A stretch of DNA of 64,000 nt, taken from contig CAVSIV010000001.1 in assembly GCA_963728205.1 (NCBI GenBank), forward strand, positions 512,001 to 576,000. The letters are read 5' to 3'. The translations under genes and the position numbers were made by a program. Below, piece after piece: positions 1 through 64,000 of this stretch (position 1 is the first letter of the stretch; each line of letters starts with the position of its first letter). The notes beneath the pieces are model-generated. The model had not been told where the DNA came from. It did no database searches and saw only the letters and a list, made by a program, of their open reading frames with translations. Source of the DNA: an uncultured Chloroflexia bacterium. GTDB lineage: Bacteria > Chloroflexota > Dehalococcoidia > UBA2979.

Positions 1-1
1 C

Positions 2-661
2 GTGCTGCTGCGCGTGCCCGAAACGCCGTCGGCGGAGCGGGCGCGGAGCGGGGCGCCCGGCTGGCGCCCGGCGCTGCCGAGCACGACCGCGGAGCGACGC
101 TACCTGCTGGTGTTGTGGCTGTTCGCGCTCGGGAACTCGAGCGAGGCGTTCGTCGTGCTGCGCGTGTTCGACATCGGCGCCGGCGCCGTGGGCGCGCTGA
201 TGGCGCTCGCGCTGATGAACACGGTGTACGCCGCGCTCTCGGCGCCGCTCGGCGCCTGGTCCGACCGCTTCCCGCGGCGCCGGCTGCTGATCGGCGGCTA
301 CCTCGCGTACGCCGTGATCTACGGAGCGTTCGCGCTGGTCGGCGGCGTGGGGCAGGCGCTCGTGCTGCTCGTGCTGTACGGCGGGTACTACGGCGCGACC
401 GAGGGCGCGAGCCGCGCGTTCGCCAGCGACCTGGCGCCGGCCGGCGAGCGCGGGCAGATGTACGGGTGGTTCCACGCGGTGACCGCGCTCGGGGCGCTGC
501 CGGCGAGCGTGGTCGCGGGCTTCCTGTGGACCGCGGTCTCGCCGGGCGCCGCGTTCGCGTTCGGCGCGCTCGCGGCGCTCGCCGCGGCGGTGGTGCTGCT
601 CACGGTGCGCCCCGGCGCGAAGTCCGCGGGCGCCGCGGAGGGTGCCGGGGCCGGCCCTTAG
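2..661 (+). CDS. MFS transporter, C-terminal half (5' end outside window)
   Basis: Six hydrophobic helices; MFS motif A-like GAWSDRFPRR; 'GNSSEAF' and 'ERGQMYGWF' typical of MFS C-domain. Confidence 0.85.
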   Translation: MLLRVPETPSAERARSGAPGWRPALPSTTAERRYLLVLWLFALGNSSEAFVVLRVFDIGAGAVGALMALALMNTVYAALSAPLGAWSDRFPRRRLLIGGYLAYAVIYGAFALVGGVGQALVLLVLYGGYYGATEGASRAFASDLAPAGERGQMYGWFHAVTALGALPASVVAGFLWTAVSPGAAFAFGALAALAAAVVLLTVRPGAKSAGAAEGAGAGP

Positions 662-1011
662 TCGTCGCCCTCGCGGGTCTCGCGGCCGCGGTAGATCCAG
701 ATGTCGACCGGCTCCGCCGTCACGAGGCCCTCGTGGACCAGGGCGTCGATGGTCTCGCGGAACTCCTCGATCTTCGCTGCGTGATCGACGATCTCGATCA
801 GCATGGGGAGGTCCTGCGAGAGGCGCAGGATCTTCGTGGTGTGGATGCGGCTGCTCTCGCCGAAGCCGGCGACGCCGCGCATCACGGTGACGCCGGCGAG
901 CCCGGCCTCGCGCGCGCGCATCAGGATCTCCTCCCACAGCGGGCGATGGCCGACGTGATCCGATTCGCCGACGTAGATGCGGAGGAGGAGGCCCTGGCTG
1001 TTCTCGTCCAT
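658..1011 (-). CDS. DUF190 family (PII-like) protein
   Basis: C-terminal 117 aa of the 658..3207 ORF: LLRIYVGESD...AGLAGVTVMRGVAGFG.SSRIHT..ILRLSQDLP; lies directly downstream of crcB, a common pairing. Confidence 0.9.
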   Translation of the reverse strand: MDENSQGLLLRIYVGESDHVGHRPLWEEILMRAREAGLAGVTVMRGVAGFGESSRIHTTKILRLSQDLPMLIEIVDHAAKIEEFRETIDALVHEGLVTAEPVDIWIYRGRETREGDD

Positions 1012-1028
1012 GCGTGCGCTCCCGGTGC

Positions 1029-1394
1029 TCAGACGCGGGCGAGTGCCTGCCCCGCCCACGCGAGGAGGACACCGCCGACGACGCTGACCGTGACGTTGAG
1101 GAGGGCGAGGCCCCAGTCGCCCTCGTTGAGGAGGTTGACCGTCTCGAGGCTGAACGTGGAGAAGGTGGTGTAGGCGCCGAGCACGCCCACGGTGAGGGCG
1201 ACGCGCAGCTCGGGGGGCATCGTCGTGCGCTCGAGCAGGAACGAGGCGAGGAAGCCGAGCACGAAGGCGCCGCTGAGGTTCACGACGAGGGTGCCGGTGG
1301 GGAACGTCATGCCGCCGACCTGCGCCGCGCGGCCGACGCCGTAGCGCATGAGCGCGCCGGCCGCGCCGCCGATCGCGATCAGGACGAGCTGCAT
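1029..1394 (-). CDS. crcB: Fluoride efflux channel Fluc/CrcB
   Basis: GGAAGALMRY, GTLVVNLSGAF and GVLGAYTTFSTF signature motifs; ATG at 1394. Confidence 0.93.
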   Translation of the reverse strand: MQLVLIAIGGAAGALMRYGVGRAAQVGGMTFPTGTLVVNLSGAFVLGFLASFLLERTTMPPELRVALTVGVLGAYTTFSTFSLETVNLLNEGDWGLALLNVTVSVVGGVLLAWAGQALARV

Positions 1395-1427
1395 GCCGCG
1401 TACTGTGCGTACCGCGCACGACAGTGG

Positions 1428-1576
1428 CAAGCGGCGGCGGACAGGCCGCCGATGTGAGGGCGCCGCCGCGCCCTTCCGCATCGGCCGCGCGGGATGGACG
1501 GCGGGGGCAGCGCGGCGGCGCGGTTGGCGGCGGCCGATGGCCGCCGGGACATCGGCCGCATGTCTGCCGCCGCTTG
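1428..1576. repeat. REP-like family A, inverted pair
   Basis: caagcggcggcggacaggccgccgatgt (1428-1455) and near reverse complement acatcggccgcatgtctgccgccgcttg (1549-1576). Confidence 0.8.
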
Positions 1577-1598
1577 CGACGGGCGATCGGGGCGCGAG

Positions 1599-2033
1599 CT
1601 ACCAGGCGGAGCGCGAGCCGGCGCTCGCCGGCTGCAGCTCCTTCTCGAGCACGATGTCGCCCTCGGGGAGGTAGCCCGCCTCCGCGGCGAGCGCCAGGCC
1701 GGCGGTGTTCTGCTGGTTGATCTCGAGGTAGATGCGCCGCGCGCCGCTCGCGCGCAGATGCGCCTCGCCGGCGTTCATCAGCTGCCGACCCAGCCCCGAG
1801 CGGCGCCGGTCCGCGGCGACGGCCACGTGGTAGATGTACGCGCGCCAGCCGTCGAAGGTCGCGACCACGGTGCCGACGATGCGGTCGGCGTCCTGGGCGA
1901 CGAGCACGAGGTTGTACGGCCCATCGACCAGCGCCTCCCACTCGTCGTCCTGGGTGCGTTCGAGGCCGGCCTCCTCCCAGAGCGCGAGCACGCGTGCGCG
2001 GTCGCGGCGCTCGGCGCGGCGAAACACGGCCAT
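1599..2033 (-). CDS. GNAT family N-acetyltransferase (YpeA-like)
   Basis: FDGWRAYIYHVAV..DRRRSGLGRQLM acetyl-CoA binding motif; N..G..L...AGY; GGAGG RBS. Confidence 0.88.
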   Translation of the reverse strand: MAVFRRAERRDRARVLALWEEAGLERTQDDEWEALVDGPYNLVLVAQDADRIVGTVVATFDGWRAYIYHVAVAADRRRSGLGRQLMNAGEAHLRASGARRIYLEINQQNTAGLALAAEAGYLPEGDIVLEKELQPASAGSRSAW

Positions 2034-2096
2034 GGTGGTCCTCCCTCAGGGCGCGCGCCGAACGTAGCACGTGCCCCGCGCCCGGGACGCAGGGCG

Positions 2097-3008
2097 TCAG
2101 CCCTGCGCCGCGCGCTCCTTCTCGTGGTCGGCAAGCGTCTTGCCCGCGGCCCACATCGGCTGCGCGCCCTCGAGGCTCGTGATCTGCGACCACTGCTCCT
2201 GGATCCACTCGGCGTCCCTGGGCTCGCCCAGGCCCGGCTGCACCCCGGGGCCCTTCACCAGCACCGCGCGATTGAAGTTGCCCGCGCCCGCCTCGATCAC
2301 GAGGCCGCTGTCGGTGTTCGCCTCCGAGGCCATGTAGACGACCGCCGGCACGACGTACTCCGGCTTCAGCCGCTCCACCATCTCCGGGGTCATGACCGTG
2401 GCGGTGAGCCGCGTGCCGGCGACCGGCGCCACCGTGTTCACCATCACGTTGTACTTCGCGCCCTCCTGCTTGAGGACGTTCATCAGGCCGAGCATCGACG
2501 TCTTCGCCGCGCCGTAGTTCGCCTGGCCGAACTGGCCCCAGATGCCGGACGACGAGCTCGTGAGCACGACGCGCCCGTACGACTGCTGCCGGAACACCGG
2601 CCACGCGTGGCGCAGGATGTCGAACGCGCCCTTGGCGTGGACCGCGAAGATCGCGTCCCAGTCGTTCTCGTCCATGTTGTGCATCGCCTTGTCGCGCAGG
2701 ATGCCGGCGTTGCAGATCACGACGTCGAGGCGGCCCCACTTGTCGATGGCGCCGCGCACCATCTCGAGGCCGTCGTCGTAGCTCGAGACGCTGCCGAAGT
2801 TCGCGATCGCCTCGCCGCCGGCCGCGGTGATCTCGTCGACGACCTTCTGCGCGGGCGCGGCGTCCTCGCCGCGGCCGGCGGGGTCGCCGCCGAGGTCGTT
2901 CACGACGACGCGCGCGCCGCGCTTCGCGAGGTCGAGCGCGTAGGCGCGGCCGAGGCCCTGCCCGGCGCCGGTGACGAGCGCGACCCGTCCTTCGAATGAG
3001 ATGGCCAT
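2097..3008 (-). CDS. SDR oxidoreductase (MFE-2-like 3-hydroxyacyl-CoA dehydrogenase)
   Basis: TGAGQGLG, VVVNDLG, NAGILRDK and YGAAK catalytic motifs; GGAGGA RBS before ATG 3008. Confidence 0.92.
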   Translation of the reverse strand: MAISFEGRVALVTGAGQGLGRAYALDLAKRGARVVVNDLGGDPAGRGEDAAPAQKVVDEITAAGGEAIANFGSVSSYDDGLEMVRGAIDKWGRLDVVICNAGILRDKAMHNMDENDWDAIFAVHAKGAFDILRHAWPVFRQQSYGRVVLTSSSSGIWGQFGQANYGAAKTSMLGLMNVLKQEGAKYNVMVNTVAPVAGTRLTATVMTPEMVERLKPEYVVPAVVYMASEANTDSGLVIEAGAGNFNRAVLVKGPGVQPGLGEPRDAEWIQEQWSQITSLEGAQPMWAAGKTLADHEKERAAQG

Positions 3009-3116
3009 GAAGCATCCTCCGTCGTCTGAGCGACCAGCTGGTGGCGCGTGGATGGTCGGGGCGTGCACCCATTCTGACCGCGCAAACGGGCTGGCGCGAG
3101 CGGGTGGACGGGGGGA

Positions 3117-4028
3117 TCAGGCGGGCGGCGGCAGGTGTCGCTTCGCGATCCGACAGGCGACCGTGTACGCGGGGTCGAACACGTTGCCGATGTCGTACTC
3201 GACGCACTGGCCGAGCAGGTGGCTCGCCACGGCCGCGTCGATGCGGTAGTCCACCTCGAGCCAGCGCAGCAGCTCAGACGTCGCGTGTTGCAGCGCCTGC
3301 TCGAGCGGCCGCGCGTTGCCGAGCGCGAACAGATGCTCCGCCGTCTCGCCGCGCGGCCAACCGGGGGCCGCGCCCTTGCGGACATCGACCGTCAGCGCGA
3401 CGTCCATCGAGATCTCGACGCCGGTGCCGACGATCTCGCCCTCGCCCTGCACGGCGTGGCCGTCGCCGAGGTGCAGCAGCGCGCCGGGCGCGAAGACGGG
3501 GAAGAAGAGCGTGGCGCCGGGCTCGACGCCGGGGTAGTCCATGTTGCCGCCGTACGGGCCGGAGGTCGCGGTCGAGATCGCCTGGCCGTGGGCGGGCGCC
3601 ACGCCGAGGCAGCCGAGCATCGGCCGCAGCGCGACCGCGATCACCGGCAGCGCCTCGTGCGCCGTGCGCAGGCGGGCGACGTTGCGCTCGACGTCCACCT
3701 CCCAGTCGATGCGCCCGCGCTCGGGCAGGCGCGGCACGTCGGGCGGGTCCACGACGTGCGGGGCGATGGCGGTGCTCGTGAAGCCGTGCGCGCGGTTCGG
3801 GACGACGTCGTCGATGCGCACGACGAGCGCGTCGCCGGGCTCGGCGCCCTCGACGAAGAACGGACCCGTGAGCGGGTTGCCGGGCTCGGTGACGGGCTCG
3901 CCGAGGCGGTCGGCGCCGCCGGCGTCGACGGTCGTGGTGACGATGGTGTCGCCGGGTCGGACGCGCAGGACGGGCTCGTGGGAGCCGAACGTGCGGTGGT
4001 AGCGGGTGGGCTGGAAGCGGTGTTCCAT
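3117..4028 (-). CDS. Acetamidase/formamidase family protein
   Basis: NPLTGPFFVEGAEPGD, GGNMD and GDGHAVQGEGE motifs. Confidence 0.92.
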   Translation of the reverse strand: MEHRFQPTRYHRTFGSHEPVLRVRPGDTIVTTTVDAGGADRLGEPVTEPGNPLTGPFFVEGAEPGDALVVRIDDVVPNRAHGFTSTAIAPHVVDPPDVPRLPERGRIDWEVDVERNVARLRTAHEALPVIAVALRPMLGCLGVAPAHGQAISTATSGPYGGNMDYPGVEPGATLFFPVFAPGALLHLGDGHAVQGEGEIVGTGVEISMDVALTVDVRKGAAPGWPRGETAEHLFALGNARPLEQALQHATSELLRWLEVDYRIDAAVASHLLGQCVEYDIGNVFDPAYTVACRIAKRHLPPPA

Positions 4029-4245
4029 CGGCGCGGCTCCTCACGGTCCGCACGGATCGTACCCGTCGGGGCGCTGCTGCCCCGGGCCCCGAGGCCCCCG
4101 GGCGAGCAACGAGCCGGCGGCCCGCTGGTGGCGTGCTGCGGCCGTGCCCCCCGCCAGCCCGCCAATCTCGGTACTGCCGCCGGTGAGCCGCCAGCCCGCT
4201 GGTATCGTGACCGGCGCCAGCAAACCGCCACGGAACGAGCCGCAC

Positions 4246-5250
4246 ATGCCCCTCGTCACCCGGTCCTTCCGCGCGAGCGACGTCGACGCGGCGGCTGCAC
4301 TGCTCGCCGCGCGCCACCGTCGCGACCGCGTGCGCCTCGCCATGCTCCCCGCGCGCTTCGAGTCGCCCGGCGACTGCGCGGACCTGCTGCGAAGCGCGAT
4401 GGACTACGGCCACGGCGTCGCGGCCGAGCGCGACGGGCGGGTCGCCGGATTCCTCTTCTCGCTCGACATGCTCCTCGGCCCCGACCGCCACAACGTGCGC
4501 TTCCAGCCGCCGCGCTCCGCGATGTTGTTCGCGCACGGCCATGCCGTCGACGTCGCGGAGGACGCGTTCGCGGTGTACGCGGCGCTCTATGCCGCGCAGG
4601 CCGAGCGGCTCGTCAATCGCGGCATCCTCGGCCACACCGTCCACCTGCCGGCGGGCGATCCGGCGCTGGACGCCGCGTGGGCGGACCTCGGATTCGGGCG
4701 CACCGGCGCCTTCGCCGCGCGGGACCTCGCGCCGCTCACCCGTCCGGGCGCCGCCGACGTCGAGGTGCGCGAGGCGACGCCCGAGGACATCGACACCGTC
4801 CTGCGTCTGCAGGACGAGGAGGCGCGCTACCACTCGCGCGCGCCGGTCTTCCACGCGTACGTCGCGGCCGACACCGCGGCCGGGATGCGGCGCGACGCCG
4901 CGCTGCTCGCTGCCGACGACTCCGTCGCGCTGCTCGGCGCGCTCGACGGCCGCGACGTGGGGCTGGTGACGGTCTCGCCCCCGTCGGGCGGCCCGCTCTC
5001 GGTACCCGACGGCGCCGTCACGATCGGCGAGGCGGCGGTGCTGGAGGAAGCGCGCGGCCGCGGCGTGGGCGCGGCGCTGGTCGACCGCGCGCTCGCGTGG
5101 GGCCGCGCGCGGGACCGCGACTACGCGGTGCTGCACTTCTCGATCGGCAACCGGCTGTCGCGGCCGTTCTGGCTGGGGCTCGGGTTCACGCCGCTGCTGT
5201 GGCACCTCCATCGGCACCTCGACCCGCGGATGACGTGGGCGCGCGGCTGA
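4246..5250 (+). CDS. Tandem GNAT family acetyltransferase
   Basis: C-terminal V.EEARGRGVGAAL...N.LSRPFW..LGF; degenerate N-terminal GNAT half; ATG at 4246. Confidence 0.8.
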   Translation: MPLVTRSFRASDVDAAAALLAARHRRDRVRLAMLPARFESPGDCADLLRSAMDYGHGVAAERDGRVAGFLFSLDMLLGPDRHNVRFQPPRSAMLFAHGHAVDVAEDAFAVYAALYAAQAERLVNRGILGHTVHLPAGDPALDAAWADLGFGRTGAFAARDLAPLTRPGAADVEVREATPEDIDTVLRLQDEEARYHSRAPVFHAYVAADTAAGMRRDAALLAADDSVALLGALDGRDVGLVTVSPPSGGPLSVPDGAVTIGEAAVLEEARGRGVGAALVDRALAWGRARDRDYAVLHFSIGNRLSRPFWLGLGFTPLLWHLHRHLDPRMTWARG

Positions 5251-5276
5251 CGACCGTCGGCGCTCACGCCCGGCGG

Positions 5277-5568
5277 CGGCGAGCGGAGGGCGTGTCGCCC
5301 TCCGACTGCGCGTGGGTGTCCCCGGGGTTCGCGCGCCCGACGGCGAGCGGAGGGCGTGTCGCCCTCCGACTTCGCCGTGCGCATCCCCGGGGTTCGCGCG
5401 CCCGGACGGCGAGCGGAGGGCGTGTCGCCCTCCGACTTCGCCGTGCGTATCCCCGGGGTTCGCGCGCCCGGACGGCAAGCGGAGGGCGTGTCGCCCTCCG
5501 ACTGCGCATGGGTATCCCCGGGGTTCGCGCGCGTGAGTCGGAGGGCCGCAGGCCCTCCGCTCGCCGTC
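5277..5568. repeat. BIME-like array of REP-like family B: four direct 64-66 bp units plus one inverted half-unit
   Basis: Units start at 5277, 5341, 5407 and 5473, each with the hairpin GGAGGGCG-tgt-CGCCCTCC followed by ...ccccggggttcgcgcg; inverted copy at 5537-5568; lies between convergent genes. Confidence 0.92.
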
Positions 5569-5582
5569 GCCGTCGCCACCCG

Positions 5583-6965
5583 TTACGCCGCCGGCGTGAG
5601 CCGCATCGCCGCGACCGTGCCCACCGCGCCGACCGCCGCCATCAGCACGAACGTCGCCGCCACCGCCGCCGCCCGCGGATCGTCGGCCGCGCCGAGCACC
5701 ACCAGCGTGCCCCCGATGCCCGTCCCGGCCGCGGCGCCGAGCGTCTCCGACACCTTCATCGACGACGCCGCCGCGCCCTCGCGACCGCGCGCCGCGAGCG
5801 ACAGCACGATCAGCGAGTAGCTCTGGTACGCCATCCCGATGCCGAACCCGGCGATCGCCCAGGCCACCGCGGCGACCGCGACCGGCACCGCGGGAAACAC
5901 CGCGGCCGTCATCGTGCCGATGCCGACGACCACCAGCGCCATGCCGGCGCGCGCCGTGACCCGCCGGTCGACGCGCCCCGCGAGCCGCTCCTGCAGCCAC
6001 GATCCCGACGTCCACGCCAGCGTCGCCGTCGTCAGCACCACGCCCGCCATCACCGTCGACTGTCCGCGCTGGGTCGTGAGCATGAGCGGGACGAAGGCGT
6101 CGGCGCCGAAGAACGCCATGTTCAGCAGCCCGTGGCCCGCGATCGCCGCCGGCAGGCCGCCCGCGGCGCGCAGCGTCCCGGCCGGCACGAGCCGGCGAAA
6201 CGCCGGCAGCGCCGCCGCGACGCCGACCGCCACGAGCGCCAGCCCCGGCAGGCTCTGCGTCGACAGCCCCGCCAGCGCCAGCGCCGCCCCCGCCGCGAGC
6301 TGCAGCGCGGGCAGCGTCGGCGCGCCGCCGCCGGCCGGCTCGTCGGGCGGGCCCAGCCGCGCGAGCGTGCCCAGGGTCATCGCCGCGACCAGCACCAGCA
6401 GCGGCAGCAGCCCGAGGAACACGAGCCGCCACGTCGCGTATTCCGCGACCGCGCCGGCCAGCGCCGGCCCGATCAGCCCCGGCACGACCCATGCCGTCGA
6501 CAGCAGCGCGAACATCCGCGGCCGCAGCGACTCCGGGTACGCGCGCCCGATCACCACGTAGGCGACCGACGGCACGCTGCCGGCTCCCAGCCCCTGCACC
6601 GTGCGCGCCAGCACGAGCACGAGCATCGACGGCGCGAGTCCGCCGGCGAGCAGCCCCGCGCCGAACAGCACGAGCCCCACGGCGAAGGGGCGAGCCGGGC
6701 CGTGACGGTCGGCCTCGTGGCCGGCCCACGCGATGCCGACGAGGCTCGCGAGCAGGAACGCGCCGAAGGCCCAGCCGTAGAGGCGCAGCCCGCCGATGTC
6801 GCGCTCGGCGGCCGGCAGCACGGTGGCGACGGCGAGCGCCTCGAACGCGACGAGCGTGAGCACGAGCAGCAGCCCGAACGAGAGCGCGCGCAGGGGCGGG
6901 GCGAAGACGCCGCTCGCCGTCTCGAATCCCGCCGCGCGCGCGCCGGCGTCCGTGGACACGCTCAC
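5583..6965 (-). CDS. MFS transporter (DHA2-like)
   Basis: Many TM helices; ADRHGPAR, LARTVQGLGAG and LIGPALAG motifs; GGAGG RBS. Confidence 0.9.
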   Translation of the reverse strand: MSVSTDAGARAAGFETASGVFAPPLRALSFGLLLVLTLVAFEALAVATVLPAAERDIGGLRLYGWAFGAFLLASLVGIAWAGHEADRHGPARPFAVGLVLFGAGLLAGGLAPSMLVLVLARTVQGLGAGSVPSVAYVVIGRAYPESLRPRMFALLSTAWVVPGLIGPALAGAVAEYATWRLVFLGLLPLLVLVAAMTLGTLARLGPPDEPAGGGAPTLPALQLAAGAALALAGLSTQSLPGLALVAVGVAAALPAFRRLVPAGTLRAAGGLPAAIAGHGLLNMAFFGADAFVPLMLTTQRGQSTVMAGVVLTTATLAWTSGSWLQERLAGRVDRRVTARAGMALVVVGIGTMTAAVFPAVPVAVAAVAWAIAGFGIGMAYQSYSLIVLSLAARGREGAAASSMKVSETLGAAAGTGIGGTLVVLGAADDPRAAAVAATFVLMAAVGAVGTVAAMRLTPAA

Positions 6966-7039
6966 CCTCCGGCGGCGCGTCCGCGCGCCGCGGCAGCGAC
7001 GGTACCGGATCGCCCGCGCCGGCGGCGCGGCGCGCGCGG

Positions 7040-8935
7040 TCAGGCGCTCGCGGGCGGGAGCGTGCGCAGGAACGCGAGCGCCTCGCTCGCGGTCGCCACG
7101 CGCACCACGTGGATGCGAAGCGCGATCGCGACGGCGTCCGTGTAGTTGCCAGGCGGCACGAGGAAGTACTCGGCGCCGGCGCGCTCGGCGGCGGCGACCT
7201 TCTGCTGCACGCCGCCGATCGTCCCCACGTTGCCGTCGAGGTCGATCGTCCCGGTGCCGGCCACGCGATGACCGCGCGTGAGGTCGTCGGGCGTGAGGGC
7301 GTTGGTCACCGCCAGCGTGAACATCAGCCCGGCGGACGGGCCCCCCTCCACCTTCTCCGGCGTGATCGTGACGGGAAACGGCAGGTCGAGATGGTCGCCC
7401 GTCGGCGCGACGTTGATGCCGATGCGCGGCGTCGTCGACCCGGCAGCCGGCGGCATCAGCGGCACCACGAGCGAAACGGCGGCGCCGCCGCGCCGCACGA
7501 CGAGGTCTGCGCTGGTGGCGTCGGGCGTGCGCGCGAGCGTCGCCGACACGTCGGCCGGCGTCGCGACCGGCGTGCCGTTCACGCTCACGATCTCGTCTCC
7601 GAGGCGCAGCACCGCGGTCGCGCGGCTCGACCGAAGGATGCCGACCACCTCAGCGCCCTCGAAGCGCAGGTCGGCCTGAAAGCCGGCGAGCCGCAGGCCG
7701 ACGACGATCGCCGTCTTCTCGCTCTGCTGCAGGTCGCGGAAGCCCTCGATGGCGAGCTGCTGCGGCGTCGTGTTCGGCGGCACGATGTTGCGCGCCGTCG
7801 TGAGGCGGATGGCCGGGTCGAAGTGCGCGTAGATCCACTCGGCGACGACGATCGGGGCCTGCGGGATCACCGTGGTGAGGATGAGCGTGCCGGCGGCCGG
7901 GTGGGCGCGTTCGGCCGGCACGTGGACCATCGGCTCGACGGACGCGGTGGGGCCGGGCGCCTCCATGCCGGCGTTCGTCGGCAGGAGCATGGCGCCGGGC
8001 GTGGTGAGGACGAAGGCGGCCGCGGCAACGGCGGCGAAGCCGGCGATCCGCGCGGCGCGGGTGCGCGGCGCATGGTCGGGCGCAGGCGCGGACGCGGCCG
8101 CCGGGTCGGCGAGCCCCACCGCGGGACCGGCCCCGGCGAGGGGCGCGCCCGCGCCGAACCGACCCCGCGGCATCTGTGCGAGCAGCGGGAGGGCGGCGAG
8201 CGCCGCGACGGCGAGCGTCGCGGTTGCCGTCTCGGTGCTGAAGCGCGCGTGCTGCCACGAGAGCAGCGTCGCCCACCCGGCGAGGCCGGCGAGCCACAGC
8301 ACGCCCAGCGCCCACGCGAGGCGGGTGGCCGTCGCGGGCGCGCCCAGCAGCCACCAGGTCAGCGCGCGCAGCAGGCGGCCGCCGTCGAACGGAAATCCCG
8401 GCGCGAGGTTCACCAGCGCGATCCCGCCGTGGAAGCAGACGAGGAAGAACGCGACCACCGTCGTGAAGGTGCCCAGCCCCGCCTGCCACGCGACCGCGGC
8501 GACGGCGGCGCAGACGAGGCTCGCGGCCGGCCCCGCCGTCGCCATTGCGGCCTCGGCGCCCGGCGCGGCGGCCCGCGGCCACGCCTGCGCGGCGTCGCCG
8601 AGCGGGTAGAGCGGGACGCGCGGCGGCAGCGTCGCGCCGGCGCCGTGCGCGACCCACGCGTGCGCGGCCGCGTGTACCACGAGCCCCGCGACGGCCCCCG
8701 CCACGATCACGACCGCCGCCGCCCACGCGCCGCGCGCAGAGAGCGACGCGCCGAGCAGCGGCACGTAGAGCGCGTGCACGCCCCACGCGGCCGCAGGCAG
8801 CACGACGACCCAGCTCGCGCCGAGCGCGATGCGCGTCGGGCCGGCGGGGAAATCGAGGCTGACGCGACGCGTCGCGAGGGCCACGGTGAGCGCATCCTTC
8901 CGTGCGCGCGCCGGGGGGCCGAGCGTCGCGGGCAC
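7040..8935 (-). CDS. Fusion protein: degenerate site-2 protease (M50) membrane domain + PDZ + Lon-like S16 protease (YlbL/SdrC-like)
   Basis: N-terminal HAAAH (HExxH-like), AGP and NLAPGFPFDGGR; C-terminal GGPSAGLMF, AGTGTI..DG.VG.IGGVQQK Ser-Lys dyad; PDZ L..GDEIVSVNG; start codon uncertain. Confidence 0.8.
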   Translation of the reverse strand: MPATLGPPARARKDALTVALATRRVSLDFPAGPTRIALGASWVVVLPAAAWGVHALYVPLLGASLSARGAWAAAVVIVAGAVAGLVVHAAAHAWVAHGAGATLPPRVPLYPLGDAAQAWPRAAAPGAEAAMATAGPAASLVCAAVAAVAWQAGLGTFTTVVAFFLVCFHGGIALVNLAPGFPFDGGRLLRALTWWLLGAPATATRLAWALGVLWLAGLAGWATLLSWQHARFSTETATATLAVAALAALPLLAQMPRGRFGAGAPLAGAGPAVGLADPAAASAPAPDHAPRTRAARIAGFAAVAAAAFVLTTPGAMLLPTNAGMEAPGPTASVEPMVHVPAERAHPAAGTLILTTVIPQAPIVVAEWIYAHFDPAIRLTTARNIVPPNTTPQQLAIEGFRDLQQSEKTAIVVGLRLAGFQADLRFEGAEVVGILRSSRATAVLRLGDEIVSVNGTPVATPADVSATLARTPDATSADLVVRRGGAAVSLVVPLMPPAAGSTTPRIGINVAPTGDHLDLPFPVTITPEKVEGGPSAGLMFTLAVTNALTPDDLTRGHRVAGTGTIDLDGNVGTIGGVQQKVAAAERAGAEYFLVPPGNYTDAVAIALRIHVVRVATASEALAFLRTLPPASA

Positions 8936-9012
8936 GCACAGAGTGTCGCCGCGCGGGCGGCATCGTGGCTACCGCTCGCGGTGCCGGAACGCCGCGCGCT
9001 AGCGTGATGGCG

Positions 9013-10131
9013 ATGGCGACACACCTCACCCGGCCGCAGCACCTGCGCCTGCGCACCCGCGCCCAGCGCCTGGATCCGGCGCATCCGCTGGCGAGCGCCG
9101 CCGAGGTCGCCGCCGCGCTCTGCGGCCTGCAGTCGCAGGAGCCTGCCGCCGCCGACCTCGGCGTGCGCGCCCGGTCCGCCGGCGCGACGGCCGAGGATGT
9201 GGTCCGCGCGCGCGACGTCGACCGCTCGGTCGTCCAGACGTGGAGCCTGCGCGGGACGCTGCATCTGCACGCCGCCGAGGACGTGCGCTGGCTCGTCGCG
9301 CTGATCGGCCCCGTCGCGCTCGCGCGCCAGCGCCGGCGGCGTGAGCAGCTCGGCCTCGACGCCGAGACCTGTCGCCGCGCGATCGCCGCGATGCGGCGAC
9401 GCCTCGCCGACGGCGCGCCGGCGACCCGTCAGGAGCTGCGCGAGGCGCTCGCCGCCCGCGGCATCGACACCGAGGGCCAGCGGCTCGCCCAGCTCCTCTC
9501 CTTCGCCGGCTTCAGCGGCGAGATCTGCGCGGGCCCCGGCCGCGGCCGCGCGCAGACGTACGTCGCGCTCGACGCGTGGGTGCCGTCGCGCGACGTGCCG
9601 TCCGCGGCGGAGTCCCTCGCGCGGCTCGCCGCGCGCTACCTGGCGGCGTATGCGCCGGCGCGACCAGCCGACCTCGCGGTATGGAGCGGGCTGCCGACGG
9701 CGTCCGCACGCGCCGCGTGGCGCGCCGTCGAGAGCGACCTCGAGCCGGTGGAGGTCGAGGGGGAACGCGCCCCGCTCTGGATGCCGCGTTCGCACGCGCA
9801 GTGGCTCGACGACGACGGCGCTGCTCCCGTCGTCCGGCTCCTTCCGCGCTTCGACACGTACACGCTCGGGCATCGCACCCGCGACCTGATCGACCCGCTC
9901 GACGGCTGGAAGCGGGTGAACGCGGGCGGCGGGATCCTGCACCCGGTCATCGTCGTGGACGGGGTGCTGCGCGGCGTCTGGCGCCTGCGGCGCACCGGGA
10001 AGCGGCTGGAAATCGGGCTCGAGCCGTTCGAGCCGCTCCGGCGCGGGGTCCTGCGACAGGCGCGTCGCGAGATCGCGGACATTGGCCGCTTCCTGGACGT
10101 CGACGCGGCGCTGGTTCCGGCCGCCGGCTGA
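9013..10131 (+). CDS. AlkZ/YcaQ (HTH_42) DNA glycosylase family
   Basis: GLQSQ (QxQ) motif, WSLRGTLH, DLAVWSGL, VRLLPRFDTY and VVDGVLRGVW; TAGCGT (-10-like) 7 nt before ATG 9013 suggests a leaderless start. Confidence 0.85.
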   Translation: MATHLTRPQHLRLRTRAQRLDPAHPLASAAEVAAALCGLQSQEPAAADLGVRARSAGATAEDVVRARDVDRSVVQTWSLRGTLHLHAAEDVRWLVALIGPVALARQRRRREQLGLDAETCRRAIAAMRRRLADGAPATRQELREALAARGIDTEGQRLAQLLSFAGFSGEICAGPGRGRAQTYVALDAWVPSRDVPSAAESLARLAARYLAAYAPARPADLAVWSGLPTASARAAWRAVESDLEPVEVEGERAPLWMPRSHAQWLDDDGAAPVVRLLPRFDTYTLGHRTRDLIDPLDGWKRVNAGGGILHPVIVVDGVLRGVWRLRRTGKRLEIGLEPFEPLRRGVLRQARREIADIGRFLDVDAALVPAAG

Positions 10132-10260
10132 CCGCGCGGCTATAAGCAGATCGGAAGGCGGGCTGTTGCGGCGCGAAGCCATGGGCGCACGCCGGTGGAC
10201 TACCGTGCAGCCGACGGCGCGACCCGCCCGCGGCCCGCGCCCGCACCCAGGAGGAACGAG

Positions 10261-11139
10261 ATGGACATCGACTCCGCCATGGCGGCCATCCAGGAGCACG
10301 ACGGCGTGCTCACCGGCCCGCTCAAGGCGCCCGCCAACCTGGCCGCCGACGCGGCCGGCAGCATCCACGACGACGAGACCGCGCAGAAGCTCGGCTTCCG
10401 CGGCGGCACCGTCGCCGGTTCGGTGCACATGCAGCAGTTCCCGCCGATGCTCGTCCGCGCGTTCGGCCCGGAGTGGTTCGAGACCGGCACGATCTCGACG
10501 TACTTCCGCAACGCGACGATGCACGGCGAGCCCGTCCAGCCATTCGCGAAGGTCCCGGCGCGCCGTACCGACGCGCAGACCGACATCTGGATGCATCGCG
10601 ACACCGGCGCGCTCGTGCTCGAGGGCACGGCGTCGGTGGGCAACCCCGGTGTGCCGACATGCATCGACGAGCGCCTGGCGAACCTCCCGGAGCGCGGCGA
10701 GACGCGCATCCTCGAGCTCGCCCGGCCCGGCACGACGACGCCCGAGGAGCCGGTCCATCGCACCGACCCCGTTCGGCGCGAGCGTCAGCTGCAGGCGATG
10801 ACCGAGCCGCTCGACTGGTACGACGGCCCGACTCCGTGGGGCGGCCCGATCGTGAATCCCGGCGTTGCGGTCGGCCTCTTCCGCGGCCCGGAGCGGCACT
10901 TCAACCTGCGTCGCGAGGGCGTGGTGGGCCTCTTCGGCGCCATCGAGATCCGGCACCTCAACGGTCCGATCTTCGAGGACCGCGCCTACACCTGCTCCGG
11001 CGAACTGCTCGCCGTCGGCGAGACGCCGAAGTCCGAGTACATCTGGTACCGCAGCACGCTGCACGAGCAGGGCCGCGACGTCGCGCAGATGGTGATGATG
11101 CTGCGGTTCATGAAGGCATCGTCTCCGCTCTGGCCATAA
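10261..11139 (+). CDS. Hypothetical double hot-dog fold (MaoC-like) protein
   Basis: SIHDDETAQKLGFRGGTVAG resembles the MaoC hydratase motif; AGGAGG RBS; acyl-CoA gene context. Confidence 0.65.
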   Translation: MDIDSAMAAIQEHDGVLTGPLKAPANLAADAAGSIHDDETAQKLGFRGGTVAGSVHMQQFPPMLVRAFGPEWFETGTISTYFRNATMHGEPVQPFAKVPARRTDAQTDIWMHRDTGALVLEGTASVGNPGVPTCIDERLANLPERGETRILELARPGTTTPEEPVHRTDPVRRERQLQAMTEPLDWYDGPTPWGGPIVNPGVAVGLFRGPERHFNLRREGVVGLFGAIEIRHLNGPIFEDRAYTCSGELLAVGETPKSEYIWYRSTLHEQGRDVAQMVMMLRFMKASSPLWP

Positions 11140-11164
11140 GGCGGCCCTCGCCCCGCCGCCGGTC

Positions 11165-11400
11165 GTCAAGCGGCGGCAGCATGCCGCCGATGCGGTCGGC
11201 GGCATCAGCCGCGGACGAGATCGGCGCCGGGCGCGCGAGCCGCGGCGGCGGCGGGCATCGGCCCGTCACAGCCGCGGACCCGCCGGCGGGCACGCGCCCG
11301 CCCCAGCGGCGGCAGGTCGGCCGCCGCGGACCGCGCCACACCACAGCGGCGGCAGACATGCCGCCGACAGGGCGCGGGCGCAGCCCGCGGATGGCGCGCG
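11165..11400. repeat. REP-like family A, two direct copies
   Basis: gtcaagcggcggcagcatgccgccga (11165) and agcggcggcagacatgccgccgacagggcgcgg (11345). Confidence 0.75.
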
Positions 11401-11438
11401 CCGTACCGCATGACCGGACAATCGACGGGAGCCGCACG

Positions 11439-12296
11439 ATGGCCGACGACCCCAGGGTCCACTACGAAACGCGCGACGACGGCACCATCGCCGTCATCGG
11501 CATGGCGCGGGAGCGGTACCGCAACGCCCTGAGCCGGCAGATGGTCGAGGAGATCGACGCCGCGTTCGAGCGCGCGGCCGCCGACGACGCCGTGCGCGTG
11601 ATCGTGCTGCGCGGCGAGGGGCCGACGTTCTCGGCCGGCCACGACCTCGGCTCGCCCGACGCGCTCGCGATGCGCGCCGAGCGCGAGGGCGAAGCGATGG
11701 GCCGGCGCTACCCGCGGACGCGCGCGATGGACGTCGACCCGCACCTGCGCTGGCGCGCGATCCCCAAGCCGACCATCGCGATGGTGCAGGGGCACTGCAT
11801 CTACGCGGCCTGGATGCTCGCCTCCGCGATGGACGTGATCTTCGCAGCCGACAACGCGCAGTTCCTGCCGACGAACTTCGCGTACTTCTCGGTGCCCTGG
11901 GACATCGGCGCGCGCCGCGCGATGTACCTGATGTACGACAACCGCTTCATCGACGCGCGCGAGGCGAAGGAGTGGGGCTTCGTCTCCGATGTCTTCCCGG
12001 CGGACCGGCTCGAGGCCGAGACGATGGCCTACGCCGCGCGGGTCGCGCGGCAGGATCCGTTCCAGCTGCGGATGATGAAGCACTCGATCCACCAGATGCA
12101 GGAGATCCAGGGCTTCACGGCGCACATCCTCTCGTCGTACTCCGACCGGATGGTGCGCGCGGCGAACACCGAGGTGCCGATCACGCGGGACCCGGGCGAC
12201 GGGTCGCGGCGCAAGTACGTGAGCGTGGAGCGCGCCCGCGCGAACCGCGCCGCGACGGAAGGCGACGAGCCCGGGGGGAGCGGCACCGGCGCCTGA
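11439..12296 (+). CDS. Enoyl-CoA hydratase/isomerase (crotonase) family
   Basis: RNALS..M, VRVIVLRGEG.TFSAGHDL and IPKPTIAMVQG motifs; C-terminal part of the 10473 ORF. Confidence 0.9.
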   Translation: MADDPRVHYETRDDGTIAVIGMARERYRNALSRQMVEEIDAAFERAAADDAVRVIVLRGEGPTFSAGHDLGSPDALAMRAEREGEAMGRRYPRTRAMDVDPHLRWRAIPKPTIAMVQGHCIYAAWMLASAMDVIFAADNAQFLPTNFAYFSVPWDIGARRAMYLMYDNRFIDAREAKEWGFVSDVFPADRLEAETMAYAARVARQDPFQLRMMKHSIHQMQEIQGFTAHILSSYSDRMVRAANTEVPITRDPGDGSRRKYVSVERARANRAATEGDEPGGSGTGA

Positions 12297-12388
12297 TCCG
12301 ACGCCGTGCGGTCAACTTCGAGCCGCGCCCGGTCCAGGCGCGGGTCGGCTGCGATCACGCGCGGCCGTCCCTCGCTCGGGAGGCCCGC

Positions 12389-12580
12389 TCAACTGGCCTT
12401 CGCGCGCAGCGCGTAGATCGACGTGTGCGCGACGGTCGCGAGCGCCTCGCCGTCCGCCTGCGTCGCCACCTCCACGCTGAACGTCACGTACCTGTGGCCG
12501 TTGCGCTCGAAGCAGCTCGAGCACGCCGCCGGTCGCGCGCAGCGGCTCGTCGACGCTCGGCGCGGGCTGGAGCACGGGCG
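12389..12580 (-). pseudogene. Frameshifted 3' remnant of a hot-dog fold (MaoC-like) gene
   Basis: Two frames join as PSVDEPLRATGGVLEL/FERNGHRYVTFSVEV...ALATVAHTSIYALR*, with an extra base near 12512; no start codon. Confidence 0.45.
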
Positions 12581-12650
12581 CGAGCCCGGCGGCTTGCGGT
12601 CTGGCGCGGTGGTACCGTCGCGGCCGCGTCGAGGAGGATGGGGCGAGGCG

Positions 12651-14969
12651 ATGGCGTCGAACGCGTCGATGGGGCCGGCGGAGCTGCTGCGCGACGTGCG
12701 CGTCGTGGAGGTGGCGGGCTCGCTCGCCGCCGCCGTGTGCGGGCGCGCGCTGTCCGATGCCGGCGCCGACGTGACGCTCCTGCGCGCCGGTCTCGGCGCG
12801 CCCGCGGACGAGCAGCCCCTCGCCCGCGCGGCGCTCGACCTGCCGAAGCGGCCCCTGTCCGCGGCCGGCGCCGCGGACCGTGAGCGCGCGCTGGCGGCGG
12901 CCGACGTGGTGGTGCTGGGCGGGCATCCCTCGGCGCTCGCCGCCGCCGGGGTCGCGCCGGCGCGGCTGCGCGCGCTCGCGCCGGCCGCCGTGGTCGCCGC
13001 GATCACGCCGTTCGGGCACGACGGGCCCGCGGCGAAGCGGCGCGCGACCGACCTCGTCGCGTTCCACGCGAGCGGGCTCGCGCGGATCCTGCTCGGGCCG
13101 GTCGAGGACCCCCGCGCGGACCCGCCGGTGCGCGCTGCCGGCGAGCAGTCGGCGTTCGTCGCGGGGTCGGTCGCGGCGCTCGCCGTCGCGCTGGCGCTGG
13201 CCGGCCGCGAGCGCGGCGTGCCGCCGCCGGTGGTCGACGTCTCGGTGCAGGAGGCCGTGGCTGCGATGGCGACGCGCGAGCTGGCGATGCCGGCGTTCGG
13301 CGGCGTGCCGTCGCGCACGCGCACGCCGGGGCAGATCGGCCTCACCTACGTGATCCCGGCTGCCGACGGCCACGTCGCGATCTCGCCGCGCGAAGCGCAC
13401 CAGTGGCGCGCGTGGCTGGAGGCGATGGGGTCGCCCGCCTGGGCCGGCGCGCCGGAGTTCGCGGACCGCGCCGGCCGCATGGAGCACGGCGACCGGCTGA
13501 TCGCGCACATTGGCGCGTGGAGCGCGGGGCGCACGCGCGCCGAGCTGTTCGCGCTCGCGCAGGCGGCGCACGTGCCATGCTTCCCCGTCAGCCGGCCCGC
13601 CGACGTGCTGCGCGAGCCGCAGTTCGCGGAGCGCGGGTTCTTCGCGGACGCGACGGTGTCGGGCGCCGGCGAGGTGCGCGTGCCGACGCGGCCGTACCGC
13701 GTGACCGCCGGCCCCGCGCCGGTCGCCGCCGCCGGGGCGCGTGCGCCGGCCGCGCCGCCCGCCGCTGCCCGCGCGCTCCCGCTCGCCGGCGTGCGCGTCG
13801 TCGACTTCTCGTGGGTGATCGCGGGGCCGACCTGCACGCGCTACCTCGCGGCGATGGGCGCCGACGTGATCAAGGTCGAGGCGCCGGACCGTCCGGACCC
13901 CGGGCGCGGCTCGGAGCTGCACGCGGTACTCGGCGCGTCGAAGCGCAGCGTCGCGCTCGACCTCAAGGCGCCGGGCGCGTTCGACGCGGTGCGACGGCTG
14001 GTCGCCGCGAGCGACGTGGTCGTCGAGAACTTCGCCGGCGGCGTGATGGAGCGCCTCGGGCTCGACTACGCGTCGCTCGTCCGCGAGCGGCCCGACCTCG
14101 TGATGCTGTCGGCGTCGGGGATGGGGCGGACGGGGCCGCTCGCGCACGCGGTCGCCTACGGCACGCTGCTCCAGTGCTTCACCGGGTTCTCGGGGCTCAA
14201 CGGCAGTCCGGGGCGGCCGCCGGCGGCGGGGTTCGCGTGGGCCGACCCGCTCAGCGCGATCATGATGGCGACCGCGATCGCCGCCGCGCTGCGCGCTCGG
14301 GCGCGTACCGGTCGCGGCTGCCACATCGACTTCTCGATGGCCGAGGCGCTGCTATGGACGATGCCGGGCACGCTGCTCGAGGCGCAGCAGCCGGGCGCCG
14401 CCGACCCCGCGCCGTGGGGCAATGCTTCGCGTGTGTTCGCGCCGCACGGGCTGTACGCCGCCGCCGGGTTCGATCGCTGGGTCGCGATCGGGGTGACGAG
14501 CGATGAGGAGTGGCGCGCGCTGTGCAGGGTCGTGCCCGAGCTCGAGCGCCTCGCGGCGCTCGACGTCGCCGGGCGGCGCGCGGCGGCTGCGGAGATCGAC
14601 GCCGTGATCGGGGCATGGGCGGGTGCGCGGGCGGCGGCCGATGCCGCCGCGGCGTTGCAGGCGGCGGGCGTGCCGTCGGCGGAGTCGGTCGACACGCAGC
14701 AGCTGTTCGAGGACGCGCACCTCGACGCGCGCGGCTTCTTCACGCTCGTCGACGCCGGCGGGGGGGTGCTGCGCCTGCCGGGGCTGCCCTGGCGCGCGGA
14801 CGGCGCAGCGGCCCCGCGGCTGACGGCCGCGCCCGAGCTGGGGGCGGACACGGAGACGGTGCTGGCGGAGGTGGTGGGGCTCGACGGCAACGCGGTCGCG
14901 CGGCTGCGCGCGGCCGGCGCGTTCGGCTCAGCGGCGGCAGATATGCCGCCGATGTCAGCGCGGCCGTGA
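12651..14969 (+). CDS. Double-domain family III CoA-transferase (CaiB/BaiF)
   Basis: Two CaiB domains: LRDVRVVEVAG..GADV and LAGVRVVDFSWVIAGP..MGADVIKVE; C-terminal APELGADT..VL. Confidence 0.92.
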   Translation: MASNASMGPAELLRDVRVVEVAGSLAAAVCGRALSDAGADVTLLRAGLGAPADEQPLARAALDLPKRPLSAAGAADRERALAAADVVVLGGHPSALAAAGVAPARLRALAPAAVVAAITPFGHDGPAAKRRATDLVAFHASGLARILLGPVEDPRADPPVRAAGEQSAFVAGSVAALAVALALAGRERGVPPPVVDVSVQEAVAAMATRELAMPAFGGVPSRTRTPGQIGLTYVIPAADGHVAISPREAHQWRAWLEAMGSPAWAGAPEFADRAGRMEHGDRLIAHIGAWSAGRTRAELFALAQAAHVPCFPVSRPADVLREPQFAERGFFADATVSGAGEVRVPTRPYRVTAGPAPVAAAGARAPAAPPAAARALPLAGVRVVDFSWVIAGPTCTRYLAAMGADVIKVEAPDRPDPGRGSELHAVLGASKRSVALDLKAPGAFDAVRRLVAASDVVVENFAGGVMERLGLDYASLVRERPDLVMLSASGMGRTGPLAHAVAYGTLLQCFTGFSGLNGSPGRPPAAGFAWADPLSAIMMATAIAAALRARARTGRGCHIDFSMAEALLWTMPGTLLEAQQPGAADPAPWGNASRVFAPHGLYAAAGFDRWVAIGVTSDEEWRALCRVVPELERLAALDVAGRRAAAAEIDAVIGAWAGARAAADAAAALQAAGVPSAESVDTQQLFEDAHLDARGFFTLVDAGGGVLRLPGLPWRADGAAAPRLTAAPELGADTETVLAEVVGLDGNAVARLRAAGAFGSAAADMPPMSARP

Positions 14970-15095
14970 GCCGCGCACGGCCCGCGCACCCGGACGGCCG
15001 CGGCGCGTCGTCGGCATGTCGGCCACCGCTCATGGGGGGCGGCGGGGCGATGGGGGCGCGACGGCGGAATCGGCGGCATGCTGCCGCCGCTTGAC
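14930..15095. repeat. REP-like family A inverted pair, overlapping the 3' end of the CoA-transferase
   Basis: agcggcggcagatatgccgccgat (14930) and atcggcggcatgctgccgccgcttgac (15069-15095) between convergent genes. Confidence 0.78.
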
Positions 15096-15132
15096 GCGGG
15101 GCGCCGGGGCGACGGGGGGCCGAGGGGCGCCG

Positions 15133-16050
15133 CTAGAACTCCTGGCTGCGCCGGTACTCGTCGAGCCGGCGCTGCTGCGCGTCGGTCAGCGGGCCGAACG
15201 GCTCGCCCCGCTGGCGCAGGTCGCCGGTGAAGTTCGGCGGCCGGTGCTCGTTGAAGGCGCGCGGGCCCTCCTCGGCGTCGACCGTGAGCTGGCGCAGCAG
15301 CGTGTTCATCATGTGCTGCACCTGCCACGCCTGGTCCTCGGGCGCGTCGCGGTAGCGGATCACGAACTCCTTGATCATGCGCATCGCGACCGGCGGCATC
15401 GTCGCCATGCGGCGGGCCATCGCCTCCGCCGCCGGCATCAGGTCGTCGTGCGCCACGACGTCGGTGACGAGGCCGATACGGTGCGCCTCCTCGGCGTCGA
15501 CGGGGTCGTCGGTCAGCATCATGCGCATGGCATCGGCGTAGCGGAGCTGGCGCGCGAGCAGCGTGGCGCCGGGCCCGGTGCCGAGCCAGCCCTGCGAGAG
15601 CAGCGCGAACTTGAAGCGCGCGTGCTCGCGGCAGGCGAAGCGCACGTCGGTGGACGCCAGCACGAGATAGAGGCCGGCGCCGGCGGCCCAGCCGTTCACC
15701 GCCGCGACGACCGGCTTCCAGATGCGCGGGTAGTGGTCGCCCATCCGGGTGTCGACGCCCGTGCGGTTGCCGTTCACCGAGCCGGCGGGGGGCCAGAAGG
15801 CGCGCTCGAGCCGCAGGTACTCGCGCTCCTCGGGAGAGAGGTCCTCGGGCGGGACCAGGTTGTGGCCGGCGCAGAAGTGGCGGTCGCCGCTGCCGGTGAT
15901 GAGGACGGAGCGGACGTCGCGGTCCTCCCACGCGGCGGTCCACGCGTCGGCCAGCTCGCGGGCGGTGTGCTGGTCGAGGACGTTCGCGCGCTCGGGGTTG
16001 TCGATCGTGATGCGGCCGATGCCGTCGCCGGTCTCGTAGCGGATGCCCAC
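15133..16050 (-). CDS. Enoyl-CoA hydratase/isomerase family
   Basis: ITIDNPERAN, FCAGHNL, WKPVVAAVNGWAAGAG and DAEEAHRIGLV motifs; GAGGAGG RBS before GTG 16050. Confidence 0.9.
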   Translation of the reverse strand: MGIRYETGDGIGRITIDNPERANVLDQHTARELADAWTAAWEDRDVRSVLITGSGDRHFCAGHNLVPPEDLSPEEREYLRLERAFWPPAGSVNGNRTGVDTRMGDHYPRIWKPVVAAVNGWAAGAGLYLVLASTDVRFACREHARFKFALLSQGWLGTGPGATLLARQLRYADAMRMMLTDDPVDAEEAHRIGLVTDVVAHDDLMPAAEAMARRMATMPPVAMRMIKEFVIRYRDAPEDQAWQVQHMMNTLLRQLTVDAEEGPRAFNEHRPPNFTGDLRQRGEPFGPLTDAQQRRLDEYRRSQEF

Positions 16051-16231
16051 GCGTCGCCTCCTCGCTCGTGCCCCGCGCACTCTAGCGCCGACGTGGGCCG
16101 CGGGAGCGGGGAGGCGGCCGGCGAACCGGGGTTCGCAGCCGGGAAGAAGCCCGCAGATCCGGGCGAGCCCGCGGGATGGCGCTCCGCCGGGTGATGCATC
16201 CCGCTGCCGGCGGACAGGGCGAGGAAACGGC

Positions 16232-16278
16232 TTGACTGAGAATGAACGTTCATTTATAAAAGTGAACGTATATTCATT
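16232..16278 (+). promoter_or_regulatory. Sigma70-type promoter with overlapping palindromic (TetR) operator
   Basis: TTGACT (16232-37), 17 bp spacer, TATAAA (16255-60); perfect palindrome AATGAACGTTCATT (16241-54); related imperfect site at 16261-78; a striking AT-rich island upstream of tetR. Confidence 0.88.
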
Positions 16279-16322
16279 GAATCGAATCCGCGGCCGCCAT
16301 CCGTGGAGACAGGATCCCCCTC

Positions 16323-16454
16323 ATGAACCCCGAGCGCGTGTACTACTCCTTCCTCCTCCGGCTGCCCCGCCGGAACCACCCGACCTACGACGAGGGCCTC
16401 CGTGACATGCGCGACGCCCTCCGCTCGCGCGATGCGCTGAACCTGCCGCGATAG
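16323..16454 (+). CDS. Small 43-aa protein (not in ORF track)
   Basis: MNPERVYYSFLLRLPRRNHPTYDEGLRDMRDALRSRDALNLPR*; GC3-rich codons; GGAG/AGGA upstream; TAG overlaps the tetR GTG (TAGTG). Confidence 0.6.
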   Translation: MNPERVYYSFLLRLPRRNHPTYDEGLRDMRDALRSRDALNLPR

Positions 16455-17116
16455 TGGCGCCGCCGCCGCTGCTCCCCGACCGCTACCTCGACGCGCGCCG
16501 CGCGGACATCCTCGAGGCGTCGAAGCGCGTCTTCGTCCAGAAGGGCTTCGCCGCGGCGACGATGCACGACATCGCCGAAGAGGCGGGCGTCAGCGCGGGC
16601 AACATCTACCGGTACTTCGCGAGCAAGGAAGACCTGATTCGCGCCGTGACCGTCGAATGCGAGCGCGACTACGCGACGCTGTTCGAGGGCAACGGCCAGG
16701 CCGTGACGTCGCCGATGGCGCTCCTCGAGCAGGCCGGCCACGAGGAGTGGCACGCGATCCGGGAGCCCGGCGGCCGCGACCGGGCCGTCCTCAACCTTGA
16801 GTCCACGCTCGTCGGCTCGCGCAACGCCGAGGTCGGCACGGCGATCGCCGAGGCGATGCGGTCGACGCACGGCCTGCTGGTGCGCCTCGTCGCCGCCGCG
16901 CAGGAGCGCGGCGAGATCGCGGACGGGGTGGATCCCGCGGCGCTCGCGATGTTCCTCGTCGCCGCCACGCACGGGGTGCAGGTGCTGACGCTGCAGCTGG
17001 GAGACGAGGTCGACGTCGACGCGACGTGGCAGGTGCTCGTGCAGCTGCTGAAGGCGTTCACCGGCACGGCCGCCGCGCCGGAGCCGCAGGGCGTGGCCGG
17101 CGGAGCCTCCTCGTGA
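16454..17116 (+). CDS. TetR/AcrR family transcriptional regulator
   Basis: RRADILEAS..VF.QKGF..ATMHDIAEEAGVSAGNIYRYFASKEDL HTH. Confidence 0.95.
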   Translation: MAPPPLLPDRYLDARRADILEASKRVFVQKGFAAATMHDIAEEAGVSAGNIYRYFASKEDLIRAVTVECERDYATLFEGNGQAVTSPMALLEQAGHEEWHAIREPGGRDRAVLNLESTLVGSRNAEVGTAIAEAMRSTHGLLVRLVAAAQERGEIADGVDPAALAMFLVAATHGVQVLTLQLGDEVDVDATWQVLVQLLKAFTGTAAAPEPQGVAGGASS

Positions 17117-19335
17117 CCCGCCTGGGGTGGACCGGCCGGCTGGCGCGCTGGAGCGCCGAGCGCCGCTGGCGGGTGCTCGGCGCCTGGCTCCTCGCGCTCG
17201 TCGTGGTCACCGCCGTCGCGGGCGCCGTCGGGGGCGTCTTCACGACGGAGATCGAGTTCACGAACAGCCCGGAGTCGCAGCAGGCGAAGCGCATCATCGA
17301 GCGCGCCCGCGGTGCGGAGCCGCTCGCCGAGACCATCGTCGTCCGCAACCCCTCGCTCACCGTCGACGACCCCGCATTCCGCGCGCAGGTCACGGACATC
17401 GCGGCCGCGCTGCGCGCGCAGCCAGCGATGGTCGACCCGTCCAGCGTCGTCACGTTCTACGACAGCGGCGTCGCGCAGCTCGTGTCGGCGGACCGTCACA
17501 CGACGCTGATCCCGGCGATGCTCACGGGCACGCTCGACGCGTCGGGGCCGAAGGTGCACTGGCTGCAGGACACGATCGCCGCGCGCGCGCAGCCGGGGTT
17601 CATCGTGCTCGACGGCGGCTACGCGAGCCTCAGCGACGCGTTCAACCAGGTCGCCCAGCACGACCTGTCCGCCGAGGAGCGCGTGATGCCGATCGCGCTC
17701 CTCGTCCTCGTCCTCGTCTTCGGCGCCGTCGTTGCCGCGCTCGTGCCGATGGGGCTCGCGTTCCTCGCGATCTTCCTCGCGTTCGGCGCGGTCACGCTGC
17801 TCTCGCAGCTGTGGCCGCTCTCCACCTTCGTCCAGAACATGGTGCTGATGATCGGCCTCGCCGTCGGCATCGACTACGCGTTGTTCATCGTGCAGCGGTT
17901 CCGCGAGGAGCGGCAGCGTGGCCACGCCGTGCTCGACGCGATCGGCTACGCGGGCGACATCGCGACGCGCGCGGTGGTGTTCTCGGGCGCGACCGTCGTG
18001 ATCGCGCTGTGCGGCCTGCTGATCGTGCCGACGAACATCTTCCGCAGCTTCGGCCTCGGCTCCGCGATCGTCGTCATCCTGGCGGTGGCGATCTCGCTCA
18101 CCGCGCTTCCGGCCGTGCTCGGCCTGCTCGGCGACCGCGTGAACGCGCTCTCGGTGCCGTTCATCGGCGCGCGCAGCCATGCCGCCGACGTCGACCACGA
18201 GCGCGGCTTCTGGGCCTGGGTCGCGCGCCGGGTGATGGCGCGGCCGCTGATCTCGATCGTGCTCTCGGTCGGACTGCTCGTCGCGCTGTCGCTGCCGTAC
18301 TTCTCGATCCGGCTCGGGCAGTCGGGCGCCGAGACGTTCCCCGCCTCGTACCAGGCGCGGCAGGCGTTCGACATCCTCAACCAGCAGTTCTCCGCGGGCC
18401 TGCTTGCGCCCACCGACATCGTGGTCAGCGCGCCCGACGTCACCGCCGCGCCGGTGCAGCAGGCGGCCGCCCGCCTCGTGGCCGCGCTGCAGGCGGACCC
18501 GCAGATCGAGGTGGTCGCCGCGCCGCAGGTCACCGGCGGCGTGCTCATCCTCGAGGTGAGCGTGCCCGGCGACGTCGCAGGCAACGAGGCGATCGACGCC
18601 GTGCGACGCATCCGGCAGGACTACGTGCCGGCCGCATTCGCCGGCACCGGCGCGCACGTCGTGGTCGGCGGCCCGACGGCCCTCGACTCCGACTTCTTCG
18701 ACCTCGTGCACACCTACACGCCGATCACGTTCGCGTTCGTGCTCGGCCTCAGCTTCGTATTGCTGCTGCTCGTGTTCCGGTCCCTGATCGTCCCGCTGAA
18801 GGCGATCGTGATGAACCTGCTCTCCGTCGGCGCGGTCGGTGACGTCGGGATCTTCCAGCGCGGCTGGCTGACCGGGCCCCTGTGGTTCCAGCGCGTCGAC
18901 AAGATCGAGGCGTGGCTGCCGCTGTTCCTGTTCACGGTGCTGTTCGGGCTGTCGATGGACTACCACGTCTTCCTGCTCAGCCGGATCCGCGAGCGCTTCG
19001 ACGAGACGGGGCGCAATACGGCGTCGGTCGCGTACGGGCTGCGCAGCACCGCGAACATCATCACGGGCGCGGCGGCGATCATGGTGGCGGTGTTCAGCGG
19101 GTTCGCGCTCGGCCAGCTCGTGATGTTCCAGCAGATCGGCGTCGGTCTCGCGGTCGCCGTGTTCCTCGACGCCACCGTCGTGCGCACGGTGCTGGTGCCC
19201 GCGACGATGCGCCTCCTCGGGGACTGGAACTGGTACCTGCCGTCGTGGCTGCGGTGGCTGCCGGACCTCCGCGTCGAGCGCCGCGTGCCCGGCGCCGACG
19301 GGCCGGCGGACGAGCGGACGTCCGCCGCCGTGTGA
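17113..19335 (+). CDS. MMPL/RND family transporter (YdfJ-like)
   Basis: GLAVGIDYALF..RFREE and FGLSMDYHVFL.SRIRE motifs; GTGA overlap with tetR. Confidence 0.93.
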   Translation: MTRLGWTGRLARWSAERRWRVLGAWLLALVVVTAVAGAVGGVFTTEIEFTNSPESQQAKRIIERARGAEPLAETIVVRNPSLTVDDPAFRAQVTDIAAALRAQPAMVDPSSVVTFYDSGVAQLVSADRHTTLIPAMLTGTLDASGPKVHWLQDTIAARAQPGFIVLDGGYASLSDAFNQVAQHDLSAEERVMPIALLVLVLVFGAVVAALVPMGLAFLAIFLAFGAVTLLSQLWPLSTFVQNMVLMIGLAVGIDYALFIVQRFREERQRGHAVLDAIGYAGDIATRAVVFSGATVVIALCGLLIVPTNIFRSFGLGSAIVVILAVAISLTALPAVLGLLGDRVNALSVPFIGARSHAADVDHERGFWAWVARRVMARPLISIVLSVGLLVALSLPYFSIRLGQSGAETFPASYQARQAFDILNQQFSAGLLAPTDIVVSAPDVTAAPVQQAAARLVAALQADPQIEVVAAPQVTGGVLILEVSVPGDVAGNEAIDAVRRIRQDYVPAAFAGTGAHVVVGGPTALDSDFFDLVHTYTPITFAFVLGLSFVLLLLVFRSLIVPLKAIVMNLLSVGAVGDVGIFQRGWLTGPLWFQRVDKIEAWLPLFLFTVLFGLSMDYHVFLLSRIRERFDETGRNTASVAYGLRSTANIITGAAAIMVAVFSGFALGQLVMFQQIGVGLAVAVFLDATVVRTVLVPATMRLLGDWNWYLPSWLRWLPDLRVERRVPGADGPADERTSAAV

Positions 19336-19347
19336 TAGCGGCGCCGC

Positions 19348-20424
19348 TCAGCGGAAGTACAGCGTCGCCATGAGCCAGTCGAGCGTGGCCCGCCGCGCGG
19401 CATGCGCGGCCACCGTCCCGCCCGACGACTCCGCCACCAGCGTCCCGCCGCCGGGCAGCGGCACCAGGTAGCGCGTCACGAGGGTCCCGTCGCCGAGCGG
19501 CGACCCGGCGCGCGCGGTCGTCTCCATGCGCACCGCCTCGGTGCCGGCGACGCGCACCTCGGTCATCGACGCGGTCTGCTCGTCGCGCAAGCGGTCCACG
19601 AGCTCGTCGCGCAGCCCGCGATTGCTCTGCTCGATGCGGATCGCGGCCCCGCCGGTCGTGCCGGGCAGCACCACGAGCGGCTGAGGGTCGAAGAGCGAGC
19701 AGGGTGGCGCGCCCGAGGCGTTCGCGTACCAGCCGGGCGGGTAGCCGAGCGAGTAGCCGGCGATCGGGTTCGTGCACCTGGCGGGGCCGAGCGGCGCCGT
19801 CGTCGCCGGCAGCTCGCCGGGACGGGGGATGCGCAGGCGCATGCCGGCGTAGATCAGGTTCGGGTCCGCGATGCCGTTCGCGACCGCGAGCTGAGCGGTG
19901 CTGAGGTTGTAGCCCGCGGCGATCTGCCAGAGCGCGTCGCCCGAGCGCACCGTGTAGAACTGCTCGCGGAGCGTCGCGCCCTTGGGCAGGTGCCACGGCC
20001 CGGCGTCGGCGCGCGTGAGGTCGCGCGCGGCGAAGAGGACCTGGTTGCCGTGGATCTCGGCGTGGTAGCGGAAGACGTCGTCGCCGAGCGCCGCCCACAC
20101 GACATAACCGTCGACGGTGTGCTGCGCGCATGCGACCCCCGGCGTGTGGATGCCCAGACAGGCGTCGCTCCACGTCACGGCGACGGCATCGACGATCTCC
20201 ACGTCCGAGGGGTCGGCGCCGGTGCGCGAGCCGATGTCGGCGCGCACGACGTACTCGACGGCGGGTGGGAGCTCGACGGCGCGTGCGACCGACGCGGGGG
20301 TCGTGGCGACGAGCGCGAGGAGGGCGAGGAGGGCGAGCAGGGCGGGGACGGCGCGACGCAGGCAGCGGCGCAGCGAGGCAGGCTCGTGCGAAGTTGGGAA
20401 GCGCATCGGTTCGAGGTTCCTCAC
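19348..20424 (-). CDS. Exported LysM-domain protein
   Basis: Signal peptide; VTWSDACLG..C domain; LysM YTVRSGDALWQIA..YN...L..ANGIADPNLIYAG.RLRIP; PsbP-like C-terminus; start may be 20406. Confidence 0.85.
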   Translation of the reverse strand: MRNLEPMRFPTSHEPASLRRCLRRAVPALLALLALLALVATTPASVARAVELPPAVEYVVRADIGSRTGADPSDVEIVDAVAVTWSDACLGIHTPGVACAQHTVDGYVVWAALGDDVFRYHAEIHGNQVLFAARDLTRADAGPWHLPKGATLREQFYTVRSGDALWQIAAGYNLSTAQLAVANGIADPNLIYAGMRLRIPRPGELPATTAPLGPARCTNPIAGYSLGYPPGWYANASGAPPCSLFDPQPLVVLPGTTGGAAIRIEQSNRGLRDELVDRLRDEQTASMTEVRVAGTEAVRMETTARAGSPLGDGTLVTRYLVPLPGGGTLVAESSGGTVAAHAARRATLDWLMATLYFR

Positions 20425-20580
20425 GTGCCGCCCGGCCGTCTCAGGCTATCAGGCGCACGCAGCAGGTCCGAGTCGCGCGCCGGCCGGCGTCGTGCGCCCA
20501 CCGCCGGCGCCCCCCGCCGCGCGCCCGCTTCTGGCACAATCAGCCACCATCCCACGCCGGCGCACGCGAAGAGGGGCCCC

Positions 20581-21612
20581 ATGCTCGAGACAATCCAGCT
20601 CGGCCAGAACAGCGGTCTCGCCGTGTCGAAGCTCATCCTCGGCACGATGAACTTCGGCGAGCCCGGGCGCGGACACCAGGGCGACTGGACGCTCGATATC
20701 GACCAGGCCCGCCCGATCTTCAAGGCCGCGCTCGATCACGGGCTGTTCGCCTTCGATTGCGCCGACGTCTACGGCATCGGCGCCTGCGAGCGCACCGTCG
20801 GCGCGCTGCTCCGCGAGCTCGCCCCGCGCGACGAGTACGTGATCTCGACGAAGATCTCCGGCGCGATGGGGCGCAACCCGAACCAGGGCGGGCTCTCGCG
20901 CAAGCACATCATGGAGGGCGTCGACGCGAGCCTGCAGCGGCTCGGGCTCGATCACATCGACCAGCTGATCATCCACCGCCACCCGCACGGCCGCCCCGGC
21001 CTCCCGCAGACGCCGATCGAGGAGACGCTCGAGGCGCTGCACGACGTCGTGAAGGCCGGCAAGGTCCTGTACCTCGGCGCGTCGTCGATGTTCGCCTGGC
21101 AGTTCACCGAGCTGCAGCTGACGGCGGAACTGCACGGCTGGACGAAGTTCATCTCGATGCAGAACCACTACAACCTCGTCTACCGCGAGGAAGAGCGCGA
21201 GATGATCCCGTACTGCGTGAAGACGGGCGTGCCGCTCACGCCGTGGTCGCCGCTCGCGCGGGGCATCCTCACCGGTTCCTACCGCGGCGGCTTCGACGCG
21301 GGCGCCACGGACCGCGCGCGCGGCCGCGACCGCATCCGCACCGAGGGCCTCTACCGCGGCGAGCACACGTTCGAGATCGCCGACCGGGTCGTGGAGGTGG
21401 CGGAGAAGTACGAGAAGGCGCCGGCGCAGATCGCGCTCGCATGGCTGCTGAACAAGCCCGAGATCGCGGCGCCGGTCGTGGGCGTCTCGAAGATCGAGCA
21501 GCTCGACCAGCTCGTGGCCGCGACGGAGATCACGCTCGCGGACGAGGACGTCGCGTACCTCGAGGAGCTGTACCAGCCGCTGGAGAACCTGCTCTCGATC
21601 GGGACGTCCTGA
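20581..21612 (+). CDS. Aldo/keto reductase
   Basis: LGTMNFG, FDCADVYG, SLQRLGLDHID, GKVLYLGAS, QNHYNL and PWSPLARG motifs. Confidence 0.95.
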   Translation: MLETIQLGQNSGLAVSKLILGTMNFGEPGRGHQGDWTLDIDQARPIFKAALDHGLFAFDCADVYGIGACERTVGALLRELAPRDEYVISTKISGAMGRNPNQGGLSRKHIMEGVDASLQRLGLDHIDQLIIHRHPHGRPGLPQTPIEETLEALHDVVKAGKVLYLGASSMFAWQFTELQLTAELHGWTKFISMQNHYNLVYREEEREMIPYCVKTGVPLTPWSPLARGILTGSYRGGFDAGATDRARGRDRIRTEGLYRGEHTFEIADRVVEVAEKYEKAPAQIALAWLLNKPEIAAPVVGVSKIEQLDQLVAATEITLADEDVAYLEELYQPLENLLSIGTS

Positions 21613-21769
21613 GCGACGCCCGGCGGCCGGCTCGTCGCGCCGACGGTCCGTCGCCGTCGATGCGGCGCGGCTCGCGCGTCGGTCCGCGGCGGTAGCGCGC
21701 GAGGACGGCCGGGAGCGCGGCCTTCGGCTCGCACGCCGTGGCGGGATCGGTGTCGCCGCGACGCCCCTC

Positions 21770-21922
21770 GCAAGAGCGCGAGTTGCACGAGCACGGCGCC
21801 CTCGTCGACGAAGGCGTCGACGGCGGCGAGGATCCCGCCGGCGGTGCCGGCGCTCGGTGCTGCCGCGGGCGTGAGCATCTTCATCGACTCGAGCGTCAGC
21901 AGCTCGTCGTCCGCCGCGGCGG
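21770..21922 (-). pseudogene. Biotin carboxyl carrier (BCCP) fragment
   Basis: DDELLTLESMKMLTPAAAPSAGT..GI....DAFVDEGAVLVQL carries the E-x-M-K-M biotinylation motif; no start codon; follows the carboxyltransferase directly. Confidence 0.55.
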
Positions 21923-23467
21923 CTACGGTCGCATCAGCCGCGGATGCGGCCCGACATGCTGGCGCAGCGGGATCTGCGCCTGGCGGATCCACTGCACGAC
22001 CAGGGGCCGCGTCTCGCGCGGGTCGACGAGGTCGTAGAGCCCGAAGGACTCGGCGCGCAGGAACGGCGTGCGGTCCTGCTCGTGCATCGCCTCCAGCTCC
22101 CGGCGGCGGGCGTCGGGGTCGGGCGCCGCTTCGATCTCGCGGCGGTATGCCGCCCACACGCCCCCTTCGATCGGGATCGACCCCCACTCGCCGGACGGCC
22201 ACGCGTAGACCGGGCCGTTCCCGTTGTGATGCGCGCCGGCCGCCACGCCGTAGGCGCGCCGCACGATGAAGTTCACCCATGGGATCGTCGACTGGTTCAC
22301 GGCCGACAGCGCGCGCACGCCCTTGCGCAGCGTGCCGGCCGTCTCCGCGTCGACGCCGACCATGAAGCCGGGCTCGTCTTCGAACGAGAGCATCGGGAGG
22401 TGGAACGTGTCGCAGAGGTCGACGAAGCGCACGATCTTGTCGGCCGCCTCGGCGTCCATTGCGCCGCCGTTGAAGTTCGGGTTGTTCGACATCACGCCGA
22501 CGGCGTAGCCGTCGACCCGCGCGAAGCCCGTCATCAGCGCGCGGCCGAAGTGCGTCGTGACCTCGAAGAAGGAGTCGCGGTCGACGACCGCCTCGATCAG
22601 GCGGCGCGGGTTGAACGTGCGCCGGCGGTCGCGCGGGATGATCGAGAGCAGCGACGCCTCGCGCCGCTCCGGGTCGTCGACGGGCTCGCACCGCGGTGGC
22701 AGCTCCCAGGCGTTCGACGGGAGGTAGGAGAGGAAGCGCCGGATCTGGGCGAAGGCATCGGCCTCGTCCTCGGCCACGTTGTCAATCAGGCCGTTGCGCG
22801 CGTGCACCTGCCAGCCGCCGAGTTCCTCCTTCGACGGGAGCCGGCCGATGGCGCGCTCCACCACCGGCGGCCCGCCCGCGAAGAGGAAGCCGCTGCCCTT
22901 CACCATCACCGCGAAGTGGCTGTAGGCGACGCGCGCCGCCGCGATGCCGGCGCAGGCGCCCATCGCCGCGGCCACCACCGGGATGCTCCCCAGCAGGTCG
23001 ACATACGGCGACAGCGCATGCCCGGCGAGCGCGCTCCCCGAGTGTCGCGAGCGGTTCGTGCGCACGCTGCCGCCGGCGCCCTCGTGCAGGCGCACGAGCG
23101 GCACGCGCATGCGGCGCGCGACGTGGTCGATGTAGTAGCCCTTCGCGCTGCCACCGCCGTCCGAGGCGCCGCCGCGGATCGTGGCGTCCTCGCCGCCAAT
23201 CACGACGGGACGGCCGTCGACTGAGCCGGTGCCGAGCAGCGCGTTCGACGGCGTGACGGAGACGACGTTGCCGTCGTCGTCGCGCTCGACGCTCGCGCTG
23301 AGGACGCCGATCTCGCTGAAGGAGCCGGGGTCGAGCACGGCGTCGATGCGCTCGCGGATGGTGAGCTCGCCGCGCCCGTGCTGGCGCGCGACCGCCTCAT
23401 CGCCGCCCAGCGCGCGGGCGATGCCGCGGCGGCGCTCAATCTCGTCGACTTCCGGTTGCCACGTCAT
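21923..23467 (-). CDS. Acyl-CoA carboxylase carboxyltransferase subunit
   Basis: LTIRERID..LDPGSF.E, AGGPPVV, EELGG..VH, GFARVDG..VG, DEPGFMVG and VDPRETR motifs. Confidence 0.93.
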   Translation of the reverse strand: MTWQPEVDEIERRRGIARALGGDEAVARQHGRGELTIRERIDAVLDPGSFSEIGVLSASVERDDDGNVVSVTPSNALLGTGSVDGRPVVIGGEDATIRGGASDGGGSAKGYYIDHVARRMRVPLVRLHEGAGGSVRTNRSRHSGSALAGHALSPYVDLLGSIPVVAAAMGACAGIAAARVAYSHFAVMVKGSGFLFAGGPPVVERAIGRLPSKEELGGWQVHARNGLIDNVAEDEADAFAQIRRFLSYLPSNAWELPPRCEPVDDPERREASLLSIIPRDRRRTFNPRRLIEAVVDRDSFFEVTTHFGRALMTGFARVDGYAVGVMSNNPNFNGGAMDAEAADKIVRFVDLCDTFHLPMLSFEDEPGFMVGVDAETAGTLRKGVRALSAVNQSTIPWVNFIVRRAYGVAAGAHHNGNGPVYAWPSGEWGSIPIEGGVWAAYRREIEAAPDPDARRRELEAMHEQDRTPFLRAESFGLYDLVDPRETRPLVVQWIRQAQIPLRQHVGPHPRLMRP

Positions 23468-23483
23468 CGCGTCACTCCTCTGT

Positions 23484-23642
23484 GGCGAGCGGACGGCGTT
23501 CCGCCCTCCGACCCTGGTAGCAGCTCCCGTGCCGTCCCCGGCTGTACGTCAAAGCGGCGGCAGACACGCCGCCGACAGACGCGCGGCGGCCAGCCGCGGA
23601 CTGCGTCCGCGCCCTGTCGGCGGCATGTCTGCCGCCGCTTTG
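23484..23642. repeat. Adjacent REP-like family B copy (23484-23513) and family A hairpin (23550-23642)
   Basis: ggcgagcggacggcgttccgccctccgac; caaagcggcggcagacacgccgccgacag...ctgtcggcggcatgtctgccgccgctttg is a near-perfect inverted repeat. Confidence 0.85.
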
Positions 23643-23664
23643 GGTCGCGCCCGACGCGCCGCGT

Positions 23665-26081
23665 TCACTCCAGCGCTCCTTCGGCGGCGTACTCGGCGAT
23701 CTCGTTCGGTGTCAGGCCGAGCACCTCGGTCAGCACGTCGAACGTGTGCTCGCCGATCAGCGGCGCGCGCGACGTGCGCGGCGGGTGGCGCCGCGCCTGC
23801 ACCGGGTTCGCGTGCACCAGGAACTCGCGACCGGACGGGTGGTCGACCGCGACGAAGTGTTCCGCCAGCACCGGGTCGCGCTCCACCATGTCGACGATCG
23901 TCTGATACGGGCCCGCCGGGACGCCCGCCGCCTGCAGCGTCTCCGCGACCGCGTGCTTGTCGCGGCTCGCCGTCCACGACTGCAGTGCCGCGTCGATCTC
24001 CGCGCGGTGGGCGCGGCGACCGGCGAGCGTGTCGAGTTCCGCGCGCGCCAGCGCGGCGAGGCTCGTCGCCTCGGCCAGCGCGCGCCACTGCGCGTCGGTC
24101 TCCACCGCGATCGCGCACCACGCGTCTTCACCGCTGCAGCGGTAGTAGTCGTGCGGACAGGCGGCCGGGTCGTCGTTGCCGCGCGGTTCGGGCGCCACGC
24201 CCGCCGCGCTGTATTCGAGAATCGACGCGCCCATGAGCGCCACCGTCGACTCGTACTGGCTGACCTCGATGAACTGCCCCTCCCCGGAGCGCTCGCGCTC
24301 GATCAGCGCCGCGACAATCGCCGCCGCCGCGTGAAACGGGTTCGGCGCGAAGTCGCCGTACTGGTGGCCCCACGGCAGCGGCGGTTCGCCCCGGTGGCCG
24401 GACACCGACTTCAGCCCGGCCACGCCCACGAACATGTCCCCGAAGCCGCGCCAGCCGCGTCGCGGTCCGGCGCTCTCCATCGACGGCATGTTCGCGACGA
24501 TCACGCGCGGATTGAGCGCGCGGGCCTGCTGGTAGCCGATGCCCCAGCGGTCGAGCTGATCGCCGGCGAGGTTGCAGACGACGACATCGGAGGCGGCGAC
24601 CAGGCGGCGCAACAGGTCGCGCCCGTGGTCGGACGCGAGGTTCAGGGTGCAGGACCGCTTGTTCGCGTTCGCGTCCTGGAAGTAGCCGCCGGTATCGGGG
24701 TTGGAGTTGGCGTCGCCCGGGAGCTCGCCGTACAGCGGGATGCGGTTCGCGCGGCCGACGTCCATGCGGCGACGCGACTCCACTCTCGATCACGTCGGCG
24801 CCGAAGTCGGCGAGTAGCCGGCAGGCGAGCGGGCCGGCGATGATCCACGAGAGGTCGAGCACGCGGATGCCCGCGAGCGGGGTCCCGCCGTCCGACGGCG
24901 ACGTCTCGCGCGCCGAGGTCCGGCCGTCCGACGGCGAGCGGAGGGCGTGCCGCCCTCCGTCCCCCGCCGGGGCAACCGCGGGATCCGCTCGCCGCGGCGC
25001 CGCGGGCGCGCGGCGGCCCGCCGCGTACGGCGTGCGCGAGAAGCGCACCGGCGCGCCGGCGTCGAGCAACGTGGCCGCGCCGCCCGCCGCCTCCACCTCG
25101 ACGAAGAAGTCTCGCTCGCGCAGGAACGGGTCTGCGACGAGGTCGGCGGCATCGTGCACCGGCAGGCCGTTGAGGCCGTATGCCTGCACGATCTCGGTGA
25201 GCGCGGCGCGCGTGAACCCGGCCGCGAAGGCGGTGAACGCCGCCTCCGGGCGCGGGTCCGCGATGAACGCGGCGTGCGACATCGACGCCCGCATCGCGGG
25301 GAGCTCGCCGGCGCAGCCGTGCGCCTCCAGCATCGCGAGCGTGCGCTCCGGCTCGCGCCACGCCGAGATCGCGACGTAGCCGTCGCGCGCCGCGTACAGC
25401 CCCGCCGGCAACCGATCGGCGCGTGGCGCGCGCGCCCGCACGATGCCGAACTGGCGGTACATCGAGGCGTTCGACATCTGGAACGTGACGAGCGCGCCGA
25501 CCCGCTGCATCGCGACATCGATCCGCTCGCCCCCGCCGGCGCGGCGCGCGTGGAACAGCCCGATCGTCGCGCCGAGCGCGGCCGCCAGCCCCGACATCTG
25601 CGACGCCTGGGCGGGGCCGAAGCGTGCCGGTCGCTCGTCGCGATAGCCGAACAGCTGCGTCATCCCGCTCATCGCCTGCGCGACGAGGTCGCCGCCGAGC
25701 CAGCCGGCGCGCGGCCCGTCGATCCCGAACGGAGTGACGGAGATGACCACGAGCGGCGGCGTCTTCGCGGCGAGCGCGTCGAGGTCGAAGCCCCAGCGCG
25801 CGAGCTGGCCGTTGTCGATCACAACGTCGACGTCGTCGAGCCGACGAGCGAGCTCGGCGCGGCCCGCCGCGCCGGCGGGATCGAGCGCGACCGCGCGCTG
25901 GCCGGCGTGGTCGTGGAGGAAGCCGAGCGGCGCGTCGCGGCGCTGCGTAGAGCCGCCCGGCGGCTCCACGAGCGTGACGTCGGCGCCGAGGCCGGCGAGG
26001 AGCCGGCCCGCGTACGCGCCCCAGCGGTCCGCGAGAATCGAGGACGCGCGCGCCGGCGAGCGGACCCGTGTTGGCTGCCAT
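23665..26081 (-). CDS. Double-domain family III CoA-transferase with two apparent +1 frameshifts (~26037, ~24786)
   Basis: Three frames join as MAANTGPLAGARVLD/LADRWGAYAGRLLAGLGADV...LAGIRVLDLSWIIAGP..FGADVI/VESRRR..NANKRS..APLIGEHT; sequencing error or pseudogene. Confidence 0.85.
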
Positions 26082-26628
26082 CGCCTAGATCGATCCGCGC
26101 AGGCGCGGGTCGATCGCGGCGAGCAGCATGCGCGGCAGGATGAGCCGGGGCGGCGAGAGCATCGCGTCCATAGTTGCGCATGGTGACGAAGTCGGCGACT
26201 CCTGACCAGGCGCTCGCTCGTGCGCTCTCACAACCGGGCACGCGGGTCGAGCGGAACGTCGCCATGATCATCGTGAAGAGCCGTGGACCCCGGGGCCCCT
26301 CAGCCGGATCCGCCGTCGGGGCGTCGCACGCGGCACGCACCGACACGCCGGTCCCTGCCATTGCGTCGCGGGTGCGGGCGCGCCCGATCGGCTGATTCTC
26401 CGGGCGCTCGCGACGGACGGATCAGAAGGTCCAGCAGCGAACGCCCCGCATCCGACCTCCGGGATGAACGGGATTGCCGCTCCGCTGAGACGCGATCAAC
26501 GATCCGAGGAAGCTGGCAGGTGTCTTCGCCGCGATGATCCCGCTTAAGTCAGCTCGCGATGCCTGGTCAGCACGGCGAATGATCTCGGTTCGCATCCGAG
26601 AGGGATCGGCATCGCCCTGCGCGGGCGG

Positions 26629-26775
26629 TCAACTCCACCTCCGCCGGCCGCCGACGCCACCAATCGCCAGCACGACGAGGACGACGACGATCACGACGAG
26701 CAGGTTGTTGGTGAGAACGAACGCGCCACCGCCGAACACGAGCAGCAGCAGTAGCAGCAGCAGTAGCAGTCCCAC
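26629..26775 (-). CDS. Small 48-aa two-helix membrane protein (not in ORF track)
   Basis: MG(L)nVFGGGAFVLTNNLLVVIVVVLVVLAIGGVGGRRRWS*; AGGAGG 6 nt before the GTG. Confidence 0.7.
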   Translation of the reverse strand: MGLLLLLLLLLLVFGGGAFVLTNNLLVVIVVVLVVLAIGGVGGRRRWS

Positions 26776-27095
26776 GGTGCGCCTCCTATGTGTGGCCCGC
26801 AGGAGTCACCATAGTCTTCGTCGACCGCGCCATGACCTGCCGTCCGCCCCGCCAGTCCATGACGTTGGTCCCGGCGTCCCGCTTCGTTCGTCTCCGCCGC
26901 GAGTGCGCACTGCTCGTCTCGCCCTCGGCGCACGACCGGCCTGGCTCCGTCCAGCCCCCCGCTTCCAGGCTTCTTCCGTCGACGTCGGTCGGCGCACGCC
27001 CCCGTTGCGAGCCGGATGTTCCCTGACGATGACGCGCGACATCGTTGCCCTGACGGTCCCGATCAGGGGCGGGTCGACCGGCTCGCCGCTCGTCG

Positions 27096-27125
27096 TTGAC
27101 GGCCTGCGCCGGCGCGCAGTAGCGT
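27096..27125 (+). promoter_or_regulatory. Possible sigma70-type promoter of the tail operon
   Basis: TTGACG, 18 bp spacer, TAGCGT, about 50 bp upstream of the first gene of the locus. Confidence 0.35.
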
Positions 27126-27175
27126 CCGCCGAGGGCCGGCGTTCCGGGCATTCTTGACCCCGCGAGGACGCCGCT

Positions 27176-28255
27176 GTGGATTCCGCCTCCCAGGCCGCGC
27201 TGACCGGTCTCTCGATCACGCTGGCATCCCTGCTCCCGCCGCCGGCGAGCCCCGCCTTCACGCCCGCGGTGAGCCTCGTGCGCGTCGACGTGCGGCCGAC
27301 CGGCGTGGGCGGATTCATCGCCTTCGCGCATGACCCGGAGGGCGAGGTCCTCGGGCGCCGGGTCGACGCGGACGCCGTGGTGACCACGCGAGCGCACACG
27401 CTCGAAGACCTCGACACCACCGTCCAGAACACCGTTGCCGCCGTGCTTGCCGCCGACCGGTCGACGCTGCGTGCGCAGGGCGTGCTCACGATCGCGCTGA
27501 CGGAGCTCGGCCCCAATCCGGCCGGACGGACCAACGGCGAGTTCGAGCGCAACCTCACCTTCCACGTGCTCTACGAGTTCCTCCAGCAGCCGACGGCCCC
27601 GTCGGGCGTGATCGACCGCATCCCGCTCGACATCGAGGTCGGGCGCGGCCAATCGAAGACGCTCATCGACACGACGTTCGGCGCCGGCTCGCTGGACCTG
27701 TTCGAGGTCGTCGACGACGCCGCCGCGACGACGTCGGCCCCCTCGGCCTGGGCCGTCAACGCGACCGAGGAGCGCATCGAGCAGACCTCGCGGATCCGCG
27801 GGGGCGGGACGACGGCGACCCCGAACAAGCCCGGCACCGCGCTGGTCCTCCGCTCGACGCCGGTGCTGCCGCCCGTGCGCGACTTCTCGCTGCGCGCGGA
27901 GGTCGCCGCCGGAGACATCGGCGGGATCGGCCTGGTCTTCCGCTGGCAGAACGCCGACAATTTCTACTTTTTTCTCATGGAGAGTCGGCGGGATTTCCGC
28001 ATGCTCGGGAAGAAGGTGGGGGGTGCGTTTGCGGCGTGGGACGCGCCGGCGGTCGACGCGACGCAGGGGTTCGCGGTCGACCAGGCGATCCAGGTGCGGG
28101 TCTCGATGGAGGGCGATGCCGCCCAGGCCTATCTCGACGGGCAGCGCGTGCTGGACGGGCGGGACGCCTCGCTCCCCGGCGCGGGTCGCGTGGGGTTCCT
28201 GAGCCGGGACTGCGCGGCCGCGTTCTTCGATCGCATCAACCTGAGCCAGTGGTAG
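27176..28255 (+). CDS. Putative tail cap/terminator (Pvc16/DUF4255-like) fused to a lectin-like beta-sandwich domain
   Basis: First gene before the sheath; C-terminal GIGLVFRWQNADNFYFF...GRVGF resembles ConA/TSP-C/DUF1080 folds; the N-terminal assignment is positional. Confidence 0.45.
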   Translation: MDSASQAALTGLSITLASLLPPPASPAFTPAVSLVRVDVRPTGVGGFIAFAHDPEGEVLGRRVDADAVVTTRAHTLEDLDTTVQNTVAAVLAADRSTLRAQGVLTIALTELGPNPAGRTNGEFERNLTFHVLYEFLQQPTAPSGVIDRIPLDIEVGRGQSKTLIDTTFGAGSLDLFEVVDDAAATTSAPSAWAVNATEERIEQTSRIRGGGTTATPNKPGTALVLRSTPVLPPVRDFSLRAEVAAGDIGGIGLVFRWQNADNFYFFLMESRRDFRMLGKKVGGAFAAWDAPAVDATQGFAVDQAIQVRVSMEGDAAQAYLDGQRVLDGRDASLPGAGRVGFLSRDCAAAFFDRINLSQW

Positions 28256-28286
28256 CGGCCCGCGGCGCGGGCGAAGGGGAGCCAGG

Positions 28287-29375
28287 ATGGCAGAGACATT
28301 CACGACCGCGGAGCTAGTGATCCCCGGGACGTACCTCCGCGTACGCGCCGAGGGTCTGATCGGCGTCGGCGGCATCTCCACCGGCAACGTGGGCATCGTC
28401 GGGACGGCCGCGCAGGCGATCGACGAGACGCACAACGTGAACGACTACGAGACGATGCGCACGGTCTTCGGTGCGTACGACGACTACGCCTCCGGCGCCG
28501 GCACGCTGAACCTGACGCGCGCGGCCGAGGTGCTCTTCCGCAACGGCGCCCGCAACGTCTACGCGCGCGGCCTGGCCGCCGGTGCCAACCAGTCGGCGTT
28601 CAGCGACGCCTTCGCGGAAGTCGTGAAGGAAAACGTCAACATCGTGATCGCGCCCGAGCTGTCGACGGATGATGCGCTCGCGGTGCTGGGGCCCGTGCTC
28701 GAGACGGCCGAGAACAGCAACCAGGACCTGATCGCGGTTGTCGGTTCGGACGCGACGGCGGTCACCGACATCGTCGCGCAGGTGCCGACGAACGACCGGA
28801 TCATCTTCACGGCGCCGGGGCTGCAGGCCTTCGACTCCGCGGCCGCGGGCGGCGCCGGGGCAAACGTCGAGCTCGACGGCCGCTACGGCGCGGCGGCGAT
28901 CGCCGGCCTCGTCAGCACGCTGACCCCGGAGTCCAGCCCCACGAACAAGGTGCTGCCCGGCGTCACGCGCCTCTCGCAGCGCTTCTCCTACGGCGAGCTG
29001 CGGCAGCTCGTGCAGAACCGCGTGCTCGCCATCGAGGAGCGGCGCGGCGTCCGCGTGGTGCGCGGGCTCACCAGCGACGACGGCGCGTTCCAGCAGGTGA
29101 CGACGCGCCGCATCACGGACTTCGCGAAGGCCGGCATCCGGCAGGCCGGCAATGCGTTCATCGGCAAGCTCAACAACCAGCGCGTGCGCAAGGCGCTGCA
29201 GGGCGCGATCGACGGATTCCTCACGACGATGGTCGTGGACGAGCAGCTGGTCGGCTACAGCCTGTCGGTGACGGCGACGCGGCGCGACGAGATCGAGGGC
29301 CGGGCCATCGTCAACGTCGTGATCCAGCCCACGTTCAGCATCGACTTCGTCGCGGTCACCCTGGTGCTGGAGTAG
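28287..29375 (+). CDS. Contractile tail sheath protein
   Basis: N-terminal IPGTYLRV...VGIVGTA; SPTNK.L; VRVVRGLT; VTTRRITD..FIGKLNN; C-terminal IQPTFSIDFV.VT. Confidence 0.92.
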   Translation: MAETFTTAELVIPGTYLRVRAEGLIGVGGISTGNVGIVGTAAQAIDETHNVNDYETMRTVFGAYDDYASGAGTLNLTRAAEVLFRNGARNVYARGLAAGANQSAFSDAFAEVVKENVNIVIAPELSTDDALAVLGPVLETAENSNQDLIAVVGSDATAVTDIVAQVPTNDRIIFTAPGLQAFDSAAAGGAGANVELDGRYGAAAIAGLVSTLTPESSPTNKVLPGVTRLSQRFSYGELRQLVQNRVLAIEERRGVRVVRGLTSDDGAFQQVTTRRITDFAKAGIRQAGNAFIGKLNNQRVRKALQGAIDGFLTTMVVDEQLVGYSLSVTATRRDEIEGRAIVNVVIQPTFSIDFVAVTLVLE

Positions 29376-29384
29376 GAGCGAGAG

Positions 29385-29891
29385 ATGGCAAACATGAACG
29401 TCTTCACCGGCGCCGACGGCTCGATCACGCTGTCGGCGGGACAGGGCACCGAGGGCGAGCGCGCCCAGGACGTGCTGACGGCGTACGACCTGATCGCGGT
29501 GGGGCGCGCGCAGAGCGTGCACGTCGAGGTGCACTCCGAGGTCCGCGCGTTCAACGAGATCGGTCAGCGCTACGCCACGCAGCTGCGGGCGGGCAACGTG
29601 ACCGTCTCCGGGACGATCGGTCGCGCGTACATCAACGGCGCGCTGCTCAAGCTGCTGCTCGGCGAGGCGGCCGACAGCCGGCCGGCCGCGAGCTGGGCGC
29701 AGCCGTCGTTCAACATCACCCTGCTCGCGCAGGACGCCGCGAACCCGGGGATCACGAGCACCGTGACGATCCACGACGTGAAGATCACGGACTGGGTTTA
29801 CGACATGCCCGAGGACGCCTTCGTGCTGGAGGACCTGCACTTCCAGGCGCTCTACCTGACGGTCGCCGACGAGGCGTCGGCGCCGGCTTGA
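29385..29891 (+). CDS. Tail tube protein
   Basis: 168 aa immediately after the sheath; VGRAQSV..EIGQR..GNVTVSGT; PEDAFVLEDLHFQA. Confidence 0.8.
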   Translation: MANMNVFTGADGSITLSAGQGTEGERAQDVLTAYDLIAVGRAQSVHVEVHSEVRAFNEIGQRYATQLRAGNVTVSGTIGRAYINGALLKLLLGEAADSRPAASWAQPSFNITLLAQDAANPGITSTVTIHDVKITDWVYDMPEDAFVLEDLHFQALYLTVADEASAPA

Positions 29892-29919
29892 TCGACCCCG
29901 GTCGCGGGGAGGGACGCGC

Positions 29920-30402
29920 ATGCTTTCGGCCGACCAGATCCTCGCTGGCAGCGCGCTGACGTTCGCGGTGGAGGTGCCCGAGCGGCTCCTCGCGCTCGAC
30001 GGCGCGCTCCCGCCGGAGGGCGAGGCGCGGAGCGTGCGCCTGCGCCCGCTGAGCGTCGGCGACCTCCAGCTCGTGATGCGGGCCGCGGAGGAGAGCGACT
30101 CGCTGCTCGCGACGCTGATGGTGCAGCGCGCACTCGTCGAACCCGCGCTCAGCGTCGCCCAGGTGGCGACGCTCCCGGTCGGGCTCGCGCAGTTCCTGCT
30201 CGCGCGCGTGAACGAGCTGAGCGGGATCACCGCCGCCGCGGACGAGCTGGCGGCGGCGGTCGAGGACCCGCTCGTGCGGGCGGCCTATGCCCTGTCGCGC
30301 GAGTTCGGCTGGACGCCGCAGCAGATCAACGAGCTCACGCTGGGGCAGATCCTGATCCACCTCCGGCTCATCGGCGAGCACGCGGGCGATGACGGCGCGT
30401 GA
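29920..30402 (+). CDS. Tail assembly chaperone-like protein
   Basis: VRLRPLSVGDL...ALVEPALS.....LP.G....L...V.ELSG, plus a C-terminal FGWTPQQINELT tail; position after the tube. Confidence 0.7.
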   Translation: MLSADQILAGSALTFAVEVPERLLALDGALPPEGEARSVRLRPLSVGDLQLVMRAAEESDSLLATLMVQRALVEPALSVAQVATLPVGLAQFLLARVNELSGITAAADELAAAVEDPLVRAAYALSREFGWTPQQINELTLGQILIHLRLIGEHAGDDGA

Positions 30403-31588
30403 CCCCGTCCGCGACGCCGGGGAGCCGGCGGTGCTTCGCGCACGCGTGCTGCTCGCCGCGCTGCGCTCCCCCGCGCCCAGGGCGCGCGCCGCGCTTCGCG
30501 CCGTCGACGACCTGCGTGCGCTGAGCGAGCCCGGCCCGGCGTCGACGCTCGGCGGCTTCGCGCCGTTCGCGTCGCTTGCGGGCGTGGCCGAGGCGTCCGT
30601 CGGGACGCCGCCCGGCATGCCCCCCGGCGCCCCCGCGCCCGAGCGCGCGCCCCGCGCGCGCTCGGCGTCGGCGGCCACGTCGCTGCCCCCGCGCGCGTCG
30701 ACGTTCTCGCCGCCCCCCGGGTTCCGGGTGCCGGGCGTGCCGGGCGGCGCCGAGGTCTCCCGGCCGGGTGCTCCGACGGCGGCCAGCGCCGCCGCCTCGG
30801 CTCCGCGCTCCACGGAAGCCGGCGCAGCTGCGGGCTCGTCGCGTGCCGCCGGCACACCGCCGCGTCCGGCCCCGGTCGCGTCGCGCGCCGCACCGGGAGC
30901 GGCCCCCCGGCCAACGACGCCCACCCCGGCCGCGTCCCGTCCCGACGCGCGCGGCGCCCCCGCGCCCATGGGACCGCCGTCGGCGGCGGCGTCGCACGCG
31001 TCCGCGCGGCTGGCCCGCGACGACGGCGCCGCACGGCCGTTCGCGGCGACCTTCGCGCCGCCGGGCTCGCCGGCACCCGCAGCCGGCCGCCCGTCACCCG
31101 CACCATCGCCGCGCCCGGACGCGCTCCCGCCGCAGATGCGCGCACTGCTCGCGGAGCTCGTCGACGCCGCCCTGCGCGGCTCCGCCGGCGCCGGCGCGCG
31201 GCCGCGCGCCGGGAACGGGCGCGCGCGAGCGCGCGCGCCGTTCGGCGCTGCACCCGAGTCCGGGCCGGCATCGCCCGCGCCGGCGGCGCGCGCGCCGGGC
31301 GATGCCGCCGCGGCCACCCGGCGCGGCGGCCGCTCCTTCGCGCCGGCGCACGCCGCTCCTGCCACGGCGCTCGGCGCCGATGCCGAGAACCCGGCCGGCA
31401 CCCGCCCCGGCGCCGGCCGCGAGCGTCAGTCCCCGCTCGCGCCGTCAGCTCCCGCAGCGACGGCCAACGACTCGGCTGCGATCAACCGCGCGATCGCGGC
31501 GGGCCAGTCCGACCCGCGGGCCCTCGCCGCGCTCGTCAACGACGCGCTGATCGAGCAGGCACGCCGGCACGGGGTGGATCTCTCGTGA
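30389..31588 (+). CDS. Low-complexity Pro/Ala-rich protein of the tail locus
   Basis: Overlaps both neighbours (14 nt and GTGA); ordered C-terminal helix ALVNDALIEQARRHGVDLS; middle is probably disordered. Confidence 0.55.
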   Translation: MTARDPVRDAGEPAVLRARVLLAALRSPAPRARAALRAVDDLRALSEPGPASTLGGFAPFASLAGVAEASVGTPPGMPPGAPAPERAPRARSASAATSLPPRASTFSPPPGFRVPGVPGGAEVSRPGAPTAASAAASAPRSTEAGAAAGSSRAAGTPPRPAPVASRAAPGAAPRPTTPTPAASRPDARGAPAPMGPPSAAASHASARLARDDGAARPFAATFAPPGSPAPAAGRPSPAPSPRPDALPPQMRALLAELVDAALRGSAGAGARPRAGNGRARARAPFGAAPESGPASPAPAARAPGDAAAATRRGGRSFAPAHAAPATALGADAENPAGTRPGAGRERQSPLAPSAPAATANDSAAINRAIAAGQSDPRALAALVNDALIEQARRHGVDLS

Positions 31589-32185
31589 ACGTGCGACCGG
31601 TGCTGGGCGACTGGGAGATCCCCCGCGTCGATCTCGATCGAGGCGGACGAGCGACGCCGCCTCGTCGAGCTCGCCGTGCCGGGGCGCGTGGGGAGCCTCT
31701 ACCAGGATCTCAGCAGCGAGCCGACGCGCATCGTCATCCGCGGCAGCATCTTCGGGGACGAGGACCGCGACGACTTCCTCCAGCAGGTGCGCGGGAAGTT
31801 CCAGGACGGCGCGCCGGTCACCTTCGTTGCCGACATCGTGACGGCGACGCAGGTCCAGTACGTCGTGATCGAGACGCTTGAGTTCTGGGAGAGCGGCGGG
31901 CGCCCCGACGAGCTCGCGTACCACATCGAGCTGCGCGAGAGCCCGCCGCCGCCGCCGCCGCCCGATCCGCTCGGCGGGCTCGACGCCGGCCTCCTCGACC
32001 AGGCGGCGGGCTTCCTCGACACGGTCACGGGCGCGCTCGACGTGATCGACGGGCTTGGCAACGTGCCCGATCTCGCCGACCCGACGCCCCCGCTGCACGG
32101 CGCCGTCTCCGGCGTCACCGACGCGATGAGCGGCCTGGGCGACGCGCTCGGCCCGCTGCGCGACGTGTTCGGGAGCGACTCGTGA
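31585..32185 (+). CDS. Tube-initiator / DNA-circularisation-N-like protein with an apparent +1 frameshift near 31635
   Basis: MNVRPVLGDWEIPRV/IEADERRRLVELAVPGRVGSLYQDLSSEPTRIVIRG resembles the Mu gpN-like N-terminus. Confidence 0.6.
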
Positions 32186-32222
32186 TCGCCCCGGCGCGCC
32201 GCACGCGCGGGAGGAGCCGCTG

Positions 32223-35200
32223 ATGCCGGACGGCACGCTCACGGTCAGCCTGAACGACCTGCAGGGGGCGCTGAGCGGGGTGGTCGGTCTGCTCGGCGAG
32301 GCCGACGCGAGCGGCGGCGGGACGAAGTTCGCCGGCGCCGCGAACGTCGCGAGCGCCGCGCCCGGCGACCAGGTGCAGCAGTTCGGCGCCACCTTCACGG
32401 CGCAGGCGCAGGGGGCGCTCAGCTTCGACCCCGGCGCGATCGACCAGGCGACGACGCTGCTGACCCAGCTGCAGTCGCAGCCGGGCGTGCCGACCGATGC
32501 CCTCGATCACTTCGTGGAGCGGCTGACCACCGCCGGCGACGCCTTCGGCGGCGACCTCGTCGGACACATCGAGGGCGCGCTGACCGCGATCCGCGGGCTC
32601 TCCGGCGGCATCCCGACCGATCGCACGGCGGTCGTGAGCGCCCTGCTCGATCAGATCCTCTCGGTGATCGGCGCGCTCGACGGCCCCGAGGCCGCGCAGA
32701 TCCGCGCGTGGGCGCAGTCGGTGCAGGAGATGCTTCGCCTCGTCGGGCCGCTGATCGAGCAGGCGAGCGCCGCCGGCGACCCGTCGTCGATCGCGGTCGC
32801 CGTCAGCCGGCGCGCGCTCGAGAGCGCGCTCGAGGTCTTCGGATTCCCGCAGGTGCAGCGCCTGCTCACGCTCTTCGACGAGTTCCCGCTGAACGCGCTG
32901 CCGTCGGCCCAGCTCGACGCGACCGGCGGCGCGCTCACCACCGTCTCGGCCGGCTACACGGCGCTCGCCGGGCTGGCATCCGCCCCGTACCCGCAGTTCC
33001 GCGACCAGGCCGTGGCGCTTGCGGCCGACATGGAGGCGCTGCGCGTCGCGCTGCGGCCGGTGCTCGGCGGCATCCGCCGCGTCGCCGACGCGCCGATCCT
33101 GCAGCCGGGCGCGCTCGAGGCGTTCCTGCGCCAGCACATCGACGAGGCGCTCGGCGTCCAGGTCACCGAGGCGCAGCGCATCGACGACCCGTTCCAGGCG
33201 CTCTTCGACCGCATCGACGCCGCCATCGACGGCATCGACCTCTCGGCGGTGCGCGACTCGGTGCTCGGCTTCTTCGAGCAGACGCGCAGCGCGATCGAGC
33301 AGCTCGACGTCCCGTCGCTCGCCGACACGCTCGCGACGCAGCTCCAGGCCGTCGACGGGGTGATCGGGGATCTCGAGTCCGGCGTGACCGGGACGCTCGA
33401 CGAGGTGCGGTCGTTCTTCGACGACGCGACCGCGCAGGTGCACACGCTCGCCGAGCAGGTCGGCAGCTTTGCCGGCGACGGCAGCTTCCACTTCGACGCC
33501 GAGGCGCAGCTGCGCGGCGCGCTCGTCGCGGCGCGCACCGCGATCGGCGGCGATCCCGCGAACCCGTCGGCGCCGAGCGTGCGCGGCACGCTCGAGCAGT
33601 TCCGCGACACGCTCGACGGCTTCCTCGGCCAGATCAACACGCTCCTCGGCGGCGTCGCCGGCGAGATCGACGGCGTGCGCAGCGCCGCCGTCGACGGCGT
33701 GAACGCGTTCCGCGACTTCGTCACGGGCCTCGACCTGCCGGGCAAGGTCGAGACGCTGCGCGACCAGGTGCAGGCGATCCTCGACCAGCTCGGGCCGATC
33801 GACTTCTCGGCGGTGGTCGACCCGGTCGTCGAGGGCATCAACGACAACACCGGCAAGCTGCGCGACATCGACACGTCGTCGCTCAACGAGCTGCTGCGGC
33901 AGGCGCTCGCGGCGGCGCTCGACGTCGTGATCAGCATCGACTTCACCGCCGACATCAGCGCGCCGCTCGACGAGGAGTTCCAGGCCGCGAAGGACGCCGC
34001 CGCGCAGCCGGTGGCCGAGCTGCAGCGACGCTACGAGGACGCCGTCGCTCAGCTCGACCAGCTGAGCCCCACGCAGCTGCTGGAGGGGCTCTTCCACGCC
34101 TTCGACACGATCGACGCGGCCGTCGGATCGCTCGATCTCACGAATCTGCTCGCGCCGCTCGACGCGCTGCACACGCAGTACCTCGTCGATCCCGTCGCCG
34201 CCCTCAAGCCGTCGACGCTGCTCCAGCCCGTGGTCGACGCGCAGCGCGCGGTCGTCGACCAGTTCGCATCGATCGACCCCGCGGCGCTGATCGCGCCGTT
34301 GACCGGGCAGCTCGACGCGTTCAAGTCCCAGGTCGCCGCGTTCGACGTCGCGCAGCCGGTCGAGGACCTGCGGCAGGCGGTCGCGAAGGTGCGATCGGAC
34401 ATCGGCGACCTGCACCCGTCCGACCTGCTCCAGCCGCTCGTCGACGACTTCGCGCGGCTCGAGGGGCTGCTCGACCAGTTGAGCCCCTCGGTGCTGATGG
34501 CGCCGGCCGCGCAGCTCGCGACCCCGCTGCTCGCCCTGCTCGATCGTGCCGACGAGGCGCTGATCACGGCGCTCCACGACCTCTTCCAGGCGCCGCTCGC
34601 CGCGCTCGACCGGCTGCGCCCGAGCACGCTCGCGCAGGAGCTCTCCGACAAGCTGAACCAGGTGATCGCGGCGATCCGCGGCATGAACCTGGCGTCGCGC
34701 TTCAACCAGCTGAAGGGCGCCCACTTCGACCTCATGGCGTCGGTGCAGGCGGGCGGAAGCCAGGCGCACCTCGGGTTGGTGATGATCCTCGACCCGCAGC
34801 GGCAGCTCGGCGCGATCGTCGACGCGCACAACGCGCTGCTCACGCGGCTCGAGCAGATCCGGGACGCGCTCGTCTTCCCCGACCTCGAGCCGCTCTTCGA
34901 GCAGGTGCAGACGCGGATGCTCGCGATGCTCCCGCCCTATGCCCGCGAGCTGCTCGACCGGGACACGTTCCTGCGCGTGATGCGGCTCGCCGACCCGACG
35001 CGCTTCCTCGGCGAGCTCGACACGCGCTTCCAGGCGCTGAAGGACAAGCTGATCCCGATCCGACCCGCCGACATCGCGGCGGAGCTCGACGCGTCGTACA
35101 ACGCGCTGCTCGCGGTCGTCGACGGGCTCGACATCGACGCGGCGCTGGGTCGCATCACCGACACGCTGAACCGCATCAAGGGCGTCGTCGCCGGCGTGCG

Positions 35201-35654
35201 CATCGACTTCGTGGCCGGCGATCTGCAGCACGCGTTGGACGACCTGCGTGCGGTGCTCGCGGCGCTCGACATCTCGCCGCTGCTCGATGAGCTCGACGGC
35301 ATCCACGGCGAGGTCGTGTCGGTGGTCGAGGAGACGCGGCCGTCGACGCTGCTCTCGAGCCTCGGCGCCACGCTCGCGACGGTGCAGGGCATCGTCTCGA
35401 GCGTGAACCCGCGCACGGCGCTGGGCGGGCCGCTGTCCGACGCGTGGAGCGCGGTGGAGGACGCGCTCGCCGGCGTCGACTTCTCGGTGCTGCTGCAGCC
35501 GCTGATCGACAAGCTCGACGAGCTCGAGGCGGCGTTCCGCGCCGCGCTCCAGCGCGTCGAGTCGGCGTTCGACGCGATGCTCAGCGCCGGCCGCGGCGCG
35601 CTCGCCGGGGGCGGCGGCGCCGGTGCCGCCGCGGGGGCAGGGGTGTCGCTGTGA
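32223..35654 (+). CDS. Tape-measure-like alpha-helical repeat protein (1143 aa)
   Basis: All-helical amphipathic sequence with recurring LxPxxLLxPL motifs; position between tube and baseplate genes; GAGGAG RBS. Confidence 0.6.
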   Translation: MPDGTLTVSLNDLQGALSGVVGLLGEADASGGGTKFAGAANVASAAPGDQVQQFGATFTAQAQGALSFDPGAIDQATTLLTQLQSQPGVPTDALDHFVERLTTAGDAFGGDLVGHIEGALTAIRGLSGGIPTDRTAVVSALLDQILSVIGALDGPEAAQIRAWAQSVQEMLRLVGPLIEQASAAGDPSSIAVAVSRRALESALEVFGFPQVQRLLTLFDEFPLNALPSAQLDATGGALTTVSAGYTALAGLASAPYPQFRDQAVALAADMEALRVALRPVLGGIRRVADAPILQPGALEAFLRQHIDEALGVQVTEAQRIDDPFQALFDRIDAAIDGIDLSAVRDSVLGFFEQTRSAIEQLDVPSLADTLATQLQAVDGVIGDLESGVTGTLDEVRSFFDDATAQVHTLAEQVGSFAGDGSFHFDAEAQLRGALVAARTAIGGDPANPSAPSVRGTLEQFRDTLDGFLGQINTLLGGVAGEIDGVRSAAVDGVNAFRDFVTGLDLPGKVETLRDQVQAILDQLGPIDFSAVVDPVVEGINDNTGKLRDIDTSSLNELLRQALAAALDVVISIDFTADISAPLDEEFQAAKDAAAQPVAELQRRYEDAVAQLDQLSPTQLLEGLFHAFDTIDAAVGSLDLTNLLAPLDALHTQYLVDPVAALKPSTLLQPVVDAQRAVVDQFASIDPAALIAPLTGQLDAFKSQVAAFDVAQPVEDLRQAVAKVRSDIGDLHPSDLLQPLVDDFARLEGLLDQLSPSVLMAPAAQLATPLLALLDRADEALITALHDLFQAPLAALDRLRPSTLAQELSDKLNQVIAAIRGMNLASRFNQLKGAHFDLMASVQAGGSQAHLGLVMILDPQRQLGAIVDAHNALLTRLEQIRDALVFPDLEPLFEQVQTRMLAMLPPYARELLDRDTFLRVMRLADPTRFLGELDTRFQALKDKLIPIRPADIAAELDASYNALLAVVDGLDIDAALGRITDTLNRIKGVVAGVRIDFVAGDLQHALDDLRAVLAALDISPLLDELDGIHGEVVSVVEETRPSTLLSSLGATLATVQGIVSSVNPRTALGGPLSDAWSAVEDALAGVDFSVLLQPLIDKLDELEAAFRAALQRVESAFDAMLSAGRGALAGGGGAGAAAGAGVSL

Positions 35655-35673
35655 TGTCGCGGGAGGTGCGCTC

Positions 35674-38600
35674 GTGGCTGACGTGACCACCACCGTGCAC
35701 GTGCGCGTGTCCGCGTTCGACCCCGCGCAGCGCGCGCTGATCCCCGTGCCCGGTGCCGGCGTGCTCGTGGAGGATCGCGGCTGGCTGTGGGACCCCGATC
35801 TCTCGACGGGCAGCGACACCACGGACGCGTCGGGGCTCGTCGCGATCCCCATCACCTACGACGACGCCGGCGCCGACAAGCTCAACCCGTACTTCACGGT
35901 GAGCGTCCCCGCGGGCGTGCGGTCGGTGCCGGCCGGCGCCGACGCCGATCACACGTTCACGCTGCCCGACGAGTGGCAGACCCGCCACTACGTGACGCGG
36001 CGCGCGCGCAACATCCTCGACCACGCCGATCCGGGCAGCCCGCTCGAGATCTTCGTCGGCCTCCCGGCTCACCTGCGCGTCGCCTACTCGGACTTCGACG
36101 CCTCCGGCCGGCGCAACCCGTTCGCGCTGCCCGAGCACACCGCGCGCGTCCACCTCGCGGACTACGACACCTTCCTCTTCATCGACTTCCTCAACCCGGA
36201 CGACACGCTCACGGGCGTCGGCTACGACATCCCGGGCGACCGCATCGTCCCGGCCGGCGATCACGACGCGTACCCGTACTGCGACCTCTGGCCGACGGCG
36301 CCCTGCGCGCTCGACGGCGACCCGGGCCCCGATCCGCGCGCCTGGACCGACCCGCCGCGCTCACCGGTCGGCACGCTCGGCGGCGGCAGCTTCGACGCCG
36401 TCGGGCCGGTCGCGGTCGACGGGCACGGGTTCGTGTTCATGGTCGACGGCGGCGTCGTGCGCCGCTTCTACCCCGACGGCACGCTCTGCGAGACGATCCC
36501 GGCGCCGCCGTCCGGCGCGTTCAGCACGCCCGGCGGGCTCGCGCTCGATCGGAACCGCACGCTTTTCGTCGCGGACACCGGCAACGATCGCGTCGTCGTC
36601 TACACGCCCGACTGGCTCGACGGCGGCAGCGGGCGCTACGTCCACCTCACCGACGTCGGCAGCACGGGCACCGGCCCCCGCCAGTTCGATCACCCGGCGG
36701 GCCTGTGCGTGGTGCCGAACCGCGTGGTCGACGGCGCCGAGCTGCTCGCGGTCGCGGACCCCGGGAACCATCGCGTGCAGGTCTTCGGCATCGACGTTCT
36801 CGGCGCCGACTCCTCCGCGTCCCTGCAGGCGCAGCGCGCATTCTCGGTCGGCCTCTCGTTCGTCACGCAGTTCGGCGCCGCCGGCTCGGGCGCCGGCCAG
36901 TTCCAGGAGCCGGTCGGCGTATCGGCCGATCGCGATCGACGGCTGTTCGTCTGCGACCGGCAGCTGCACCGCGTGTCGCGCTGGACGCCGAACGGGAGTG
37001 CGACCACCTACACGCACGACGTCGACTGGGAGAAGAGCGGCGGCGGCAGCGGCGGTGGAGACGGCGAGTTCGACACCCCCGAGGGGATCGCCGTCGACGT
37101 GAAGAACCGCACCGTGTACGTCGCGGAGTCGGGCAACGGGCGCGTGCAGCGGCTCGACGCCGACTCGGGTGCGCACCTCGTGCACTGGATCGACGCCGAC
37201 ATCGCGGCGCTGGCCGGCGCGCTGGTCCCGCGCGGCGTCGCGGCGGACGCGCGCGGCGACGTCTACGTCGCCGACGGCGGGAACGGCCGCGTGGTGCGCG
37301 CTACGCCATTCGACCTCGACGGCACCCCGCGCGCCGACGGCGACGCGCCGCGCGTCGTGGCCTCGCCGTGGACGCCGCGCACCGAGCCCGACCACATGCG
37401 CGGGCCGGCGTACGTCGCCTTCGCGCCCGACGGCGCGCTGTGGGTGTCGGACACCGGGAACGATCGCGTGCTCGTCTACGCCCTGCACGAGGCCGCCCCG
37501 CCGGACGCGCCGGTCGTGGTGACGGACGGGCTCGCGCAGCCGGCCGGCATCGCGTTCGCTCCGGACGGCGCCGCGTTCGTGGTCGACGCCGGCAACGACC
37601 GCGTGCTCCCGTTCGACGCGTCGCGGGCGCCGCAGACCGCGCTCGGCGCGTCGGGCTCGGGCGCCGGCCAGTTCAGCCACCCGGCCGGCGTCGCATATGC
37701 GCAGCGCGCGACGCCGCTCCTGCTCGTCGCCGACCGCGGGAACGATCGCGTGCAGGTGCTCCAGGCGGACGGCACGTTCCTCGCGCCGATCACCACCGAC
37801 GGCACCACGGCGCTCTCCGCGCCGGAGGACGTCGCGGTCAACGACGCCGGGCAGGTGTTCGTCGCCGACACGGCGAACGGCCGGATCGTCCGCTTCGCCC
37901 TGCAGGCGGACGGCACCACGGTATTCGAGCGCGCCTTCCCGGTGCCGTCTCGCGCGGTGCCGGTCGTCGCGCCGTCGCCGTCGGGGGTCGCGTGGGGGCC
38001 GGACGGGTTCCTGCTCGTCACCGACCGCGCGCAGGAGATGGTGTTCCGGCTCAGCGCCGACGGGGATCTCGACGCGCACTGGGACCTCCGCGCGCTGCTC
38101 GGCCTGAGCGCCGGCAGCGGCGGCGCCCCCGACGTCATCTACCGGCCGGAGCTGGCGCGCCAGGTGCTGCTGTCCGCGCCCGCGCGCGCGGTGCTCAACG
38201 ACCGCGGGGTGATGGCGATCGCCGACGCCGGCCACGACCGGGTGCGGCTCGTGCGCGTCTTCAGCGACATCCGTGTCGAGCTCTTCGACCTCGGCGAAGG
38301 GCTGCCCGACATCTCGCTGCGCGCGATCACGAAGAACGACTGGCGCGCCGATCTCGGGCTGGAGCTCAACGTCGGCGACGTCAGCATCTTCGACGAGTCC
38401 CAGGATTTCGAGACGGAGCCCGAGGACGATTTCTCGGGTGACCGCTACGAGCGGTGGGAGGTGATCCGCGAGCGCAACGGATCGAACGCCGCGATCAACG
38501 TGATGCGGCTCGTCCGGCTCGTCCAGACCTGGTACCGCGAGCAGACGCGGCAGGATGACGCGGATCACCGCTGGGGCACCTCCGATCACGCGCGCACGCT

Positions 38601-39882
38601 CAACGTCGACCTGATCGCGAGCGAGGGGAGCTACCAGTTCCTCGACGTGAACATGGGCGAGCGGTCGCCCGACGGGCGGGGCTCCGACGCGTGGGACGAT
38701 CCCGTGGTCGCGCACGAGATGACGCACTGGGTCTTCTTCAAGGCGCTCGAGCCGTACCCGCCGTTCACGCTCGTCGGTCTCATCGACATCGGCCACTCGC
38801 ACACCGCCTCCACCATCAGCTCGTTCAACCAGGCGCTGACCGAGGGCTGGGCGAACTACGTCGAGCTGTTCTGGGGTTCGGAGTTCAGCAGCACCGACCG
38901 CGTCCGCGGCTTCCCGATGGCGCCCGCGCAGGGACTGACCGGGCTCGTGCCGCGCAGCAGCACCGCGTGGCGGCATCTCTTCGGCGGCTCGACCGCCACG
39001 ACGCTGCCGTCGTTCGACGACCCGGAGCGCGGCCTCGAGAACGAGGGGTACTTCGCGAACACGCTCTACCAGCTGCACCGCGCGCTGACGGACCCGGGCG
39101 TCGTCTTCGCGGACTCTCCGGCCTACTGGCACCACTTCAACACGCACGTCACCGACGCCGCCTCCGAGCGCTACGCGAACACGATCTGGGAGGCGCTGCG
39201 GCGCTTCGACCCCGACCCGCCGACGGCGGATCTCGATCACGGAACGGCCGTCTACCTGCGCAACGTGCTTGCGCAGTTCCACGCGAAACAGTCGGCGTTC
39301 GCGGAAATCGCGCAGTCGATCTTCGCGCTCAACAACCAGCTGATGCCCCTCATCGCGATCACCGAGGGCACGTCGACCACGACGCCGGGGACCGCGATCG
39401 GCCCCACCGTGACGCTCGCACCCGGCGACACGCGCGACCTGATCATCCAGGTGACGGATGCCACCGGCGCCCCGCTCGCCGCGCACAACCTGCACCTGGT
39501 CGTGGGCGACACCGCGCGCTACGCGCTCGTCGGCGGGCCGCCCCCGATCCACCACGGTCGGCGTCGCCCCGCGAGCGCTCCGCCGAGCACGACGGACCTG
39601 TACCGCGCCACGAACGTCAACGGGATCGTCCGCGTGCAGTTCACGGCGCCCGCGTTGCCGAGTGGCGCGACGAGCCTGACCGACACGCTGCGCGTCGAAT
39701 ACCAGCCCGACTTCGACACCGATGCGACCTTCGATCCCCCGGAGAAGGGCGACGACCGCGAGACGACGCTGCGCCGCCTCTACCTCTACGAGCTGCGCGG
39801 TGCCGCGAAGACGTGGGCCGGCGCCGGTCAGAACTTCGGCGCCACGGTCTCGACCACGCTCACGTTCGAGGTGTCGTCGTGA
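35674..39882 (+). CDS. NHL-repeat beta-propeller protein with gluzincin-type metalloprotease domain
   Basis: Many NHL repeats (F..P.G.AVD...VYVAD.GN.RVQ); VVAHEMTH (38713) and LTEGWANY (~38840); GGAGGT RBS before GTG 35674. Confidence 0.8.
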   Translation: MADVTTTVHVRVSAFDPAQRALIPVPGAGVLVEDRGWLWDPDLSTGSDTTDASGLVAIPITYDDAGADKLNPYFTVSVPAGVRSVPAGADADHTFTLPDEWQTRHYVTRRARNILDHADPGSPLEIFVGLPAHLRVAYSDFDASGRRNPFALPEHTARVHLADYDTFLFIDFLNPDDTLTGVGYDIPGDRIVPAGDHDAYPYCDLWPTAPCALDGDPGPDPRAWTDPPRSPVGTLGGGSFDAVGPVAVDGHGFVFMVDGGVVRRFYPDGTLCETIPAPPSGAFSTPGGLALDRNRTLFVADTGNDRVVVYTPDWLDGGSGRYVHLTDVGSTGTGPRQFDHPAGLCVVPNRVVDGAELLAVADPGNHRVQVFGIDVLGADSSASLQAQRAFSVGLSFVTQFGAAGSGAGQFQEPVGVSADRDRRLFVCDRQLHRVSRWTPNGSATTYTHDVDWEKSGGGSGGGDGEFDTPEGIAVDVKNRTVYVAESGNGRVQRLDADSGAHLVHWIDADIAALAGALVPRGVAADARGDVYVADGGNGRVVRATPFDLDGTPRADGDAPRVVASPWTPRTEPDHMRGPAYVAFAPDGALWVSDTGNDRVLVYALHEAAPPDAPVVVTDGLAQPAGIAFAPDGAAFVVDAGNDRVLPFDASRAPQTALGASGSGAGQFSHPAGVAYAQRATPLLLVADRGNDRVQVLQADGTFLAPITTDGTTALSAPEDVAVNDAGQVFVADTANGRIVRFALQADGTTVFERAFPVPSRAVPVVAPSPSGVAWGPDGFLLVTDRAQEMVFRLSADGDLDAHWDLRALLGLSAGSGGAPDVIYRPELARQVLLSAPARAVLNDRGVMAIADAGHDRVRLVRVFSDIRVELFDLGEGLPDISLRAITKNDWRADLGLELNVGDVSIFDESQDFETEPEDDFSGDRYERWEVIRERNGSNAAINVMRLVRLVQTWYREQTRQDDADHRWGTSDHARTLNVDLIASEGSYQFLDVNMGERSPDGRGSDAWDDPVVAHEMTHWVFFKALEPYPPFTLVGLIDIGHSHTASTISSFNQALTEGWANYVELFWGSEFSSTDRVRGFPMAPAQGLTGLVPRSSTAWRHLFGGSTATTLPSFDDPERGLENEGYFANTLYQLHRALTDPGVVFADSPAYWHHFNTHVTDAASERYANTIWEALRRFDPDPPTADLDHGTAVYLRNVLAQFHAKQSAFAEIAQSIFALNNQLMPLIAITEGTSTTTPGTAIGPTVTLAPGDTRDLIIQVTDATGAPLAAHNLHLVVGDTARYALVGGPPPIHHGRRRPASAPPSTTDLYRATNVNGIVRVQFTAPALPSGATSLTDTLRVEYQPDFDTDATFDPPEKGDDRETTLRRLYLYELRGAAKTWAGAGQNFGATVSTTLTFEVSS

Positions 39883-39967
39883 CCCCCTCGGCGCGGGAGG
39901 CGCGTGTGGCGCGTGTGGCGCGATCGATCACGCGACGGCGGACGGGCCGGGTGCGGGAGGTGGCCGC

Positions 39968-41089
39968 GTGGTAGGACTGCCCGGCCTCGGCAGCTCTGCG
40001 CCGCCCGCGGTGCGGCGCCCGGTGTTCGCCGTCGGCAGCGGCGGCGCGGGCGGCGGTGCGCTCGGCGGGCTGGCGTCGGCGGCCGGCCTGCCGGCGCCGG
40101 GCGGCGCCAATCCCTGGCAGCGCAGCCTCGTCGCGCTCGCGATCGACACGGCGCCCGCGCCCGCCGTCGACGTCGCCGAGCTCTGGCTCGCCGCCGACGC
40201 AGAGGCGCCGAGCGTCGCCGTCGGCGACGCTCTCGCGGTGTCGCTCGGCTACGAGGACGAGGGCGCGCCGACCACCGTCTTCACCGGTACGGTCGACGCC
40301 GTGCGCCGCTCGGTCGCCGGCGCGCAGCAGGTCACGCTGACGAACGCCGGCGCGCTGCTCGGCCGCACGCGGGTCAACCAGAGCTACACGCAGCAATCCG
40401 CCGGACAAATCGTGAGCGACCTCGCGACGCGCGCCGGCGTGGACACGGGCGGGGTCGAGGACGGCATCGAGCTGCCGTTCTTCGTCGTCGACGACCGGCG
40501 CACGATGCTGGTGCACCTCGCCGGGCTCGCGCGTCGCTCGGGCTACCTGCTGACGGTCGGCCCCGACGGCGCGCTCGCGTTCGGCCCCCCGGACGCGGGC
40601 TCGGCCGTGCAGACCTTCACCTACGGCGTCGACGTCGTGGCGTTCGACGCGAGCGAGCAGGCGCCGACAATCGGCGCCGTCACCGCCGTGGGCGAGGGGG
40701 CGGCCGGGAGCGAGGGCCAGGACGCGTGGAGCTGGACGGTGAGCGACGCCGCCGGCGCGAGCGGCAGCGCCGGCAGCGGCGATCCCGCGCGCCTGGTGGT
40801 GGACCGCGCGCTGCGCTCGGCCGCCGCCGCGCGCACCGCGGCCGCCGGCATCGCCGACGCCGCCGCGCGCGTGAGCACGCGCGGGCGGCTGCTCGTCCCG
40901 GGGGCCGCGGCCGTCACCGTGGGCCACACCGTCGGCGTTGCCGGCGCCCCGGTGGACGCGCTGAACGGCGACTGGATCGCGCTCGCGGTGCGGCACCGCT
41001 TCGACAAGCAGACGGGGTTCCGGACGGTGATCGAGGTCGGCAAGGCCGGCGGCGGCGGGGCGGCCGGGGCGCTGGGAGGGCTGCTGTGA
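39968..41089 (+). CDS. Baseplate hub (GpD/gp27-like, N-terminal VgrG/Afp8 half)
   Basis: VSLGY....VFTG.VD; SAGQIVSDLA; LARRSGY....DGAL.F; TFTYG; NGDW....VRHRFD...GF.T. Confidence 0.8.
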   Translation: MVGLPGLGSSAPPAVRRPVFAVGSGGAGGGALGGLASAAGLPAPGGANPWQRSLVALAIDTAPAPAVDVAELWLAADAEAPSVAVGDALAVSLGYEDEGAPTTVFTGTVDAVRRSVAGAQQVTLTNAGALLGRTRVNQSYTQQSAGQIVSDLATRAGVDTGGVEDGIELPFFVVDDRRTMLVHLAGLARRSGYLLTVGPDGALAFGPPDAGSAVQTFTYGVDVVAFDASEQAPTIGAVTAVGEGAAGSEGQDAWSWTVSDAAGASGSAGSGDPARLVVDRALRSAAAARTAAAGIADAAARVSTRGRLLVPGAAAVTVGHTVGVAGAPVDALNGDWIALAVRHRFDKQTGFRTVIEVGKAGGGGAAGALGGLL

Positions 41090-41736
41090 CGACCCTCACG
41101 CTCTACGACACCATCCGCCGCATCGTGATGGAGGAGCTCGCCGGGCTGCGCGGCGCCGAGCTCGGCGTCGTCGAGGATCAGCATCCGCACGCGAGCGACT
41201 CGGACACCGACAACTACGCGTGCACCGTGCGGCTGCGCGACTCCGACATCGTCCTGCCGCACGTCCCCGTGGCGACGCAGCGCCTGGGCACGGTCGCGAT
41301 CCCCGCCGTCGGCGACCTCGTGCTCGTGCAGTTCCTCGCGGGCGACGTGAACGCGCCGGTGATCACGGGACGGCTCTACGACGAGAACACGCGCCCGCCG
41401 GTGAACGAGGACGGCCACGCGGTGATCCACCTGCCGCCCGGCGCGGGCGACGACGACGCGGTGCACGTCGACCTGCGCAGCGGCGACACGCGCGAGCTGG
41501 TCCTCAAGCTCGGCTCGGGGCTCTCGCTCACGCTGCGCGACGACGACCCGGTCGTCGAGCTGAGCGTCGACGGCGGCAAGGCGACCGTGAAGATCGATCG
41601 CGACGGCGCCGTGCAGGTGGAGAGCCAGGGCAAGCTCGGCCTGAAGGGCGACGACGTCAAGATCGAGGGCTCGAGCGTCAGCGTCGAGGCGTCGGGGGAG
41701 CTCAAGCTCAAGGGTTCGACGGTCAACATCAACTGA
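41086..41736 (+). CDS. Baseplate spike (GpV/Gp5 OB-fold)
   Basis: IPAVGDLVLVQFLAGDVNAPVITGRLY; C-terminal beta-helix repeats ending LKGSTVNIN. Confidence 0.9.
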   Translation: MTTLTLYDTIRRIVMEELAGLRGAELGVVEDQHPHASDSDTDNYACTVRLRDSDIVLPHVPVATQRLGTVAIPAVGDLVLVQFLAGDVNAPVITGRLYDENTRPPVNEDGHAVIHLPPGAGDDDAVHVDLRSGDTRELVLKLGSGLSLTLRDDDPVVELSVDGGKATVKIDRDGAVQVESQGKLGLKGDDVKIEGSSVSVEASGELKLKGSTVNIN

Positions 41737-41775
41737 CTGCGCGCGGCGCGACGCGCGCGGCGAGGGGAGACGGCG

Positions 41776-42171
41776 ATGGGGCAGCCGGCGGCGAAGCAAG
41801 GCGACCAGGTGATCGGCACCGACATTCATATCGTGATGATCCCGTCGCCCGGCGGCCCGGTGCCGACGCCGCTGCCGCACCCGTTCGCGGGACAGCTCGA
41901 CGGCAGCCTGAGCTCGGACGTCAACATCGAGGGCAAGCCGGCCGCGGTGGTGGGGAGCACCGCGACGAACAGCCCGTCGCACGTGCCGCAGGGCGGTCCG
42001 TTCCAGAAGCCGCCCGCGAACCAGGGCACGGTCCAGCTCGGGAGCATGACCGTGAACATCAACGGCAAGGGCGCGGCGCGCGCCGGCGACATGGCGATGA
42101 CCTGCAACGACCCGGCGGATGCGCCCGTCGGCAGCGTCATCGCCGCCGGCACCGTCATGATCGGGGGATAG
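41776..42171 (+). CDS. PAAR-domain spike tip protein
   Basis: PAAKQGD, V.IEGKPAA, VNINGKGAARAGD...C and TVMIGG motifs. Confidence 0.95.
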   Translation: MGQPAAKQGDQVIGTDIHIVMIPSPGGPVPTPLPHPFAGQLDGSLSSDVNIEGKPAAVVGSTATNSPSHVPQGGPFQKPPANQGTVQLGSMTVNINGKGAARAGDMAMTCNDPADAPVGSVIAAGTVMIGG

Positions 42172-42176
42172 GCAAG

Positions 42177-42656
42177 ATGCCCGGCGACGCGCACCTGCTC
42201 TCCGACATCCGCATCGACCTCCGCGAGGCGACGCTGCGACCGGTGTACGGCGTCGGCGAAGAGCGTCGGCAGGTCACCACGCGCCAGGGGCCGCGCCGGA
42301 TCGTCGACTTCGCGACCACCGACGGCCGGGACAACCTGGGTCAGGCCGTCGCGCTGCGGCTCCTCACGCCGCGCGGGGAGCTGAGCGCGCTGGCGCACCC
42401 CGAGTACGGCTCCCGGCTCCACGAGCTGATCGGCCGGCCGAACACCGCCACGACGCGGGACCTCGTGCGGCTGTTCGTGCTCGAGAGCCTGCAGCGCGAG
42501 CCCCGCATCGCGCGCATCGTCGACCTCGTGATCACCGCGCGCGACACCGGCGACGCGACGGTGCGCAGCCTCGTCGACGTGGCGCTGCGCGTGCAGCCCG
42601 CGGACGCGCCGGCCGGGAACGTGGTCGACCTCGGCCCGTTCACGATCGCGCTCTAG
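42177..42656 (+). CDS. Baseplate wedge GpW/gp25 family
   Basis: NLGQA..LRLLTPRGEL..L.HPEYGSRLHELIG...L.REPRI. Confidence 0.9.
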   Translation: MPGDAHLLSDIRIDLREATLRPVYGVGEERRQVTTRQGPRRIVDFATTDGRDNLGQAVALRLLTPRGELSALAHPEYGSRLHELIGRPNTATTRDLVRLFVLESLQREPRIARIVDLVITARDTGDATVRSLVDVALRVQPADAPAGNVVDLGPFTIAL

Positions 42657-42678
42657 CGAGCGAGAAGAGGAGCCGCCC

Positions 42679-44451
42679 GTGAGCTTTCGACGTCGCACGT
42701 TCCCCGAGGTGCTCGATGGCGTCCTGACCAGCGTCGTGGGCGGCGTCGCCGGCGAGACGCATCCGTTCCCGCCGACGGTCGACGGGAGCGCGCCGTACCA
42801 GCAGCAGCTCGAGCAGCCCCCGGTCGCGCAGATCGTGTCGGTCTGGGGCGGCCGCGACGGCCAGCCGCACCAGTTCCGCGCGGGCAGCGACTTCGAGCTG
42901 GCCGAGGACCGCCAGACGCTGAGCTGGCTCGAGGGCGCCGAGTTGCCCGATCCCGGCACGCTGATCGTGGTGAACTACCTCCCCGCCTCCGCGCAGGCCG
43001 ATGTGACCGACCTCCAGCCCGGCAGCGTCGTCCGCACGCTCGCCGAGTCGATCGCGCTGGAGATCGCGCGCCTCTCCGCGCAGCTCGAGGGCGTCTACCG
43101 CGACGGCTTCATCGACACCGCGAGCGGATCGGCGCTGGACAAGGTCGTCGCGCTGCTCGGCGTCGAACGCGTGAGCGGCGGCCGCGCGAGCGGCGACGTG
43201 CGCTTCACGCGCGTCGCCGGCGGTCGCGGCGCGATCACGATCCCCGCCGGCACGCGCCTGATGACCGCCGACGGCGAGATCGAGTACGAGACCACCGAGG
43301 CCGTGACGATGGCCGACGGCCAGAACGCGATCCGCGTGAGCGCCCGGGACATCGAGGCCAACGACCCGCTGCCCGCCGACGCGCTGACGGTGCTGCCGGC
43401 CCCGATCAGCGGGATCGGGGGCGTGACGAACCCGGCTCCGACCGCGCTCTCGGCGCGCGACGAGACCGATGCCGAGCTGCGCACACGCGCGAAGAGCTTC
43501 CTGTTCGGCAGCGAGCGAGCGACGCTCGGCGCGCTGCGCCGCGCGGTCGCGTGGCAGCAGATCGCGGCCGACGTCGAGGAGCTGGCGTCCGAGCCGGGCC
43601 ACGTGCGCATCACGCCGCACGTGGACGTGCTCGCGCCGGAGGCGGAGCAGCGGCTGCTCACGGCGATCAACGACACCCGCCCCGCGGGTGTCGTCGTCGA
43701 GCTCGCCGGCGCCGTGCCGCCGAAGCGCGTCGATCTCGAGCTGCGCCTCACCACCGCCGACGGGCTCACCGAGCCGCAGCTGCGCGCGGCGCAGCGCGCG
43801 GTGCGGGCGAGCATCGAGCAGTACTTCGCCGGGCTCCCCGCGCGCGAGGACGCGAGCGTGAACCGCATCGTCGGCCTGGCGCTCGGCGTGCCGGAGGTGA
43901 GCGACCTGCGGCTGCTCAGCGTGACCGTCGACGGCGCCGACGTGCTCGACGTCGAGGCCGGCCGGATCACGATCTCCGGGTTCCCGACGGTGCTCGGCGC
44001 GCTGCGCATCGCCGACCCGGCCCTGCCCACCGTGGTGAACGTCGCGGTGACCTACCCACAGGGCGAGGCGCCGCCGGACCAGCCGTCAATCGAAGCGGCG
44101 CTCACCGCGATGCTCGACTACCTGGACACGCTCAACGCCGGCGAGCCGGCCGCGGACGCGACGCCGTCCGAGCTCGCGCGTCGCTCGATCGGCTTCGGCA
44201 AGGTGCTGTGGTCGCTGCCGCTGCCGAACCACCCCGCGCAGCCGCTCGCGGCGTACGACGACGCGGCGTCGCCGCCGGCGCTGCCCGACGAGACGGCGGT
44301 CGCGCCCTACGCCGTCACCGTCACGTTCAGCCAGGAGAGCGGCGTCAGCCAGGTGCTGCAGGCGGCGGGCGACCCGCCGTACGCGCTCACGCCGTTCGAA
44401 CGAGTGCTGCTCGGCGAGGTCGTGGTCGCCGCGGAGTCCGCCGGTGCCTGA
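42679..44451 (+). CDS. Baseplate J/gp47 family protein
   Basis: GSVVRTLAE, FIDTASG.ALD....LLGV.R, TIPAGT, VTNP and ETDAELRTR motifs; RPAGV. Confidence 0.92.
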   Translation: MSFRRRTFPEVLDGVLTSVVGGVAGETHPFPPTVDGSAPYQQQLEQPPVAQIVSVWGGRDGQPHQFRAGSDFELAEDRQTLSWLEGAELPDPGTLIVVNYLPASAQADVTDLQPGSVVRTLAESIALEIARLSAQLEGVYRDGFIDTASGSALDKVVALLGVERVSGGRASGDVRFTRVAGGRGAITIPAGTRLMTADGEIEYETTEAVTMADGQNAIRVSARDIEANDPLPADALTVLPAPISGIGGVTNPAPTALSARDETDAELRTRAKSFLFGSERATLGALRRAVAWQQIAADVEELASEPGHVRITPHVDVLAPEAEQRLLTAINDTRPAGVVVELAGAVPPKRVDLELRLTTADGLTEPQLRAAQRAVRASIEQYFAGLPAREDASVNRIVGLALGVPEVSDLRLLSVTVDGADVLDVEAGRITISGFPTVLGALRIADPALPTVVNVAVTYPQGEAPPDQPSIEAALTAMLDYLDTLNAGEPAADATPSELARRSIGFGKVLWSLPLPNHPAQPLAAYDDAASPPALPDETAVAPYAVTVTFSQESGVSQVLQAAGDPPYALTPFERVLLGEVVVAAESAGA

Positions 44452-47212
44452 GTACGAGGCGATCCGCGACCGCCTGCCGACGCTCTACCGTCCGCAGGAG
44501 GGCGATCCGGCGAGCGCCCGGCTGCCGCTGCGCGCCGCGGATCTCGCCGCCGTGAACGACGGCGCGCCGCCGGCAATCGCGGAGCGCGGCGACGGCTCGC
44601 TCGACCTCACGTTCGACGCGCCGACCGCGGTGCGCTCGCTCCGTTTCGCCGCCGGCGTCTCCCCCGGCACCGTCGTCACCGTCGAGTTGCGGCGCTTCCC
44701 CGCCGGCGTGCCCGCCGTGCTGCCGGCGGCGACCGCCCCGCTCGTGCGCCGCGTCGCCGGCTTCGCCGGCGACTTCGCCGATGCGCGCGTGAACGTCCGC
44801 CTCGTGCGGCCGGCGCTGTTCGAGACGTTCCTGCGCGGTGCCGCGCGTCCGCTCGACGAGCTCGGGCGCGAGGCCGCGGAGGTGATGCAGGCGCACTGGC
44901 TCGACTACGCCGACCGCGGCCTCTTCAGCCCGTACCTCGCGCGCGTCCACGAGCTCGCCGACGCCGCCCCGCCGGCCCGCGCCGACGCCGACGTCGTGAC
45001 GTTCCCGTTCCTCGACGACCTCCCCCGCCTCGGCTCGCTCATCCCGCTGCCCCCCTGGCGCGAGCCGCCCGCGAGCCGCGAGCGCGTCGAGGGGTACCGG
45101 CAGCGCATCCGTCGGATCGTCGCGCTCTACCGCCGCGGCGTCGGCACGCTGCCGGCCGTGCGCGCGATGGCGGAGGCGTCGCTCCCGGTCGACCTCACGG
45201 CGCCGGCGGGGCTGCGCGACCGCCCGCTCGGCGTCGAGGAGTTCGCGCCGCTCGTGCGCCGCGTGTTCCCCGCGCCGACGCGCGCGCAGCCCGACGCAAT
45301 CGTCGGTCCGCTGATGCGCTGGGCGATGACGAACGACGGCCTCGAGGCCGCGCCGCCCACGCTCTACGTCGAAGGCACGACGCCGGATTCCGGCGTCGAC
45401 CCGACGGCACGGCCGCTGCTCGAGCTCTTCAGCGCCGGCGGCAATCGCGTGCGGATCGGCATCGCCTACGAGGGCACGGTCGCGGCGGGGCAGGTGCTAC
45501 GCGTGCGGCCGGCGTACTCGTCGTGGCTGGCCGGCGACGGCGGGCTTGCCGTCGCGACCGCACTCCCCGCCGACGACGCGCCGGCGAGCCGTGCGGCGGC
45601 CGGGCCGTGGTCGGCCGCGCCCGGTGCGCCGGGCGGGCCCGTCACCGCGGTGCGCCAGGTCGCCAATCACAGCCTGTGGGCGGCGACCTTCGACGCCGGC
45701 GCCGGCACCGGCTCGCTGTGGCGCTTCGACGGGGCGACCTGGACCGAGGCGCTGCCCGGCCTGCCGGAGGTGCATGCCCTCGCCGCCGACGGCGACGACC
45801 TGCTCGTCGGCACGGCCTCGGGGCTGTTCCGGCTGCCGCTCTACCCGCCGGAAGGCGAGGCGTTCGCGCCGGCGCCAGCGCCCGGCGACCTCTCGGGGCC
45901 CGCCGTCCACGCGCTTCTCCGCGGCGCCGACGGCACCTGGTGGGTCGGGGCCGAGCAGGGTCTCGCGCGGCTCGGCGACGGCGACGTGCTCGACTGGTTC
46001 GGTCTCGGCGCCGTAGCCGAGACGGCCGTGCCCGTTTACGCGCTGTTCGAGGACGCGACGGGATCGCTCTACGTGGGAACGCAGCGCGGCCTGTTCGAGT
46101 ACCAGCCGTCACGCGGGCACTGGTACTGGTACGAGGGCCGCGAGCACAGCGAGAGCGCGCCGGACTGGCGTCCGTTCCGGCCCGAGGCGAGCGGCGACGA
46201 GCGCGGCTTCCCCGCGGAGGACGACGTCTTCCTGCCACCCGTGCGCGCCGTGCGCCGCGGACCCGACGCCGCGCTGTGGGTCGGCACCGACGCCGGCATC
46301 GCGCGCTACTACGCGCGGCCGGCGCGCGGCCTCGCCTACTCGACGTTGCTCGAGGCGTTCGCGGATCTCGCGGCGGGGCCGGTGACGGCGATCGAGGAGG
46401 ACGGCCGGCGCGGGCTCTGGTTCGCGACGACGCAGGGGCTGTTCCGGTACGACGGGCGCGACTTCTGGCAGGCGCAGTCCGGCGCCTTCGTGCGGCTGCC
46501 GCTCGGCAACGCGGTCGCCCCCGACCCGGAGGAGCCGCGCTTCTGGCGCTTCGATCGGGCCGGGGGGCACTGGCAGTCGCTCGACCCCGCGTCGCCGGGC
46601 GCGCTGTGGACCGCGTTCACCCCCGAGCCGCGGGGCACCGCCGAGCCCGCCGTGCGCGCGCTCGCCTGGACGGCCGGCGCCGCCGCCGATCTCGGCAGCT
46701 TCGACGGCGACGCGTTCACCTCGGACCCCGGGGCGACGCCGGCGGCGCTGCGAATGCGCTACAAGCCGACGGACGATCGCGTCGTCGACGGCGGCATCCC
46801 GGCGGTGCCGCTCCTCCCGGTGGGCGACTCCACCTGGCGCTACCTCGCGCTCGAGAGCACGTCCGACGCGGTGTCGCCGCGGCGCCCTGCGTGGACAATC
46901 GAGGGGCGGCTCCTCCCGCCGCCGGACGCGGCGCCGCCGCTCGAGGGCCGCTTTGGCCAGTCGCCGGCGGCGGAGTTCAGCGACTTCGACGACGCGGCGT
47001 TCGCGTTCCATCCGGCCGCCCGCGTGCGGTTCGAGTGGGAGGCGCGCCGGCCATTCACCGTCCTGGTGCGGCTGGGTCTGCTGGACGGGGAGGGGCAGAT
47101 CGCCCCCGCGGTGCTCGACCGCGTGTGGCAGGGCGTCGAGCAGGTGCGGCCGGCGGGCGTGCGCGCCCTGGTGGCAGTGGAAGACCGGCTGGTTCGAGGC
47201 GAAACCGGATAA
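44444..47212 (+). CDS. gpI-like baseplate wedge protein with inserted beta-propeller (putative receptor-binding)
   Basis: RLP.LYRP; YRQRIRRIV.LYRRG.GT...V; C-terminal VRPAGV; middle has repeated V.AL......LWVGT..GL blades. Confidence 0.7.
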   Translation: MPEYEAIRDRLPTLYRPQEGDPASARLPLRAADLAAVNDGAPPAIAERGDGSLDLTFDAPTAVRSLRFAAGVSPGTVVTVELRRFPAGVPAVLPAATAPLVRRVAGFAGDFADARVNVRLVRPALFETFLRGAARPLDELGREAAEVMQAHWLDYADRGLFSPYLARVHELADAAPPARADADVVTFPFLDDLPRLGSLIPLPPWREPPASRERVEGYRQRIRRIVALYRRGVGTLPAVRAMAEASLPVDLTAPAGLRDRPLGVEEFAPLVRRVFPAPTRAQPDAIVGPLMRWAMTNDGLEAAPPTLYVEGTTPDSGVDPTARPLLELFSAGGNRVRIGIAYEGTVAAGQVLRVRPAYSSWLAGDGGLAVATALPADDAPASRAAAGPWSAAPGAPGGPVTAVRQVANHSLWAATFDAGAGTGSLWRFDGATWTEALPGLPEVHALAADGDDLLVGTASGLFRLPLYPPEGEAFAPAPAPGDLSGPAVHALLRGADGTWWVGAEQGLARLGDGDVLDWFGLGAVAETAVPVYALFEDATGSLYVGTQRGLFEYQPSRGHWYWYEGREHSESAPDWRPFRPEASGDERGFPAEDDVFLPPVRAVRRGPDAALWVGTDAGIARYYARPARGLAYSTLLEAFADLAAGPVTAIEEDGRRGLWFATTQGLFRYDGRDFWQAQSGAFVRLPLGNAVAPDPEEPRFWRFDRAGGHWQSLDPASPGALWTAFTPEPRGTAEPAVRALAWTAGAAADLGSFDGDAFTSDPGATPAALRMRYKPTDDRVVDGGIPAVPLLPVGDSTWRYLALESTSDAVSPRRPAWTIEGRLLPPPDAAPPLEGRFGQSPAAEFSDFDDAAFAFHPAARVRFEWEARRPFTVLVRLGLLDGEGQIAPAVLDRVWQGVEQVRPAGVRALVAVEDRLVRGETG

Positions 47213-47231
47213 GCGAAGAAGAGGCGGAACC

Positions 47232-48764
47232 ATGGGAGCACTGGCAGACACGCTGGGCAACAGGGTCGCCGGCGACCTGATCCGGGCGGAAGACTGGAAC
47301 GCGCTGATCGCCGGCGTCGAAAACGCCGATCAGGCGCTGCAGACGCAGATCACCGACCTGGGGACACAGCTCGACACACGCATCGGCGCGGTCGAGGATC
47401 GCGTCACCGCGCTCGAGACGCAGGCGAGCCAGCTCGACGAGCGCGTGACCACCACGGAGGCGGCGCTCTCCACGCTCCAGGGCGTGGTCGACACGCTGCG
47501 CGGGCAGTTCCGGCGCGTGACGATGCAGACCGATCGGCTGCACTTCGCGATCGGCGAGATCGCGGAGATCACCGCCCGGATCACGGACCTCGGTGGGGCG
47601 CCCCTGACCTTCGCCGACGCCGCGACGCGGCCCTGGATCGACTTCGTCGCGGTCTGGGGGCAGCTCAAGCCGGTCCCCGGCTTCGAGGCGCTGGGCGGCG
47701 CCGGCGACCGCACGATCTCGGTGCGCGTCGACGCGAACGGGGTAGCCCGCGTGCGACTGCGCGCGGAGCACTCGCAAGGCCTCACGGACGAGGTCGAGAG
47801 CGAGGTGCAGACGTCGCTCGGCACGGTGCTGCAGAGCACGAACACGAGCATCGCGCAGACGATCCTCGCCGCGGCGACGCCGCAGGAGGCCGTCCAGCGC
47901 GGCGCCTTCCACGTCATCACCGGCGAGTACGATCGGACGGACGCGACGAGCGTGCGCACGTTCGCGGATGCCTATTACCTGCGCAATCCCATCGACATCT
48001 CCGGCAAGATCGCGCCGATCTTCCAGCACAGCTGGCAGGACTACCGCGCGACGGTGCTGGCGTTCGGGAAGAACGACAGCGACCCGCAGACGCCCGACGC
48101 GAGCATCGGGGTCTGCTCGATCCAGCTCACGTTCCGCGACTGGATCGGGCCGTGGCTGCACCTCGACTACATCAGCGGCGCCGACGCGCTCGCCGCCGGC
48201 TACGGGGCGCGGCTCGCCGGCCGGATCGACGGGGATCTCGCGGCCTCGGTGAGCCGCCTCAAGAGCGAGGTCGATGGGATCGTGCTGAACAAGGGCGTGA
48301 TCGCCAAGCAGCGCGACCTGCAGGCGATTCGCCACGCCGTCGGGCAGATGGAGGTCACGAACCCGCCGCCGTTCCTCAGCCGGCTGAAGGACTCGATGCG
48401 CGACGGCGTCGCGATGCAGCAGGTGCTGGAGTTCTCGCAGGCGACGTCGCTGGGCGACTCGGCCCCGACGACCGCGTTCAGCGCGTTCACCGACTCGTCG
48501 TCGCGGGTGGACACGCAGGCCGAGGCGGTGCGCACGGACCTGACGGGCTATGTGCAGAGCCAGGTGGCGGACGCGGAACAGCGGCTCCAGACCCACGTGG
48601 CGACGCAGCAGGAGACGCTGCGGCAGGACCTCCTGCGCACCGACGGACCGATCCTCGGCCTGCAGCGCTCGCTCGACGAGGTCTCGGGGCGCATCGGCGG
48701 CGTGCAGACCGCGCTGGACAAGAAGGCCGACATCACGATGATCGGCCGCTTCCTGCCCCAGTAA
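47232..48764 (+). CDS. Coiled-coil protein of the tail locus (paralog 1)
   Basis: V.AGDLIRAEDWN start, heptad repeats, then a domain shared with the next gene (VWGQL, D.NG.ARV.L, RDWIGPWL); GAGG RBS. Confidence 0.7.
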   Translation: MGALADTLGNRVAGDLIRAEDWNALIAGVENADQALQTQITDLGTQLDTRIGAVEDRVTALETQASQLDERVTTTEAALSTLQGVVDTLRGQFRRVTMQTDRLHFAIGEIAEITARITDLGGAPLTFADAATRPWIDFVAVWGQLKPVPGFEALGGAGDRTISVRVDANGVARVRLRAEHSQGLTDEVESEVQTSLGTVLQSTNTSIAQTILAAATPQEAVQRGAFHVITGEYDRTDATSVRTFADAYYLRNPIDISGKIAPIFQHSWQDYRATVLAFGKNDSDPQTPDASIGVCSIQLTFRDWIGPWLHLDYISGADALAAGYGARLAGRIDGDLAASVSRLKSEVDGIVLNKGVIAKQRDLQAIRHAVGQMEVTNPPPFLSRLKDSMRDGVAMQQVLEFSQATSLGDSAPTTAFSAFTDSSSRVDTQAEAVRTDLTGYVQSQVADAEQRLQTHVATQQETLRQDLLRTDGPILGLQRSLDEVSGRIGGVQTALDKKADITMIGRFLPQ

Positions 48765-48781
48765 CGGAGGAGGTGCCACCC

Positions 48782-50458
48782 GTGGCACGCATCTACCTGG
48801 AACCCGGCGACGTCGGCGCCGCGGACGCGCGCATGGTGCTCGACTTCCTCAACGCCGCGACGTCGGCGGAGGAGATCGCCGCCGCCGTGGAGCTGCCGAA
48901 CGAGCTCGACATCGGCGTCCGGCTCGCACAGCGGCTGCTCGACCGCCGCGCGCAGCTCGGCTCGTTCACGACGCTCCAGCAGGTGGCGGACGTCCCGCTG
49001 ATCGGCCCGGAGCGCTTCACCGAGATCGTGACCACGCTCTCCGCGGCGCGACTCCCCCAGGGCGACGTGCCGGCGAACATCGGCGACGAGCTCCGCGCGC
49101 TGCGCCGCGATCTCGACGCGCTCCGCGGCGCCGCCGCGGCGCAGCCGTCGCTCACGTTGGAGACGCTGCAGGCGGAGCCGTACCTCGGGCAATCCGTGAA
49201 CGTCGTCGCCCGTGCGACCGCGCCCGGCGGTGAGCAACCGCTGATCGGCGCGACCGTCGTCGTCGCGACGACCTGGGGCCGGCTGCGCGGCGTCGAGGGC
49301 GTCCAGCTCCGCGACGCGCAGTCGCTGCGGCTGCGCACCGGCGTCGACGGTGCCGCGCGCGCGATTCTCCTGCCGCCGACGTCGGAGGACCTCACGGGCG
49401 TGCAGCAGTCCACGCTCGAGGTCGCGCTGCAGGGCCTCGACCCGGCGGCCATGACCCCCGTCGGGACCCAGGCCGGCCTGCAGGCGCTCGCCGAGCGCTA
49501 CCGCCGCGGAGGCGACGCACCGTTCCGGCGCGCCGTGGACATCTACTTCCGCGACTTCGCCGGCCGCGCGAGCGAGCCGTTGAACGTCCGCGACGCACTC
49601 GCGGCGTGGGCCTACTTCCAGGGCACGCTCGTGGCCTATCTCCCCAGCGCGGAGGTCGAGTCCTCCGTGCAGGCGACGGCCGTCCGGCCGCTGTGGGTGC
49701 GCGACTGGCTCGCGCCGTGGCTCGAGGTCCTGCAGTCGCTCGCCCACGAGGCCGCCGGGCTCGACACCGAGCTGGTCGACCTCGTCCGCACACACATCGC
49801 GGACGAAGGCGCCGGCACGGTGCTCAGTCGCGTCTACGGCCGCATCCACGACTTCGTCGACGACCAGGCAGGCGTCGTCGGGCAGTTCGTCGGCCGCAAA
49901 GTGGCGGAGCGCTCGCTGACGACCGTGCTGGACGCGGGCCTCGCGGATGCCACGCGCGAGCAGCGCGTCGCCCTCTTCCCCGGCGCCGAAGCCGGGACCC
50001 GCCTCCTCGATACCGCGCCCACGTCGGTGCTCGCAGGAATCGGCGACGCGCGGGCGGATCTGCGCCGGGACATCCAGCCGCGCATCGACGCCGGGATCGC
50101 CGGGGTGCAGTCGTCGATCTCCTCCGTCCAGTCGCAGCTGACCGATCGCGTCGCCGCGATCGAGACGAGCGTGAGCGCGAAGGCGGACGCCTCCCGCGTC
50201 GCCGCGCTCGAGAGCGCGGACCAGGCGCGCGCGGCGACGATCGCGACGATCACGTCCCAGATCGGTGACATCCAGACCGCGCTCGGCGGCAAGATCGACG
50301 CCTCGCAGTTCGAGGCGTTCCAGTCGAGCACGCAGGATCAGTTCGCCTCGCTGCAGCAGACCACGTCGCAGCTGGACACCACGGTGGGCACCCTGAACAC
50401 GTCGTTGAGCGGGCTGAACACCAACGTCACGGATCTGCGCCGGAGCATCGGGCAGTGA
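48782..50458 (+). CDS. Helix-hairpin-helix (ComEA-like) + shared domain + coiled-coil protein (paralog 2)
   Basis: LNAATSAEEI...IGVRLAQRLLDRR...GSF..L..V..VP.IGP..F; TWGRL; RDWLAPWL; GGAGG RBS. Confidence 0.72.
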   Translation: MARIYLEPGDVGAADARMVLDFLNAATSAEEIAAAVELPNELDIGVRLAQRLLDRRAQLGSFTTLQQVADVPLIGPERFTEIVTTLSAARLPQGDVPANIGDELRALRRDLDALRGAAAAQPSLTLETLQAEPYLGQSVNVVARATAPGGEQPLIGATVVVATTWGRLRGVEGVQLRDAQSLRLRTGVDGAARAILLPPTSEDLTGVQQSTLEVALQGLDPAAMTPVGTQAGLQALAERYRRGGDAPFRRAVDIYFRDFAGRASEPLNVRDALAAWAYFQGTLVAYLPSAEVESSVQATAVRPLWVRDWLAPWLEVLQSLAHEAAGLDTELVDLVRTHIADEGAGTVLSRVYGRIHDFVDDQAGVVGQFVGRKVAERSLTTVLDAGLADATREQRVALFPGAEAGTRLLDTAPTSVLAGIGDARADLRRDIQPRIDAGIAGVQSSISSVQSQLTDRVAAIETSVSAKADASRVAALESADQARAATIATITSQIGDIQTALGGKIDASQFEAFQSSTQDQFASLQQTTSQLDTTVGTLNTSLSGLNTNVTDLRRSIGQ

Positions 50459-52269
50459 ACGTCGACGCCGTCGCGAGCACGCCGGGCGCCGGCGCCGGGC
50501 CGCTCACCGCGCGGACGCTGCTCACCCCCGCCGGCGCCGCGCCGCGCGTCGTGTACCGCGACGTCTCGTACGTGCGGCTGGCGCCGGGTGCGCTCGCCGG
50601 GTCGCTCGCGCTGGACGCGGCCGCATGTGCCCTCGGCGGCGCCTTCACCAGCTACGACTTCGACGCGCTCGCGATCGCGGAGCCGACGCTGCAAGCCTCG
50701 ACGCGCAGCCTCGGCGGAGGCACGGTCGCGGTGGAGCTCGGCGCGCCGCGTCGCCTCCGTTCGATCCAGGTCGCTCACGGCAAGGTGCCGTCGACCGGGT
50801 ACACGCTCGAGGTCTACCGGCTCGACGGCGACACGCCGTCCGGCCAGCCGACCACGACCGCGACGAACGCGATCGAGACCGCCAACGTGGTCGGCGAGGC
50901 CGTCGTCGTCGGAGGTGCGGGCGGGGGCGACGTCGTGGCCGGGGCGACGGAGAACGCATACGTGCTCGAGGCCCGCCGCACCTTCTGGGTGGACTTCACC
51001 GATGCGCGCTTCGCGCTGCGGCTGAAGCAGCCCGGCGGGGGCTACGTCACGAGCCTTGCGCCCGGCGACGTCGACGTCGTCTCCGTGCGCAGCTACCCGT
51101 CGTCCCCGCGCGTGCGCGTCGCGTTCCCGCAGGACCCGGCCTCGCCGGTGGGCGACCCGACGGCCGCAGTTCCGGTGTGGCAGGCGGCCGGGGAGATTGG
51201 CGGCGCAGTGCCGGCGACCGCGGGCACCTTCGACGCCGCAGACGCGCTCGCCGACGCACTGGCGCGTGGCGCGGCCCGGCTGGCGGATGCCGTGCAAGCG
51301 TCGGCGTCGGCGGCGTCCCCGGTGCCGCCGCTCCCGCCGACGATCGACGTCGCGCTGGTGATCGAGTCCGACGCCCCCTGTCGCTTCCAGCCGGCGGGGT
51401 TCGCGGTCGCCTACCGCCCGGTGACGAGTGCATTCGCGAGCGGCGAGGAGAAGGCGACCGTGCGCTTCGCCGGCGCGGGCGCGGCGGCGAGCGCGCCGAG
51501 CGTGCGGCTCCCGGGCGGGGCGACCGTGGTGTCGGCCGAGCTGCGCGCGACGCCGAGCCTGCGCACCGGGCGGCCCGGCGGGGTCGACGCCGCGGCGGCA
51601 TCCGCGCCGCCCACGAGCCGCGCCGGCATCCGTGTCGGCGCCGGCCGGCAGGCGGCGCAGGTCGTGCAGCCCGACGCGGCGCTCGAGGCAACGGGGTTCC
51701 TCCTCGGCGTCATCCCGCTCGACGACGGCGTCGAGTTGCACGCCGCGCTCGTCGAGGACGCCGGCGGGGCGCCGGCCGGCCGCGTCCTCGCGGAGGGGAC
51801 GCTCGCGACGGGCGTGCCCGGGCGGCCGGCATGGCTGAGCTGGCGCCTCGACGCGCCGCTCGTCGTCACGACCGCGCGCCACTGGGTGCGGCTCGCGGCG
51901 GCCAGCGGAGAGGCGGTCTGGTTGAGCGCCGCCGGCTCCGGCCCGGCGTGCGCGCTGGCCGATGACGGCTCGACGCTCGCCACGCTCACGGACCGCGACC
52001 TGATGGTGCTCCCGGTCGTCGGCGCCGGAGCGAACGGCGGCCCGCCCGGCGACGCGGCGCCACGCCTGGACGTCGCGGGCATGTCCGTCAGCGCGAGCGC
52101 CGGCGCGGACGGCCGCCTGGTCTACGACCTGGCCGCCGCGTTGACTGCCGCGCTCACGGGGCAGCCGCCCGGCGCGGTCGTGGAGGTACCGCTGTCGTTC
52201 GCCTCGCCGGCGCCGGGTTCGCTCACGGTCTACCCGCCGCGAATCGAGTTCGAGCCAGCGACCGCGTGA
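50455..52269 (+). CDS. Hypothetical beta-rich protein of the tail locus
   Basis: GTGA overlap with the upstream gene; GC3-biased frame; no recognised motif. Confidence 0.65.
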   Translation: MNVDAVASTPGAGAGPLTARTLLTPAGAAPRVVYRDVSYVRLAPGALAGSLALDAAACALGGAFTSYDFDALAIAEPTLQASTRSLGGGTVAVELGAPRRLRSIQVAHGKVPSTGYTLEVYRLDGDTPSGQPTTTATNAIETANVVGEAVVVGGAGGGDVVAGATENAYVLEARRTFWVDFTDARFALRLKQPGGGYVTSLAPGDVDVVSVRSYPSSPRVRVAFPQDPASPVGDPTAAVPVWQAAGEIGGAVPATAGTFDAADALADALARGAARLADAVQASASAASPVPPLPPTIDVALVIESDAPCRFQPAGFAVAYRPVTSAFASGEEKATVRFAGAGAAASAPSVRLPGGATVVSAELRATPSLRTGRPGGVDAAAASAPPTSRAGIRVGAGRQAAQVVQPDAALEATGFLLGVIPLDDGVELHAALVEDAGGAPAGRVLAEGTLATGVPGRPAWLSWRLDAPLVVTTARHWVRLAAASGEAVWLSAAGSGPACALADDGSTLATLTDRDLMVLPVVGAGANGGPPGDAAPRLDVAGMSVSASAGADGRLVYDLAAALTAALTGQPPGAVVEVPLSFASPAPGSLTVYPPRIEFEPATA

Positions 52270-52311
52270 TCACGCGGGGCCCGCGAGCCCCGCCGGATGA
52301 GGAGTCGCAGG

Positions 52312-53172
52312 ATGCCCGATGGATGGATGCCCGGCGTGGAGCATCTCCCGAACCCGGCGCACGGCTACGCGTCGCTCCCCGACGGGAGCATGCGCCCGAT
52401 CGCGATCGTCAACCACATCATGCAGGGCTTCAAACGCACCATCGATCGCGAGGTGCGGGCGGGAATCGCCGAGCTCTCCGAGCACTTCTCGATCGATCGC
52501 GACGGGAACATCACGCAGTACGTCGACATCTTCAGCGGGGCCTACCACGCCGGCCGTCTCGACCCCGGCGCGCCTCCGACCTGGCCCCGCTATCGGCCGA
52601 ACACGAACCCGAACCTCTACACCGTCGGCATCGAGCACGAGGGGTTCGCGGTGCAGCCGCTGTCGTACAAAGCCGACTACGTGTACACCGAGCAGCGCCC
52701 GTGGCCGGAGCCGATGGTGCTCGCGACGATCCGCGTCCAGCGATGGATCTTCGACACGCTCGGCGCGGCGGGAATGCCGCAGGAGCCGAGCCACCTGACG
52801 GTCATCGGGCACAATGAGATCGCGCCGATCTCACGGTTCTCGGACCCCGGTCCCCTGTGGCCGCGCGACCGGATCATCACGGCGCTGAAGCCGCAGGCGG
52901 TCGTCTCGCCGATGCCGTCGTTCACCGAGCTGGTGTACATCCGCGCGCTCGCGCAGTTCCTCGGATGGGAGAAGTTCGACTGCCAGCCGGTGCCCTGCGC
53001 GCGCGAGGCTCGCACCTACCACCTGACGTTCGAGGCGCCCGACCCGCCCGATCAGCAGCACGCGGATCTCGAGCGCCAGTACCTGCAGGCGCTCGGCTTC
53101 CAGTTCCACTACACGCGGATGCGCGTGAGCCCGCTGGAAGGGCGCCGCGGATACGAGCTCGACATCACGTAA
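52312..53172 (+). CDS. N-acetylmuramoyl-L-alanine amidase (Amidase_2)
   Basis: IVNH, HFSI..DG.I.Q.V, AYHAG, N..TVGIEHEG and VIGH.EI.....DPG motifs; AGGAG RBS. Confidence 0.88.
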   Translation: MPDGWMPGVEHLPNPAHGYASLPDGSMRPIAIVNHIMQGFKRTIDREVRAGIAELSEHFSIDRDGNITQYVDIFSGAYHAGRLDPGAPPTWPRYRPNTNPNLYTVGIEHEGFAVQPLSYKADYVYTEQRPWPEPMVLATIRVQRWIFDTLGAAGMPQEPSHLTVIGHNEIAPISRFSDPGPLWPRDRIITALKPQAVVSPMPSFTELVYIRALAQFLGWEKFDCQPVPCAREARTYHLTFEAPDPPDQQHADLERQYLQALGFQFHYTRMRVSPLEGRRGYELDIT

Positions 53173-53274
53173 CTGCAGTGACGCGCGGGGGCGCGCGGCG
53201 ACGGAGAACGACGCCGAGCGCGGGCGGCACGCGATGCCGCGAGTGTGCGGCCGGGTGGGTGGGAGTCGCGGGGC

Positions 53275-56200
53275 ATGCCCTACATCACGCTGGGACGCGA
53301 GGTCGTGCGCGGCACGATCTCGCGCGATCACTGGCGCGCCGACGTCACCCTGATGTGCTCCGACCGCTTCCCGGCCGGCGCCGCCGCGCGCCTCTTCGTC
53401 GAGATCCGCTGGCGCGCCCGCCGCGACGAGGGCGACGTCCCGGGGCTCCCGGAGGACGCGAAGCCGATCGTGCTCACGCTGCGCAAGCGCACGGCCGCCG
53501 CGACGGGGGACGTCCGGTTCGACGCCCGCGACGGGGCGACCACCCGCGGGTTCGTCGGCGACACCCGCGCGCTGCTCACGCTCTTCGCGCAGGCTCCCAC
53601 GAGCGGCGCAGAGCCCGACGTCGTGCTCGAGGTGCGCATCGAGGGCGACGTGGCCGGGAGCGTCCCGCTCTCGGTCGACGGCGGTGCCGCCGCGCCGGCG
53701 ACCGCCGTCGTCCTCCACGACGACACCGGCGCGGCGCCGGCGCACGACATCGTGCTGCACGAGGCGACCGTCGCGCTGCGCGCGGCGGCCGCGCCGGTCG
53801 CGCCGGGCGCCTTCCGCTGGGTGAGCGTGCGGCCGGACGCGCTCCCGCTCAGCGGCGGGCCGGAGGGCGAGCGGGTCGAGGTGCGCGGCGCGCTCGTGAG
53901 CGACGCCGTGGGCGACGCGCCGGTCTGCGTGCTGTTCACCCCTCGCGACGGCGGTCCGGCCGTGATGGCCGTCCACGCGGTCACCGTCGCGGAGACGCGG
54001 GTGCTTCTGGGCGACAGCGGCGAGGTGCCCGCGCCCGACCTGATCGGGGTCGGCGCCGGCGAGACCTTCCGCGCCGTGACGCGGCCGCCCGCGCTGGCGC
54101 AGGCGGTGTCGTGGCGCTTCGCCGCCGGGGCCGAGCGCACCCGCGTCGCCGGGCGCTCCGACCTTGCCGCCGCGCGGATCGAGGGGGTCCGCGCGAGCGC
54201 GGCCATGCACGACGTGCAGGCCGTCGCGACGATCGCGACGGGGCACGTGCCGGCGTCGCTCGCCGTGACGCATGACCTCACGGTGACGTCGGTGGTCGTG
54301 GTGCGCGCGGACGGGAGCGGGCTACCGGCGTTCGTGAACCTCGGGGAGACGGTGCCGGTGCTGGCGCGCGTCACGCCCGACGCGCTCGCTCGCGATGTCG
54401 CCTGGGCGGTGGTGCCGGGGCTCGGGAGCGCGGCCCGGGCGCGCGTGCAGCCCGTCGCGGGCGCGGACCGCGCGCGCAGCGCCGAGCTCGCGCCTGCGGC
54501 GTCCAGCGCCATCGACGCTCGCGACGACATCCGCCTCACTGCCGGCCTCGCCGGCGCCGACGGCGCGACGGTGGCGTCGACGGTCGTGTCCCACCCGTTC
54601 ACCGTGACGCTCGTCCGGCCGCTGCATCTCGCGGTGCCGCCGGCCGACCTCGCGACGTGGACGCTCCAGCAGGCGTACGGCCCGGGGACCGCCGGGGCGG
54701 CGTTCCACGACCGCGCGCTGTTGCGCACGACGGGTGCCGGGCGCGTCATCGCCGCCGCCGACGGGACGCTCTCGACGCATCCGCCCGGGGTCGGCGTGGC
54801 CGCGCCGCCCGACCCGGCGACGCCGGCCGGGCCGCCGCCGCCGGCGGTAACCCTCTACCTGCACCTGGCGCCGGCGATCCGGGACCGCGCCACCGGTTTC
54901 CACGCCCGCGCGGCGGGCCTCAACGGCGTCGCCGGCTTCGTGTACGACCACCTCGAGACGGCGTCGCTCGAGGCGGCGCTCGGCGATCTGCTCGACCGCG
55001 CCGAGGGCCCGGTCGCCGGGCTGGGCCGCGCGGAGCGCGTCGCGCTCCTGGTCGCCGGGCAGGCGACGGTCCCCGTCACGGGTGGCCACGCACTCGGTGC
55101 CGCCTCGCCGGACGGCGCCCCGGCCGGCCGCCGCGATCTCGGTCTGGGCGTGCTCGCCGACGACGGCGCCATCGACCCCGCGTTCGCGTACGACTGGATG
55201 CGCGACTTCGTCGCCGACGGCCAGCCTGCCGTGGACGCCTTTCTCGCCCTTGTGCCGCGCGGGTGGCCCGTCATTGACCCAACGCTCACGGTCGACCACG
55301 CGATCGACCTCACCGGCGACGCGCTCTACCCGATGGCCGTGCTCGCCGACCTCCGCCGGCGGTACGCGCTTACGACCGCGCAGTGGCGCACCGTCGGCGA
55401 CAATCAGAAGGCGCTCTGGCGGCGTCGGCTGCTGCGTCGCGCCGGGTTCGCGCCGGCCGGGGACACCGCGCCGCCGTTCGAGTTCGACGATCGCGACTGG
55501 CAGAACCTGTTTCAGCTGGAGGCGCTCGTCGAGTTCTACGTGAACTTCGACGACCCGCATCGGCCGCCGCCCCTCGTGGCCGGGGAGAACGAGCCGCGCC
55601 CCCCGCTGGAGGCTGACGGCGTGACGCCGACCCCGGGGTACCGGGCCATCGACCTCACCGGGGGCTGGCACATCGTCGTCGTCGACGCCTTCGGCGGGCG
55701 GCTGGCGGGCGCCGCGGCGACCGTCGCCGGCTCCGTCGTCACGCTCGACGGCGCGCCGGATCTCCGGCGCGTCAATCCCGGGTTCGACACCATCTACCTG
55801 CCGGGCGACCACGAGCGGCCGGGCGCAACCTACCGGGTCGCCGCCGCGAACCACGCCGCGTCGACGGTCACCGTCGACGGCGCCCCCGACTTCGCCGGCG
55901 GCACGTCGGCGTGGCACCTCCCGGCCGGCGTGAGCGGCGAGCTCCCCGCGCTCGCGTACAACCTCGGCCCGGGCGGGGCGCGAGGGTTCGACCACTACGA
56001 CGCGGCGCTCTTCGTCGTGAAGGACGGCGCCGTTCACGCGAAGTTCCGCTGGTCGAGCTACACGTCGCGCAACTACGCCGCCGGCAGCCAGCTCCTCTCG
56101 TCGCTGCGCGGCAACCGGCAGTACGACTTCGCGAGCTTCCGGTCGAACAGCGCCTTCATCAACTACGCGTTCAGCGTCGTCGACCACGGCGCCGCGTACG

Positions 56201-56604
56201 ACGGGGTGCGCGAGGCGCGCTTCTACTTCGCGACCCCGGTCACGGCCGACGCGGCCGCGCCGGGCGCGAATCCGAACGGCGGCGGCAAGACGCTGATCCG
56301 CATTCACAACGGCAACCACGGCAACCTCGCGCCCGGCGCGGCCGCGGCCGGCGGGACGGGATCGGCCGGGTGCATCGTGTCGCCGTCGTTCTACGACTTT
56401 CGCGACGTGATGATCACGCTCTTCCAGGCGGACCGGGTTGCCGCCGCCGGTGCGCCGGATCCGCACGTCGCGCAGCTGCAGGGCGCGGGCTCGGTGGCGA
56501 GCGGGGCACTGCTCGCCGCGAACACCGTCACCGCCGCGCAGTGGAACAACCGGCTCACCGGATCGTTCTGGGCGATCCGGCCGGACGAGCGGCCGCTCGG
56601 ATAG
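53275..56604 (+). CDS. Putative CIS cargo/accessory protein A: shared N-terminal module, Ig-like repeats, C-terminal YkuD/Tlde1-like domain
   Basis: N-terminus homologous to the 56707 gene; C-terminal LIRIHNG...GSAGCIV matches the L,D-transpeptidase H...S.GC motif. Confidence 0.65.
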   Translation: MPYITLGREVVRGTISRDHWRADVTLMCSDRFPAGAAARLFVEIRWRARRDEGDVPGLPEDAKPIVLTLRKRTAAATGDVRFDARDGATTRGFVGDTRALLTLFAQAPTSGAEPDVVLEVRIEGDVAGSVPLSVDGGAAAPATAVVLHDDTGAAPAHDIVLHEATVALRAAAAPVAPGAFRWVSVRPDALPLSGGPEGERVEVRGALVSDAVGDAPVCVLFTPRDGGPAVMAVHAVTVAETRVLLGDSGEVPAPDLIGVGAGETFRAVTRPPALAQAVSWRFAAGAERTRVAGRSDLAAARIEGVRASAAMHDVQAVATIATGHVPASLAVTHDLTVTSVVVVRADGSGLPAFVNLGETVPVLARVTPDALARDVAWAVVPGLGSAARARVQPVAGADRARSAELAPAASSAIDARDDIRLTAGLAGADGATVASTVVSHPFTVTLVRPLHLAVPPADLATWTLQQAYGPGTAGAAFHDRALLRTTGAGRVIAAADGTLSTHPPGVGVAAPPDPATPAGPPPPAVTLYLHLAPAIRDRATGFHARAAGLNGVAGFVYDHLETASLEAALGDLLDRAEGPVAGLGRAERVALLVAGQATVPVTGGHALGAASPDGAPAGRRDLGLGVLADDGAIDPAFAYDWMRDFVADGQPAVDAFLALVPRGWPVIDPTLTVDHAIDLTGDALYPMAVLADLRRRYALTTAQWRTVGDNQKALWRRRLLRRAGFAPAGDTAPPFEFDDRDWQNLFQLEALVEFYVNFDDPHRPPPLVAGENEPRPPLEADGVTPTPGYRAIDLTGGWHIVVVDAFGGRLAGAAATVAGSVVTLDGAPDLRRVNPGFDTIYLPGDHERPGATYRVAAANHAASTVTVDGAPDFAGGTSAWHLPAGVSGELPALAYNLGPGGARGFDHYDAALFVVKDGAVHAKFRWSSYTSRNYAAGSQLLSSLRGNRQYDFASFRSNSAFINYAFSVVDHGAAYDGVREARFYFATPVTADAAAPGANPNGGGKTLIRIHNGNHGNLAPGAAAAGGTGSAGCIVSPSFYDFRDVMITLFQADRVAAAGAPDPHVAQLQGAGSVASGALLAANTVTAAQWNNRLTGSFWAIRPDERPLG

Positions 56605-56706
56605 CCGGCCGCGCCTCGGCGCGCGTGCGCCGGGCCACGCGACGCCCGGGCGCGGCTATCCTGTGCCGAGGCCGGTCGTGATCCAGTGCAGGGTGAGGAG
56701 CGCGAC

Positions 56707-59700
56707 GTGGCCTACCGTCCGCACGCCGGCAGGAAGATCGTGCGGACGACGCTGACCCGCGACGACTGGGTCGCCAGCGTGACGCTCGCCTGCTCCGATC
56801 GCATTGCGGTCGGCGCGTCGTCGCCGCTCTTCGTCGAGGTGGCGTACCGCCACGAGCCCGCGCCGGGCGCCGACAGCGGCCACCCGGTCGATCTCACGTT
56901 CCGCTCGCTCGCCGCGGGCGGGGGCGAGATCCGGTTCGACGCCGCCGACGGCCCGACGACGCGACGCTTCGTCCGGCATGTCCGCACGGTGCTCACGCTC
57001 GTGGGCGTGACCGCCACCGCCGGCGCCGAGGCCGGCGTTGCGATCGATATCGCGATCGACGGGACCGTGAAGGAGAGCGTCCCCCTGTTCGTCGGCGCGC
57101 CGCTCGGCACGCTCGCGATCCGGGCCGCCGACGGCACGGCCGACGCGCCCGCGGAGGTCACGCTCGGCCAGACGCTGCCGCTGCGCGCCGTGCCCGACCC
57201 CGCCGCGCAGGGGACGTATCGCTGGATCGTCGTGACCGAGGACTCGCTCGCGGCCCACGGCGCGACCGACGCGGCCGCCGTCGTGCTCGGCGTGACCGGC
57301 GGCGCCGCGCTGCCCCGCACGGTGGGCTGCCTGTTCTCCCCGCCCGACGACGGTCCGCAGGTGTTCACGGTGCGCGCATTCGGCGTCCGCGCGACGCTGC
57401 TCGTCCGCACCCGCCTCGTCGGCACCGCCCCGGCACCGCTGGACGACGCCTGGGTGTACGTCCGCGACGGCGGCACGACCGTCGTGCTGCACACCGACCG
57501 CCGCGGCCGCGCGCGCTCCGCGCCCACCGGTTCCGAGCGCGCGGCGTCGTGGCTCTATACCGAGCCCTTCGGCGCGACCGCCGGCCACCCCGTGGAGATT
57601 GCCTTCAGCCGCGGCCGGAAGCCGATTCCCGACACACTCGTGCAGGCCGAGCTCGCGTTCCGGCGGCTCGACGTCGCGGCGGAAACCGCCGACGGCGACC
57701 TGGTCGGCGCGGTCACGATCCCGGAGACGCCGCTCGCGTTGACCCGACCGGGCGAGCTCACGATCTGGCCGTTGCTGCGCGAGCTGCCCGTGGACGCCTC
57801 GCTCACCGCCGGCCTCAACCAGGGCGCGGCGCTCTACGACGCGCACGGCAACCTCACGGAGCCCGAGGGCACGGTGGCGGCGCCGCCGCCGGCGAGGCCG
57901 CGCGAACGCGGGCTGGTCGTGGCGGGCACGGTCGATGCCGGCGCGACCGGCGCGCGCGTCCGGCTGATGCGCGACGACGGCACCGCGCTGCCGCTGCACG
58001 CCGGGTTCGCCGCCGCCGCGTCGGTGCTGGAGCTGCCCGCGACGATGGGCGCTCCGGCCGGGGCGACGCGGCCGTTCTCGGCGCTCATCGTGCTCGACGA
58101 CGCGGCCGCCGCATTCGGGCCGGTGCTGATCGTGGTGGACACCGTCGGGATCGCCCCGCCGCGCGTCGACGCCTTCGCGGTCCAGCTCTGCGGCGTGCAG
58201 CTCGCACTCGTCGACGACGCCGTCGCCGCCGCCGACGGCACACACGCCGGCCCGGTCCCCGGCGAGCCCGACGAGCTGAACACGATCGACTTCGGCCTGT
58301 CGCCGCAGGACAACCGCAACGACCTCACGCTCCAGGCGCGCGCGCGGCGCATGGTGAACTACGACATCCGCACGGGGACGCGCGCGTTCGACGAGACGGC
58401 GGCCGTCGGCCCCGGCAACCCGAACGTGCCAAAGCCGCAGATGCCGCTGTGGATGGGCGAGTGCCAGCTCGTCGGGATCGGGTGGGCGGATCTGCAATCG
58501 CTGATGCGCCACCGCGTGGCCTGGGTCAGCCGTGCGCCCGCGTGGTCGACGCTGGAGCTCAATCTCTCATGGCGGATCGAGCTGCGCTGGGACGGACCCG
58601 ACGTCAACTCGCCCACGTTCGCCGGACCGCCAGAGCTCATCCTGCGGTCGGGGCAGACCTACCAGTACAGCCTCGCGCTCGGCGGCGATGCGGCGCTCCG
58701 GGTTCCGTTCGACGCGCAGGGACGCCCTCTCGACGCCACCGGGGCGCCGCAGGCGCTGGATCACGGGGCGGTGCCGGCGCCGTTCACCGCCGCCCCGGCG
58801 CGCATCGCGTACCCGGTTGCCGCGCGACGGCTGCCGCGCCTCGTCGTGCAGGGCGAGCAGCGTGCGTGGGGACGGCAGGCCGGCGCCCCCCGGCGGGACT
58901 CCGTGATCGTCGAGTTCCAGCCCCGCGTCGAGGCCGGCGGCAGCGAGGCGATCCGCGGCGGAGATGGGGATCTCGCGCTGCAGAGCCTGCAGATCGATGG
59001 CGCCGCCGCCCCGCCGGGGCTCGAGCCGGACGGCGGCGGGGCGCCGGTCGCGCCCGCGGACGTGCGGCCGGCGCGCGTGCCGACGTTTCGCGTGCGCGGC
59101 ACCAACCCGGCGGCGCACGCCGCGGTCGAGCAGCTGATCGACGCGCTCGTGCGCCAGTACCACGACGCGCACGCTGCCGAGGCGCGCATCGCCACGCTCC
59201 CGCTCGCCGTCTGGCAGGAGACGGTGCGGCTGATCCTCGCGCACGAGAACGGCAACGACCGCCAGTTCTTCGACAACGCGAGCGGCCGCTACGCGTTCGC
59301 GTCGCGCGGCACGACCTTCTACTACGGGCACGAGCACCGCATGCCGTTGTTCGGCCCGCCGCACGGCTACGGGTTCGGGCAGCTCGACTTCGTGTTCGGC
59401 CGCGCCGCGAACGACGACGAGGTCTGGAGCTTCGTCGAGAACATCCAATCCGCGGTGCGGGTCGTGATGGAGGAGAAGGCCGCGGCCGCCTACCACGACA
59501 TGCACGGGCACTTCGCCGCGCCGGTCTCGCGGCGCGACCGGGCCGCGTACCGCCGCGAGGTCGTGCGGCGCTACAACGGCGGCACGGAGTTCCACTGGAA
59601 CGGCGCGGACTGGGAGATCCAGCCGGGCCTCGCGCAGTGGGCCAACGCGCACGATCACACGCAGGGGCCGAACCAGCGGCTGCGATACCCGCGACCGCGT

Positions 59701-59812
59701 GCTCGGCACCCACGTCGCCTACTACAACCCGTATCCGGCCGGCGCGGGGGCGGCGACGACGTTTCCGTGGCCGATCGCGTTCGCGGTCGGCCAGTTCGGC
59801 CCGGGGATCTGA
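56707..59812 (+). CDS. Putative CIS cargo/accessory protein B: shared N-terminal module, C-terminal lysozyme-like domain; apparent +1 frameshift near 59691
   Basis: ILAHE...QF, GYGFGQL, W....NI..A and RRYNGG lysozyme/SLT-like motifs; the corrected frame reads YP/DRVLGTHVAYYNPY...FGPGI* with stop at 59810-12, just before a convergent gene. Confidence 0.65.
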
Positions 59813-59834
59813 GGGCGGCGCGGCGGGTCGGCGA

Positions 59835-60191
59835 TCAGCGGATGTGGATGTCCCGCCCGCCGCTGATGTTGATGTTCGTCTTGCCGTGCTGCACCACGTT
59901 GCCGCTGCCGCTCACGCTGATCGCCACCTGCTCGGCGTCGCGCGCGAGGGCGGGGTCGGCCGCCAGCGCGTGCTCGATGGCGGAGCGAATGCGCGGCTCG
60001 TCGTCCTCGTCCGTGCGCGTCTCAGCGCTCGCGCCGGCGGCGCCGCGGATGCGGTCCCAGAGCACCCCGAGCACATGCGCGCCGGCGTCGCCGACCCGTT
60101 CGGCGAGCTCGTCGCGCACCCGTTCCGCCGGGCGCCGTGCGAATGTCAGCAGGAGCGGCGCCAGCGCCGCCGCGATCTCGGCGATTCCCAT
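59835..60191 (-). CDS. Bell-like small helical protein with C-terminal putative amyloid motif
   Basis: N-terminal hydrophobic helix, LWDRIR, ALAADPALA, then SVSGSGNVVQHGKTNINISGGRDIHIR; GAGAGG upstream. Confidence 0.65.
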   Translation of the reverse strand: MGIAEIAAALAPLLLTFARRPAERVRDELAERVGDAGAHVLGVLWDRIRGAAGASAETRTDEDDEPRIRSAIEHALAADPALARDAEQVAISVSGSGNVVQHGKTNINISGGRDIHIR

Positions 60192-60225
60192 GTCGCACCC
60201 CTCTCTCGGCCCATGCGGCGCCGGC

Positions 60226-60738
60226 TCAGTCCAGCGGCGAGCGTCCGCGCGCACGGCGTCCCGCCACCGACCGCGGATTGACGAGCGCGCGCACGAGCGA
60301 GCCGACCACCATCACGACGAAGCCCGCGAAGAACAACGCGCCGCCCACCGCGATACCCGGCGGGAAGCCGTCGGCCGCATCGCCGTGTGGCAGGGTGAAC
60401 AGCGTGTAGCCGAAGACCGCGAACCCCGACAACACGAGCAGGACACCCACGGTCACGATCGCGATGTAGAGCCGCGAGGGTGGCGGGTCGGGCTCGTCGA
60501 GCGCGGCGCGGATCGCCTTCGCGAGCGTCTCCGCGCTCGGCCCCTGGTAGTAGAGGTCGCCGATGCGGATGCCGCGCCCGCCGCTGATGTCGACGTTGTA
60601 GCGGCCGACCTGCACCTGGTTGTCGTCGCCGCGCACGGCGATCAGCGACCGGAGCCGATCGATGTCCGTGTCGCTGCTGCGGCCCGCCGCGATCCGGTCG
60701 AAGAGCGTGGCGAGTTCCGGGTCGACACCGTTTGCCAC
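60226..60738 (-). CDS. EAD10-like N-terminal domain + two transmembrane helices
   Basis: EL..LFDRIAAG....DIDRLR.L....VQVGRYNVDISGGRGIRIGD..YQ, followed by two hydrophobic helices. Confidence 0.65.
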   Translation of the reverse strand: MANGVDPELATLFDRIAAGRSSDTDIDRLRSLIAVRGDDNQVQVGRYNVDISGGRGIRIGDLYYQGPSAETLAKAIRAALDEPDPPPSRLYIAIVTVGVLLVLSGFAVFGYTLFTLPHGDAADGFPPGIAVGGALFFAGFVVMVVGSLVRALVNPRSVAGRRARGRSPLD

Positions 60739-61050
60739 GGCAGCATCCCGTTCCCCGGCTCCAGGGGTTCATCATAACGAATGGTGCGCCCTCCGGGCCG
60801 AGGCCGTGCTCCGAAGGCCCGAGGCGCTGAGGAGTTCTCGCGACGGTTGCTCGGAGCAAGGGGCCGCGCGCCCTGCGCAGCGGGAGAGGGGACGCGCGCG
60901 TCCTGTGCGGTCGTGGTCCGTGTGGCGGCAGGAAGGGTGAAGGGAACAGCATCCGCGGACTTCGCGCGAGGTCGCATGCCGCGCTCCATCATGGTGGCCT
61001 CCAGACGGACTTCCTGGAGGGGCTCGAGCGCCCGTTGCGCAGCTCGCCCG

Positions 61051-61943
61051 CTAAACGAGGATCGATGCGGTCAGACAGTGGAGGGAGCCACCGAGCTTGC
61101 GGGTTGGGGACGCGATGAACGTCGGCCGGAACCCGTGCTCGCGCAGCGCCGCTTCCACGATGCGCCGGTCGTCGGACGGCGTGATGTCGTAGGTCGGCAC
61201 GAGCACATGGTCCCCGATCTGCACCCAGTTGAGCGGGCTTGCGTACCCGTCGCCGTCCGAGCGCAGGGGGAGCCGGATGATCTCGAGGGCGGCGAGGGCG
61301 TTCCGCAGCAGCGCTTCGATCGCGTGGCTCACGTGCCGGTCGGCGGTGTTCGCCGGCGGCCAGCCGACGGCGGCGACGTCGTCGCGCAGGAAGCGCACGT
61401 AGATGTCCGCGTGGCCGCTTGGCTCGCGCGCGAACGGTGGAAACACCAGCCAGCGCCGAATGCCGAGGGCCGGCGCATGCGCGTCGAGCGCCGGGCGGTC
61501 GAGCGCATTGTCGATCAGCACGGTTGCCGTCGAGAGCGCGACGCCGGCGGGACCGGCGACGACATTGCCATGTGCCAGCACGAGTGCGCACGGCTCCATC
61601 TCCCACGTGCTGATCTTCGCGAACACGCCGTCGTCGCCCGCGCGCCCGAAGTCGGGCAGACGAGGGAGAACCCACCGGATCTCCCCCGATGCGTCGTCGC
61701 GCAGCGGGATCGGCGAGCGATCGCGAATCCACGGGTGTCGTACGACGCCCCGAGAATGGAGAAGCGCTCCGGTTGGGCCTGTTTCGCGACGAACGCGCGA
61801 GCCCGGGCCGGGTCGGGCGTGATGAGGATGACCCCGACGTCGCGGGATGCCTCGACGGCGACGCGGCGGAGGAGCGGGAGCAACTCAGTCTCCGCGAACG
61901 GGACCATGAGCGCCGCCGGCTCAGCGTAGTCGGGCACGATCAC
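61051..61943 (-). CDS. Agmatine/peptidylarginine deiminase family protein with an apparent -1 frameshift near 61733
   Basis: YDT/WIRDRSP, GHADIYVRF, NW.....VLVPTY and GGSLHCLT catalytic motifs; GTGA overlap with the upstream gene. Confidence 0.8.
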
Positions 61944-62389
61944 TCGGCCGCCGTTGCCCGCTGCACCGAGCCGGCCGTCCGGATCACGGTCGCCGGGTCG
62001 CCGGACTTCCGGATGAGCGCCATCGCGCAGACCGTCGCGCCATCTCCGGGCTCGACCGTGCCGCGGCCGACGGTCTCGCCGACCACCTCCCAGTCCTCCC
62101 CCGCGAGCGGCGAGCATGGGAGCACCTCGCCGCCCATCGCGATCGCGCGCGAGTCGTGATCGGTGAGCTTCACGCTAGTCGCGACCACAGCTCCGTCCGG
62201 ACACCACCCCGTCGGGCCACCCACCGCCACGGATCGGGCGTCGAGAGCCGCGGCAGCGCTGATACCCCAGCGTCCCGGGACACGCTGCGCCGCCTGCACC
62301 GTCGGGTCGACGAGCCCGGCGACCGACATGGACGCGAACGCCCCGGTCGCCGCGGCGAGGCTCGCGGCGATGCGCTTCGCCCTGTTCAT
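61940..62389 (-). CDS. Secreted Cys-containing small protein (paralog family)
   Basis: Signal-peptide-like N-terminus; C...C...W...VCA.A pattern; AGGAGGAG RBS. Confidence 0.7.
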   Translation of the reverse strand: MNRAKRIAASLAAATGAFASMSVAGLVDPTVQAAQRVPGRWGISAAAALDARSVAVGGPTGWCPDGAVVATSVKLTDHDSRAIAMGGEVLPCSPLAGEDWEVVGETVGRGTVEPGDGATVCAMALIRKSGDPATVIRTAGSVQRATAAE

Positions 62390-62836
62390 GCGGACTCCTC
62401 CTCTCCGGCCAGATCCTCGGCCGACCGCGCTCTCGAGCGTGGGCCCGGCCGGGATACGACGAGGACCACGTCCGAGGTCAACCCTGTCCGGTCGGTCGTG
62501 GGTCGCGAACCATGCATCAAGGTCGCCGCGAGCGCGCGTCCCCCCTCGGCGTCACCGCGAAATCCGTCACGGGCCTCGCACCGCGACGCACCTCGAGACG
62601 CCACCGGGAGCGGTTGCCGTCGCCGCTCCTCCCCCCTCCCCCCCGACGCCGTTGGCCCTGGACGGCGGCCTCGCCGGGTCGCAGGGAACCGAAGTCGGGG
62701 ACGCCGGGCCGCGGCGCCGGAGATCGGGCGCACGTCCGACGCGGGCGGCAGCTCCTTCTGACAACTTGACGGGGGGCGCCGCGCGGCGCGTACCCTCGCC
62801 GCCGTTTCCAGGGACGCGAGTCGAAAGGGGTCGTGC

Positions 62837-63286
62837 ATGCGAGCGCAGCCATCAATCATCTCCACGCGAAGCCGCATCCTCGGCGGCGTCGTGCTTGCAG
62901 CGATCGCGCTGCTGATGCTCGGCGGGCAGGCACGCGGTGGCCAGTATCTCAACACGATGGAGTCCACGGCGGCGCTGCACGGCCGCGCGGTCGATGTCAC
63001 CGTAATCGAAGGCTGCGACGCCACCCAGCGGCTCGCGCTGCGCGTGACGGCCACGCAGCGGCGCGTCGGCGCGGTCGCGCAGGGAACCGCGCAGACGACG
63101 TGCGCGGGTGACGCTCAGCACGTCGTCGTGCATCTGTACACGACCGGGGCGGTCGATTTCGTCCCGACGGCCGAGGCGCGCGAGGACCAGATCGTCGAAG
63201 TCTGCGCCCTGGCGACAACGATGACGCGCGGGAAGGTCGACGACAGCCACCAGTGGTGCAAGGACCTCGAGCTGGTCGCGTCGTGA
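62837..63286 (+). CDS. Secreted Cys-containing small protein (paralog family, DUF6299-like?)
   Basis: Signal peptide; GRAV.V....C...V..TQ...A.G....C.G...F....EVCA...D..WC..L.L. Confidence 0.75.
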   Translation: MRAQPSIISTRSRILGGVVLAAIALLMLGGQARGGQYLNTMESTAALHGRAVDVTVIEGCDATQRLALRVTATQRRVGAVAQGTAQTTCAGDAQHVVVHLYTTGAVDFVPTAEAREDQIVEVCALATTMTRGKVDDSHQWCKDLELVAS

Positions 63287-63343
63287 GGTGGCGTCGGGCA
63301 TCGGTAGCGACCGTGCCCGCGGGTGAGGCGATTGGAGGGACCC

Positions 63344-63781
63344 ATGACTGCAACAGGCTCGGCGGTTCGGCGCGCGGCGCTCGGGCTGCTGCTCGCAACG
63401 CTGGTGGTTGCGGTGACGGCGGCAGGGGCGAGTGCGATCCAGAAGCGGATCGACAAGACGACGCCGACGCTCACCGGTATCGACGGCGCGGCGCCCCTGA
63501 GCGCGAACGGCCGGCTTACGACCGTCTCGGGTGTGATCACCTGCGAGGGCGGCCGCGTCTTGATCCAGGTCGAGGTGACGCAGGGCGACGCCCGCGCGGA
63601 GGGCCACACGCAAGCGCTCTGCACGGGCGACACGCTCGCGTGGTCCGCGCTGGCAGTCGCGCGCCGCGGCGCTCGCTTCGAGGCGTCGACGGCCGAGGTC
63701 TGCGCCCGGGCATCGATGCCGGACCGCAACACCGTGGCCGACTCCTACCGGTGGTGCCGGGCGGTGACGCTGATCCGCTGA
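63344..63781 (+). CDS. Secreted Cys-containing small protein (paralog family, DUF6299-like?)
   Basis: Same four-Cys pattern as the 62837 gene; GGAGG RBS before ATG 63344. Confidence 0.75.
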   Translation: MTATGSAVRRAALGLLLATLVVAVTAAGASAIQKRIDKTTPTLTGIDGAAPLSANGRLTTVSGVITCEGGRVLIQVEVTQGDARAEGHTQALCTGDTLAWSALAVARRGARFEASTAEVCARASMPDRNTVADSYRWCRAVTLIR

Positions 63782-64000
63782 TCTGATTTCAACGGGCGGA
63801 ACGCCGGCGGCCTGATCCCGACGAGCGTGTGTTGCCGGGAGCGCGGCAGCCCTGGCTCCCTCTCCCACCGGCGGCCCGCCGCGTGCCGACGACGTACCCG
63901 GCGGCGGGAGGATGTCGATCCCGTGACGGGCCGCCGCCGCGATGAGCCGAGGGACATCGGGCGGCGCGACGACCGGCGGCAGCGTGCGTGCCGTCGCGGG

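Follow-up and report, generated by a model that had tools for sequence, protein, structure and literature searches.

In Mu-type myophages, the tail genes stand in the order sheath, tube, chaperone, tape measure, hub, spike, gp25-like, J-like and I-like. R-type tailocins, such as R-pyocin and diffocin, are headless and have a phage-like gene order with one short sheath and one tube, and the T6SS also possesses a contractile sheath and tube, a VgrG-like hub and spike, PAAR and a gp25-like (TssE-like) protein. The Afp/PVC-type eCIS, described as subtypes Ia to IId (Chen 2019, Geller 2021), are headless and chromosomal, being built from sheath, tube, gp25-like, PAAR, J and VgrG-like parts; they carry variable large enzyme or toxin genes and are patchily distributed across phyla. 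Moreover, Afp15 and Afp16 are reported from more than 85% of eCIS loci (Chen 2019).

The locus described here, from an uncultured Chloroflexia bacterium, shares with each of these systems the features just listed, including the gene order of the Mu-type tail. It comprises 20 co-directional genes within a window of 64,000 nucleotides (the whole stretch of DNA analyzed), called on the basis of the third-position GC signal (Table 1). From the predicted products, it is likely that these genes encode a headless contractile tail or contractile injection system (CIS) belonging to a conserved, horizontally spread family, distinct from Afp/PVC-type eCIS, known R-tailocins and T6SS. In every member of this family, the system is known from its genes alone.

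Table 1. Predicted genes of the locus; positions are counted from the first nucleotide of the window.
Gene	Predicted product	Position	Strand	Basis or remark
g01	Candidate cap/decoration protein, 359 aa	27176..28255	+	C-terminal lectin-like beta-sandwich
g02	Tail sheath, 362 aa, single copy	28287..29375	+	PF17482 E 7.5e-10; phrog_279 E 2.4e-25
g03	Tail tube, 168 aa	29385..29891	+	AlphaFold2/Foldseek fold match
g04	Putative tail assembly chaperone, 160 aa	29920..30402	+	Position only
g05	Ala/Pro/Arg-rich low-complexity protein, 399 aa	30389..31588	+	Composition A 28.6%, P 16.3%
g06	LysM-like / Mu gpN-N-like hub adaptor candidate	31585..32185	+	ESM Atlas lead
g07	Tape-measure-like protein, 1143 aa	32223..35654	+	Between chaperone candidates and baseplate genes
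g08	NHL beta-propellers and HExxH, up to 1419 aa	35623..39882	+	NHL E 3.7e-43
g09	Baseplate hub, gpD/gp27-like	40010..41089	+	PF05954 E 4.5e-8; phrog_196
g10	Spike, gpV/gp5-like, 216 aa	41086..41736	+	TIGR03361 E 5.4e-11; phage_P2_V E 6.9e-5
g11	PAAR tip protein, 131 aa	41776..42171	+	PF05488 E 3.2e-11
g12	gp25-like wedge and sheath initiator, 159 aa	42177..42656	+	phrog_975 E 2.7e-15
g13	Baseplate J/gp6-like wedge, 590 aa	42679..44451	+	PF04865 E 6.4e-19; phrog_6 E 3.7e-41
g14	Wedge candidate at gpI/gp7 position, 922 aa	44444..47212	+	Directly after J; Reg_prop E 8.3e-12
g15	Coiled-coil fibre-like, 510 aa	47232..48764	+	Weak coiled-coil family matches only
g16	Weak HHH motif, C-terminal coiled coil, 565 aa	48761..50458	+	HHH_3 E 1.9e-4, under cut-off
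g17	No assigned function, 604 aa	50455..52269	+	Weak family conservation
g18	N-acetylmuramoyl-L-alanine amidase, 291 aa	52297..53172	+	PF01510 (Amidase_2) E 4.8e-15; phrog_670 endolysin E 2.5e-7
g19	Accessory large protein, 1119 aa	53245..56604	+	C-terminal H...SxGC domain
g20	N-terminal paralogue of g19, ~1040 aa	56686..59812	+	Similarity read in translation

Structural and accessory genes

An initial annotation of this DNA had recognized one sheath of 362 aa, a hub, PAAR, a gp25-like protein and one baseplate J, all of them borne out by profile matches, together with a single tube, now backed by a predicted fold, and a TMP-like protein of 1143 aa, for which its position, its length and the narrow length range among relatives speak. 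It had also named a chaperone (g04) and a gpI-like wedge (g14); this holds for the presence of both genes and less for their functions, for which the argument is one of position. Likewise, the putative roles of g01, g05 and g15-g17 are assigned by position. The proposed Chloroflexota host is supported, whereas the share of accessory genes, given as roughly half, comes to ~36% of the locus, corresponding to the variable large enzyme genes.

The sheath gene g02 is the sole one found in its own genome, and a profile of its family reaches every solved sheath in the PDB only remotely (best E 7.2e-8). The tube gene g03, present in 80 of 80 related loci, gives no sequence match in Pfam, PHROG, NCBIfam or the PDB; its AlphaFold2 model, of moderate confidence (pLDDT 71.7), has tail-tube proteins among the top-ranked Foldseek matches, including entries from phage 812, HFTV1, diffocin, AlgoCIS and PVC, with E values from 3.5e-5 to 4e-4 and TM scores of only 0.42-0.57. 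The first conserved gene of the operon, g01, lies directly upstream of the sheath in 73 of the 80 loci. It shows a weak match to PF06439 (E 6e-4), and its family profile leads to a levanase CBM (E 1.5e-3), while an hhalign comparison with Pvc16_N gives a probability of 0.1%. This protein may serve as a cap or as decoration at the distal end.

Between tube and tape measure, g04 is found in 77 of 80 loci and has no Pfam, PHROG or PDB match. The ATG of g05 overlaps the end of g04, with no evident slippery site, and conservation of g05 is limited to ~30 aa at its C-terminal end, a motif found in 10 loci; the distance from g04 to g06 has a median of 1236 nt (67 loci). For g06, present in 67 of 80 loci, the ESM Atlas lead points to the DNA_circ_N and HP1_ORF34 clusters (score 0.93) and so to the N-terminal domain of Mu gpN, a further likeness to the Mu-type tail module; however, the gpN-like domain here precedes the tape measure instead of following it. 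Complete ORFs at the g07 position in relatives measure 1113-1180 aa in 51 of 55 cases, with a median of 1141 and 21-53% identity, and g07 has no TM segment.

With respect to the baseplate, g09 corresponds to the N-terminal two thirds of VgrG (VgrG_rel positions 53-349, E 1.4e-13) and g10 to positions 419-538, in agreement with the separate hub and spike genes previously annotated. Hub and spike are also separate ORFs in relatives, where the spike is 41-66% identical. The start of g09 is uncertain (39900-40040), the frame signal shifting at ~39950. The PAAR protein g11 retains 70-82% identity in six relatives and g13 46-59% in five, and g12 is additionally matched by PF04965 (E 3.4e-5, under the Pfam cut-off) and PF10934 (E 6.2e-5). 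Although placed as a wedge, g14 has no gpI family match; it is conserved in six relatives, and its family profile leads to the periplasmic propellers of sensor kinases (E 2.3e-27); this propeller protein may be a receptor binder. Of the remaining genes, g15 shows 31-40% identity in six relatives, g16 is matched in five of six (Roseomonas giving none above 45 bits), and g17, 28-32% identical in four of six, has no family match in profile searches.

The large protein g08, which also matches NHL propellers in the PDB, carries its HExxH motif as HEMTH, read from the translation, and has a C-terminal region of no assigned fold. It fills a variable slot between tape measure and hub, homologues being found in 12 of 80 loci; in four relatives, this slot holds proteins of 803-992 aa instead, all four with weak M23 matches below curated cut-offs. 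At the other end of the operon, the C-terminal domain of g19 has 47 homologues with invariant H1011, S1030, G1032 and C1033. Within this family, YkuD matches one of 41 members, under the curated cut-off, and PG_binding_1 also one of 41, and the PDB profile search gives nothing; one source names a homologue as a YkuD domain-containing protein. Based on these matches, the domain may be YkuD-like. In Desulfobacter, a g19 homologue of 1895 aa lies between tape measure and hub, with a tblastn match to g20 beside it.

Overlooked in the initial annotation were the Amidase_2 gene at 52297-53172 (g18), an apparent frameshift in g06 near 31630, which leaves 31676-32185 as the intact portion, and a frame change near 59700 through which alone g20 reaches its stop at 59812. 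The amidase has no TM segment and no counterpart beside the system in the six relatives examined. Judging from its family, it may serve for release in the manner of an endolysin, or else as an effector against cell walls.

Comparison with eCIS, phage tails and T6SS

Of five hallmarks of Afp/PVC-type eCIS that were tested, one is found, namely the joint presence of sheath, gp25, baseplate J and PAAR, and four are lacking: an ATPase at the locus, a Pvc16_N cap, a fused VgrG and the placement of the tape measure, which here lies upstream of the baseplate genes. The AAA+ family PF00004 has 24 matches in the genome, none of them in the window, as the initial annotation had claimed for the locus, and no AAA+ ATPase occurs in the loci of six relatives. 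The own genome gives 0 matches to the cap (PF14065, DUF4255) at E<=0.1; as a positive control, the same family turned up within the phylum in 55 genomes out of 301 (one of them, G232, flagged as unpublished). Moreover, and also unlike eCIS, the locus has a single sheath and a single tube, the latter with no match to the T4 gp19 family, together with the extra conserved genes g01, g05 and g14-g17.

These differences bear on whether the locus could be a divergent member of one of the described subtypes. The parts held in common and the frequency of classical eCIS in the same phylum would favor such an assignment; nonetheless, the split VgrG, the position of the tape measure and the missing ATPase and cap, in view of the >85% of eCIS loci that carry Afp15 and Afp16, make it very improbable. 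Also, the lineage is not counted by eCIStem: for Candidatus Vecturithrix, supplementary file 12 of Geller 2021 gives one genome and 0 eCIS, although that genome, UASB270, carries the system.

A second possibility is a prophage, split or degraded, of which the locus would be the tail half. The Mu-like gene order, the endolysin-like amidase, a feature that this copy shares with R-type tailocins, and two integrase genes upstream of one relative's locus (L012) are compatible with this origin, which would place the head genes elsewhere. However, the initial annotation had reported no head or packaging genes at the locus and had pointed to cognate head genes elsewhere as the mark of such a prophage, and a search of the whole own genome (89% complete, 5.6% contamination) gives 0 matches for the four families HK97 capsid, TerL, Terminase_6N and portal. 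Among 29 relatives' genomes, TerL_ATPase is found in 1, Terminase_6N in 5 and HK97 capsid in 6, 21 of them having none of the three; no match lies near any locus, and the only ones on the same contig as the system are in G423, 331-336 kb away. In nine of nine relatives, the 9 kb upstream contain unrelated housekeeping genes. In addition, none of 50,697 phage records contains a sheath of >30% identity; eight match at 25-30%, six of them covering only 40-44% of the sheath. Together with a gene order and a sheath conserved across ten phyla, this makes a split prophage extremely unlikely.

The same data separate the locus from R-type tailocins, with no close phage relative and sheath identities of at most 30% over partial coverage. 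Against the family profile, the pyocin sheath reaches no better than E 2e-4 and the diffocin sheath E 7e-4. Here, large enzyme genes lie inside or beside the operon, and the family spans at least ten phyla, in contrast to the one genus of a tailocin. No holin family matched, in line with the previous annotation, and no tail terminator or cap, conserved lysis gene or regulator was recognized at the locus; a 48-aa hydrophobic ORF lies upstream of the operon (26629-26775, minus strand). Compared with Mu-type tails, head, neck and DNA-handling genes are lacking, and no Mu protein family is significant. Finally, and unlike in T6SS, there is no VipB/TssC in the genome (0 VipB matches) and no ClpV-type ATPase adjacent to the locus, whose ORFs include a tape measure and a J-like wedge and, as claimed, no families of the membrane complex. 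The proposal of a distinct CIS lineage is thus supported by the lacking eCIS hallmarks, the remote sheath matches, the zero count in eCIStem and the absence of a close phage sheath. Its initially suggested place between R-type tailocins and eCIS is a phylogenetic claim and is kept here as a conjecture.

Distribution of the family and state of this copy

Among 8000 candidates scored, 1112 are sheath homologues at E<=1e-3, and of 349 pattern-matched stretches from 185,579 species genomes, 327 encode a sheath relative. Relatives with 52-74% sheath identity and the same gene order occur in at least ten phyla. In the 35 loci of at least 20 kb, the order sheath, tube, g04, g06 is found without exception, with g01 ahead of the sheath in 34. 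Of four relatives fetched across the whole locus, three carry the full g01-g16 set, the exception being Roseomonas (no g16 match); the Caldilineaceae stretch spans hub to g17 only. The vicinity of the Paracoccus locus holds variable enzyme genes (proteases, a nuclease and a lipase). Ten phyla are represented among 79 relatives, and the sheath tree requires 22 changes of phylum where 9 would be the least possible. This suggests that the family has spread horizontally; present in at least ten phyla, it is not restricted to a Chloroflexota host.

The system is found in 0 of 25 genomes of the host's own family, an observation that could indicate that, the family being real, this particular copy is a decaying and non-functional remnant. 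In the same direction, the family N-terminus of g06 (M.VKPVLGDWEIPRI) lies here in a different frame from the remainder of the gene, unlike in 10 of 10 relatives inspected, and g20 is complete only with its frame change. On the other hand, every other core gene is open over its full length and shows a strong third-position GC signal, identities to the genes of relatives are 52-74%, and the composition of the locus is that of the host. Moreover, single-base indels are frequent assembly errors in metagenome-assembled genomes; the two disruptions may reflect either a damaged copy or errors of this kind. Decay of this copy is considered unlikely, although it deserves some weight.

Proposed assembly, action and significance

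For an intact system of this family, the baseplate would be formed by the hub g09 and the spike g10, tipped by the PAAR protein g11, with g06 as a LysM-like adaptor. The wedges would be g12, g13 and the propeller-bearing g14, and the coiled-coil fibres g15 and g16 would complete the structure. The tube g03 would then grow along the 1143-aa ruler g07, aided by g04 and g05, and the single sheath g02 would polymerize around it, the lectin-like domain of g01 capping or decorating the distal end. Because TM segments are absent from the conserved proteins, the particle would lie unanchored in the cytoplasm and cell lysis would be its way out, the amidase g18 possibly contributing in this genome. Once bound by way of the propeller or the fibres, the particle would contract and push the spike-PAAR tip into the target along with large enzymes encoded in or beside the operon, such as the NHL/HExxH protein g08, the YkuD-like g19 and g20 and, in relatives, the M23-like proteins. 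The target is probably another bacterium, because most of the recognizable enzyme domains act on cell walls.

Alternatively, the particle could act inside its producer, in cell death or a stress response, and not as a released weapon. Such a role is reported for Streptomyces CIS, and the lack of conserved lysis genes, signal peptides and membrane segments would also fit an intracellular system. On the other side, a PAAR tip, fibre-like proteins and domains of the propeller and lectin-like kinds point to binding of a foreign surface, and the variable enzymes near the Paracoccus locus resemble effector sets; neither point is decisive. On balance, a purely intracellular action seems unlikely, and release and delivery into another cell is the preferred reading.

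Both published eCIS catalogues took features typical of Afp as their basis, above all the ATPase and the cap, and the family was filtered out of them because it lacks both, Candidatus Vecturithrix being the case that shows it. The family is nevertheless large and well conserved, its carriers being bacteria of many phyla from soil, sediment, wastewater and the sea, and it is directly testable because it is present in cultured strains, among them Thauera mechernichensis TL1, Paracoccus sp. S-4012, Roseomonas sp. 18066 and Sulfitobacter sp. D35. It raises the questions of how a contractile particle is loaded and capped without an ATPase and an Afp16-type cap, what holds the ruler at ~1141 residues across phyla and whether the enzyme slot adjoining the tape measure is a new route of cargo delivery. 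As a tentative proposal, with somewhat more speaking for caution than for confidence, the family could stand next to Afp/PVC-type eCIS and R-tailocins as a third main branch among free contractile injection systems, carried by horizontal transfer into at least ten phyla, with a fixed particle length. Its members would load enzymes of 1000-1900 aa without a dedicated ATPase, with the enzyme genes in an exchangeable slot that separates tape measure from hub, or at the end of the operon; this would represent a new mode of cargo attachment. If true, an ATPase-independent system for very large cargo would be of interest to engineers of protein-delivery particles.

Parts list of the locus

The G+C content of the window is 70-79%, which fills raw ORF lists with spurious frames; gene calling was based on the third-position GC signal. 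Twenty genes (g01-g20) are recognised in the locus, all on the plus strand and mostly tightly packed or slightly overlapping. The genes conserved in the family account for ~64% of the locus bases, while g08 and g18-g20 make up ~36%, less than the roughly half that the initial annotation had assigned to cargo or accessory genes. The operon ends show neither a sigma-70-like promoter nor a notable terminator, no att-like direct repeats flank the locus, and Rfam gave nothing meaningful across the whole window, including the interval before g01. The 48-aa ORF in this interval may encode a small membrane protein; that it acts like a holin is only a guess. At the other end, an 85-nt repeat is shared by the two small minus-strand genes at 74% identity, along with a peptide motif resembling 'N.(D/N)ISGGR.I.I'.

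Features of the window and of three related loci
Feature	Position	Strand	Observation
Chromosomal genes of ordinary kind, upstream of the locus	1-26100		MFS transporters, CrcB, short-chain dehydrogenase, TetR, MMPL, CoA-transferases, carboxyl transferase
CoA-transferase ORF	12423-14969		contains the tRNA-Ala call
tRNA-Ala (cgc)	14407-14489	+	ARAGORN call; probably a false positive
Interval between CoA-transferase genes and g01	26100-27176		~1 kb without third-position coding signal
48-aa ORF	26629-26775	-	~400 nt before the operon, directed away from it; two hydrophobic stretches, basic tail, AGGAGG just upstream
Locus, g01-g20	27176-59812	+	
Start of g06	31585-31680	+	motif stretch in another frame than the rest; apparent one-base break near 31630
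g18, amidase	52297-53172	+	Amidase_2, endolysin-like; PF01510 E 4.8e-15, phrog_670
End of g20	59650-59812	+	coding signal held to about 59700, then stop in another frame; in the original frame the ORF continues to 60777, antisense to the two genes below
Small gene	59835-60254	-	
Small gene	60226-60738	-	one hydrophobic stretch
L012 (Bryobacterales MAG)	7118-8780		two phage-integrase-family ORFs directly upstream of g01
L088 (Euzebyaceae MAG)	2207-3775		g05 and g06 fused as one 522-aa ORF
L083 (Paracoccus sp. S-4012)	1215-12196		downstream of the system: three Trypsin_2 protease genes, a 1115-aa protein with an Endonuclease_NS (non-specific endonuclease) domain, a GDSL lipase-like gene

Profile searches identify the sheath g02 (362 aa; PF17482, E 7.5e-10; phrog_279, E 2.4e-25), the hub g09 (PF05954, E 4.5e-8), the PAAR protein g11 (PF05488, E 3.2e-11), the gp25-like protein g12 (phrog_975, E 2.7e-15, with a Pfam match at E 3.4e-5, under the cut-off) and the baseplate protein J, g13 (PF04865, E 6.4e-19; phrog_6, E 3.7e-41), bearing out the earlier assignments of a single short sheath, PAAR, gp25 and one baseplate J. 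Hub and spike (g10), also read before as separate genes, correspond to two halves of one VgrG, since in NCBIfam the hub aligns to positions 53-349 of VgrG_rel and the spike to positions 419-538 and to phage_P2_V. The amidase g18 was absent from the initial annotation.

The 168-aa product of g03, encoded after the sheath, could not be placed in any family of Pfam, PHROGs or NCBIfam, nor does it match PDB sequences. Its structure was predicted from an alignment of 28 family members (pLDDT 71.7, pTM 0.64), and a Foldseek comparison of this model with the PDB places tail-tube proteins among the top-ranked matches (E 3.5e-5 to 4e-4, TM 0.42 to 0.57), including entries for phage 812, Haloferax virus HFTV1, diffocin, AlgoCIS and PVC. 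The predicted fold thus identifies g03 as the tube, as had been claimed. For the proposed chaperone and gpI-like wedge, it is the position that agrees and not the family: g04 (160 aa) is without match in Pfam, PHROGs and PDB, being a putative chaperone by position only, and g14 (922 aa) lies directly after J, in the place of P2 gpI or T4 gp7, its central Reg_prop beta-propeller alone being recognisable. Searching the PDB with profiles of the tube, g04 and g06 gave nothing meaningful, nor did Pfam at E<=1 on ten sub-regions. In the ESM Atlas, g06 points (score 0.93) to clusters bearing either the N-terminal domain of Mu gpN or the baseplate domain of HP1 ORF34, a lead to such a role and not a test of it. 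The C-terminal half of g01 resembles a carbohydrate-binding beta-sandwich, considering its weak PF06439 match in Pfam and the match of the g01 family profile to a levanase CBM (E 1.5e-3).

That g05 is read from g04 by programmed frameshifting was considered and rejected: g05 has an ATG of its own, which overlaps the 3' end of g04, a slippery site is not apparent, and a +1 shift would be needed. In the window, g05 and g06 are in the same frame with one stop codon between them. In 10/10 relatives inspected, g06 opens with a motif like 'M.VKPVLGDWEIPRI', and the remainder of the gene continues in that frame. The apparent frame breaks in g06 and g20 could reflect either indel errors of the assembly or genuine damage to this copy. 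No RNA sequencing run containing the locus was found among public runs. Two public soil DNA runs contain 0.08 and 0.06 of the sampled locus words, their reads on the locus being mostly short matches of other high-GC organisms plus a few 151-nt contigs showing 0-5 differences, and neither gives informative coverage of the g06 break site.

Missing head, ATPase and cap

The genome carrying the locus (4.13 Mb, 6 contigs, contamination 5.6%) is 89% complete and contains no match to HK97 capsid, TerL_ATPase, Terminase_6N or Phage_portal, profiles whose positive controls matched in known genomes; the earlier statement that head and packaging genes are missing is therefore upheld. The sheath gene is the only one in the genome, and VipB is not found in it. 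As for the AAA+ ATPase, its reported absence holds for the window (0 matches to PF00004); the genome has 24 matches, all outside it. Also, Pvc16_N, the family of the Afp16 cap, is absent from this genome, and an hhalign alignment of the g01 family with Pvc16_N gives a probability of 0.1%. As a positive control, Afp16-type cap genes are detected by Pvc16_N in 55/301 genomes of the same phylum (one, G232, being flagged unpublished), whereas the lineage studied here is present in 3/401. In some genomes of the phylum, Pvc16_N occurs two or three times, with a few kb between the copies.

These data bear on whether the locus could be part of a split prophage whose head genes lie elsewhere. In 29 relatives' genomes with a locus contig of at least 100 kb, each with one sheath copy, TerL_ATPase is present in 1/29, Terminase_6N in 5/29 and HK97 capsid in 6/29, and none of the three in 21/29. 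Head-family matches on the locus contig occur in G423 only, 331-336 kb away. Moreover, the 9 kb upstream of g01 holds unrelated housekeeping genes, each time different, in 9/9 relatives, and neither a head gene nor an AAA+ ATPase is found among 49 ORFs downstream of five relatives. With no match to the four head and packaging families in its own genome and none to the three near the locus in the 29 others, a split prophage is very unlikely. The two integrase-family ORFs of the Bryobacterales locus are the only mobility genes adjoining any of nine loci examined.

Compared with solved sheaths, the family profile shows remote matches only: PlPVC1 (E 7.2e-8), Afp3 (1e-7) and Pvc3 (2.4e-5) among the sheaths of extracellular contractile injection systems (eCIS, of the Afp/PVC type), followed by R-pyocin (E 2.1e-4), the Anabaena contractile injection system (CIS; 3.1e-4) and diffocin (7e-4). 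Among 50,697 phage records there are eight sheath matches at 25-30% identity, 6/8 over 40-44% of the protein only, seven being Bacillus phage records (including jumbo phage G) and one a haloarchaeal virus. Chen et al. 2019 report Afp1/5, 2/3/4, 7, 8, 9, 11, 15 and 16 in more than 85% of eCIS loci, and by the authors' own statement the screen leaves out other phage-tail-like operons. In the supplementary genus table of Geller et al., Candidatus Vecturithrix is listed with 1 genome and 0 eCIS; the UASB270 genome (Candidatus Vecturithrix granuli per its source) carries the system, with a sheath at 68-70% identity. No description of the lineage was found in the literature searched, whose coverage leaves out most subscription journals.

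Conserved gene order and a probable ruler of nearly fixed length

At E<=1e-3, 1112 sheath homologues were found among 8000 candidates scored, the best 120 having 63-100% identity. When one genome per species was considered (185,579 species), 349 stretches matched the search pattern and a relative is encoded in 327 of them. A sheath tree was built from 79 of the 80 best loci and the window's own sheath, the relatives carrying 10 phylum labels: Pseudomonadota (27), Thermodesulfobacteriota (13), Chloroflexota (10), Acidobacteriota (8), Actinomycetota (5), Gemmatimonadota (4), Cyanobacteriota (4), Nitrospirota (1), Myxococcota (1) and Deinococcota (1). This tree requires 22 phylum changes against a minimum of 9. 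The nearest sheath, with 74% identity, is from a Nitrospirales genome whose locus has a G+C of 47% versus 74% here, which argues that the transfer is not recent. A relative is present in 3/401 genomes of the phylum and 2/401 of the class (own genome included in both) and in 0/25 of the host's taxonomic family. The host belongs to Chloroflexota, as the initial annotation had thought probable, and the system is a rare acquisition there. Two genomes of the phylum (G149 and G228, of one genus and 6.5-6.8 Mb) carry a sister sheath at 44% identity (loci L097 and L098). In IMG/VR, five contigs have a sheath at 29-44% identity, four of them (37-44%) with the same gene order. No plasmid-borne member was found; the 24 plasmid records that match do so at 24-31% identity and only over the C-terminal 35-45% of the protein.

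By tblastn of the window proteins against 80 loci, in which the 10-kb flank limits the counts of later genes, g01 is found in 73/80, sheath and tube in 80/80, g04 in 77/80 and g06 in 67/80. In loci of at least 20 kb, the order sheath, tube, g04, g06 is kept in 35/35, with g01 ahead of the sheath in 34/35. A wider comparison covered 30-40 kb each from Paracoccus, Thauera, Roseomonas, a Euzebyaceae MAG and a Caldilineaceae MAG, and 32 kb from a Desulfobacter MAG. Hub, spike, PAAR, gp25, J, g14 and g15 are present in 6/6 relatives, g16 in 5/6 (not in Roseomonas) and g17 recognisable in 4/6; excepting Caldilineaceae, whose stretch starts at the hub, they also have g01, sheath, tube, g04, g06 and a tape measure of 1131-1180 aa. 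At the 3' end, none of the six shows the amidase, g19 or g20.

The 1143-aa protein g07, described earlier as TMP-like, is without informative family match. In 55 loci with a complete ORF of at least 600 aa after g06, this ORF measures 1113-1180 aa in 51 (median 1141), the outliers being 680, 742, 984 and 1523 aa, and its identity to g07 is 21-53%. Length is nearly constant while sequence drifts, as a tape measure predicts, which favours a role as ruler for g07. If each tape-measure residue accounts for about 1.5 Å, rods of roughly 170 nm would be expected.

Swappable enzyme genes and proposed mode of action

Between tape measure and hub lies g08 (up to 1419 aa), with NHL propellers (E 3.7e-43) and an HExxH motif read in its translation; homologues occur in 12/80 loci. 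The same slot in Paracoccus, Thauera, Roseomonas and the Euzebyaceae MAG holds a protein of 803-992 aa that is unrelated to g08 and whose C-terminus matches Peptidase_M23 weakly (E 1.1e-5 to 6e-3, under the cut-off in each case). The gap between tape measure and hub is 2.3-3.8 kb in 29 of the 30 loci where the hub is reached. In Desulfobacter, the slot contains two proteins, one g08-like (1681 aa) and one g19-like (1895 aa), and therefore the g19 type, located at the operon end in the window, belongs to the system elsewhere. For the C-terminal domain of g19, 47 homologues were found. Its residues H, S, G and C are invariant, with the spacing H...SxGC, and one homologue is named YkuD domain-containing protein by its source. 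In Pfam, YkuD and PG_binding_1 each match 1/41 members of the family. The g19-family profile found nothing in the PDB, and the single sequences of g19 and g20 gave nothing meaningful there. A cell-wall enzyme is, on these motifs, a lead for this domain and no more. The protease, endonuclease and lipase genes beside the Paracoccus copy are possible effectors of it.

Taken together, a contractile-tail-like assembly would form on a baseplate of hub, spike and PAAR with gp25, J and g14 wedges. Since no membrane segment is found in any conserved protein of the system, the particle would be free, and its release could occur through lysis. Propeller, lectin-like and coiled-coil proteins would then bind the target, and contraction would deliver the tip and the associated enzymes. 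Because the amidase, M23-like and YkuD-like domains point to peptidoglycan, the target is probably bacterial. That the system is both released and antibacterial is put forward tentatively, at slightly under even chances.

The initial annotation as a whole described a real finding and was largely right in its reading, and we consider it likely that the locus represents a distinct, functional family of headless CIS. The family is widespread, uncatalogued and uncharacterised. Moreover, it can be tested in cultured strains, its carriers including Paracoccus sp. S-4012, Thauera mechernichensis TL1, Roseomonas sp. 18066, Teichococcus deserti M3 and Sulfitobacter sp. D35.

Follow-up and report, generated by a model that had tools for sequence, protein, structure and literature searches.

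What are two proteins of more than 1000 residues, alike at their N-termini and unlike at their C-termini, doing at the end of a contractile-tail gene cluster? Their genes, A and B, lie in the window, the 64,000-nucleotide stretch of contig CAVSIV010000001.1 analysed here (Table 1). The original prediction, made from the letters alone, had proposed that they encode polymorphic proteins of a contractile injection system (CIS), in which a common N-terminal loading or attachment module of about 230 residues is joined to different peptidoglycan-attacking domains.

Table 1. Coordinates of genes A and B, their domains and the neighbouring contractile-tail genes in the window
Feature	Position	Strand	Basis or remark
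Contractile-tail (CIS) structural cluster	27176..52269	+	Pfam matches
Sheath	28287-29375	+	in CIS cluster
Tube-sized ORFs	29385-29891 and 29920-30402	+	in CIS cluster
Tape-measure-like gene	32223-35654	+	in CIS cluster
NHL giant	35623-39882	+	in CIS cluster
Hub+spike fusion	39904-41736	+	in CIS cluster
PAAR	41776-42171	+	in CIS cluster
gp25	42174-42656	+	in CIS cluster
Baseplate J	42679-44451	+	in CIS cluster
Reg_prop protein	44444-47212	+	in CIS cluster
Three coiled-coil-rich ORFs	up to 52269	+	in CIS cluster
Amidase_2 (N-acetylmuramoyl-L-alanine amidase) gene, without D1, directly upstream of A	52297..53172	+	Pfam PF01510, E 4.8e-15
Gene A, 1109 aa	53275..56604	+	ORF and GC3 frame; ATG 53275 to stop at 56604
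A, D1 (aa 1-137), family-specific all-beta N-terminal domain	53275..53685	+	local HMM aa 1-134, E 8e-71
A, D2 (aa 138-243), Big_2-type Ig-like domain	53686..54003	+	fold match
A, C-terminal domain (last 259 aa), probable YkuD-like L,D-peptidase	55825..56601	+	His 56305-56307; Ser-x-Gly-Cys, Cys 56371-56373
Gene B, about 1035 aa if frame break bridged	56707..59812	+	ORF, start, SD box
B, D1 (aa 3-130) and D2 (aa 132-230)	56707..57396	+	local HMMs: D1 E 9e-58, D2 E 2e-40
B, C-terminal domain, probable lytic transglycosylase/lysozyme-like	59026..59688	+	H-E-N 59242-59250, G-F-G-Q 59371-59382, Y-N-G-G 59572-59583
Frame break in B	59691..59692	+	one base more than relatives; GC3 phase shift at about 59691

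Both adjacent genes are present where they had been predicted, B reaching its end across a frame change. The product of A is identical to a database protein of the same length (P0003) and has P0004 and P0046 as orthologues; behind the shared domains D1 and D2 it contains more Ig-like sequence, a conserved middle region and a C-terminal Cys/His domain. B, with the orthologues P0045 (1037 residues) and P0029 (996 residues), continues after D1 and D2 with a middle part without assignment and a putative SLT/lysozyme-like C-terminus. The open reading frame of B opens at GTG 56686, and its start is placed at GTG 56707 because of the family pattern (Met, five residues, Gly-Arg) and a GAGGAG box. TGA 59810-59812, previously given as the end of B, sits in the +1 frame; the B tail read in this frame matches the tails of the orthologues, and contigs from three metagenome runs of three studies (95-98% alike) are each one base shorter at 59691 or 59692. 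A stops 102 nt before B starts, and a convergent gene ends 22 nt past B.

The N-terminal modules of A and B share 99 of 238 positions (42%, E 4e-39), a match that, judged from sequence, lies far beyond chance. The alignment surfaced only with N-terminal pieces; whole-protein BLASTP of A against B with composition adjustment left it unreported, its best E of 0.072 falling elsewhere. Beyond about residue 240 no alignment was obtained, as expected from the predicted divergence of the two proteins. An AlphaFold monomer model of the module (pLDDT 95.8, pTM 0.91) shows two beta-sandwiches. The first one, D1, is an all-beta sandwich of about 135 residues without a conserved catalytic signature and is modelled in A at pLDDT 96-98. 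The first strand of this domain in A already includes residue 3, and none of 74 family members has a hydrophobic 12-residue stretch above 2.0 within its first 40 residues, in agreement with the proposed lack of a signal peptide. D1 gave no match in Pfam, NCBIfam, PHROG or PDB sequences, that of A being Pfam-negative even at E 10, and a profile of the module found nothing among all PDB chain sequences at E ≤ 0.9, so the module stands outside every family named in these collections, as had been suspected. The second sandwich, D2, has its best fold match in 7quz (Big_2-CBM56; Z 9.3, rmsd 2.9, 84 residues aligned, 23% identity). It also matches the lambda tail-tube Ig domain 2l04 (Z 7.6, 26% identity) and many phage Ig-like domains at Z 7.6-8.9, and phage tail and capsid decoration domains are among its nearest folds. 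Since no Big_2 Pfam match was obtained for D2, its Big_2 membership is by fold only. In 19 proteins that lack D1, D2-type domains are repeated internally. The fold-search lists of the module are filled by D2 and bear mainly on that domain; Foldseek with the module returned generic tandem-Ig matches only (TM ≤ 0.40). Thus, the proposed unit of about 230 residues divides into D1, which is specific, and the roughly 100 residues of D2, a generic Big_2-type Ig domain.

The gene order of the structural cluster is repeated in five related loci (L007, L009, L011, L014 and L036), and a search of the genome for the capsid family PF05065 gave no match. The sheath is remote from solved ones (best E 1e-4; Afp3 3e-3; tCIS 0.09), whereas conservation of the core proteins between phyla is striking (74-76% identity for PAAR, 50-64% for the spike). 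Canonical Afp/PVC-type extracellular systems (eCIS) combine an AAA ATPase, a DUF4255 terminator, DUF4157 and a gp19-type tube with sheath and baseplate (PMC8213781). The cluster has the sheath, hub/spike, PAAR, gp25 and Baseplate J in common with them, whereas AAA ATPase, DUF4255, DUF4157 and gp19-type tube were not found among its ORFs at E ≤ 0.01. The setting is therefore a contractile-injection cluster, as had been claimed, but not a canonical Afp/PVC-type eCIS.

Seven related loci (L007, L009, L010, L011, L014, L036 and L037) from Gemmatimonadota, cyanobacteria, Chloroflexi and two metagenomes were scanned for neighbours, and the D1 gene lies within a headless contractile-tail cluster in 7/7; a search of IMG/VR gave no relatives. 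The module is tightly linked to contractile-injection genes. In the relatives, the D1 gene usually sits between the tape-measure-like/NHL giant gene and hub-spike-PAAR. The NHL giant is directly upstream in four of the seven loci, and hub-spike-PAAR-gp25-Baseplate J are downstream in five, directly or past one gene of 1259/1264 residues. Two D1 genes also stand in tandem in L036, as A and B do in the window; A and B themselves are off the conserved slot and follow the amidase gene at the cluster's 3' end. In all loci scanned the module is restricted to this cluster type; a third paralogue, C, lies outside any cluster among ordinary metabolic and regulator genes, and the gene downstream of C is 49-50% identical to the gene after the D1 gene in the clusters of L009 and L036. 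Among 99 genomes of the order, D1 and the tape-measure-like protein of the cluster each occur in one, the same genome, and all five other cluster-holding genomes have at least one D1 gene (1, 2, 1, 1 and 1 matches).

A search of 1.84 billion proteins with an HMM built from five modules gave 93 representatives at E ≤ 1e-3. Of the 94 proteins inspected, 74 contain D1, and all but one of the 75 D1 matches start within 12 residues of the N-terminus; the homologous domain thus has a strictly N-terminal position. With 74 clusters at 50% identity in that search, the family is rare, and its reach is limited accordingly. The head domains recognised among 68 members scanned are PG_binding_1 (5), Amidase_3 (5, three of them below Pfam's own cut-off), PETase-like (4, three below it), NHL (2) and PLD (1), heads also being named as amidase and esterase-like types; no recognisable head domain occurs in 48 of the 68. 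One widespread head type, which has no known family, has an invariant His and Arg-Gly-Cys. Clustering of the last 250 residues from 44 long members gave 11 groups, so that heads of at least 11 types exist. Mapping these types onto the D1 tree requires 19 changes, compared with a minimum of 10 and a mean of 22.3 after shuffling, and well-supported sister pairs carry unlike heads, for example P0069/P0065 and P0050/P0045. The head types are scattered over the D1 tree, indicating that heads are swapped. The polymorphic design first seen in two proteins, one N-terminal module followed by unrelated C-termini, therefore holds for the family.

Catalytic-looking residues are conserved in the heads of both A and B. 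For A, a YkuD/Tlde1-like domain with an H...S.GC motif had been predicted. The L,D-transpeptidase catalytic motif is HXX14-17-(S/T)HGCh, as given in PMC9638812. His, Ser and Cys of the A head are invariant in 10/10 homologues and Gly is conserved in 9/10; the His-to-Cys spacing is 14-16 in 9/10 homologues and 22 in A. A fold search of 48,161 chains with a model of the A head (pLDDT 54.7) placed L,D-transpeptidase-fold chains at 17 of the top 20 ranks (1-14, 16, 17 and 20; Z 5.3-3.4; 95-131 residues aligned). Tlde1a (7uma), an L,D-carboxypeptidase/transpeptidase effector of the Salmonella type VI secretion system (T6SS), was at rank 5 (Z 4.6). Foldseek with the same poor model found nothing (best E 2.5). 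PF03734 had no Pfam match in A at E 0.01 (whole protein) or E 10 (fragment), a six-frame PF03734 search of the genome found two other genes and not A, and a profile-profile comparison with five local YkuD domains reached E 0.14 with only 8 columns around the Cys aligned; none of the Pfam, PDB-profile and profile-profile tests gave a passing match. Thus, the His and the Ser-x-Gly-Cys-hydrophobic pattern are close to the family motif of Tlde1a/YkuD, whereas the PF03734 match is absent, the second His of the canonical motif is Ala in A (and variable among the homologues) and the poor model gives low Z. The motif and this weak fold ranking suggest that A probably ends in a YkuD-like L,D-peptidase; the motif part of the prediction stood, but HMM support was not obtained.

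The lysozyme-like assignment of B fared similarly. His-Glu, in the form H-E-[NSA], is found in 12/12 homologues covering the site, G-x-G-Q in 18/19 (the Gln in 19/19) and Tyr-Asn-Gly in 18/18 covering the site. The B C-terminus thereby fits, in order, the SLT/lysozyme motif series of a Glu-Ser-like site, then G-x-x-Q, then Y-N-x-G. SLT (PF01464) clusters make up 24 of the 30 named language-model neighbours of the B head (score 0.93), which is a lead only. The C-terminus of B has no Pfam match, a six-frame PF01464 search of the genome found five other places and not B, a PDB profile search with the head found nothing, and a profile-profile comparison with 12 local SLT domains gave E 0.25 with only 11 columns around the Glu aligned. 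The conserved HE/G.GQ/YNG motifs and the language-model neighbours point to a probable SLT/lysozyme-like domain, HMM support being absent here too; support for the named folds of both C-termini is modest.

These observations lead to the hypothesis, which we consider rather likely, that a headless contractile-tail machine carries A and B on its particle as enzymes, docked through D1-D2 and equipped with exchangeable heads. D1 plus the Ig-like D2 looks like a docking tag for swappable enzyme heads, and it would fix a long multi-domain protein onto the particle, the likeliest docking site being the hub/spike/tape-measure end of the baseplate. Upon sheath contraction, the exchangeable C-terminal head would work on the target envelope. 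The A head, a putative Cys/His peptidase resembling L,D-transpeptidases (YkuD/Tlde1-like), may cut or rewire peptide stems, and the B head may act as a Glu-dependent, SLT/lysozyme-like cutter of glycan. A and B could be either injected cargo or tail-associated lysins opening the wall for the tube; the slot of the D1 gene in the relatives fits both.

Tail-associated lysins of phages are wall cutters built into the tail tip and encoded beside tape-measure and hub genes; examples are the T4 gp5 lysozyme and the tail lysins of Gram-positive myophages, encoded after the tape measure gene. Like A and B, they join a structural N-terminal part to a variable lytic part. However, the phage lytic domain usually lies within the spike, hub or tape-measure protein, whereas in A and B it is on a separate D1-tagged protein, and the cluster of A and B lacks phage-head genes. 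Wall-targeting T6SS effectors are accompanied by immunity genes, whereas neither a cognate immunity gene nor any small co-oriented ORF was seen beside A or B. MIX, FIX and RIX are described as N-terminal markers of polymorphic, spike-loaded T6SS cargo effectors with swappable C-terminal toxins. D1 resembles them as a marker of swappable heads, but their machine is the membrane-anchored T6SS and their sequences are unrelated to D1. DUF4157/eCIS_core (PF13699) is, like D1, an injection-locus-specific N-terminal domain, behind which come long linkers and then C-terminal toxin domains that vary, and PMC13277306 reports that it contacts the spike complex. Unlike the all-beta D1, DUF4157 is HExxH metallopeptidase-like, and the Afp/PVC-type markers of its setting are absent from the cluster hosting A and B. 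PF13699 was found neither in A or B nor in the 30 window ORFs scanned, the two matches of the genome being on another contig (C6).

The strongest alternative, which we nevertheless regard as unlikely, sees A and B as fibre-like proteins or as peripheral proteins of the baseplate, with D1-D2 as an eBAP-like anchor and with C-termini that would bind or depolymerise structures on the target surface without delivery. According to PMC12923769, eBAP1-5 are conserved N-terminal domains of about 50 to 200 residues attaching variable C-terminal parts to the particle, and this plan, with its five anchor domains, is reported for 3445 eCIS fibres. Phage structural and receptor-binding proteins often carry Ig-like domains and NHL propellers, phage tail and capsid decoration domains are among the closest fold matches of D2, and the D1 gene in 5/5 other cluster-holding genomes would suit a fixed component. 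However, the eBAPs are described for fibres with receptor-binding ends, whereas amidase, PG-binding repeats and PLD are enzyme/effector heads, and the D1 gene of the relatives occupies a slot flanked by the tape-measure-like/NHL genes and the hub instead of the usual place of fibre genes, past the wedge genes. Trimeric anchors are intertwined, whereas the module is modelled with very high confidence as a monomer with two globular sandwiches. The comparison covered eBAP4 and eBAP5. eBAP5 is DUF6519, which has no Pfam match in A or B, so D1 is not eBAP5. eBAP4 is the start of the tCIS crown protein (7b5h), an entry absent among the listed module fold matches, and D1 has no match among PDB sequences, 7b5h included.

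It is much less probable that A, B and the upstream amidase form a lysis set that frees particles from the producer, as in tailocins, with a module unrelated to the particle. The position of A and B after the Amidase_2 gene at the cluster's 3' end, their probable attack on peptidoglycan and the lack of an adjacent immunity gene would suit this role. Against it stand the size of the proteins (>1000 residues with several Ig-like domains), the D1 gene inside the structural block in 7/7 scanned relatives, and NHL, PLD and esterase-like heads, which are ill-suited to lysis; moreover, no holin-like gene was noticed. Finally, a generic Ig-like spacer pair on surface or secreted enzymes, linked to injection genes by a small-sample effect, is hardly credible: two beta-sandwich halves, generic tandem-Ig matches in Foldseek and the location of paralogue C among metabolic and regulator genes speak for it, but D1 is N-terminal in nearly all matches, no member has a signal peptide, the linkage holds without exception in the scanned loci of three phyla and two metagenomes, and the downstream partner of C resembles the cluster gene that follows D1 in L009 and L036.

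Docking of A and B as particle-borne enzymes through D1-D2 thus remains the preferred interpretation, and the D1 family is best read as a previously unnamed module, a variant of the known N-terminal-tag design. Contractile-injection effectors are hard to recognise because a shared mark is rare among them; the known marks are DUF4157 in Afp/PVC-type systems and MIX/FIX/RIX in T6SS. If the interpretation is correct, D1 would be the effector mark of a separate and so far unstudied lineage of headless contractile tails. The family offers a clean, testable case for the arming of a tail-like machine, and D1 already leads to at least 11 head types, most of them outside known families. A broader proposal, which we put forward only tentatively, is that D1 is the loading tag of an uncharacterised contractile injection machine mobile between phyla, so that anything placed behind D1-D2 would be mounted at the hub/spike end and delivered. 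Nature would then have used the tag to equip the machine with wall-cutting heads, lipid-cutting heads and others, and D1 would serve both to find new effectors and to reprogram the payload. The phyla in question are Gemmatimonadota, cyanobacteria and Chloroflexi, together with the lineage of the window.

The N-termini of the proteins encoded by the neighbouring genes A and B share 99 of 238 aligned residues (42%, E 4e-39), and the two proteins are unrelated beyond about residue 240, in agreement with the original prediction of a common N-terminal module followed by diverging C-termini. Whole-protein BLASTP missed this alignment, which is visible only when the pieces are compared alone. A profile built from five modules and searched against 1.84 billion representative proteins finds 93 proteins at E <= 1e-3, of which 70 reach E <= 1e-10 and 48 reach E <= 1e-30. 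The profile was cut at residue 137 into D1, the all-beta first part of ~135 aa, and D2, the Ig-like second part of ~100 aa, and both halves were run against 94 proteins. D1 is present in 74 of them and starts at most 12 residues from the N-terminus in 74 of its 75 matches; D1 without D2 occurs in 19 proteins, and D2 without D1 in 19, often as internal repeats. The sole internal D1 lies near residue 1508 of the database protein P0018 (1666 aa), which may represent two tandem D1 genes, like A and B, called as one. An AlphaFold2 model of the module, based on a 68-row alignment, consists of two beta-sandwiches (pLDDT 95.8, pTM 0.91). The best fold match of D2 is 7quz (Z 9.3, rmsd 2.9, 84 aligned residues, 23% identity), followed by Ig domains of phage tail tubes and capsids, and D2 is, as judged from the model, a Big_2-type Ig domain. 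Foldseek against the PDB and viral models gives generic tandem-Ig matches only (TM <= 0.40); these fold searches used D1 and D2 together and D2 filled the VIA list, so that D1 was barely probed. D1 has no sequence match in Pfam, PHROG, NCBIfam or the PDB, and the module thus lies outside named families, as had been supposed. The 68-row alignment contains no conserved catalytic-looking residues in D1. A signal-peptide-like start is seen in 0 of 74 D1 members, consistent with the earlier reading that neither A nor B carries a signal peptide. Searches of Pfam, PHROGs, NCBIfam and PDB sequences and profiles gave no result for A, B or a third paralogue, C. D1 is a new N-terminal marker domain, and the feature is real and well delimited.

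Codon-position G+C delineates a plus-strand gene run from ~27.2 kb to 59.8 kb of the window, whose G+C content is 74%. This run contains a contractile-tail cluster with A and B at its 3' end.

Features of the window, in cluster order, and of related loci
Feature	Location	Coordinates	Strand	Size or remark
Sheath	window			
Two tube-sized ORFs	window			
ORF between tube-sized and tape-measure-like genes	window	30389-31588		399 aa; codon-position G+C 0.82/0.78/0.89
Coiled-coil protein at tape-measure position	window			1143 aa
NHL-repeat giant	window	35623-39882		1419 aa
Hub+spike fusion	window			
PAAR, gp25, Baseplate J	window			
Reg_prop protein	window			922 aa
Three coiled-coil-rich ORFs	window			
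Amidase_2 gene	window			
Gene A	window	53275 (ATG)-56604	+	1109 aa
Gene B	window	56707 (GTG, preferred)-59812	+	ORF opens at GTG 56686
Two overlapping ORFs with EAD10 matches	window	59835-60768	-	overlap of 86 bases
920-type D1 protein	L014	10001-12763		
920-type D1 protein	L011	117-2882		
920-type D1 protein	L036	7115-9937		
Short D1 protein, 96-aa ORF and Peptidase_M14 gene	L010 (Chloroflexi)	9394-10224		D1 protein 316 aa
Paralogue C with partner gene	L039, contig C2 of the window's genome	5695-10765	-	470 aa; partner 1225 aa
eCIS_core (DUF4157, PF13699), first match	contig C6 of the window's genome	160875-161105		
eCIS_core, second match	contig C6 of the window's genome	1816062-1816256		

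The sheath and Baseplate J proteins of the cluster show only remote likeness to solved ones. AAA ATPase, DUF4255, DUF4157 and gp19-type tube families, which are markers of Afp/PVC-type eCIS according to the accessible text of PMC8213781, were not found in the cluster. A prophage was rejected on three grounds: phage head genes are absent from the 27 kb upstream and the 4 kb downstream of the cluster, PF05065 capsid matches are absent from the window's genome and four related genomes, and the module profile has no match in IMG/VR. Contractile tails do not usually include anything like the conserved NHL-repeat giant (~1400 aa), whose gene separates the tape-measure-like gene from the hub; NHL repeats also occur in two D1 proteins, P0009 and P0038. 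In the available parts of the literature on contractile injection with NHL repeats or Gemmatimonadota, nothing was found on this cluster type. The 399-aa ORF has no family match, and a 381-aa ORF occupies the same slot in L036. One of the two eCIS_core matches elsewhere in the window's genome lies in a 797-aa open frame. This genome may therefore encode another injection system, of the canonical kind, or effectors of one.

The module profile detects eight loci in species genomes and three in metagenomes; the titles of the former name Gemmatimonas/Gemmatimonadota, Chloroflexi MAGs and four lineages of cyanobacteria. The neighbour scan covered seven loci (L007, L009, L010, L011, L014, L036 and L037), with L012 and L013 outside it and L008 and L038 lacking usable context, and the same cluster type surrounds the D1 gene in all seven. 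The D1 gene is followed directly by hub, spike, PAAR, gp25, Baseplate J and Reg_prop protein genes in L007, L011 and L014, and is separated from the hub by one gene of 1259 or 1264 aa in L009 and L036. The NHL giant is directly upstream of the D1 gene in L007, L010, L014 and L037, and a long ORF ends at the D1 start in L012 and L013. L036 contains a tandem pair of D1 genes (940 and 483 aa). Of 99 genomes belonging to the window's order, only that of the window has D1, and the same is true of the tape-measure-like protein; five other cluster-bearing genomes have 1, 2, 1, 1 and 1 D1 matches. Identity between phyla is 74-76% for PAAR and 50-64% for the spike, versus about 25-57% for D1-D2 (window 41056-42171; L007, L009, L011, L014 and L036). 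Such high core identity, together with the narrow presence within the order, suggests that the whole cluster may have been transferred between phyla. A chance link between D1 and the injection genes is a weak explanation of this arrangement. Paralogue C is encoded on a different contig of the window's genome, where its neighbours are metabolic and regulator genes and injection genes are distant; its downstream partner is 49-50% identical to the gene after the D1 gene inside the L009 and L036 clusters.

The heads, the variable C-terminal parts, are diverse. A Pfam survey of 68 representatives, in which some matches fall under Pfam's own cut-off, assigns PG_binding_1 and Amidase_3 to five proteins each, PETase-like and CarboxypepD_reg to four each, NHL to two, PLD, Rieske and Big_6 to one each, and no family to 48; the PETase-like match of the L037 D1 protein is above the cut-off. 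The last 250 residues of 44 members of at least 500 aa, including A and B, form 11 head clusters; 21 of these members make up the largest one, the 920-aa type, which belongs to the cyanobacterial clusters. On a maximum-likelihood D1 tree (135 columns), which is based on a short domain and has weak deep forks, explaining the distribution of the 11 head types takes 19 changes, against a minimum of 10 and a shuffled mean of 22.3. Well-supported D1 sisters carry unlike heads: P0050 an amidase and P0045 a B-type head, P0038 NHL and P0049 an amidase, and, on very short branches, P0069 a 920-type head and P0065 PLD. These sister pairs show that heads have been swapped repeatedly. The profile survey suggested along with the original prediction ties D1 to one cluster type with many heads, but the same does not hold for D2, which is generic and also occurs without D1. 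In an alignment of the 920-type proteins of L014, L011 and L036 with 15 database proteins, two elements of the head never vary, the His of V-H-A-N-E and, some 50 residues further on, Arg-Gly-Cys, suggesting that it may be another Cys/His enzyme; its profile matches no PDB sequence, nor any Pfam family at E 1. In L010, a 96-aa ORF and then a zinc carboxypeptidase (Peptidase_M14, E 6e-42) come after the short D1 protein; the enzyme head may have a gene of its own there.

The head of A had been predicted to be a YkuD/Tlde1-like domain. It has nine shorter homologues, all unnamed, and the His, Ser and Cys of its H...S-x-G-C motif are invariant, with a His-Cys spacing of 14-16 in nine of the ten sequences and 22 in A. 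Apart from the His preceding Gly-Cys, which the A family has lost, this pattern resembles HXX14-17-(S/T)HGCh, the motif of L,D-transpeptidases (PMC9638812). The AlphaFold model of the head is poor (pLDDT 54.7, pTM 0.60); in an unbiased comparison of this poor model with 48,161 chains, ranks 1-14, 16, 17 and 20 are nevertheless taken by proteins of the L,D-transpeptidase fold, among them LdtA (7aj9; Z 5.3, 117 residues aligned at rmsd 3.6) and Tlde1a, an effector of the T6SS (7uma; Z 4.6). Foldseek with the same model finds nothing (best E 2.5), and Pfam, the PDB profile, six-frame PF03734 and profile-profile comparison give no support for YkuD, the Cys motif being the sole piece aligned in the last. 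Language-model neighbours are unnamed clusters only (scores <= 0.82), and among 401 genomes of the phylum the head is found in that of the window and as one weak match (E 7e-4). The invariant residues and the fold ranking are consistent with the predicted domain, which Foldseek, Pfam and the profile tests do not support; a YkuD-like fold is rather probable. At the end of B, a lysozyme-like domain had been predicted. Its eighteen shorter homologues keep the motifs H-E-[NSA], G-x-G-Q and Y-N-G invariant or nearly so, in the same order as the motif series of SLT-type lytic transglycosylases. Among 30 named language-model neighbours, 24 are SLT clusters (score 0.93, a lead only), including goose-type lysozyme, but HMM, PDB-profile and profile-profile tests for SLT all fail, with the Glu motif as the sole piece aligned in the profile-profile comparison.

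D1 sits strictly at the N-terminus, is restricted to a single type of cluster in different phyla, comes with no export signal and is joined to freely exchanged heads, which leads to the plausible hypothesis that the D1-D2 module docks enzymes onto the particle. Since the D1 gene usually lies downstream of the tape-measure-like and NHL genes and ahead of hub-spike-PAAR, the docking site would be at the tip end of the tube or baseplate. The original proposal of a CIS loading or attachment domain agrees with N-terminal place, cluster linkage and head exchange, its loading function being inferred from genomics alone. Tail-associated lysins of phages are encoded beside tape-measure and hub genes. 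N-terminal marks characterise cargo effectors, namely DUF4157 in eCIS (PMC13277306, PMC8213781) and MIX, FIX and RIX in T6SS. A and B fit both patterns. The main rival is that D1-D2 is a fibre anchor akin to the eBAP domains, the baseplate anchors of eCIS tail fibres described in PMC12923769. That A and B form a lysis cassette is a weak alternative. A and B are polymorphic proteins that probably attack the cell wall, and they come from a lineage of contractile tails that is so far unstudied. While such a design has precedents, novelty lies in the domain, the lineage and the place of the gene.

The product of gene A is identical to one 1109-aa database protein. For gene B, the second GTG is preferred as the start since it is preceded by a GAGGAG box and gives the usual family start (M, five residues, G-R). 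The third-position G+C signal leaves the frame of B at ~59690 for the +1 frame, 40 codons before the natural stop at 59810-59812, which is the end predicted originally. The orthologues P0045 (1037 aa) and P0029 (996 aa) end with ...LRYPNHVLGT...FPWPIAF...GP, and in B, ...LRYP stands in frame 0 and its continuation, ...RVLGTH...FPWPIAF...GPGI-stop, in frame +1. Three studies, with one sequencing run each, provide metagenome contigs of close relatives (95-98% alike), and every one of these is a base shorter at 59691 or 59692. The orthologue tails and these contigs therefore indicate one extra base in B. It reflects either an assembly error or a strain mutation, an assembly indel error being likely, and the natural B protein is about 1035 aa long. 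A programmed frameshift is ruled out because the three relatives simply lack one base there. No sequencing run carries the window stretch whole, the best share being 0.16. The two ORFs matching effector-associated domain 10 (EAD10) converge on the end of B, and their overlap may reflect another frame error.

Follow-up and report, generated by a model that had tools for sequence, protein, structure and literature searches.

Can a Bell-like protein and a small membrane protein form an amyloid-type signalling pair of their own, with no NLR as partner? The question is raised by two adjacent genes in a 64,000-nt stretch of DNA from an uncultured Chloroflexia bacterium (the whole stretch is referred to below as the window). 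An initial annotation had proposed that they encode a Bell-like effector and a membrane protein with a common amyloid motif, and two adjacent, co-oriented genes with a common motif were indeed found, both on the reverse strand, as are all features of the pair given below. Gene A (60226..60738) starts with GTG and encodes 170 aa, with an N-terminal EAD10 domain, a Pro-rich linker and a hairpin module of two transmembrane helices (2TM). Gene B (59835..60191) starts with ATG and encodes 118 aa, with a Bell/Babybell-like helical domain and a C-terminal EAD10 beta-core. As read from the sequence, the spacer from the stop of gene A to the start of gene B is 34 nt (60192..60225) and contains an SD-like GAGAGGGG at 60198-60205, six nt 5' of the gene B start; an alternative GTG start at 60254 would extend gene B to 139 aa. 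Both genes look coding, and the GC3 is 0.90 in both frames in a genome of 74% GC. The composition profile across the region gave no island signal, and an Rfam search of 59000-62500 returned no match. Scans around the pair found no promoter or terminator, such scans being uninformative at 74% GC. An NCBIfam search with both genes yielded nothing useful, and PADLOC holds no model for either protein.

The Pfam EAD10 family (PF19954) is a 77-position alpha+beta profile with a gathering cut-off of 24.1 bits. Residues 8-77 of gene A (60508..60717) matched positions 6-75 of this profile at 60.9 bits (E 1.2e-16), which passes the cut-off, and the gene A homologue on an unrelated metagenome contig, L009, scored 58.6 bits. 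A similar EAD10 stands at the N-terminus of NACHT and CHAT proteins encoded on Nostoc and Tolypothrix plasmids. The first predicted transmembrane helix (residues 90-114, 60397..60471) peaks at 2.53 in a 19-residue Kyte-Doolittle window and ends with the conserved FGYTLFT. The second, assigned from hydrophobicity and family conservation (residues 128-149, 60292..60357), is Gly-rich, contains FFAGF and is followed by a charged tail of +5. Because the two hydrophobic segments are separated by a short acidic loop and followed by the +5 tail, an N-in/C-in hairpin is predicted, and the loop facing outside would comprise about 13 residues. Full-length homologues of gene A (P0012-P0015, P0017 and P0019) are 47-55% identical to it, and transmembrane helix 1 is conserved across the A family and a second family of ~206-aa proteins. 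Pfam found no NTPase domain next to the EAD10 and 2TM modules, and the proposal that the partner is a membrane protein rather than an NLR was supported.

The AF2 model of gene B (mean pLDDT 70.4) showed helices at residues 3-19, 22-33, 35-57, 64-78 and 80-94 and a tail predicted to be disordered at residues 96-118 (pLDDT < 50). A five-helix domain (residues 1-90, 59922..60191) was delimited from this model and from hhalign comparisons with a Bell-like protein (L022) and the ~206-aa family. Helix 1 (60135..60185) is hydrophobic and includes E5; its mean Kyte-Doolittle value over residues 1-17 is 1.86, under the transmembrane threshold with a 19-residue window. The dimensions are those of Bell and Babybell proteins, in which a helical domain of ~80-100 aa sits in a protein of ~110-140 aa, the five helices here covering residues 3-94 of 118. 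Gene B starts MGIAEIAAALAPLLL, with the acidic residue at position 5; in a Bell or Babybell domain it would be expected at position 2-3 (the 'MEPIS'-type region). It is at position 2 in some relatives, and the starts seen among relatives are MDPVTIA (P0004, P0098), MGPVEVA (P0099) and MDPVSLAG (L022-L024). Homologues of gene B are P0002-P0007, and neither a word-based homologue search nor a tblastn search of plasmids with gene B returned any. The earlier description of the small protein as Bell-like was supported by its layout, with five helices in the model, of which the first is hydrophobic, and the motif in a disordered C-terminal tail, but not by Pfam, where neither HetE-N nor HeLo matched gene B or its family.

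The fold of the gene B model was compared with 48,161 representative chains of the PDB, among which the 'BabyBass soluble domain' (9h9v_A) came 6th (Z 4.5, rmsd 3.4, 75 residues aligned of the 85-residue chain), at a Z within the noise or tie band of helical bundles. A Foldseek search of the PDB gave no match with E ≤ 0.001. When PDB sequences were searched with profiles of the A1 family and of the ~206-aa family (alignment A5), only noise came back, and BabyBass was not among the chains listed at E up to 10. The Atlas neighbours of gene B include a cluster in which 11% of the members carry HetE-N (score 0.92).

The motif common to the two proteins is 28 residues long. In gene A it is the beta-core of the EAD10 domain (residues 39-61, DNQVQVGRYNVDISGGRGIRIGD, 60556..60624) and in gene B it ends the protein (residues 91-118, ISVSGSGNVVQHGKTNINISGGRDIHIR, 59838..59921), largely within the tail of low pLDDT; the strings quoted in the initial annotation correspond exactly to residues 40-61 of gene A and 98-118 of gene B. 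Such similarity is far beyond what chance gives: A and B scored 82 in a Smith-Waterman alignment, compared with a mean of 30 (sd 5, maximum 62) for shuffled sequences, and 0 of 2000 shuffles reached 82 in either direction. A BLASTP of A against B with default filters gave no alignment, a result superseded by this comparison. The family profiles aligned in hhalign with a probability of 98% (E 3e-13), per-column confidence being high over the beta-core alone, and at the DNA level the motif appears as an 85-nt direct repeat (59838-59922 and 60559-60643) with 74% identity. Against the EAD10 profile itself, gene B scored 23.7 bits as the 118-aa protein and 24.2 bits in the 139-aa reading, on either side of the cut-off, and matched positions 31-57 only; 7 of 9 members of its family matched EAD10 at E up to 1, the best at 6.8e-6. 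Gene B therefore appears to carry the core of EAD10 only and not the whole domain.

These numbers also bear on the trivial explanation that the two frames are spurious and that the repeat arose by chance or through the base composition of high-GC DNA. DNA of 74% GC does yield long false ORFs in every frame, and there are signs of two frameshifts near the pair. Full-length homologues of both ORFs nevertheless occur in independent metagenomes and genomes, and the GC3 of 0.90, the EAD10 match of gene A at E 1.2e-16 and the failure of any of the 2000 shuffles to reach the motif score all speak against it. We regard this explanation as already effectively refuted, and its probability as negligible.

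The initial annotation had likened the motif to EAD10, RHIM and BASS3. The likeness to EAD10 was borne out, since the motif is the EAD10 core, but that to RHIM was not. The RHIM core tetrad is I/V-Q-I/V-G, and at the tetrad position gene A has VQVG and gene B has VQHG, so that the likeness is confined to one tetrad in gene A; RHIM (PF12721) was also absent from the Pfam matches of both proteins at E up to 10. The residues N, Q, G, V and I make up 63-65% of both motifs, with at most one K, P or L (65% and none of the three in gene A), and the same compositional bias has been reported for BASS motifs (Dyrka 2020, bioRxiv 10.1101/2020.01.06.895854). The arrangement is likewise that of a BASS pair, in which a motif of ~25 residues ends a Bell-type protein and recurs N-terminally in the product of the adjacent gene, both here and in L009. 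Co-variation of the motif within pairs, proposed earlier as a check, was not seen: identity was 15-18/29 within pairs and 13-18/29 between them. An apparent match after 'ISGG' in two pairs (R/R versus H/H) failed when five pairs were compared.

Conservation of the two genes as neighbours was upheld by L009 and by pairs identified from contig fingerprints. In L009 the order is the same, A' (55% identical) and then B' (45% identical), and the gap between them is 16 nt. Four further pairs of A and B clusters have identical contig counts and the same size of the longest contig; adjacency was directly observed in two loci only. The divergence of the two proteins is congruent, with 84% for A and 70% for B in one lineage pair and about 50% for both in the rest. 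Gene A was found in 0 of 3 genomes of the same genus, and 23 of 24 genomes of the same family had no match, the remaining one being marginal (E 0.005). EAD10 scored above cut-off in 0 of 400 other genomes of the same class. Pattern scans of genome contigs with the A and B families found no relatives, although such patterns would miss variants like P0015, and scans of IMG/VR viral contigs with the A, B and ~206-aa families found none. The only sequencing runs listed as sharing words were two DNA runs from soil metagenomes, with small shares, and no RNA run was listed.

Both modules were also found in other contexts. The helical domain of gene B aligned with the 146-aa Bell-like 'MDPVSLAG...' protein of L022 (hhalign 96.3%, E 1.9e-9). 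That protein has a different C-terminal motif, which is repeated at the N-terminus of an adjacent TPR protein in three related genomes (L022-L024); 0 of 1000 shuffles reached the score of this match in each of the two pairs tested. The helical domain also aligned with the N-domain of the ~206-aa family ('MPIDGGLVVGYLTAALL...') at 73% (E 3e-5), with an hhalign score of 30.4 that 0 of 200 column shuffles reached (mean 10.3, maximum 18.7). In this family, one chain combines the helical domain, another conserved G/N/Q-rich motif and the 2TM module of gene A, with which it shares the signature FGYTLFT ... PxGI ... FFxGF. It differs from the pair in having everything in a single chain and in carrying the motif GGRQ..N.VYAQMNVQAFDHG.AVG.DFNYF in place of the EAD10 core. 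About 60 full-length clusters of the family were present among the 82 matches of one search. It matched no Pfam family at cut-off and was found in 0 of 400 genomes of the phylum. These alignments show homology of the helical domain to both families and modular reuse of the helical domain and of the 2TM module.

The pair lies directly beyond the last gene of a contractile-injection-type (CIS) locus that includes sheath, spike, PAAR, baseplate J and amidase genes, and a link to this locus and to particle release had been suggested. It was not supported: the pair and the last gene of the CIS locus are convergent, with the pair reading towards the operon, and the L009 pair is flanked by MFS-transporter, amylase, ASRT and luciferase-like genes, with no CIS genes among them. 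The last CIS-locus gene was absent from 40 of 40 relatives, and because it is missing from all of them, the absence of the pair there says nothing on such a link. Many holins have two transmembrane helices, and together with the position directly after the CIS locus this would fit a holin-like lysis cassette, in which the 2TM protein is the holin, the small protein its regulator and particles are released by lysis. We consider this very unlikely. The pair is transcribed against rather than with the operon, neither protein matched a PHROGs family at E up to 1, no lysin adjoins the pair on the same strand here, or at all in L009, the three families were not found in IMG/VR viral contigs, and EAD10 is an adaptor family of conflict systems. 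Neither flank of the pair has the appearance of a defence island.

A sensor of the usual kind was sought in the genome, which is 4.1 Mb and 89% complete. Only two EAD10 matches were found in it, both in the pair, and a search with the gene B family profile retrieved nothing but gene B and the gene A motif. In this assembly no NACHT scored above the Pfam cut-off and NB-ARC gave no match. No motif-bearing NTPase was present anywhere in the window, in some 15 kb on the right side of the pair, or in the 6 kb downstream flank of the L009 pair. Gene A is itself not an NLR of the kind that partners BASS-motif proteins (NB-ARC or NACHT with TPR or WD repeats). According to Kaur 2020 (PMC7159879), EAD10 mainly recruits effectors, and a core component (STAND, VMAP, GAP1, Ubl or TGP) always bears one EAD copy, while a second, related copy is on an adjacent effector. 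The second part of this description applies to the pair, with its 34-nt spacer and its cores aligned at 98% in hhalign; the first part does not, in the 89% of the genome assembled.

Under the rule that one EAD copy is on a core NTPase, both proteins would count as effectors lacking a sensor, and they could be orphans whose sensor is encoded elsewhere, lies in the unassembled 11% of the genome or has been lost. The rule of Kaur 2020 and the incompleteness of the genome leave room for this, and canonical loci on cyanobacterial plasmids do couple EAD10-NACHT with EAD10-CHAT (Nostoc sp. UHCC 0926 plasmid pn3 and Tolypothrix sp. PCC 7712 plasmid unnamed2). We nonetheless judge it quite unlikely, since the assembled 4.1 Mb hold no third carrier of EAD10 or of the motif, no NACHT above cut-off and no NB-ARC match, the stretches named above around both pairs hold no candidate NTPase, and the 400 other genomes of the class have no EAD10 above cut-off. 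The pair resembles the EAD10 conflict systems (Kaur 2020, PMC7159879; Kaur 2021, PMC8195603) in having a bona fide N-terminal EAD10 in gene A and two carriers side by side. It differs from them, as they are described there, in that the search yielded neither a core NTPase nor any other core component, that of the two carriers one has a C-terminal beta-core only, and that a 2TM hairpin and a Bell-like domain are attached instead of enzymes.

Two further known systems invite comparison. Like the Bell/NLR pairs with BASS1-10 (Dyrka 2020), the locus has a ~120-aa helical protein with an acidic residue in a hydrophobic N-terminal helix and a C-terminal G/N/Q/V/I-rich motif that is matched in the neighbour, and the genes are collinear with a tiny spacer. 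Unlike in those pairs, the neighbour has no NB-ARC, NACHT or repeats, the motif of gene A follows an N-terminal helix within a larger domain, and the motif is the EAD10 core and, judged by the published descriptions, apparently none of BASS1-10. The Bab/Agp abortive-infection system of E. coli ECOR25 (Ibarlosa 2024, bioRxiv 10.1101/2024.11.07.622273) is a close experimental precedent. In Bab, four helices cup a hydrophobic helix 1 and the C-terminus carries a BASS11 motif; Agp is a TPR-GreA/B-C-PIN (TGP) protein, and the BASS11 at its N-terminus has been found to form amyloid and to activate Bab (Ibarlosa 2024). EAD10 heads TGP proteins (Kaur 2021, PMC8195603), and because these carry it at the N-terminus, the Agp-type motif would belong to the EAD10 context. 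Combining the two papers, we infer that the EAD10 beta-core and BASS11 are the same motif. Bab (109 aa) and gene B (118 aa) are alike in size, in the hydrophobic helix 1 and in having five helices in all. The systems are unlike in the partner, which in the present pair is a 2TM membrane protein of 170 aa containing an entire EAD10 domain. No sequence-level similarity between the helical domain and the solved BabyBass chain was found, and the present locus lies outside any prophage or defence island.

Taken with these precedents, a self-contained, NLR-less signalling pair of the EAD10/BASS11 type, with a membrane protein as the partner, is on balance the probable reading, in which amyloid formation, the direction of signalling, the trigger and the cell-death output are inferred. 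Gene A would be a small inner-membrane protein with its EAD10 in the cytoplasm, anchored by the two-helix hairpin, and gene B a soluble protein like Bell and Babybell, with five helices, of which the first is hydrophobic, and an unstructured tail formed by the EAD10 beta-core. The common core would lead to homotypic association of the two proteins, most likely by cooperative amyloid-like templating, as for BASS11 of Bab/Agp. Clustering or a conformational change of the gene A protein might then nucleate the motif, and the nucleated motif would convert the gene B tail so that helix 1 is released and damages the membrane. The outcome would be regulated cell death of the abortive-infection kind.

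The same association could instead be a stable, non-amyloid adaptor complex, in which a folded alpha+beta EAD10 docks the helical protein onto the 2TM protein and the pair rebuilds the single-chain ~206-aa protein non-covalently. Such a complex would function constitutively at the membrane, for instance in regulation or in the sensing of envelope stress, with neither templating nor cell death. EADs are described as homotypic coupling adaptors and EAD10 as mixed alpha+beta (Kaur 2020, PMC7159879), the ~206-aa fusion family indicates that both modules also work as one chain, and the neighbours of the pair are not defence-island-like. Gene B, however, retains only the beta-core (positions 31-57), which ends the protein and is predicted to be disordered; this is the layout of a BASS motif and not that of a folded domain. 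The composition of the motif also fits the BASS bias, and in the closest characterised relative of the architecture, Bab/Agp as reported, the motif is an amyloid. An adaptor complex of this kind therefore seems unlikely to us.

A more specific version of the signalling-pair reading is that the locus represents an NLR-independent, membrane-nucleated branch of amyloid signalling. The 2TM hairpin (FGYTLFT/PxGI/FFxGF) would then itself be the sensor or nucleation platform, with the ~206-aa family as the single-chain version and the pair as its split form, joined by the templating motif alone. If the envelope or membrane is perturbed, be it by depolarisation, by a pore-forming attack or by a phage injecting its genome, the hairpin might cluster, and the EAD10 core in the cytoplasm would then take on a templating fold that converts the Bell-like executioner. 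We put this forward tentatively, as a possibility with the odds against it. If true, it would be a bacterial counterpart of membrane-receptor-to-amyloid signalling such as that from PGRP-LC to Imd. PGRP-LC spans the membrane. The parallel with the Drosophila PGRP-LC/Imd cRHIM (PMC13506858) and with fungal HET-S/NWD2 is one of analogy only, in that a short amyloid motif of the receptor templates a downstream protein; there is no homology, and the eukaryotic receptor has a ligand-binding ectodomain, whereas the outer loop of gene A has about 13 residues.

A biological role for amyloid-type signalling in bacteria has only recently been assigned, via Bab/Agp. What sets the pair apart is a tiny membrane protein in the place where a large sensor enzyme is usual in such signalling, and it warns that exceptions exist to the rule of one EAD copy on a core NTPase. 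It also points to two unnamed families, the gene B helical family and the ~206-aa fusion family. If our reading is true, the pair would offer a minimal system, of fewer than 300 residues, in which to study how nucleation is triggered, and would mean that a short templating motif can connect an executioner to the membrane itself.

The two genes beside the contractile injection system (CIS) locus are both open reading frames on the minus strand, each with a coding-type GC3 of 0.90 in a window of 74% GC. Gene A (60226-60738) encodes 170 aa, and gene B (59835-60191), which encodes 118 aa and has GAGAGGGG preceding its ATG, starts 34 nt downstream of gene A. The initial annotation had claimed that these adjacent, co-oriented genes carry the same motif, which it called RHIM/BASS-like, and the sharing of the motif was confirmed: the quoted motifs were exact and the local alignment score between the two proteins (82) lay above all shuffles (mean 30, sd 5, maximum 62), with 0 of 2000 reaching 82 in either direction. 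A comparison of the family profiles by hhalign gave a probability of 98% (E 3e-13), and the per-column confidence was high solely across a core of ~28 residues. The DNA contains an 85-nt direct repeat with 74% identity, and a filtered BLASTP of gene A against gene B returned no alignment.

Residues 8-77 of gene A matched the Pfam domain EAD10 (PF19954, E 1.2e-16) and were followed by two hydrophobic helices (residues 90-114 and 128-149), which form the two-helix membrane hairpin (2TM). The helices are linked by an acidic loop of ~13 residues and the tail after them has a net charge of +5, so the hairpin is predicted to be N-in/C-in with a cytoplasmic EAD10. Gene-A-like EAD10 domains on Nostoc and Tolypothrix plasmids sit N-terminally on side-by-side NACHT/STAND NTPases and CHAT peptidases, an arrangement that the accessible text of Kaur et al. 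(PMC7159879) presents as the canonical one for an 'effector-associated domain'. These plasmid loci (L011, Nostoc plasmid pn3, 3343-11739; L012, Tolypothrix plasmid, 5986-8498) comprise two genes for EAD10-NTPases and one for an EAD10-CHAT protein, adjoining genes for a NACHT protein and a caspase-family protein. The EAD10-NTPase gene in L012 is only 210 aa long, ends soon past the P-loop and may be truncated; it is followed by a HigB/antitoxin pair.

AlphaFold2 modelling of gene B, with the HMMER alignment as input, gave five helices (3-19, 22-33, 35-57, 64-78 and 80-94) and a disordered tail (residues 96-118), with a mean pLDDT of 70.4 and a pTM of 0.59. The tail scored 23.7 bits against EAD10 profile positions 31-57, where the cut-off is 24.1. 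Helix 1 is hydrophobic, yet under the transmembrane threshold, and the layout of helices, hydrophobic helix 1 and C-terminal motif is the one given for Bell proteins in the available part of a preprint (Dyrka 2020). Foldseek found no match for the model. An exhaustive structural comparison ranked the 'BabyBass soluble domain' (9h9v_A), the target expected beforehand, 6th of 48,161 chains (rmsd 3.4, 75 residues aligned of the 85-residue chain), and because the Z of 4.5 falls inside the tool's helical-bundle noise band the likeness of the modelled fold is suggestive only. HMMER searches with gene B against 1.84 billion representatives recovered 10 proteins with E ≤ 0.001, and six of these were small relatives that aligned over their full length (P0002-P0007, 113-136 aa). 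Two other matches, P0009 and P0010, had a similar helical part and different, G/N-rich tails, which suggests motif swapping on one executioner scaffold.

Conservation of the gene pair was borne out at one metagenome locus (L009), where homologues of gene A (55% identity, EAD10 E 6.2e-16) and gene B (45% identity) occur in the same order with a gap of 16 nt. This pair is flanked by an MFS transporter on one side and by amylase, ASRT and luciferase-like genes on the other; no CIS gene, NTPase or third EAD10 was found in the flanks. Adjacency was thus seen directly in two loci only. In the cluster tables, four pairings of A and B clusters had the same contig count and the same longest contig: P0012/P0099, the L009 proteins (2 contigs, 37079 bp), P0094/P0100 (5 contigs, 7804 bp), P0095/P0003 (1 contig, 26521 bp) and P0017/P0098 (3 contigs, 9415 bp). 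These matches are indirect evidence of co-residence, short of proving adjacency. The A and B families diverge congruently. Co-variation of the motifs did not emerge: identity within pairs (15-18/29) was no higher than across pairs (13-18), so the motifs of A type and B type resemble two separately conserved lineages rather than partners that co-vary.

The source assembly (4.1 Mb, 6 contigs, completeness 89%, contamination 5.6%; the window is G000:C1:512001-576000) contained only two EAD10 matches, both within the pair, and the gene B profile matched only gene B and the gene A motif. NACHT matches in the genome were all below the cut-off, NB-ARC gave none, and neither the window nor the adjoining 15 kb on its right contained an NTPase-like gene. 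The three genomes of the same genus gave no match to gene A; among 24 genomes of the same family, one gave a marginal match (E 0.005) and the other 23 gave none. No EAD10 match passed the cut-off in 400 other genomes of the class, two scans of 185,579 species genomes with narrow patterns yielded no relatives, and three IMG/VR scans found no family member. The CIS-locus gene adjoining the pair was likewise missing from the 40 relatives, so the absence of the pair there is uninformative on a link to the CIS.

The CIS locus lies on the plus strand (sheath at 28287, spike OB domain at 39904, PAAR at 41776, baseplate J at 42679, amidase at 52297), and its final gene is convergent with genes A and B. 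Between the tube/sheath and spike genes, a 1419-aa NHL/beta-propeller-repeat protein (35623-39882, +) may be a cargo or fibre-like component. The two large terminal proteins (53245-56604 and 56686-59679, +) have no Pfam match and share a paralogous N-terminal region of ~240 residues (43% identity), of which a third copy is found on contig 2 (G000:C2:466034-466732, 38% identity). Frame problems close to the pair suggest indel errors in the assembly; genes A and B still align end to end with their homologues. In the last CIS-locus gene (start at 56686), the GC3 signal shifts near 59680 to a new frame that closes at TGA 59811-59813 (59660-59813, +), and the original frame continues to 60777 as a spurious ORF; the cause is a frameshift or else an indel error. 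A PAD_porph (agmatine-deiminase-like) ORF (61051-61626, -) covers just profile positions 126-318 of 321, with plausible N-terminal sequence upstream in a different frame up to about 62100; this may be a second frameshift inside 2 kb, hinting at assembly indel errors.

Related modules were found in other combinations. Three genomes from the same bacterial family (L022-L024) encode a 140-146-aa protein with the N-terminus MDPVSLAG that is homologous to gene B across the helical domain (hhalign 96.3%, E 1.9e-9). Its C-terminal motif, GG.N.GN(V/I)..(I/V)G.G, is G/N-rich, differs from that of gene B and recurs N-terminally in an adjacent protein of ~450 aa that matches TPR and no NTPase domain (L022, 1420-1860 and 47-1411, minus; L023, 1501-1923 and 1928-3283, plus). 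Smith-Waterman scores for the two pairs compared were 81 and 79, and 0 of 1000 shuffles reached either; this looks like another non-NLR pair of the amyloid-signalling type. A profile search with the gene A relatives recovered 82 proteins: six clusters were EAD10-2TM, and the other matches were mostly a ~206-aa family (alignment A5; members include P0016, P0001 and P0018, none in the window), alongside some forms that were longer, shorter or truncated. This family, without a significant Pfam match, carries a Bell-like helical domain at its N-terminus (MPIDGGLVVGYLTAALL...), together with a G/N/Q-rich motif that is strongly conserved (GGRQ..N.VYAQMNVQAFDHG.AVG.DFNYF) and the same 2TM module as gene A (FGYTLFT, PxGI, FFxGF). 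Some members lie on contigs up to 841 kb, and Atlas placed the family mostly in Actinomycetota, with RHIM/HetE-N clusters as weak leads (score 0.77). Its N-domain and the gene B helical domain aligned across 73 columns (hhalign probability 73%, E 3e-5, score 30.4; 200 column shuffles, mean 10.3, sd 2.2, maximum 18.7). The helical and 2TM modules thus exist in a fused form, in the ~206-aa family, and in a split form here, where each half carries the EAD10 core.

Partners described for Bell-type proteins or EAD10/BASS11 carriers in the accessible portions of the literature are NLRs, TGP, TIR, CHAT and EAD7, and the available text of a 2026 review names only NLRs as BASS partners (PMC13506858). 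Gene A differs from these as a 2TM membrane partner, of which the portions searched make no mention. EAD10 stands at the head of TPR-GreA/B-C-PIN (TGP) proteins (Kaur 2021, PMC8195603, in part). The accessible text of Ibarlosa 2024 (bioRxiv 10.1101/2024.11.07.622273) describes Agp as a TGP protein with BASS11 at residues 2-25, reports that BASS11 makes fibrils and transmissible foci, and states that Agp activates Bab via BASS11 during T5 infection. From the accessible text of these two papers, we infer that the EAD10 beta-core is BASS11. By analogy with the EAD10-headed TGP proteins and the activation of Bab by the BASS11 amyloid of Agp, the pair most likely serves as an amyloid-type, or at least homotypic, link between a membrane protein and a Bell-like executioner.
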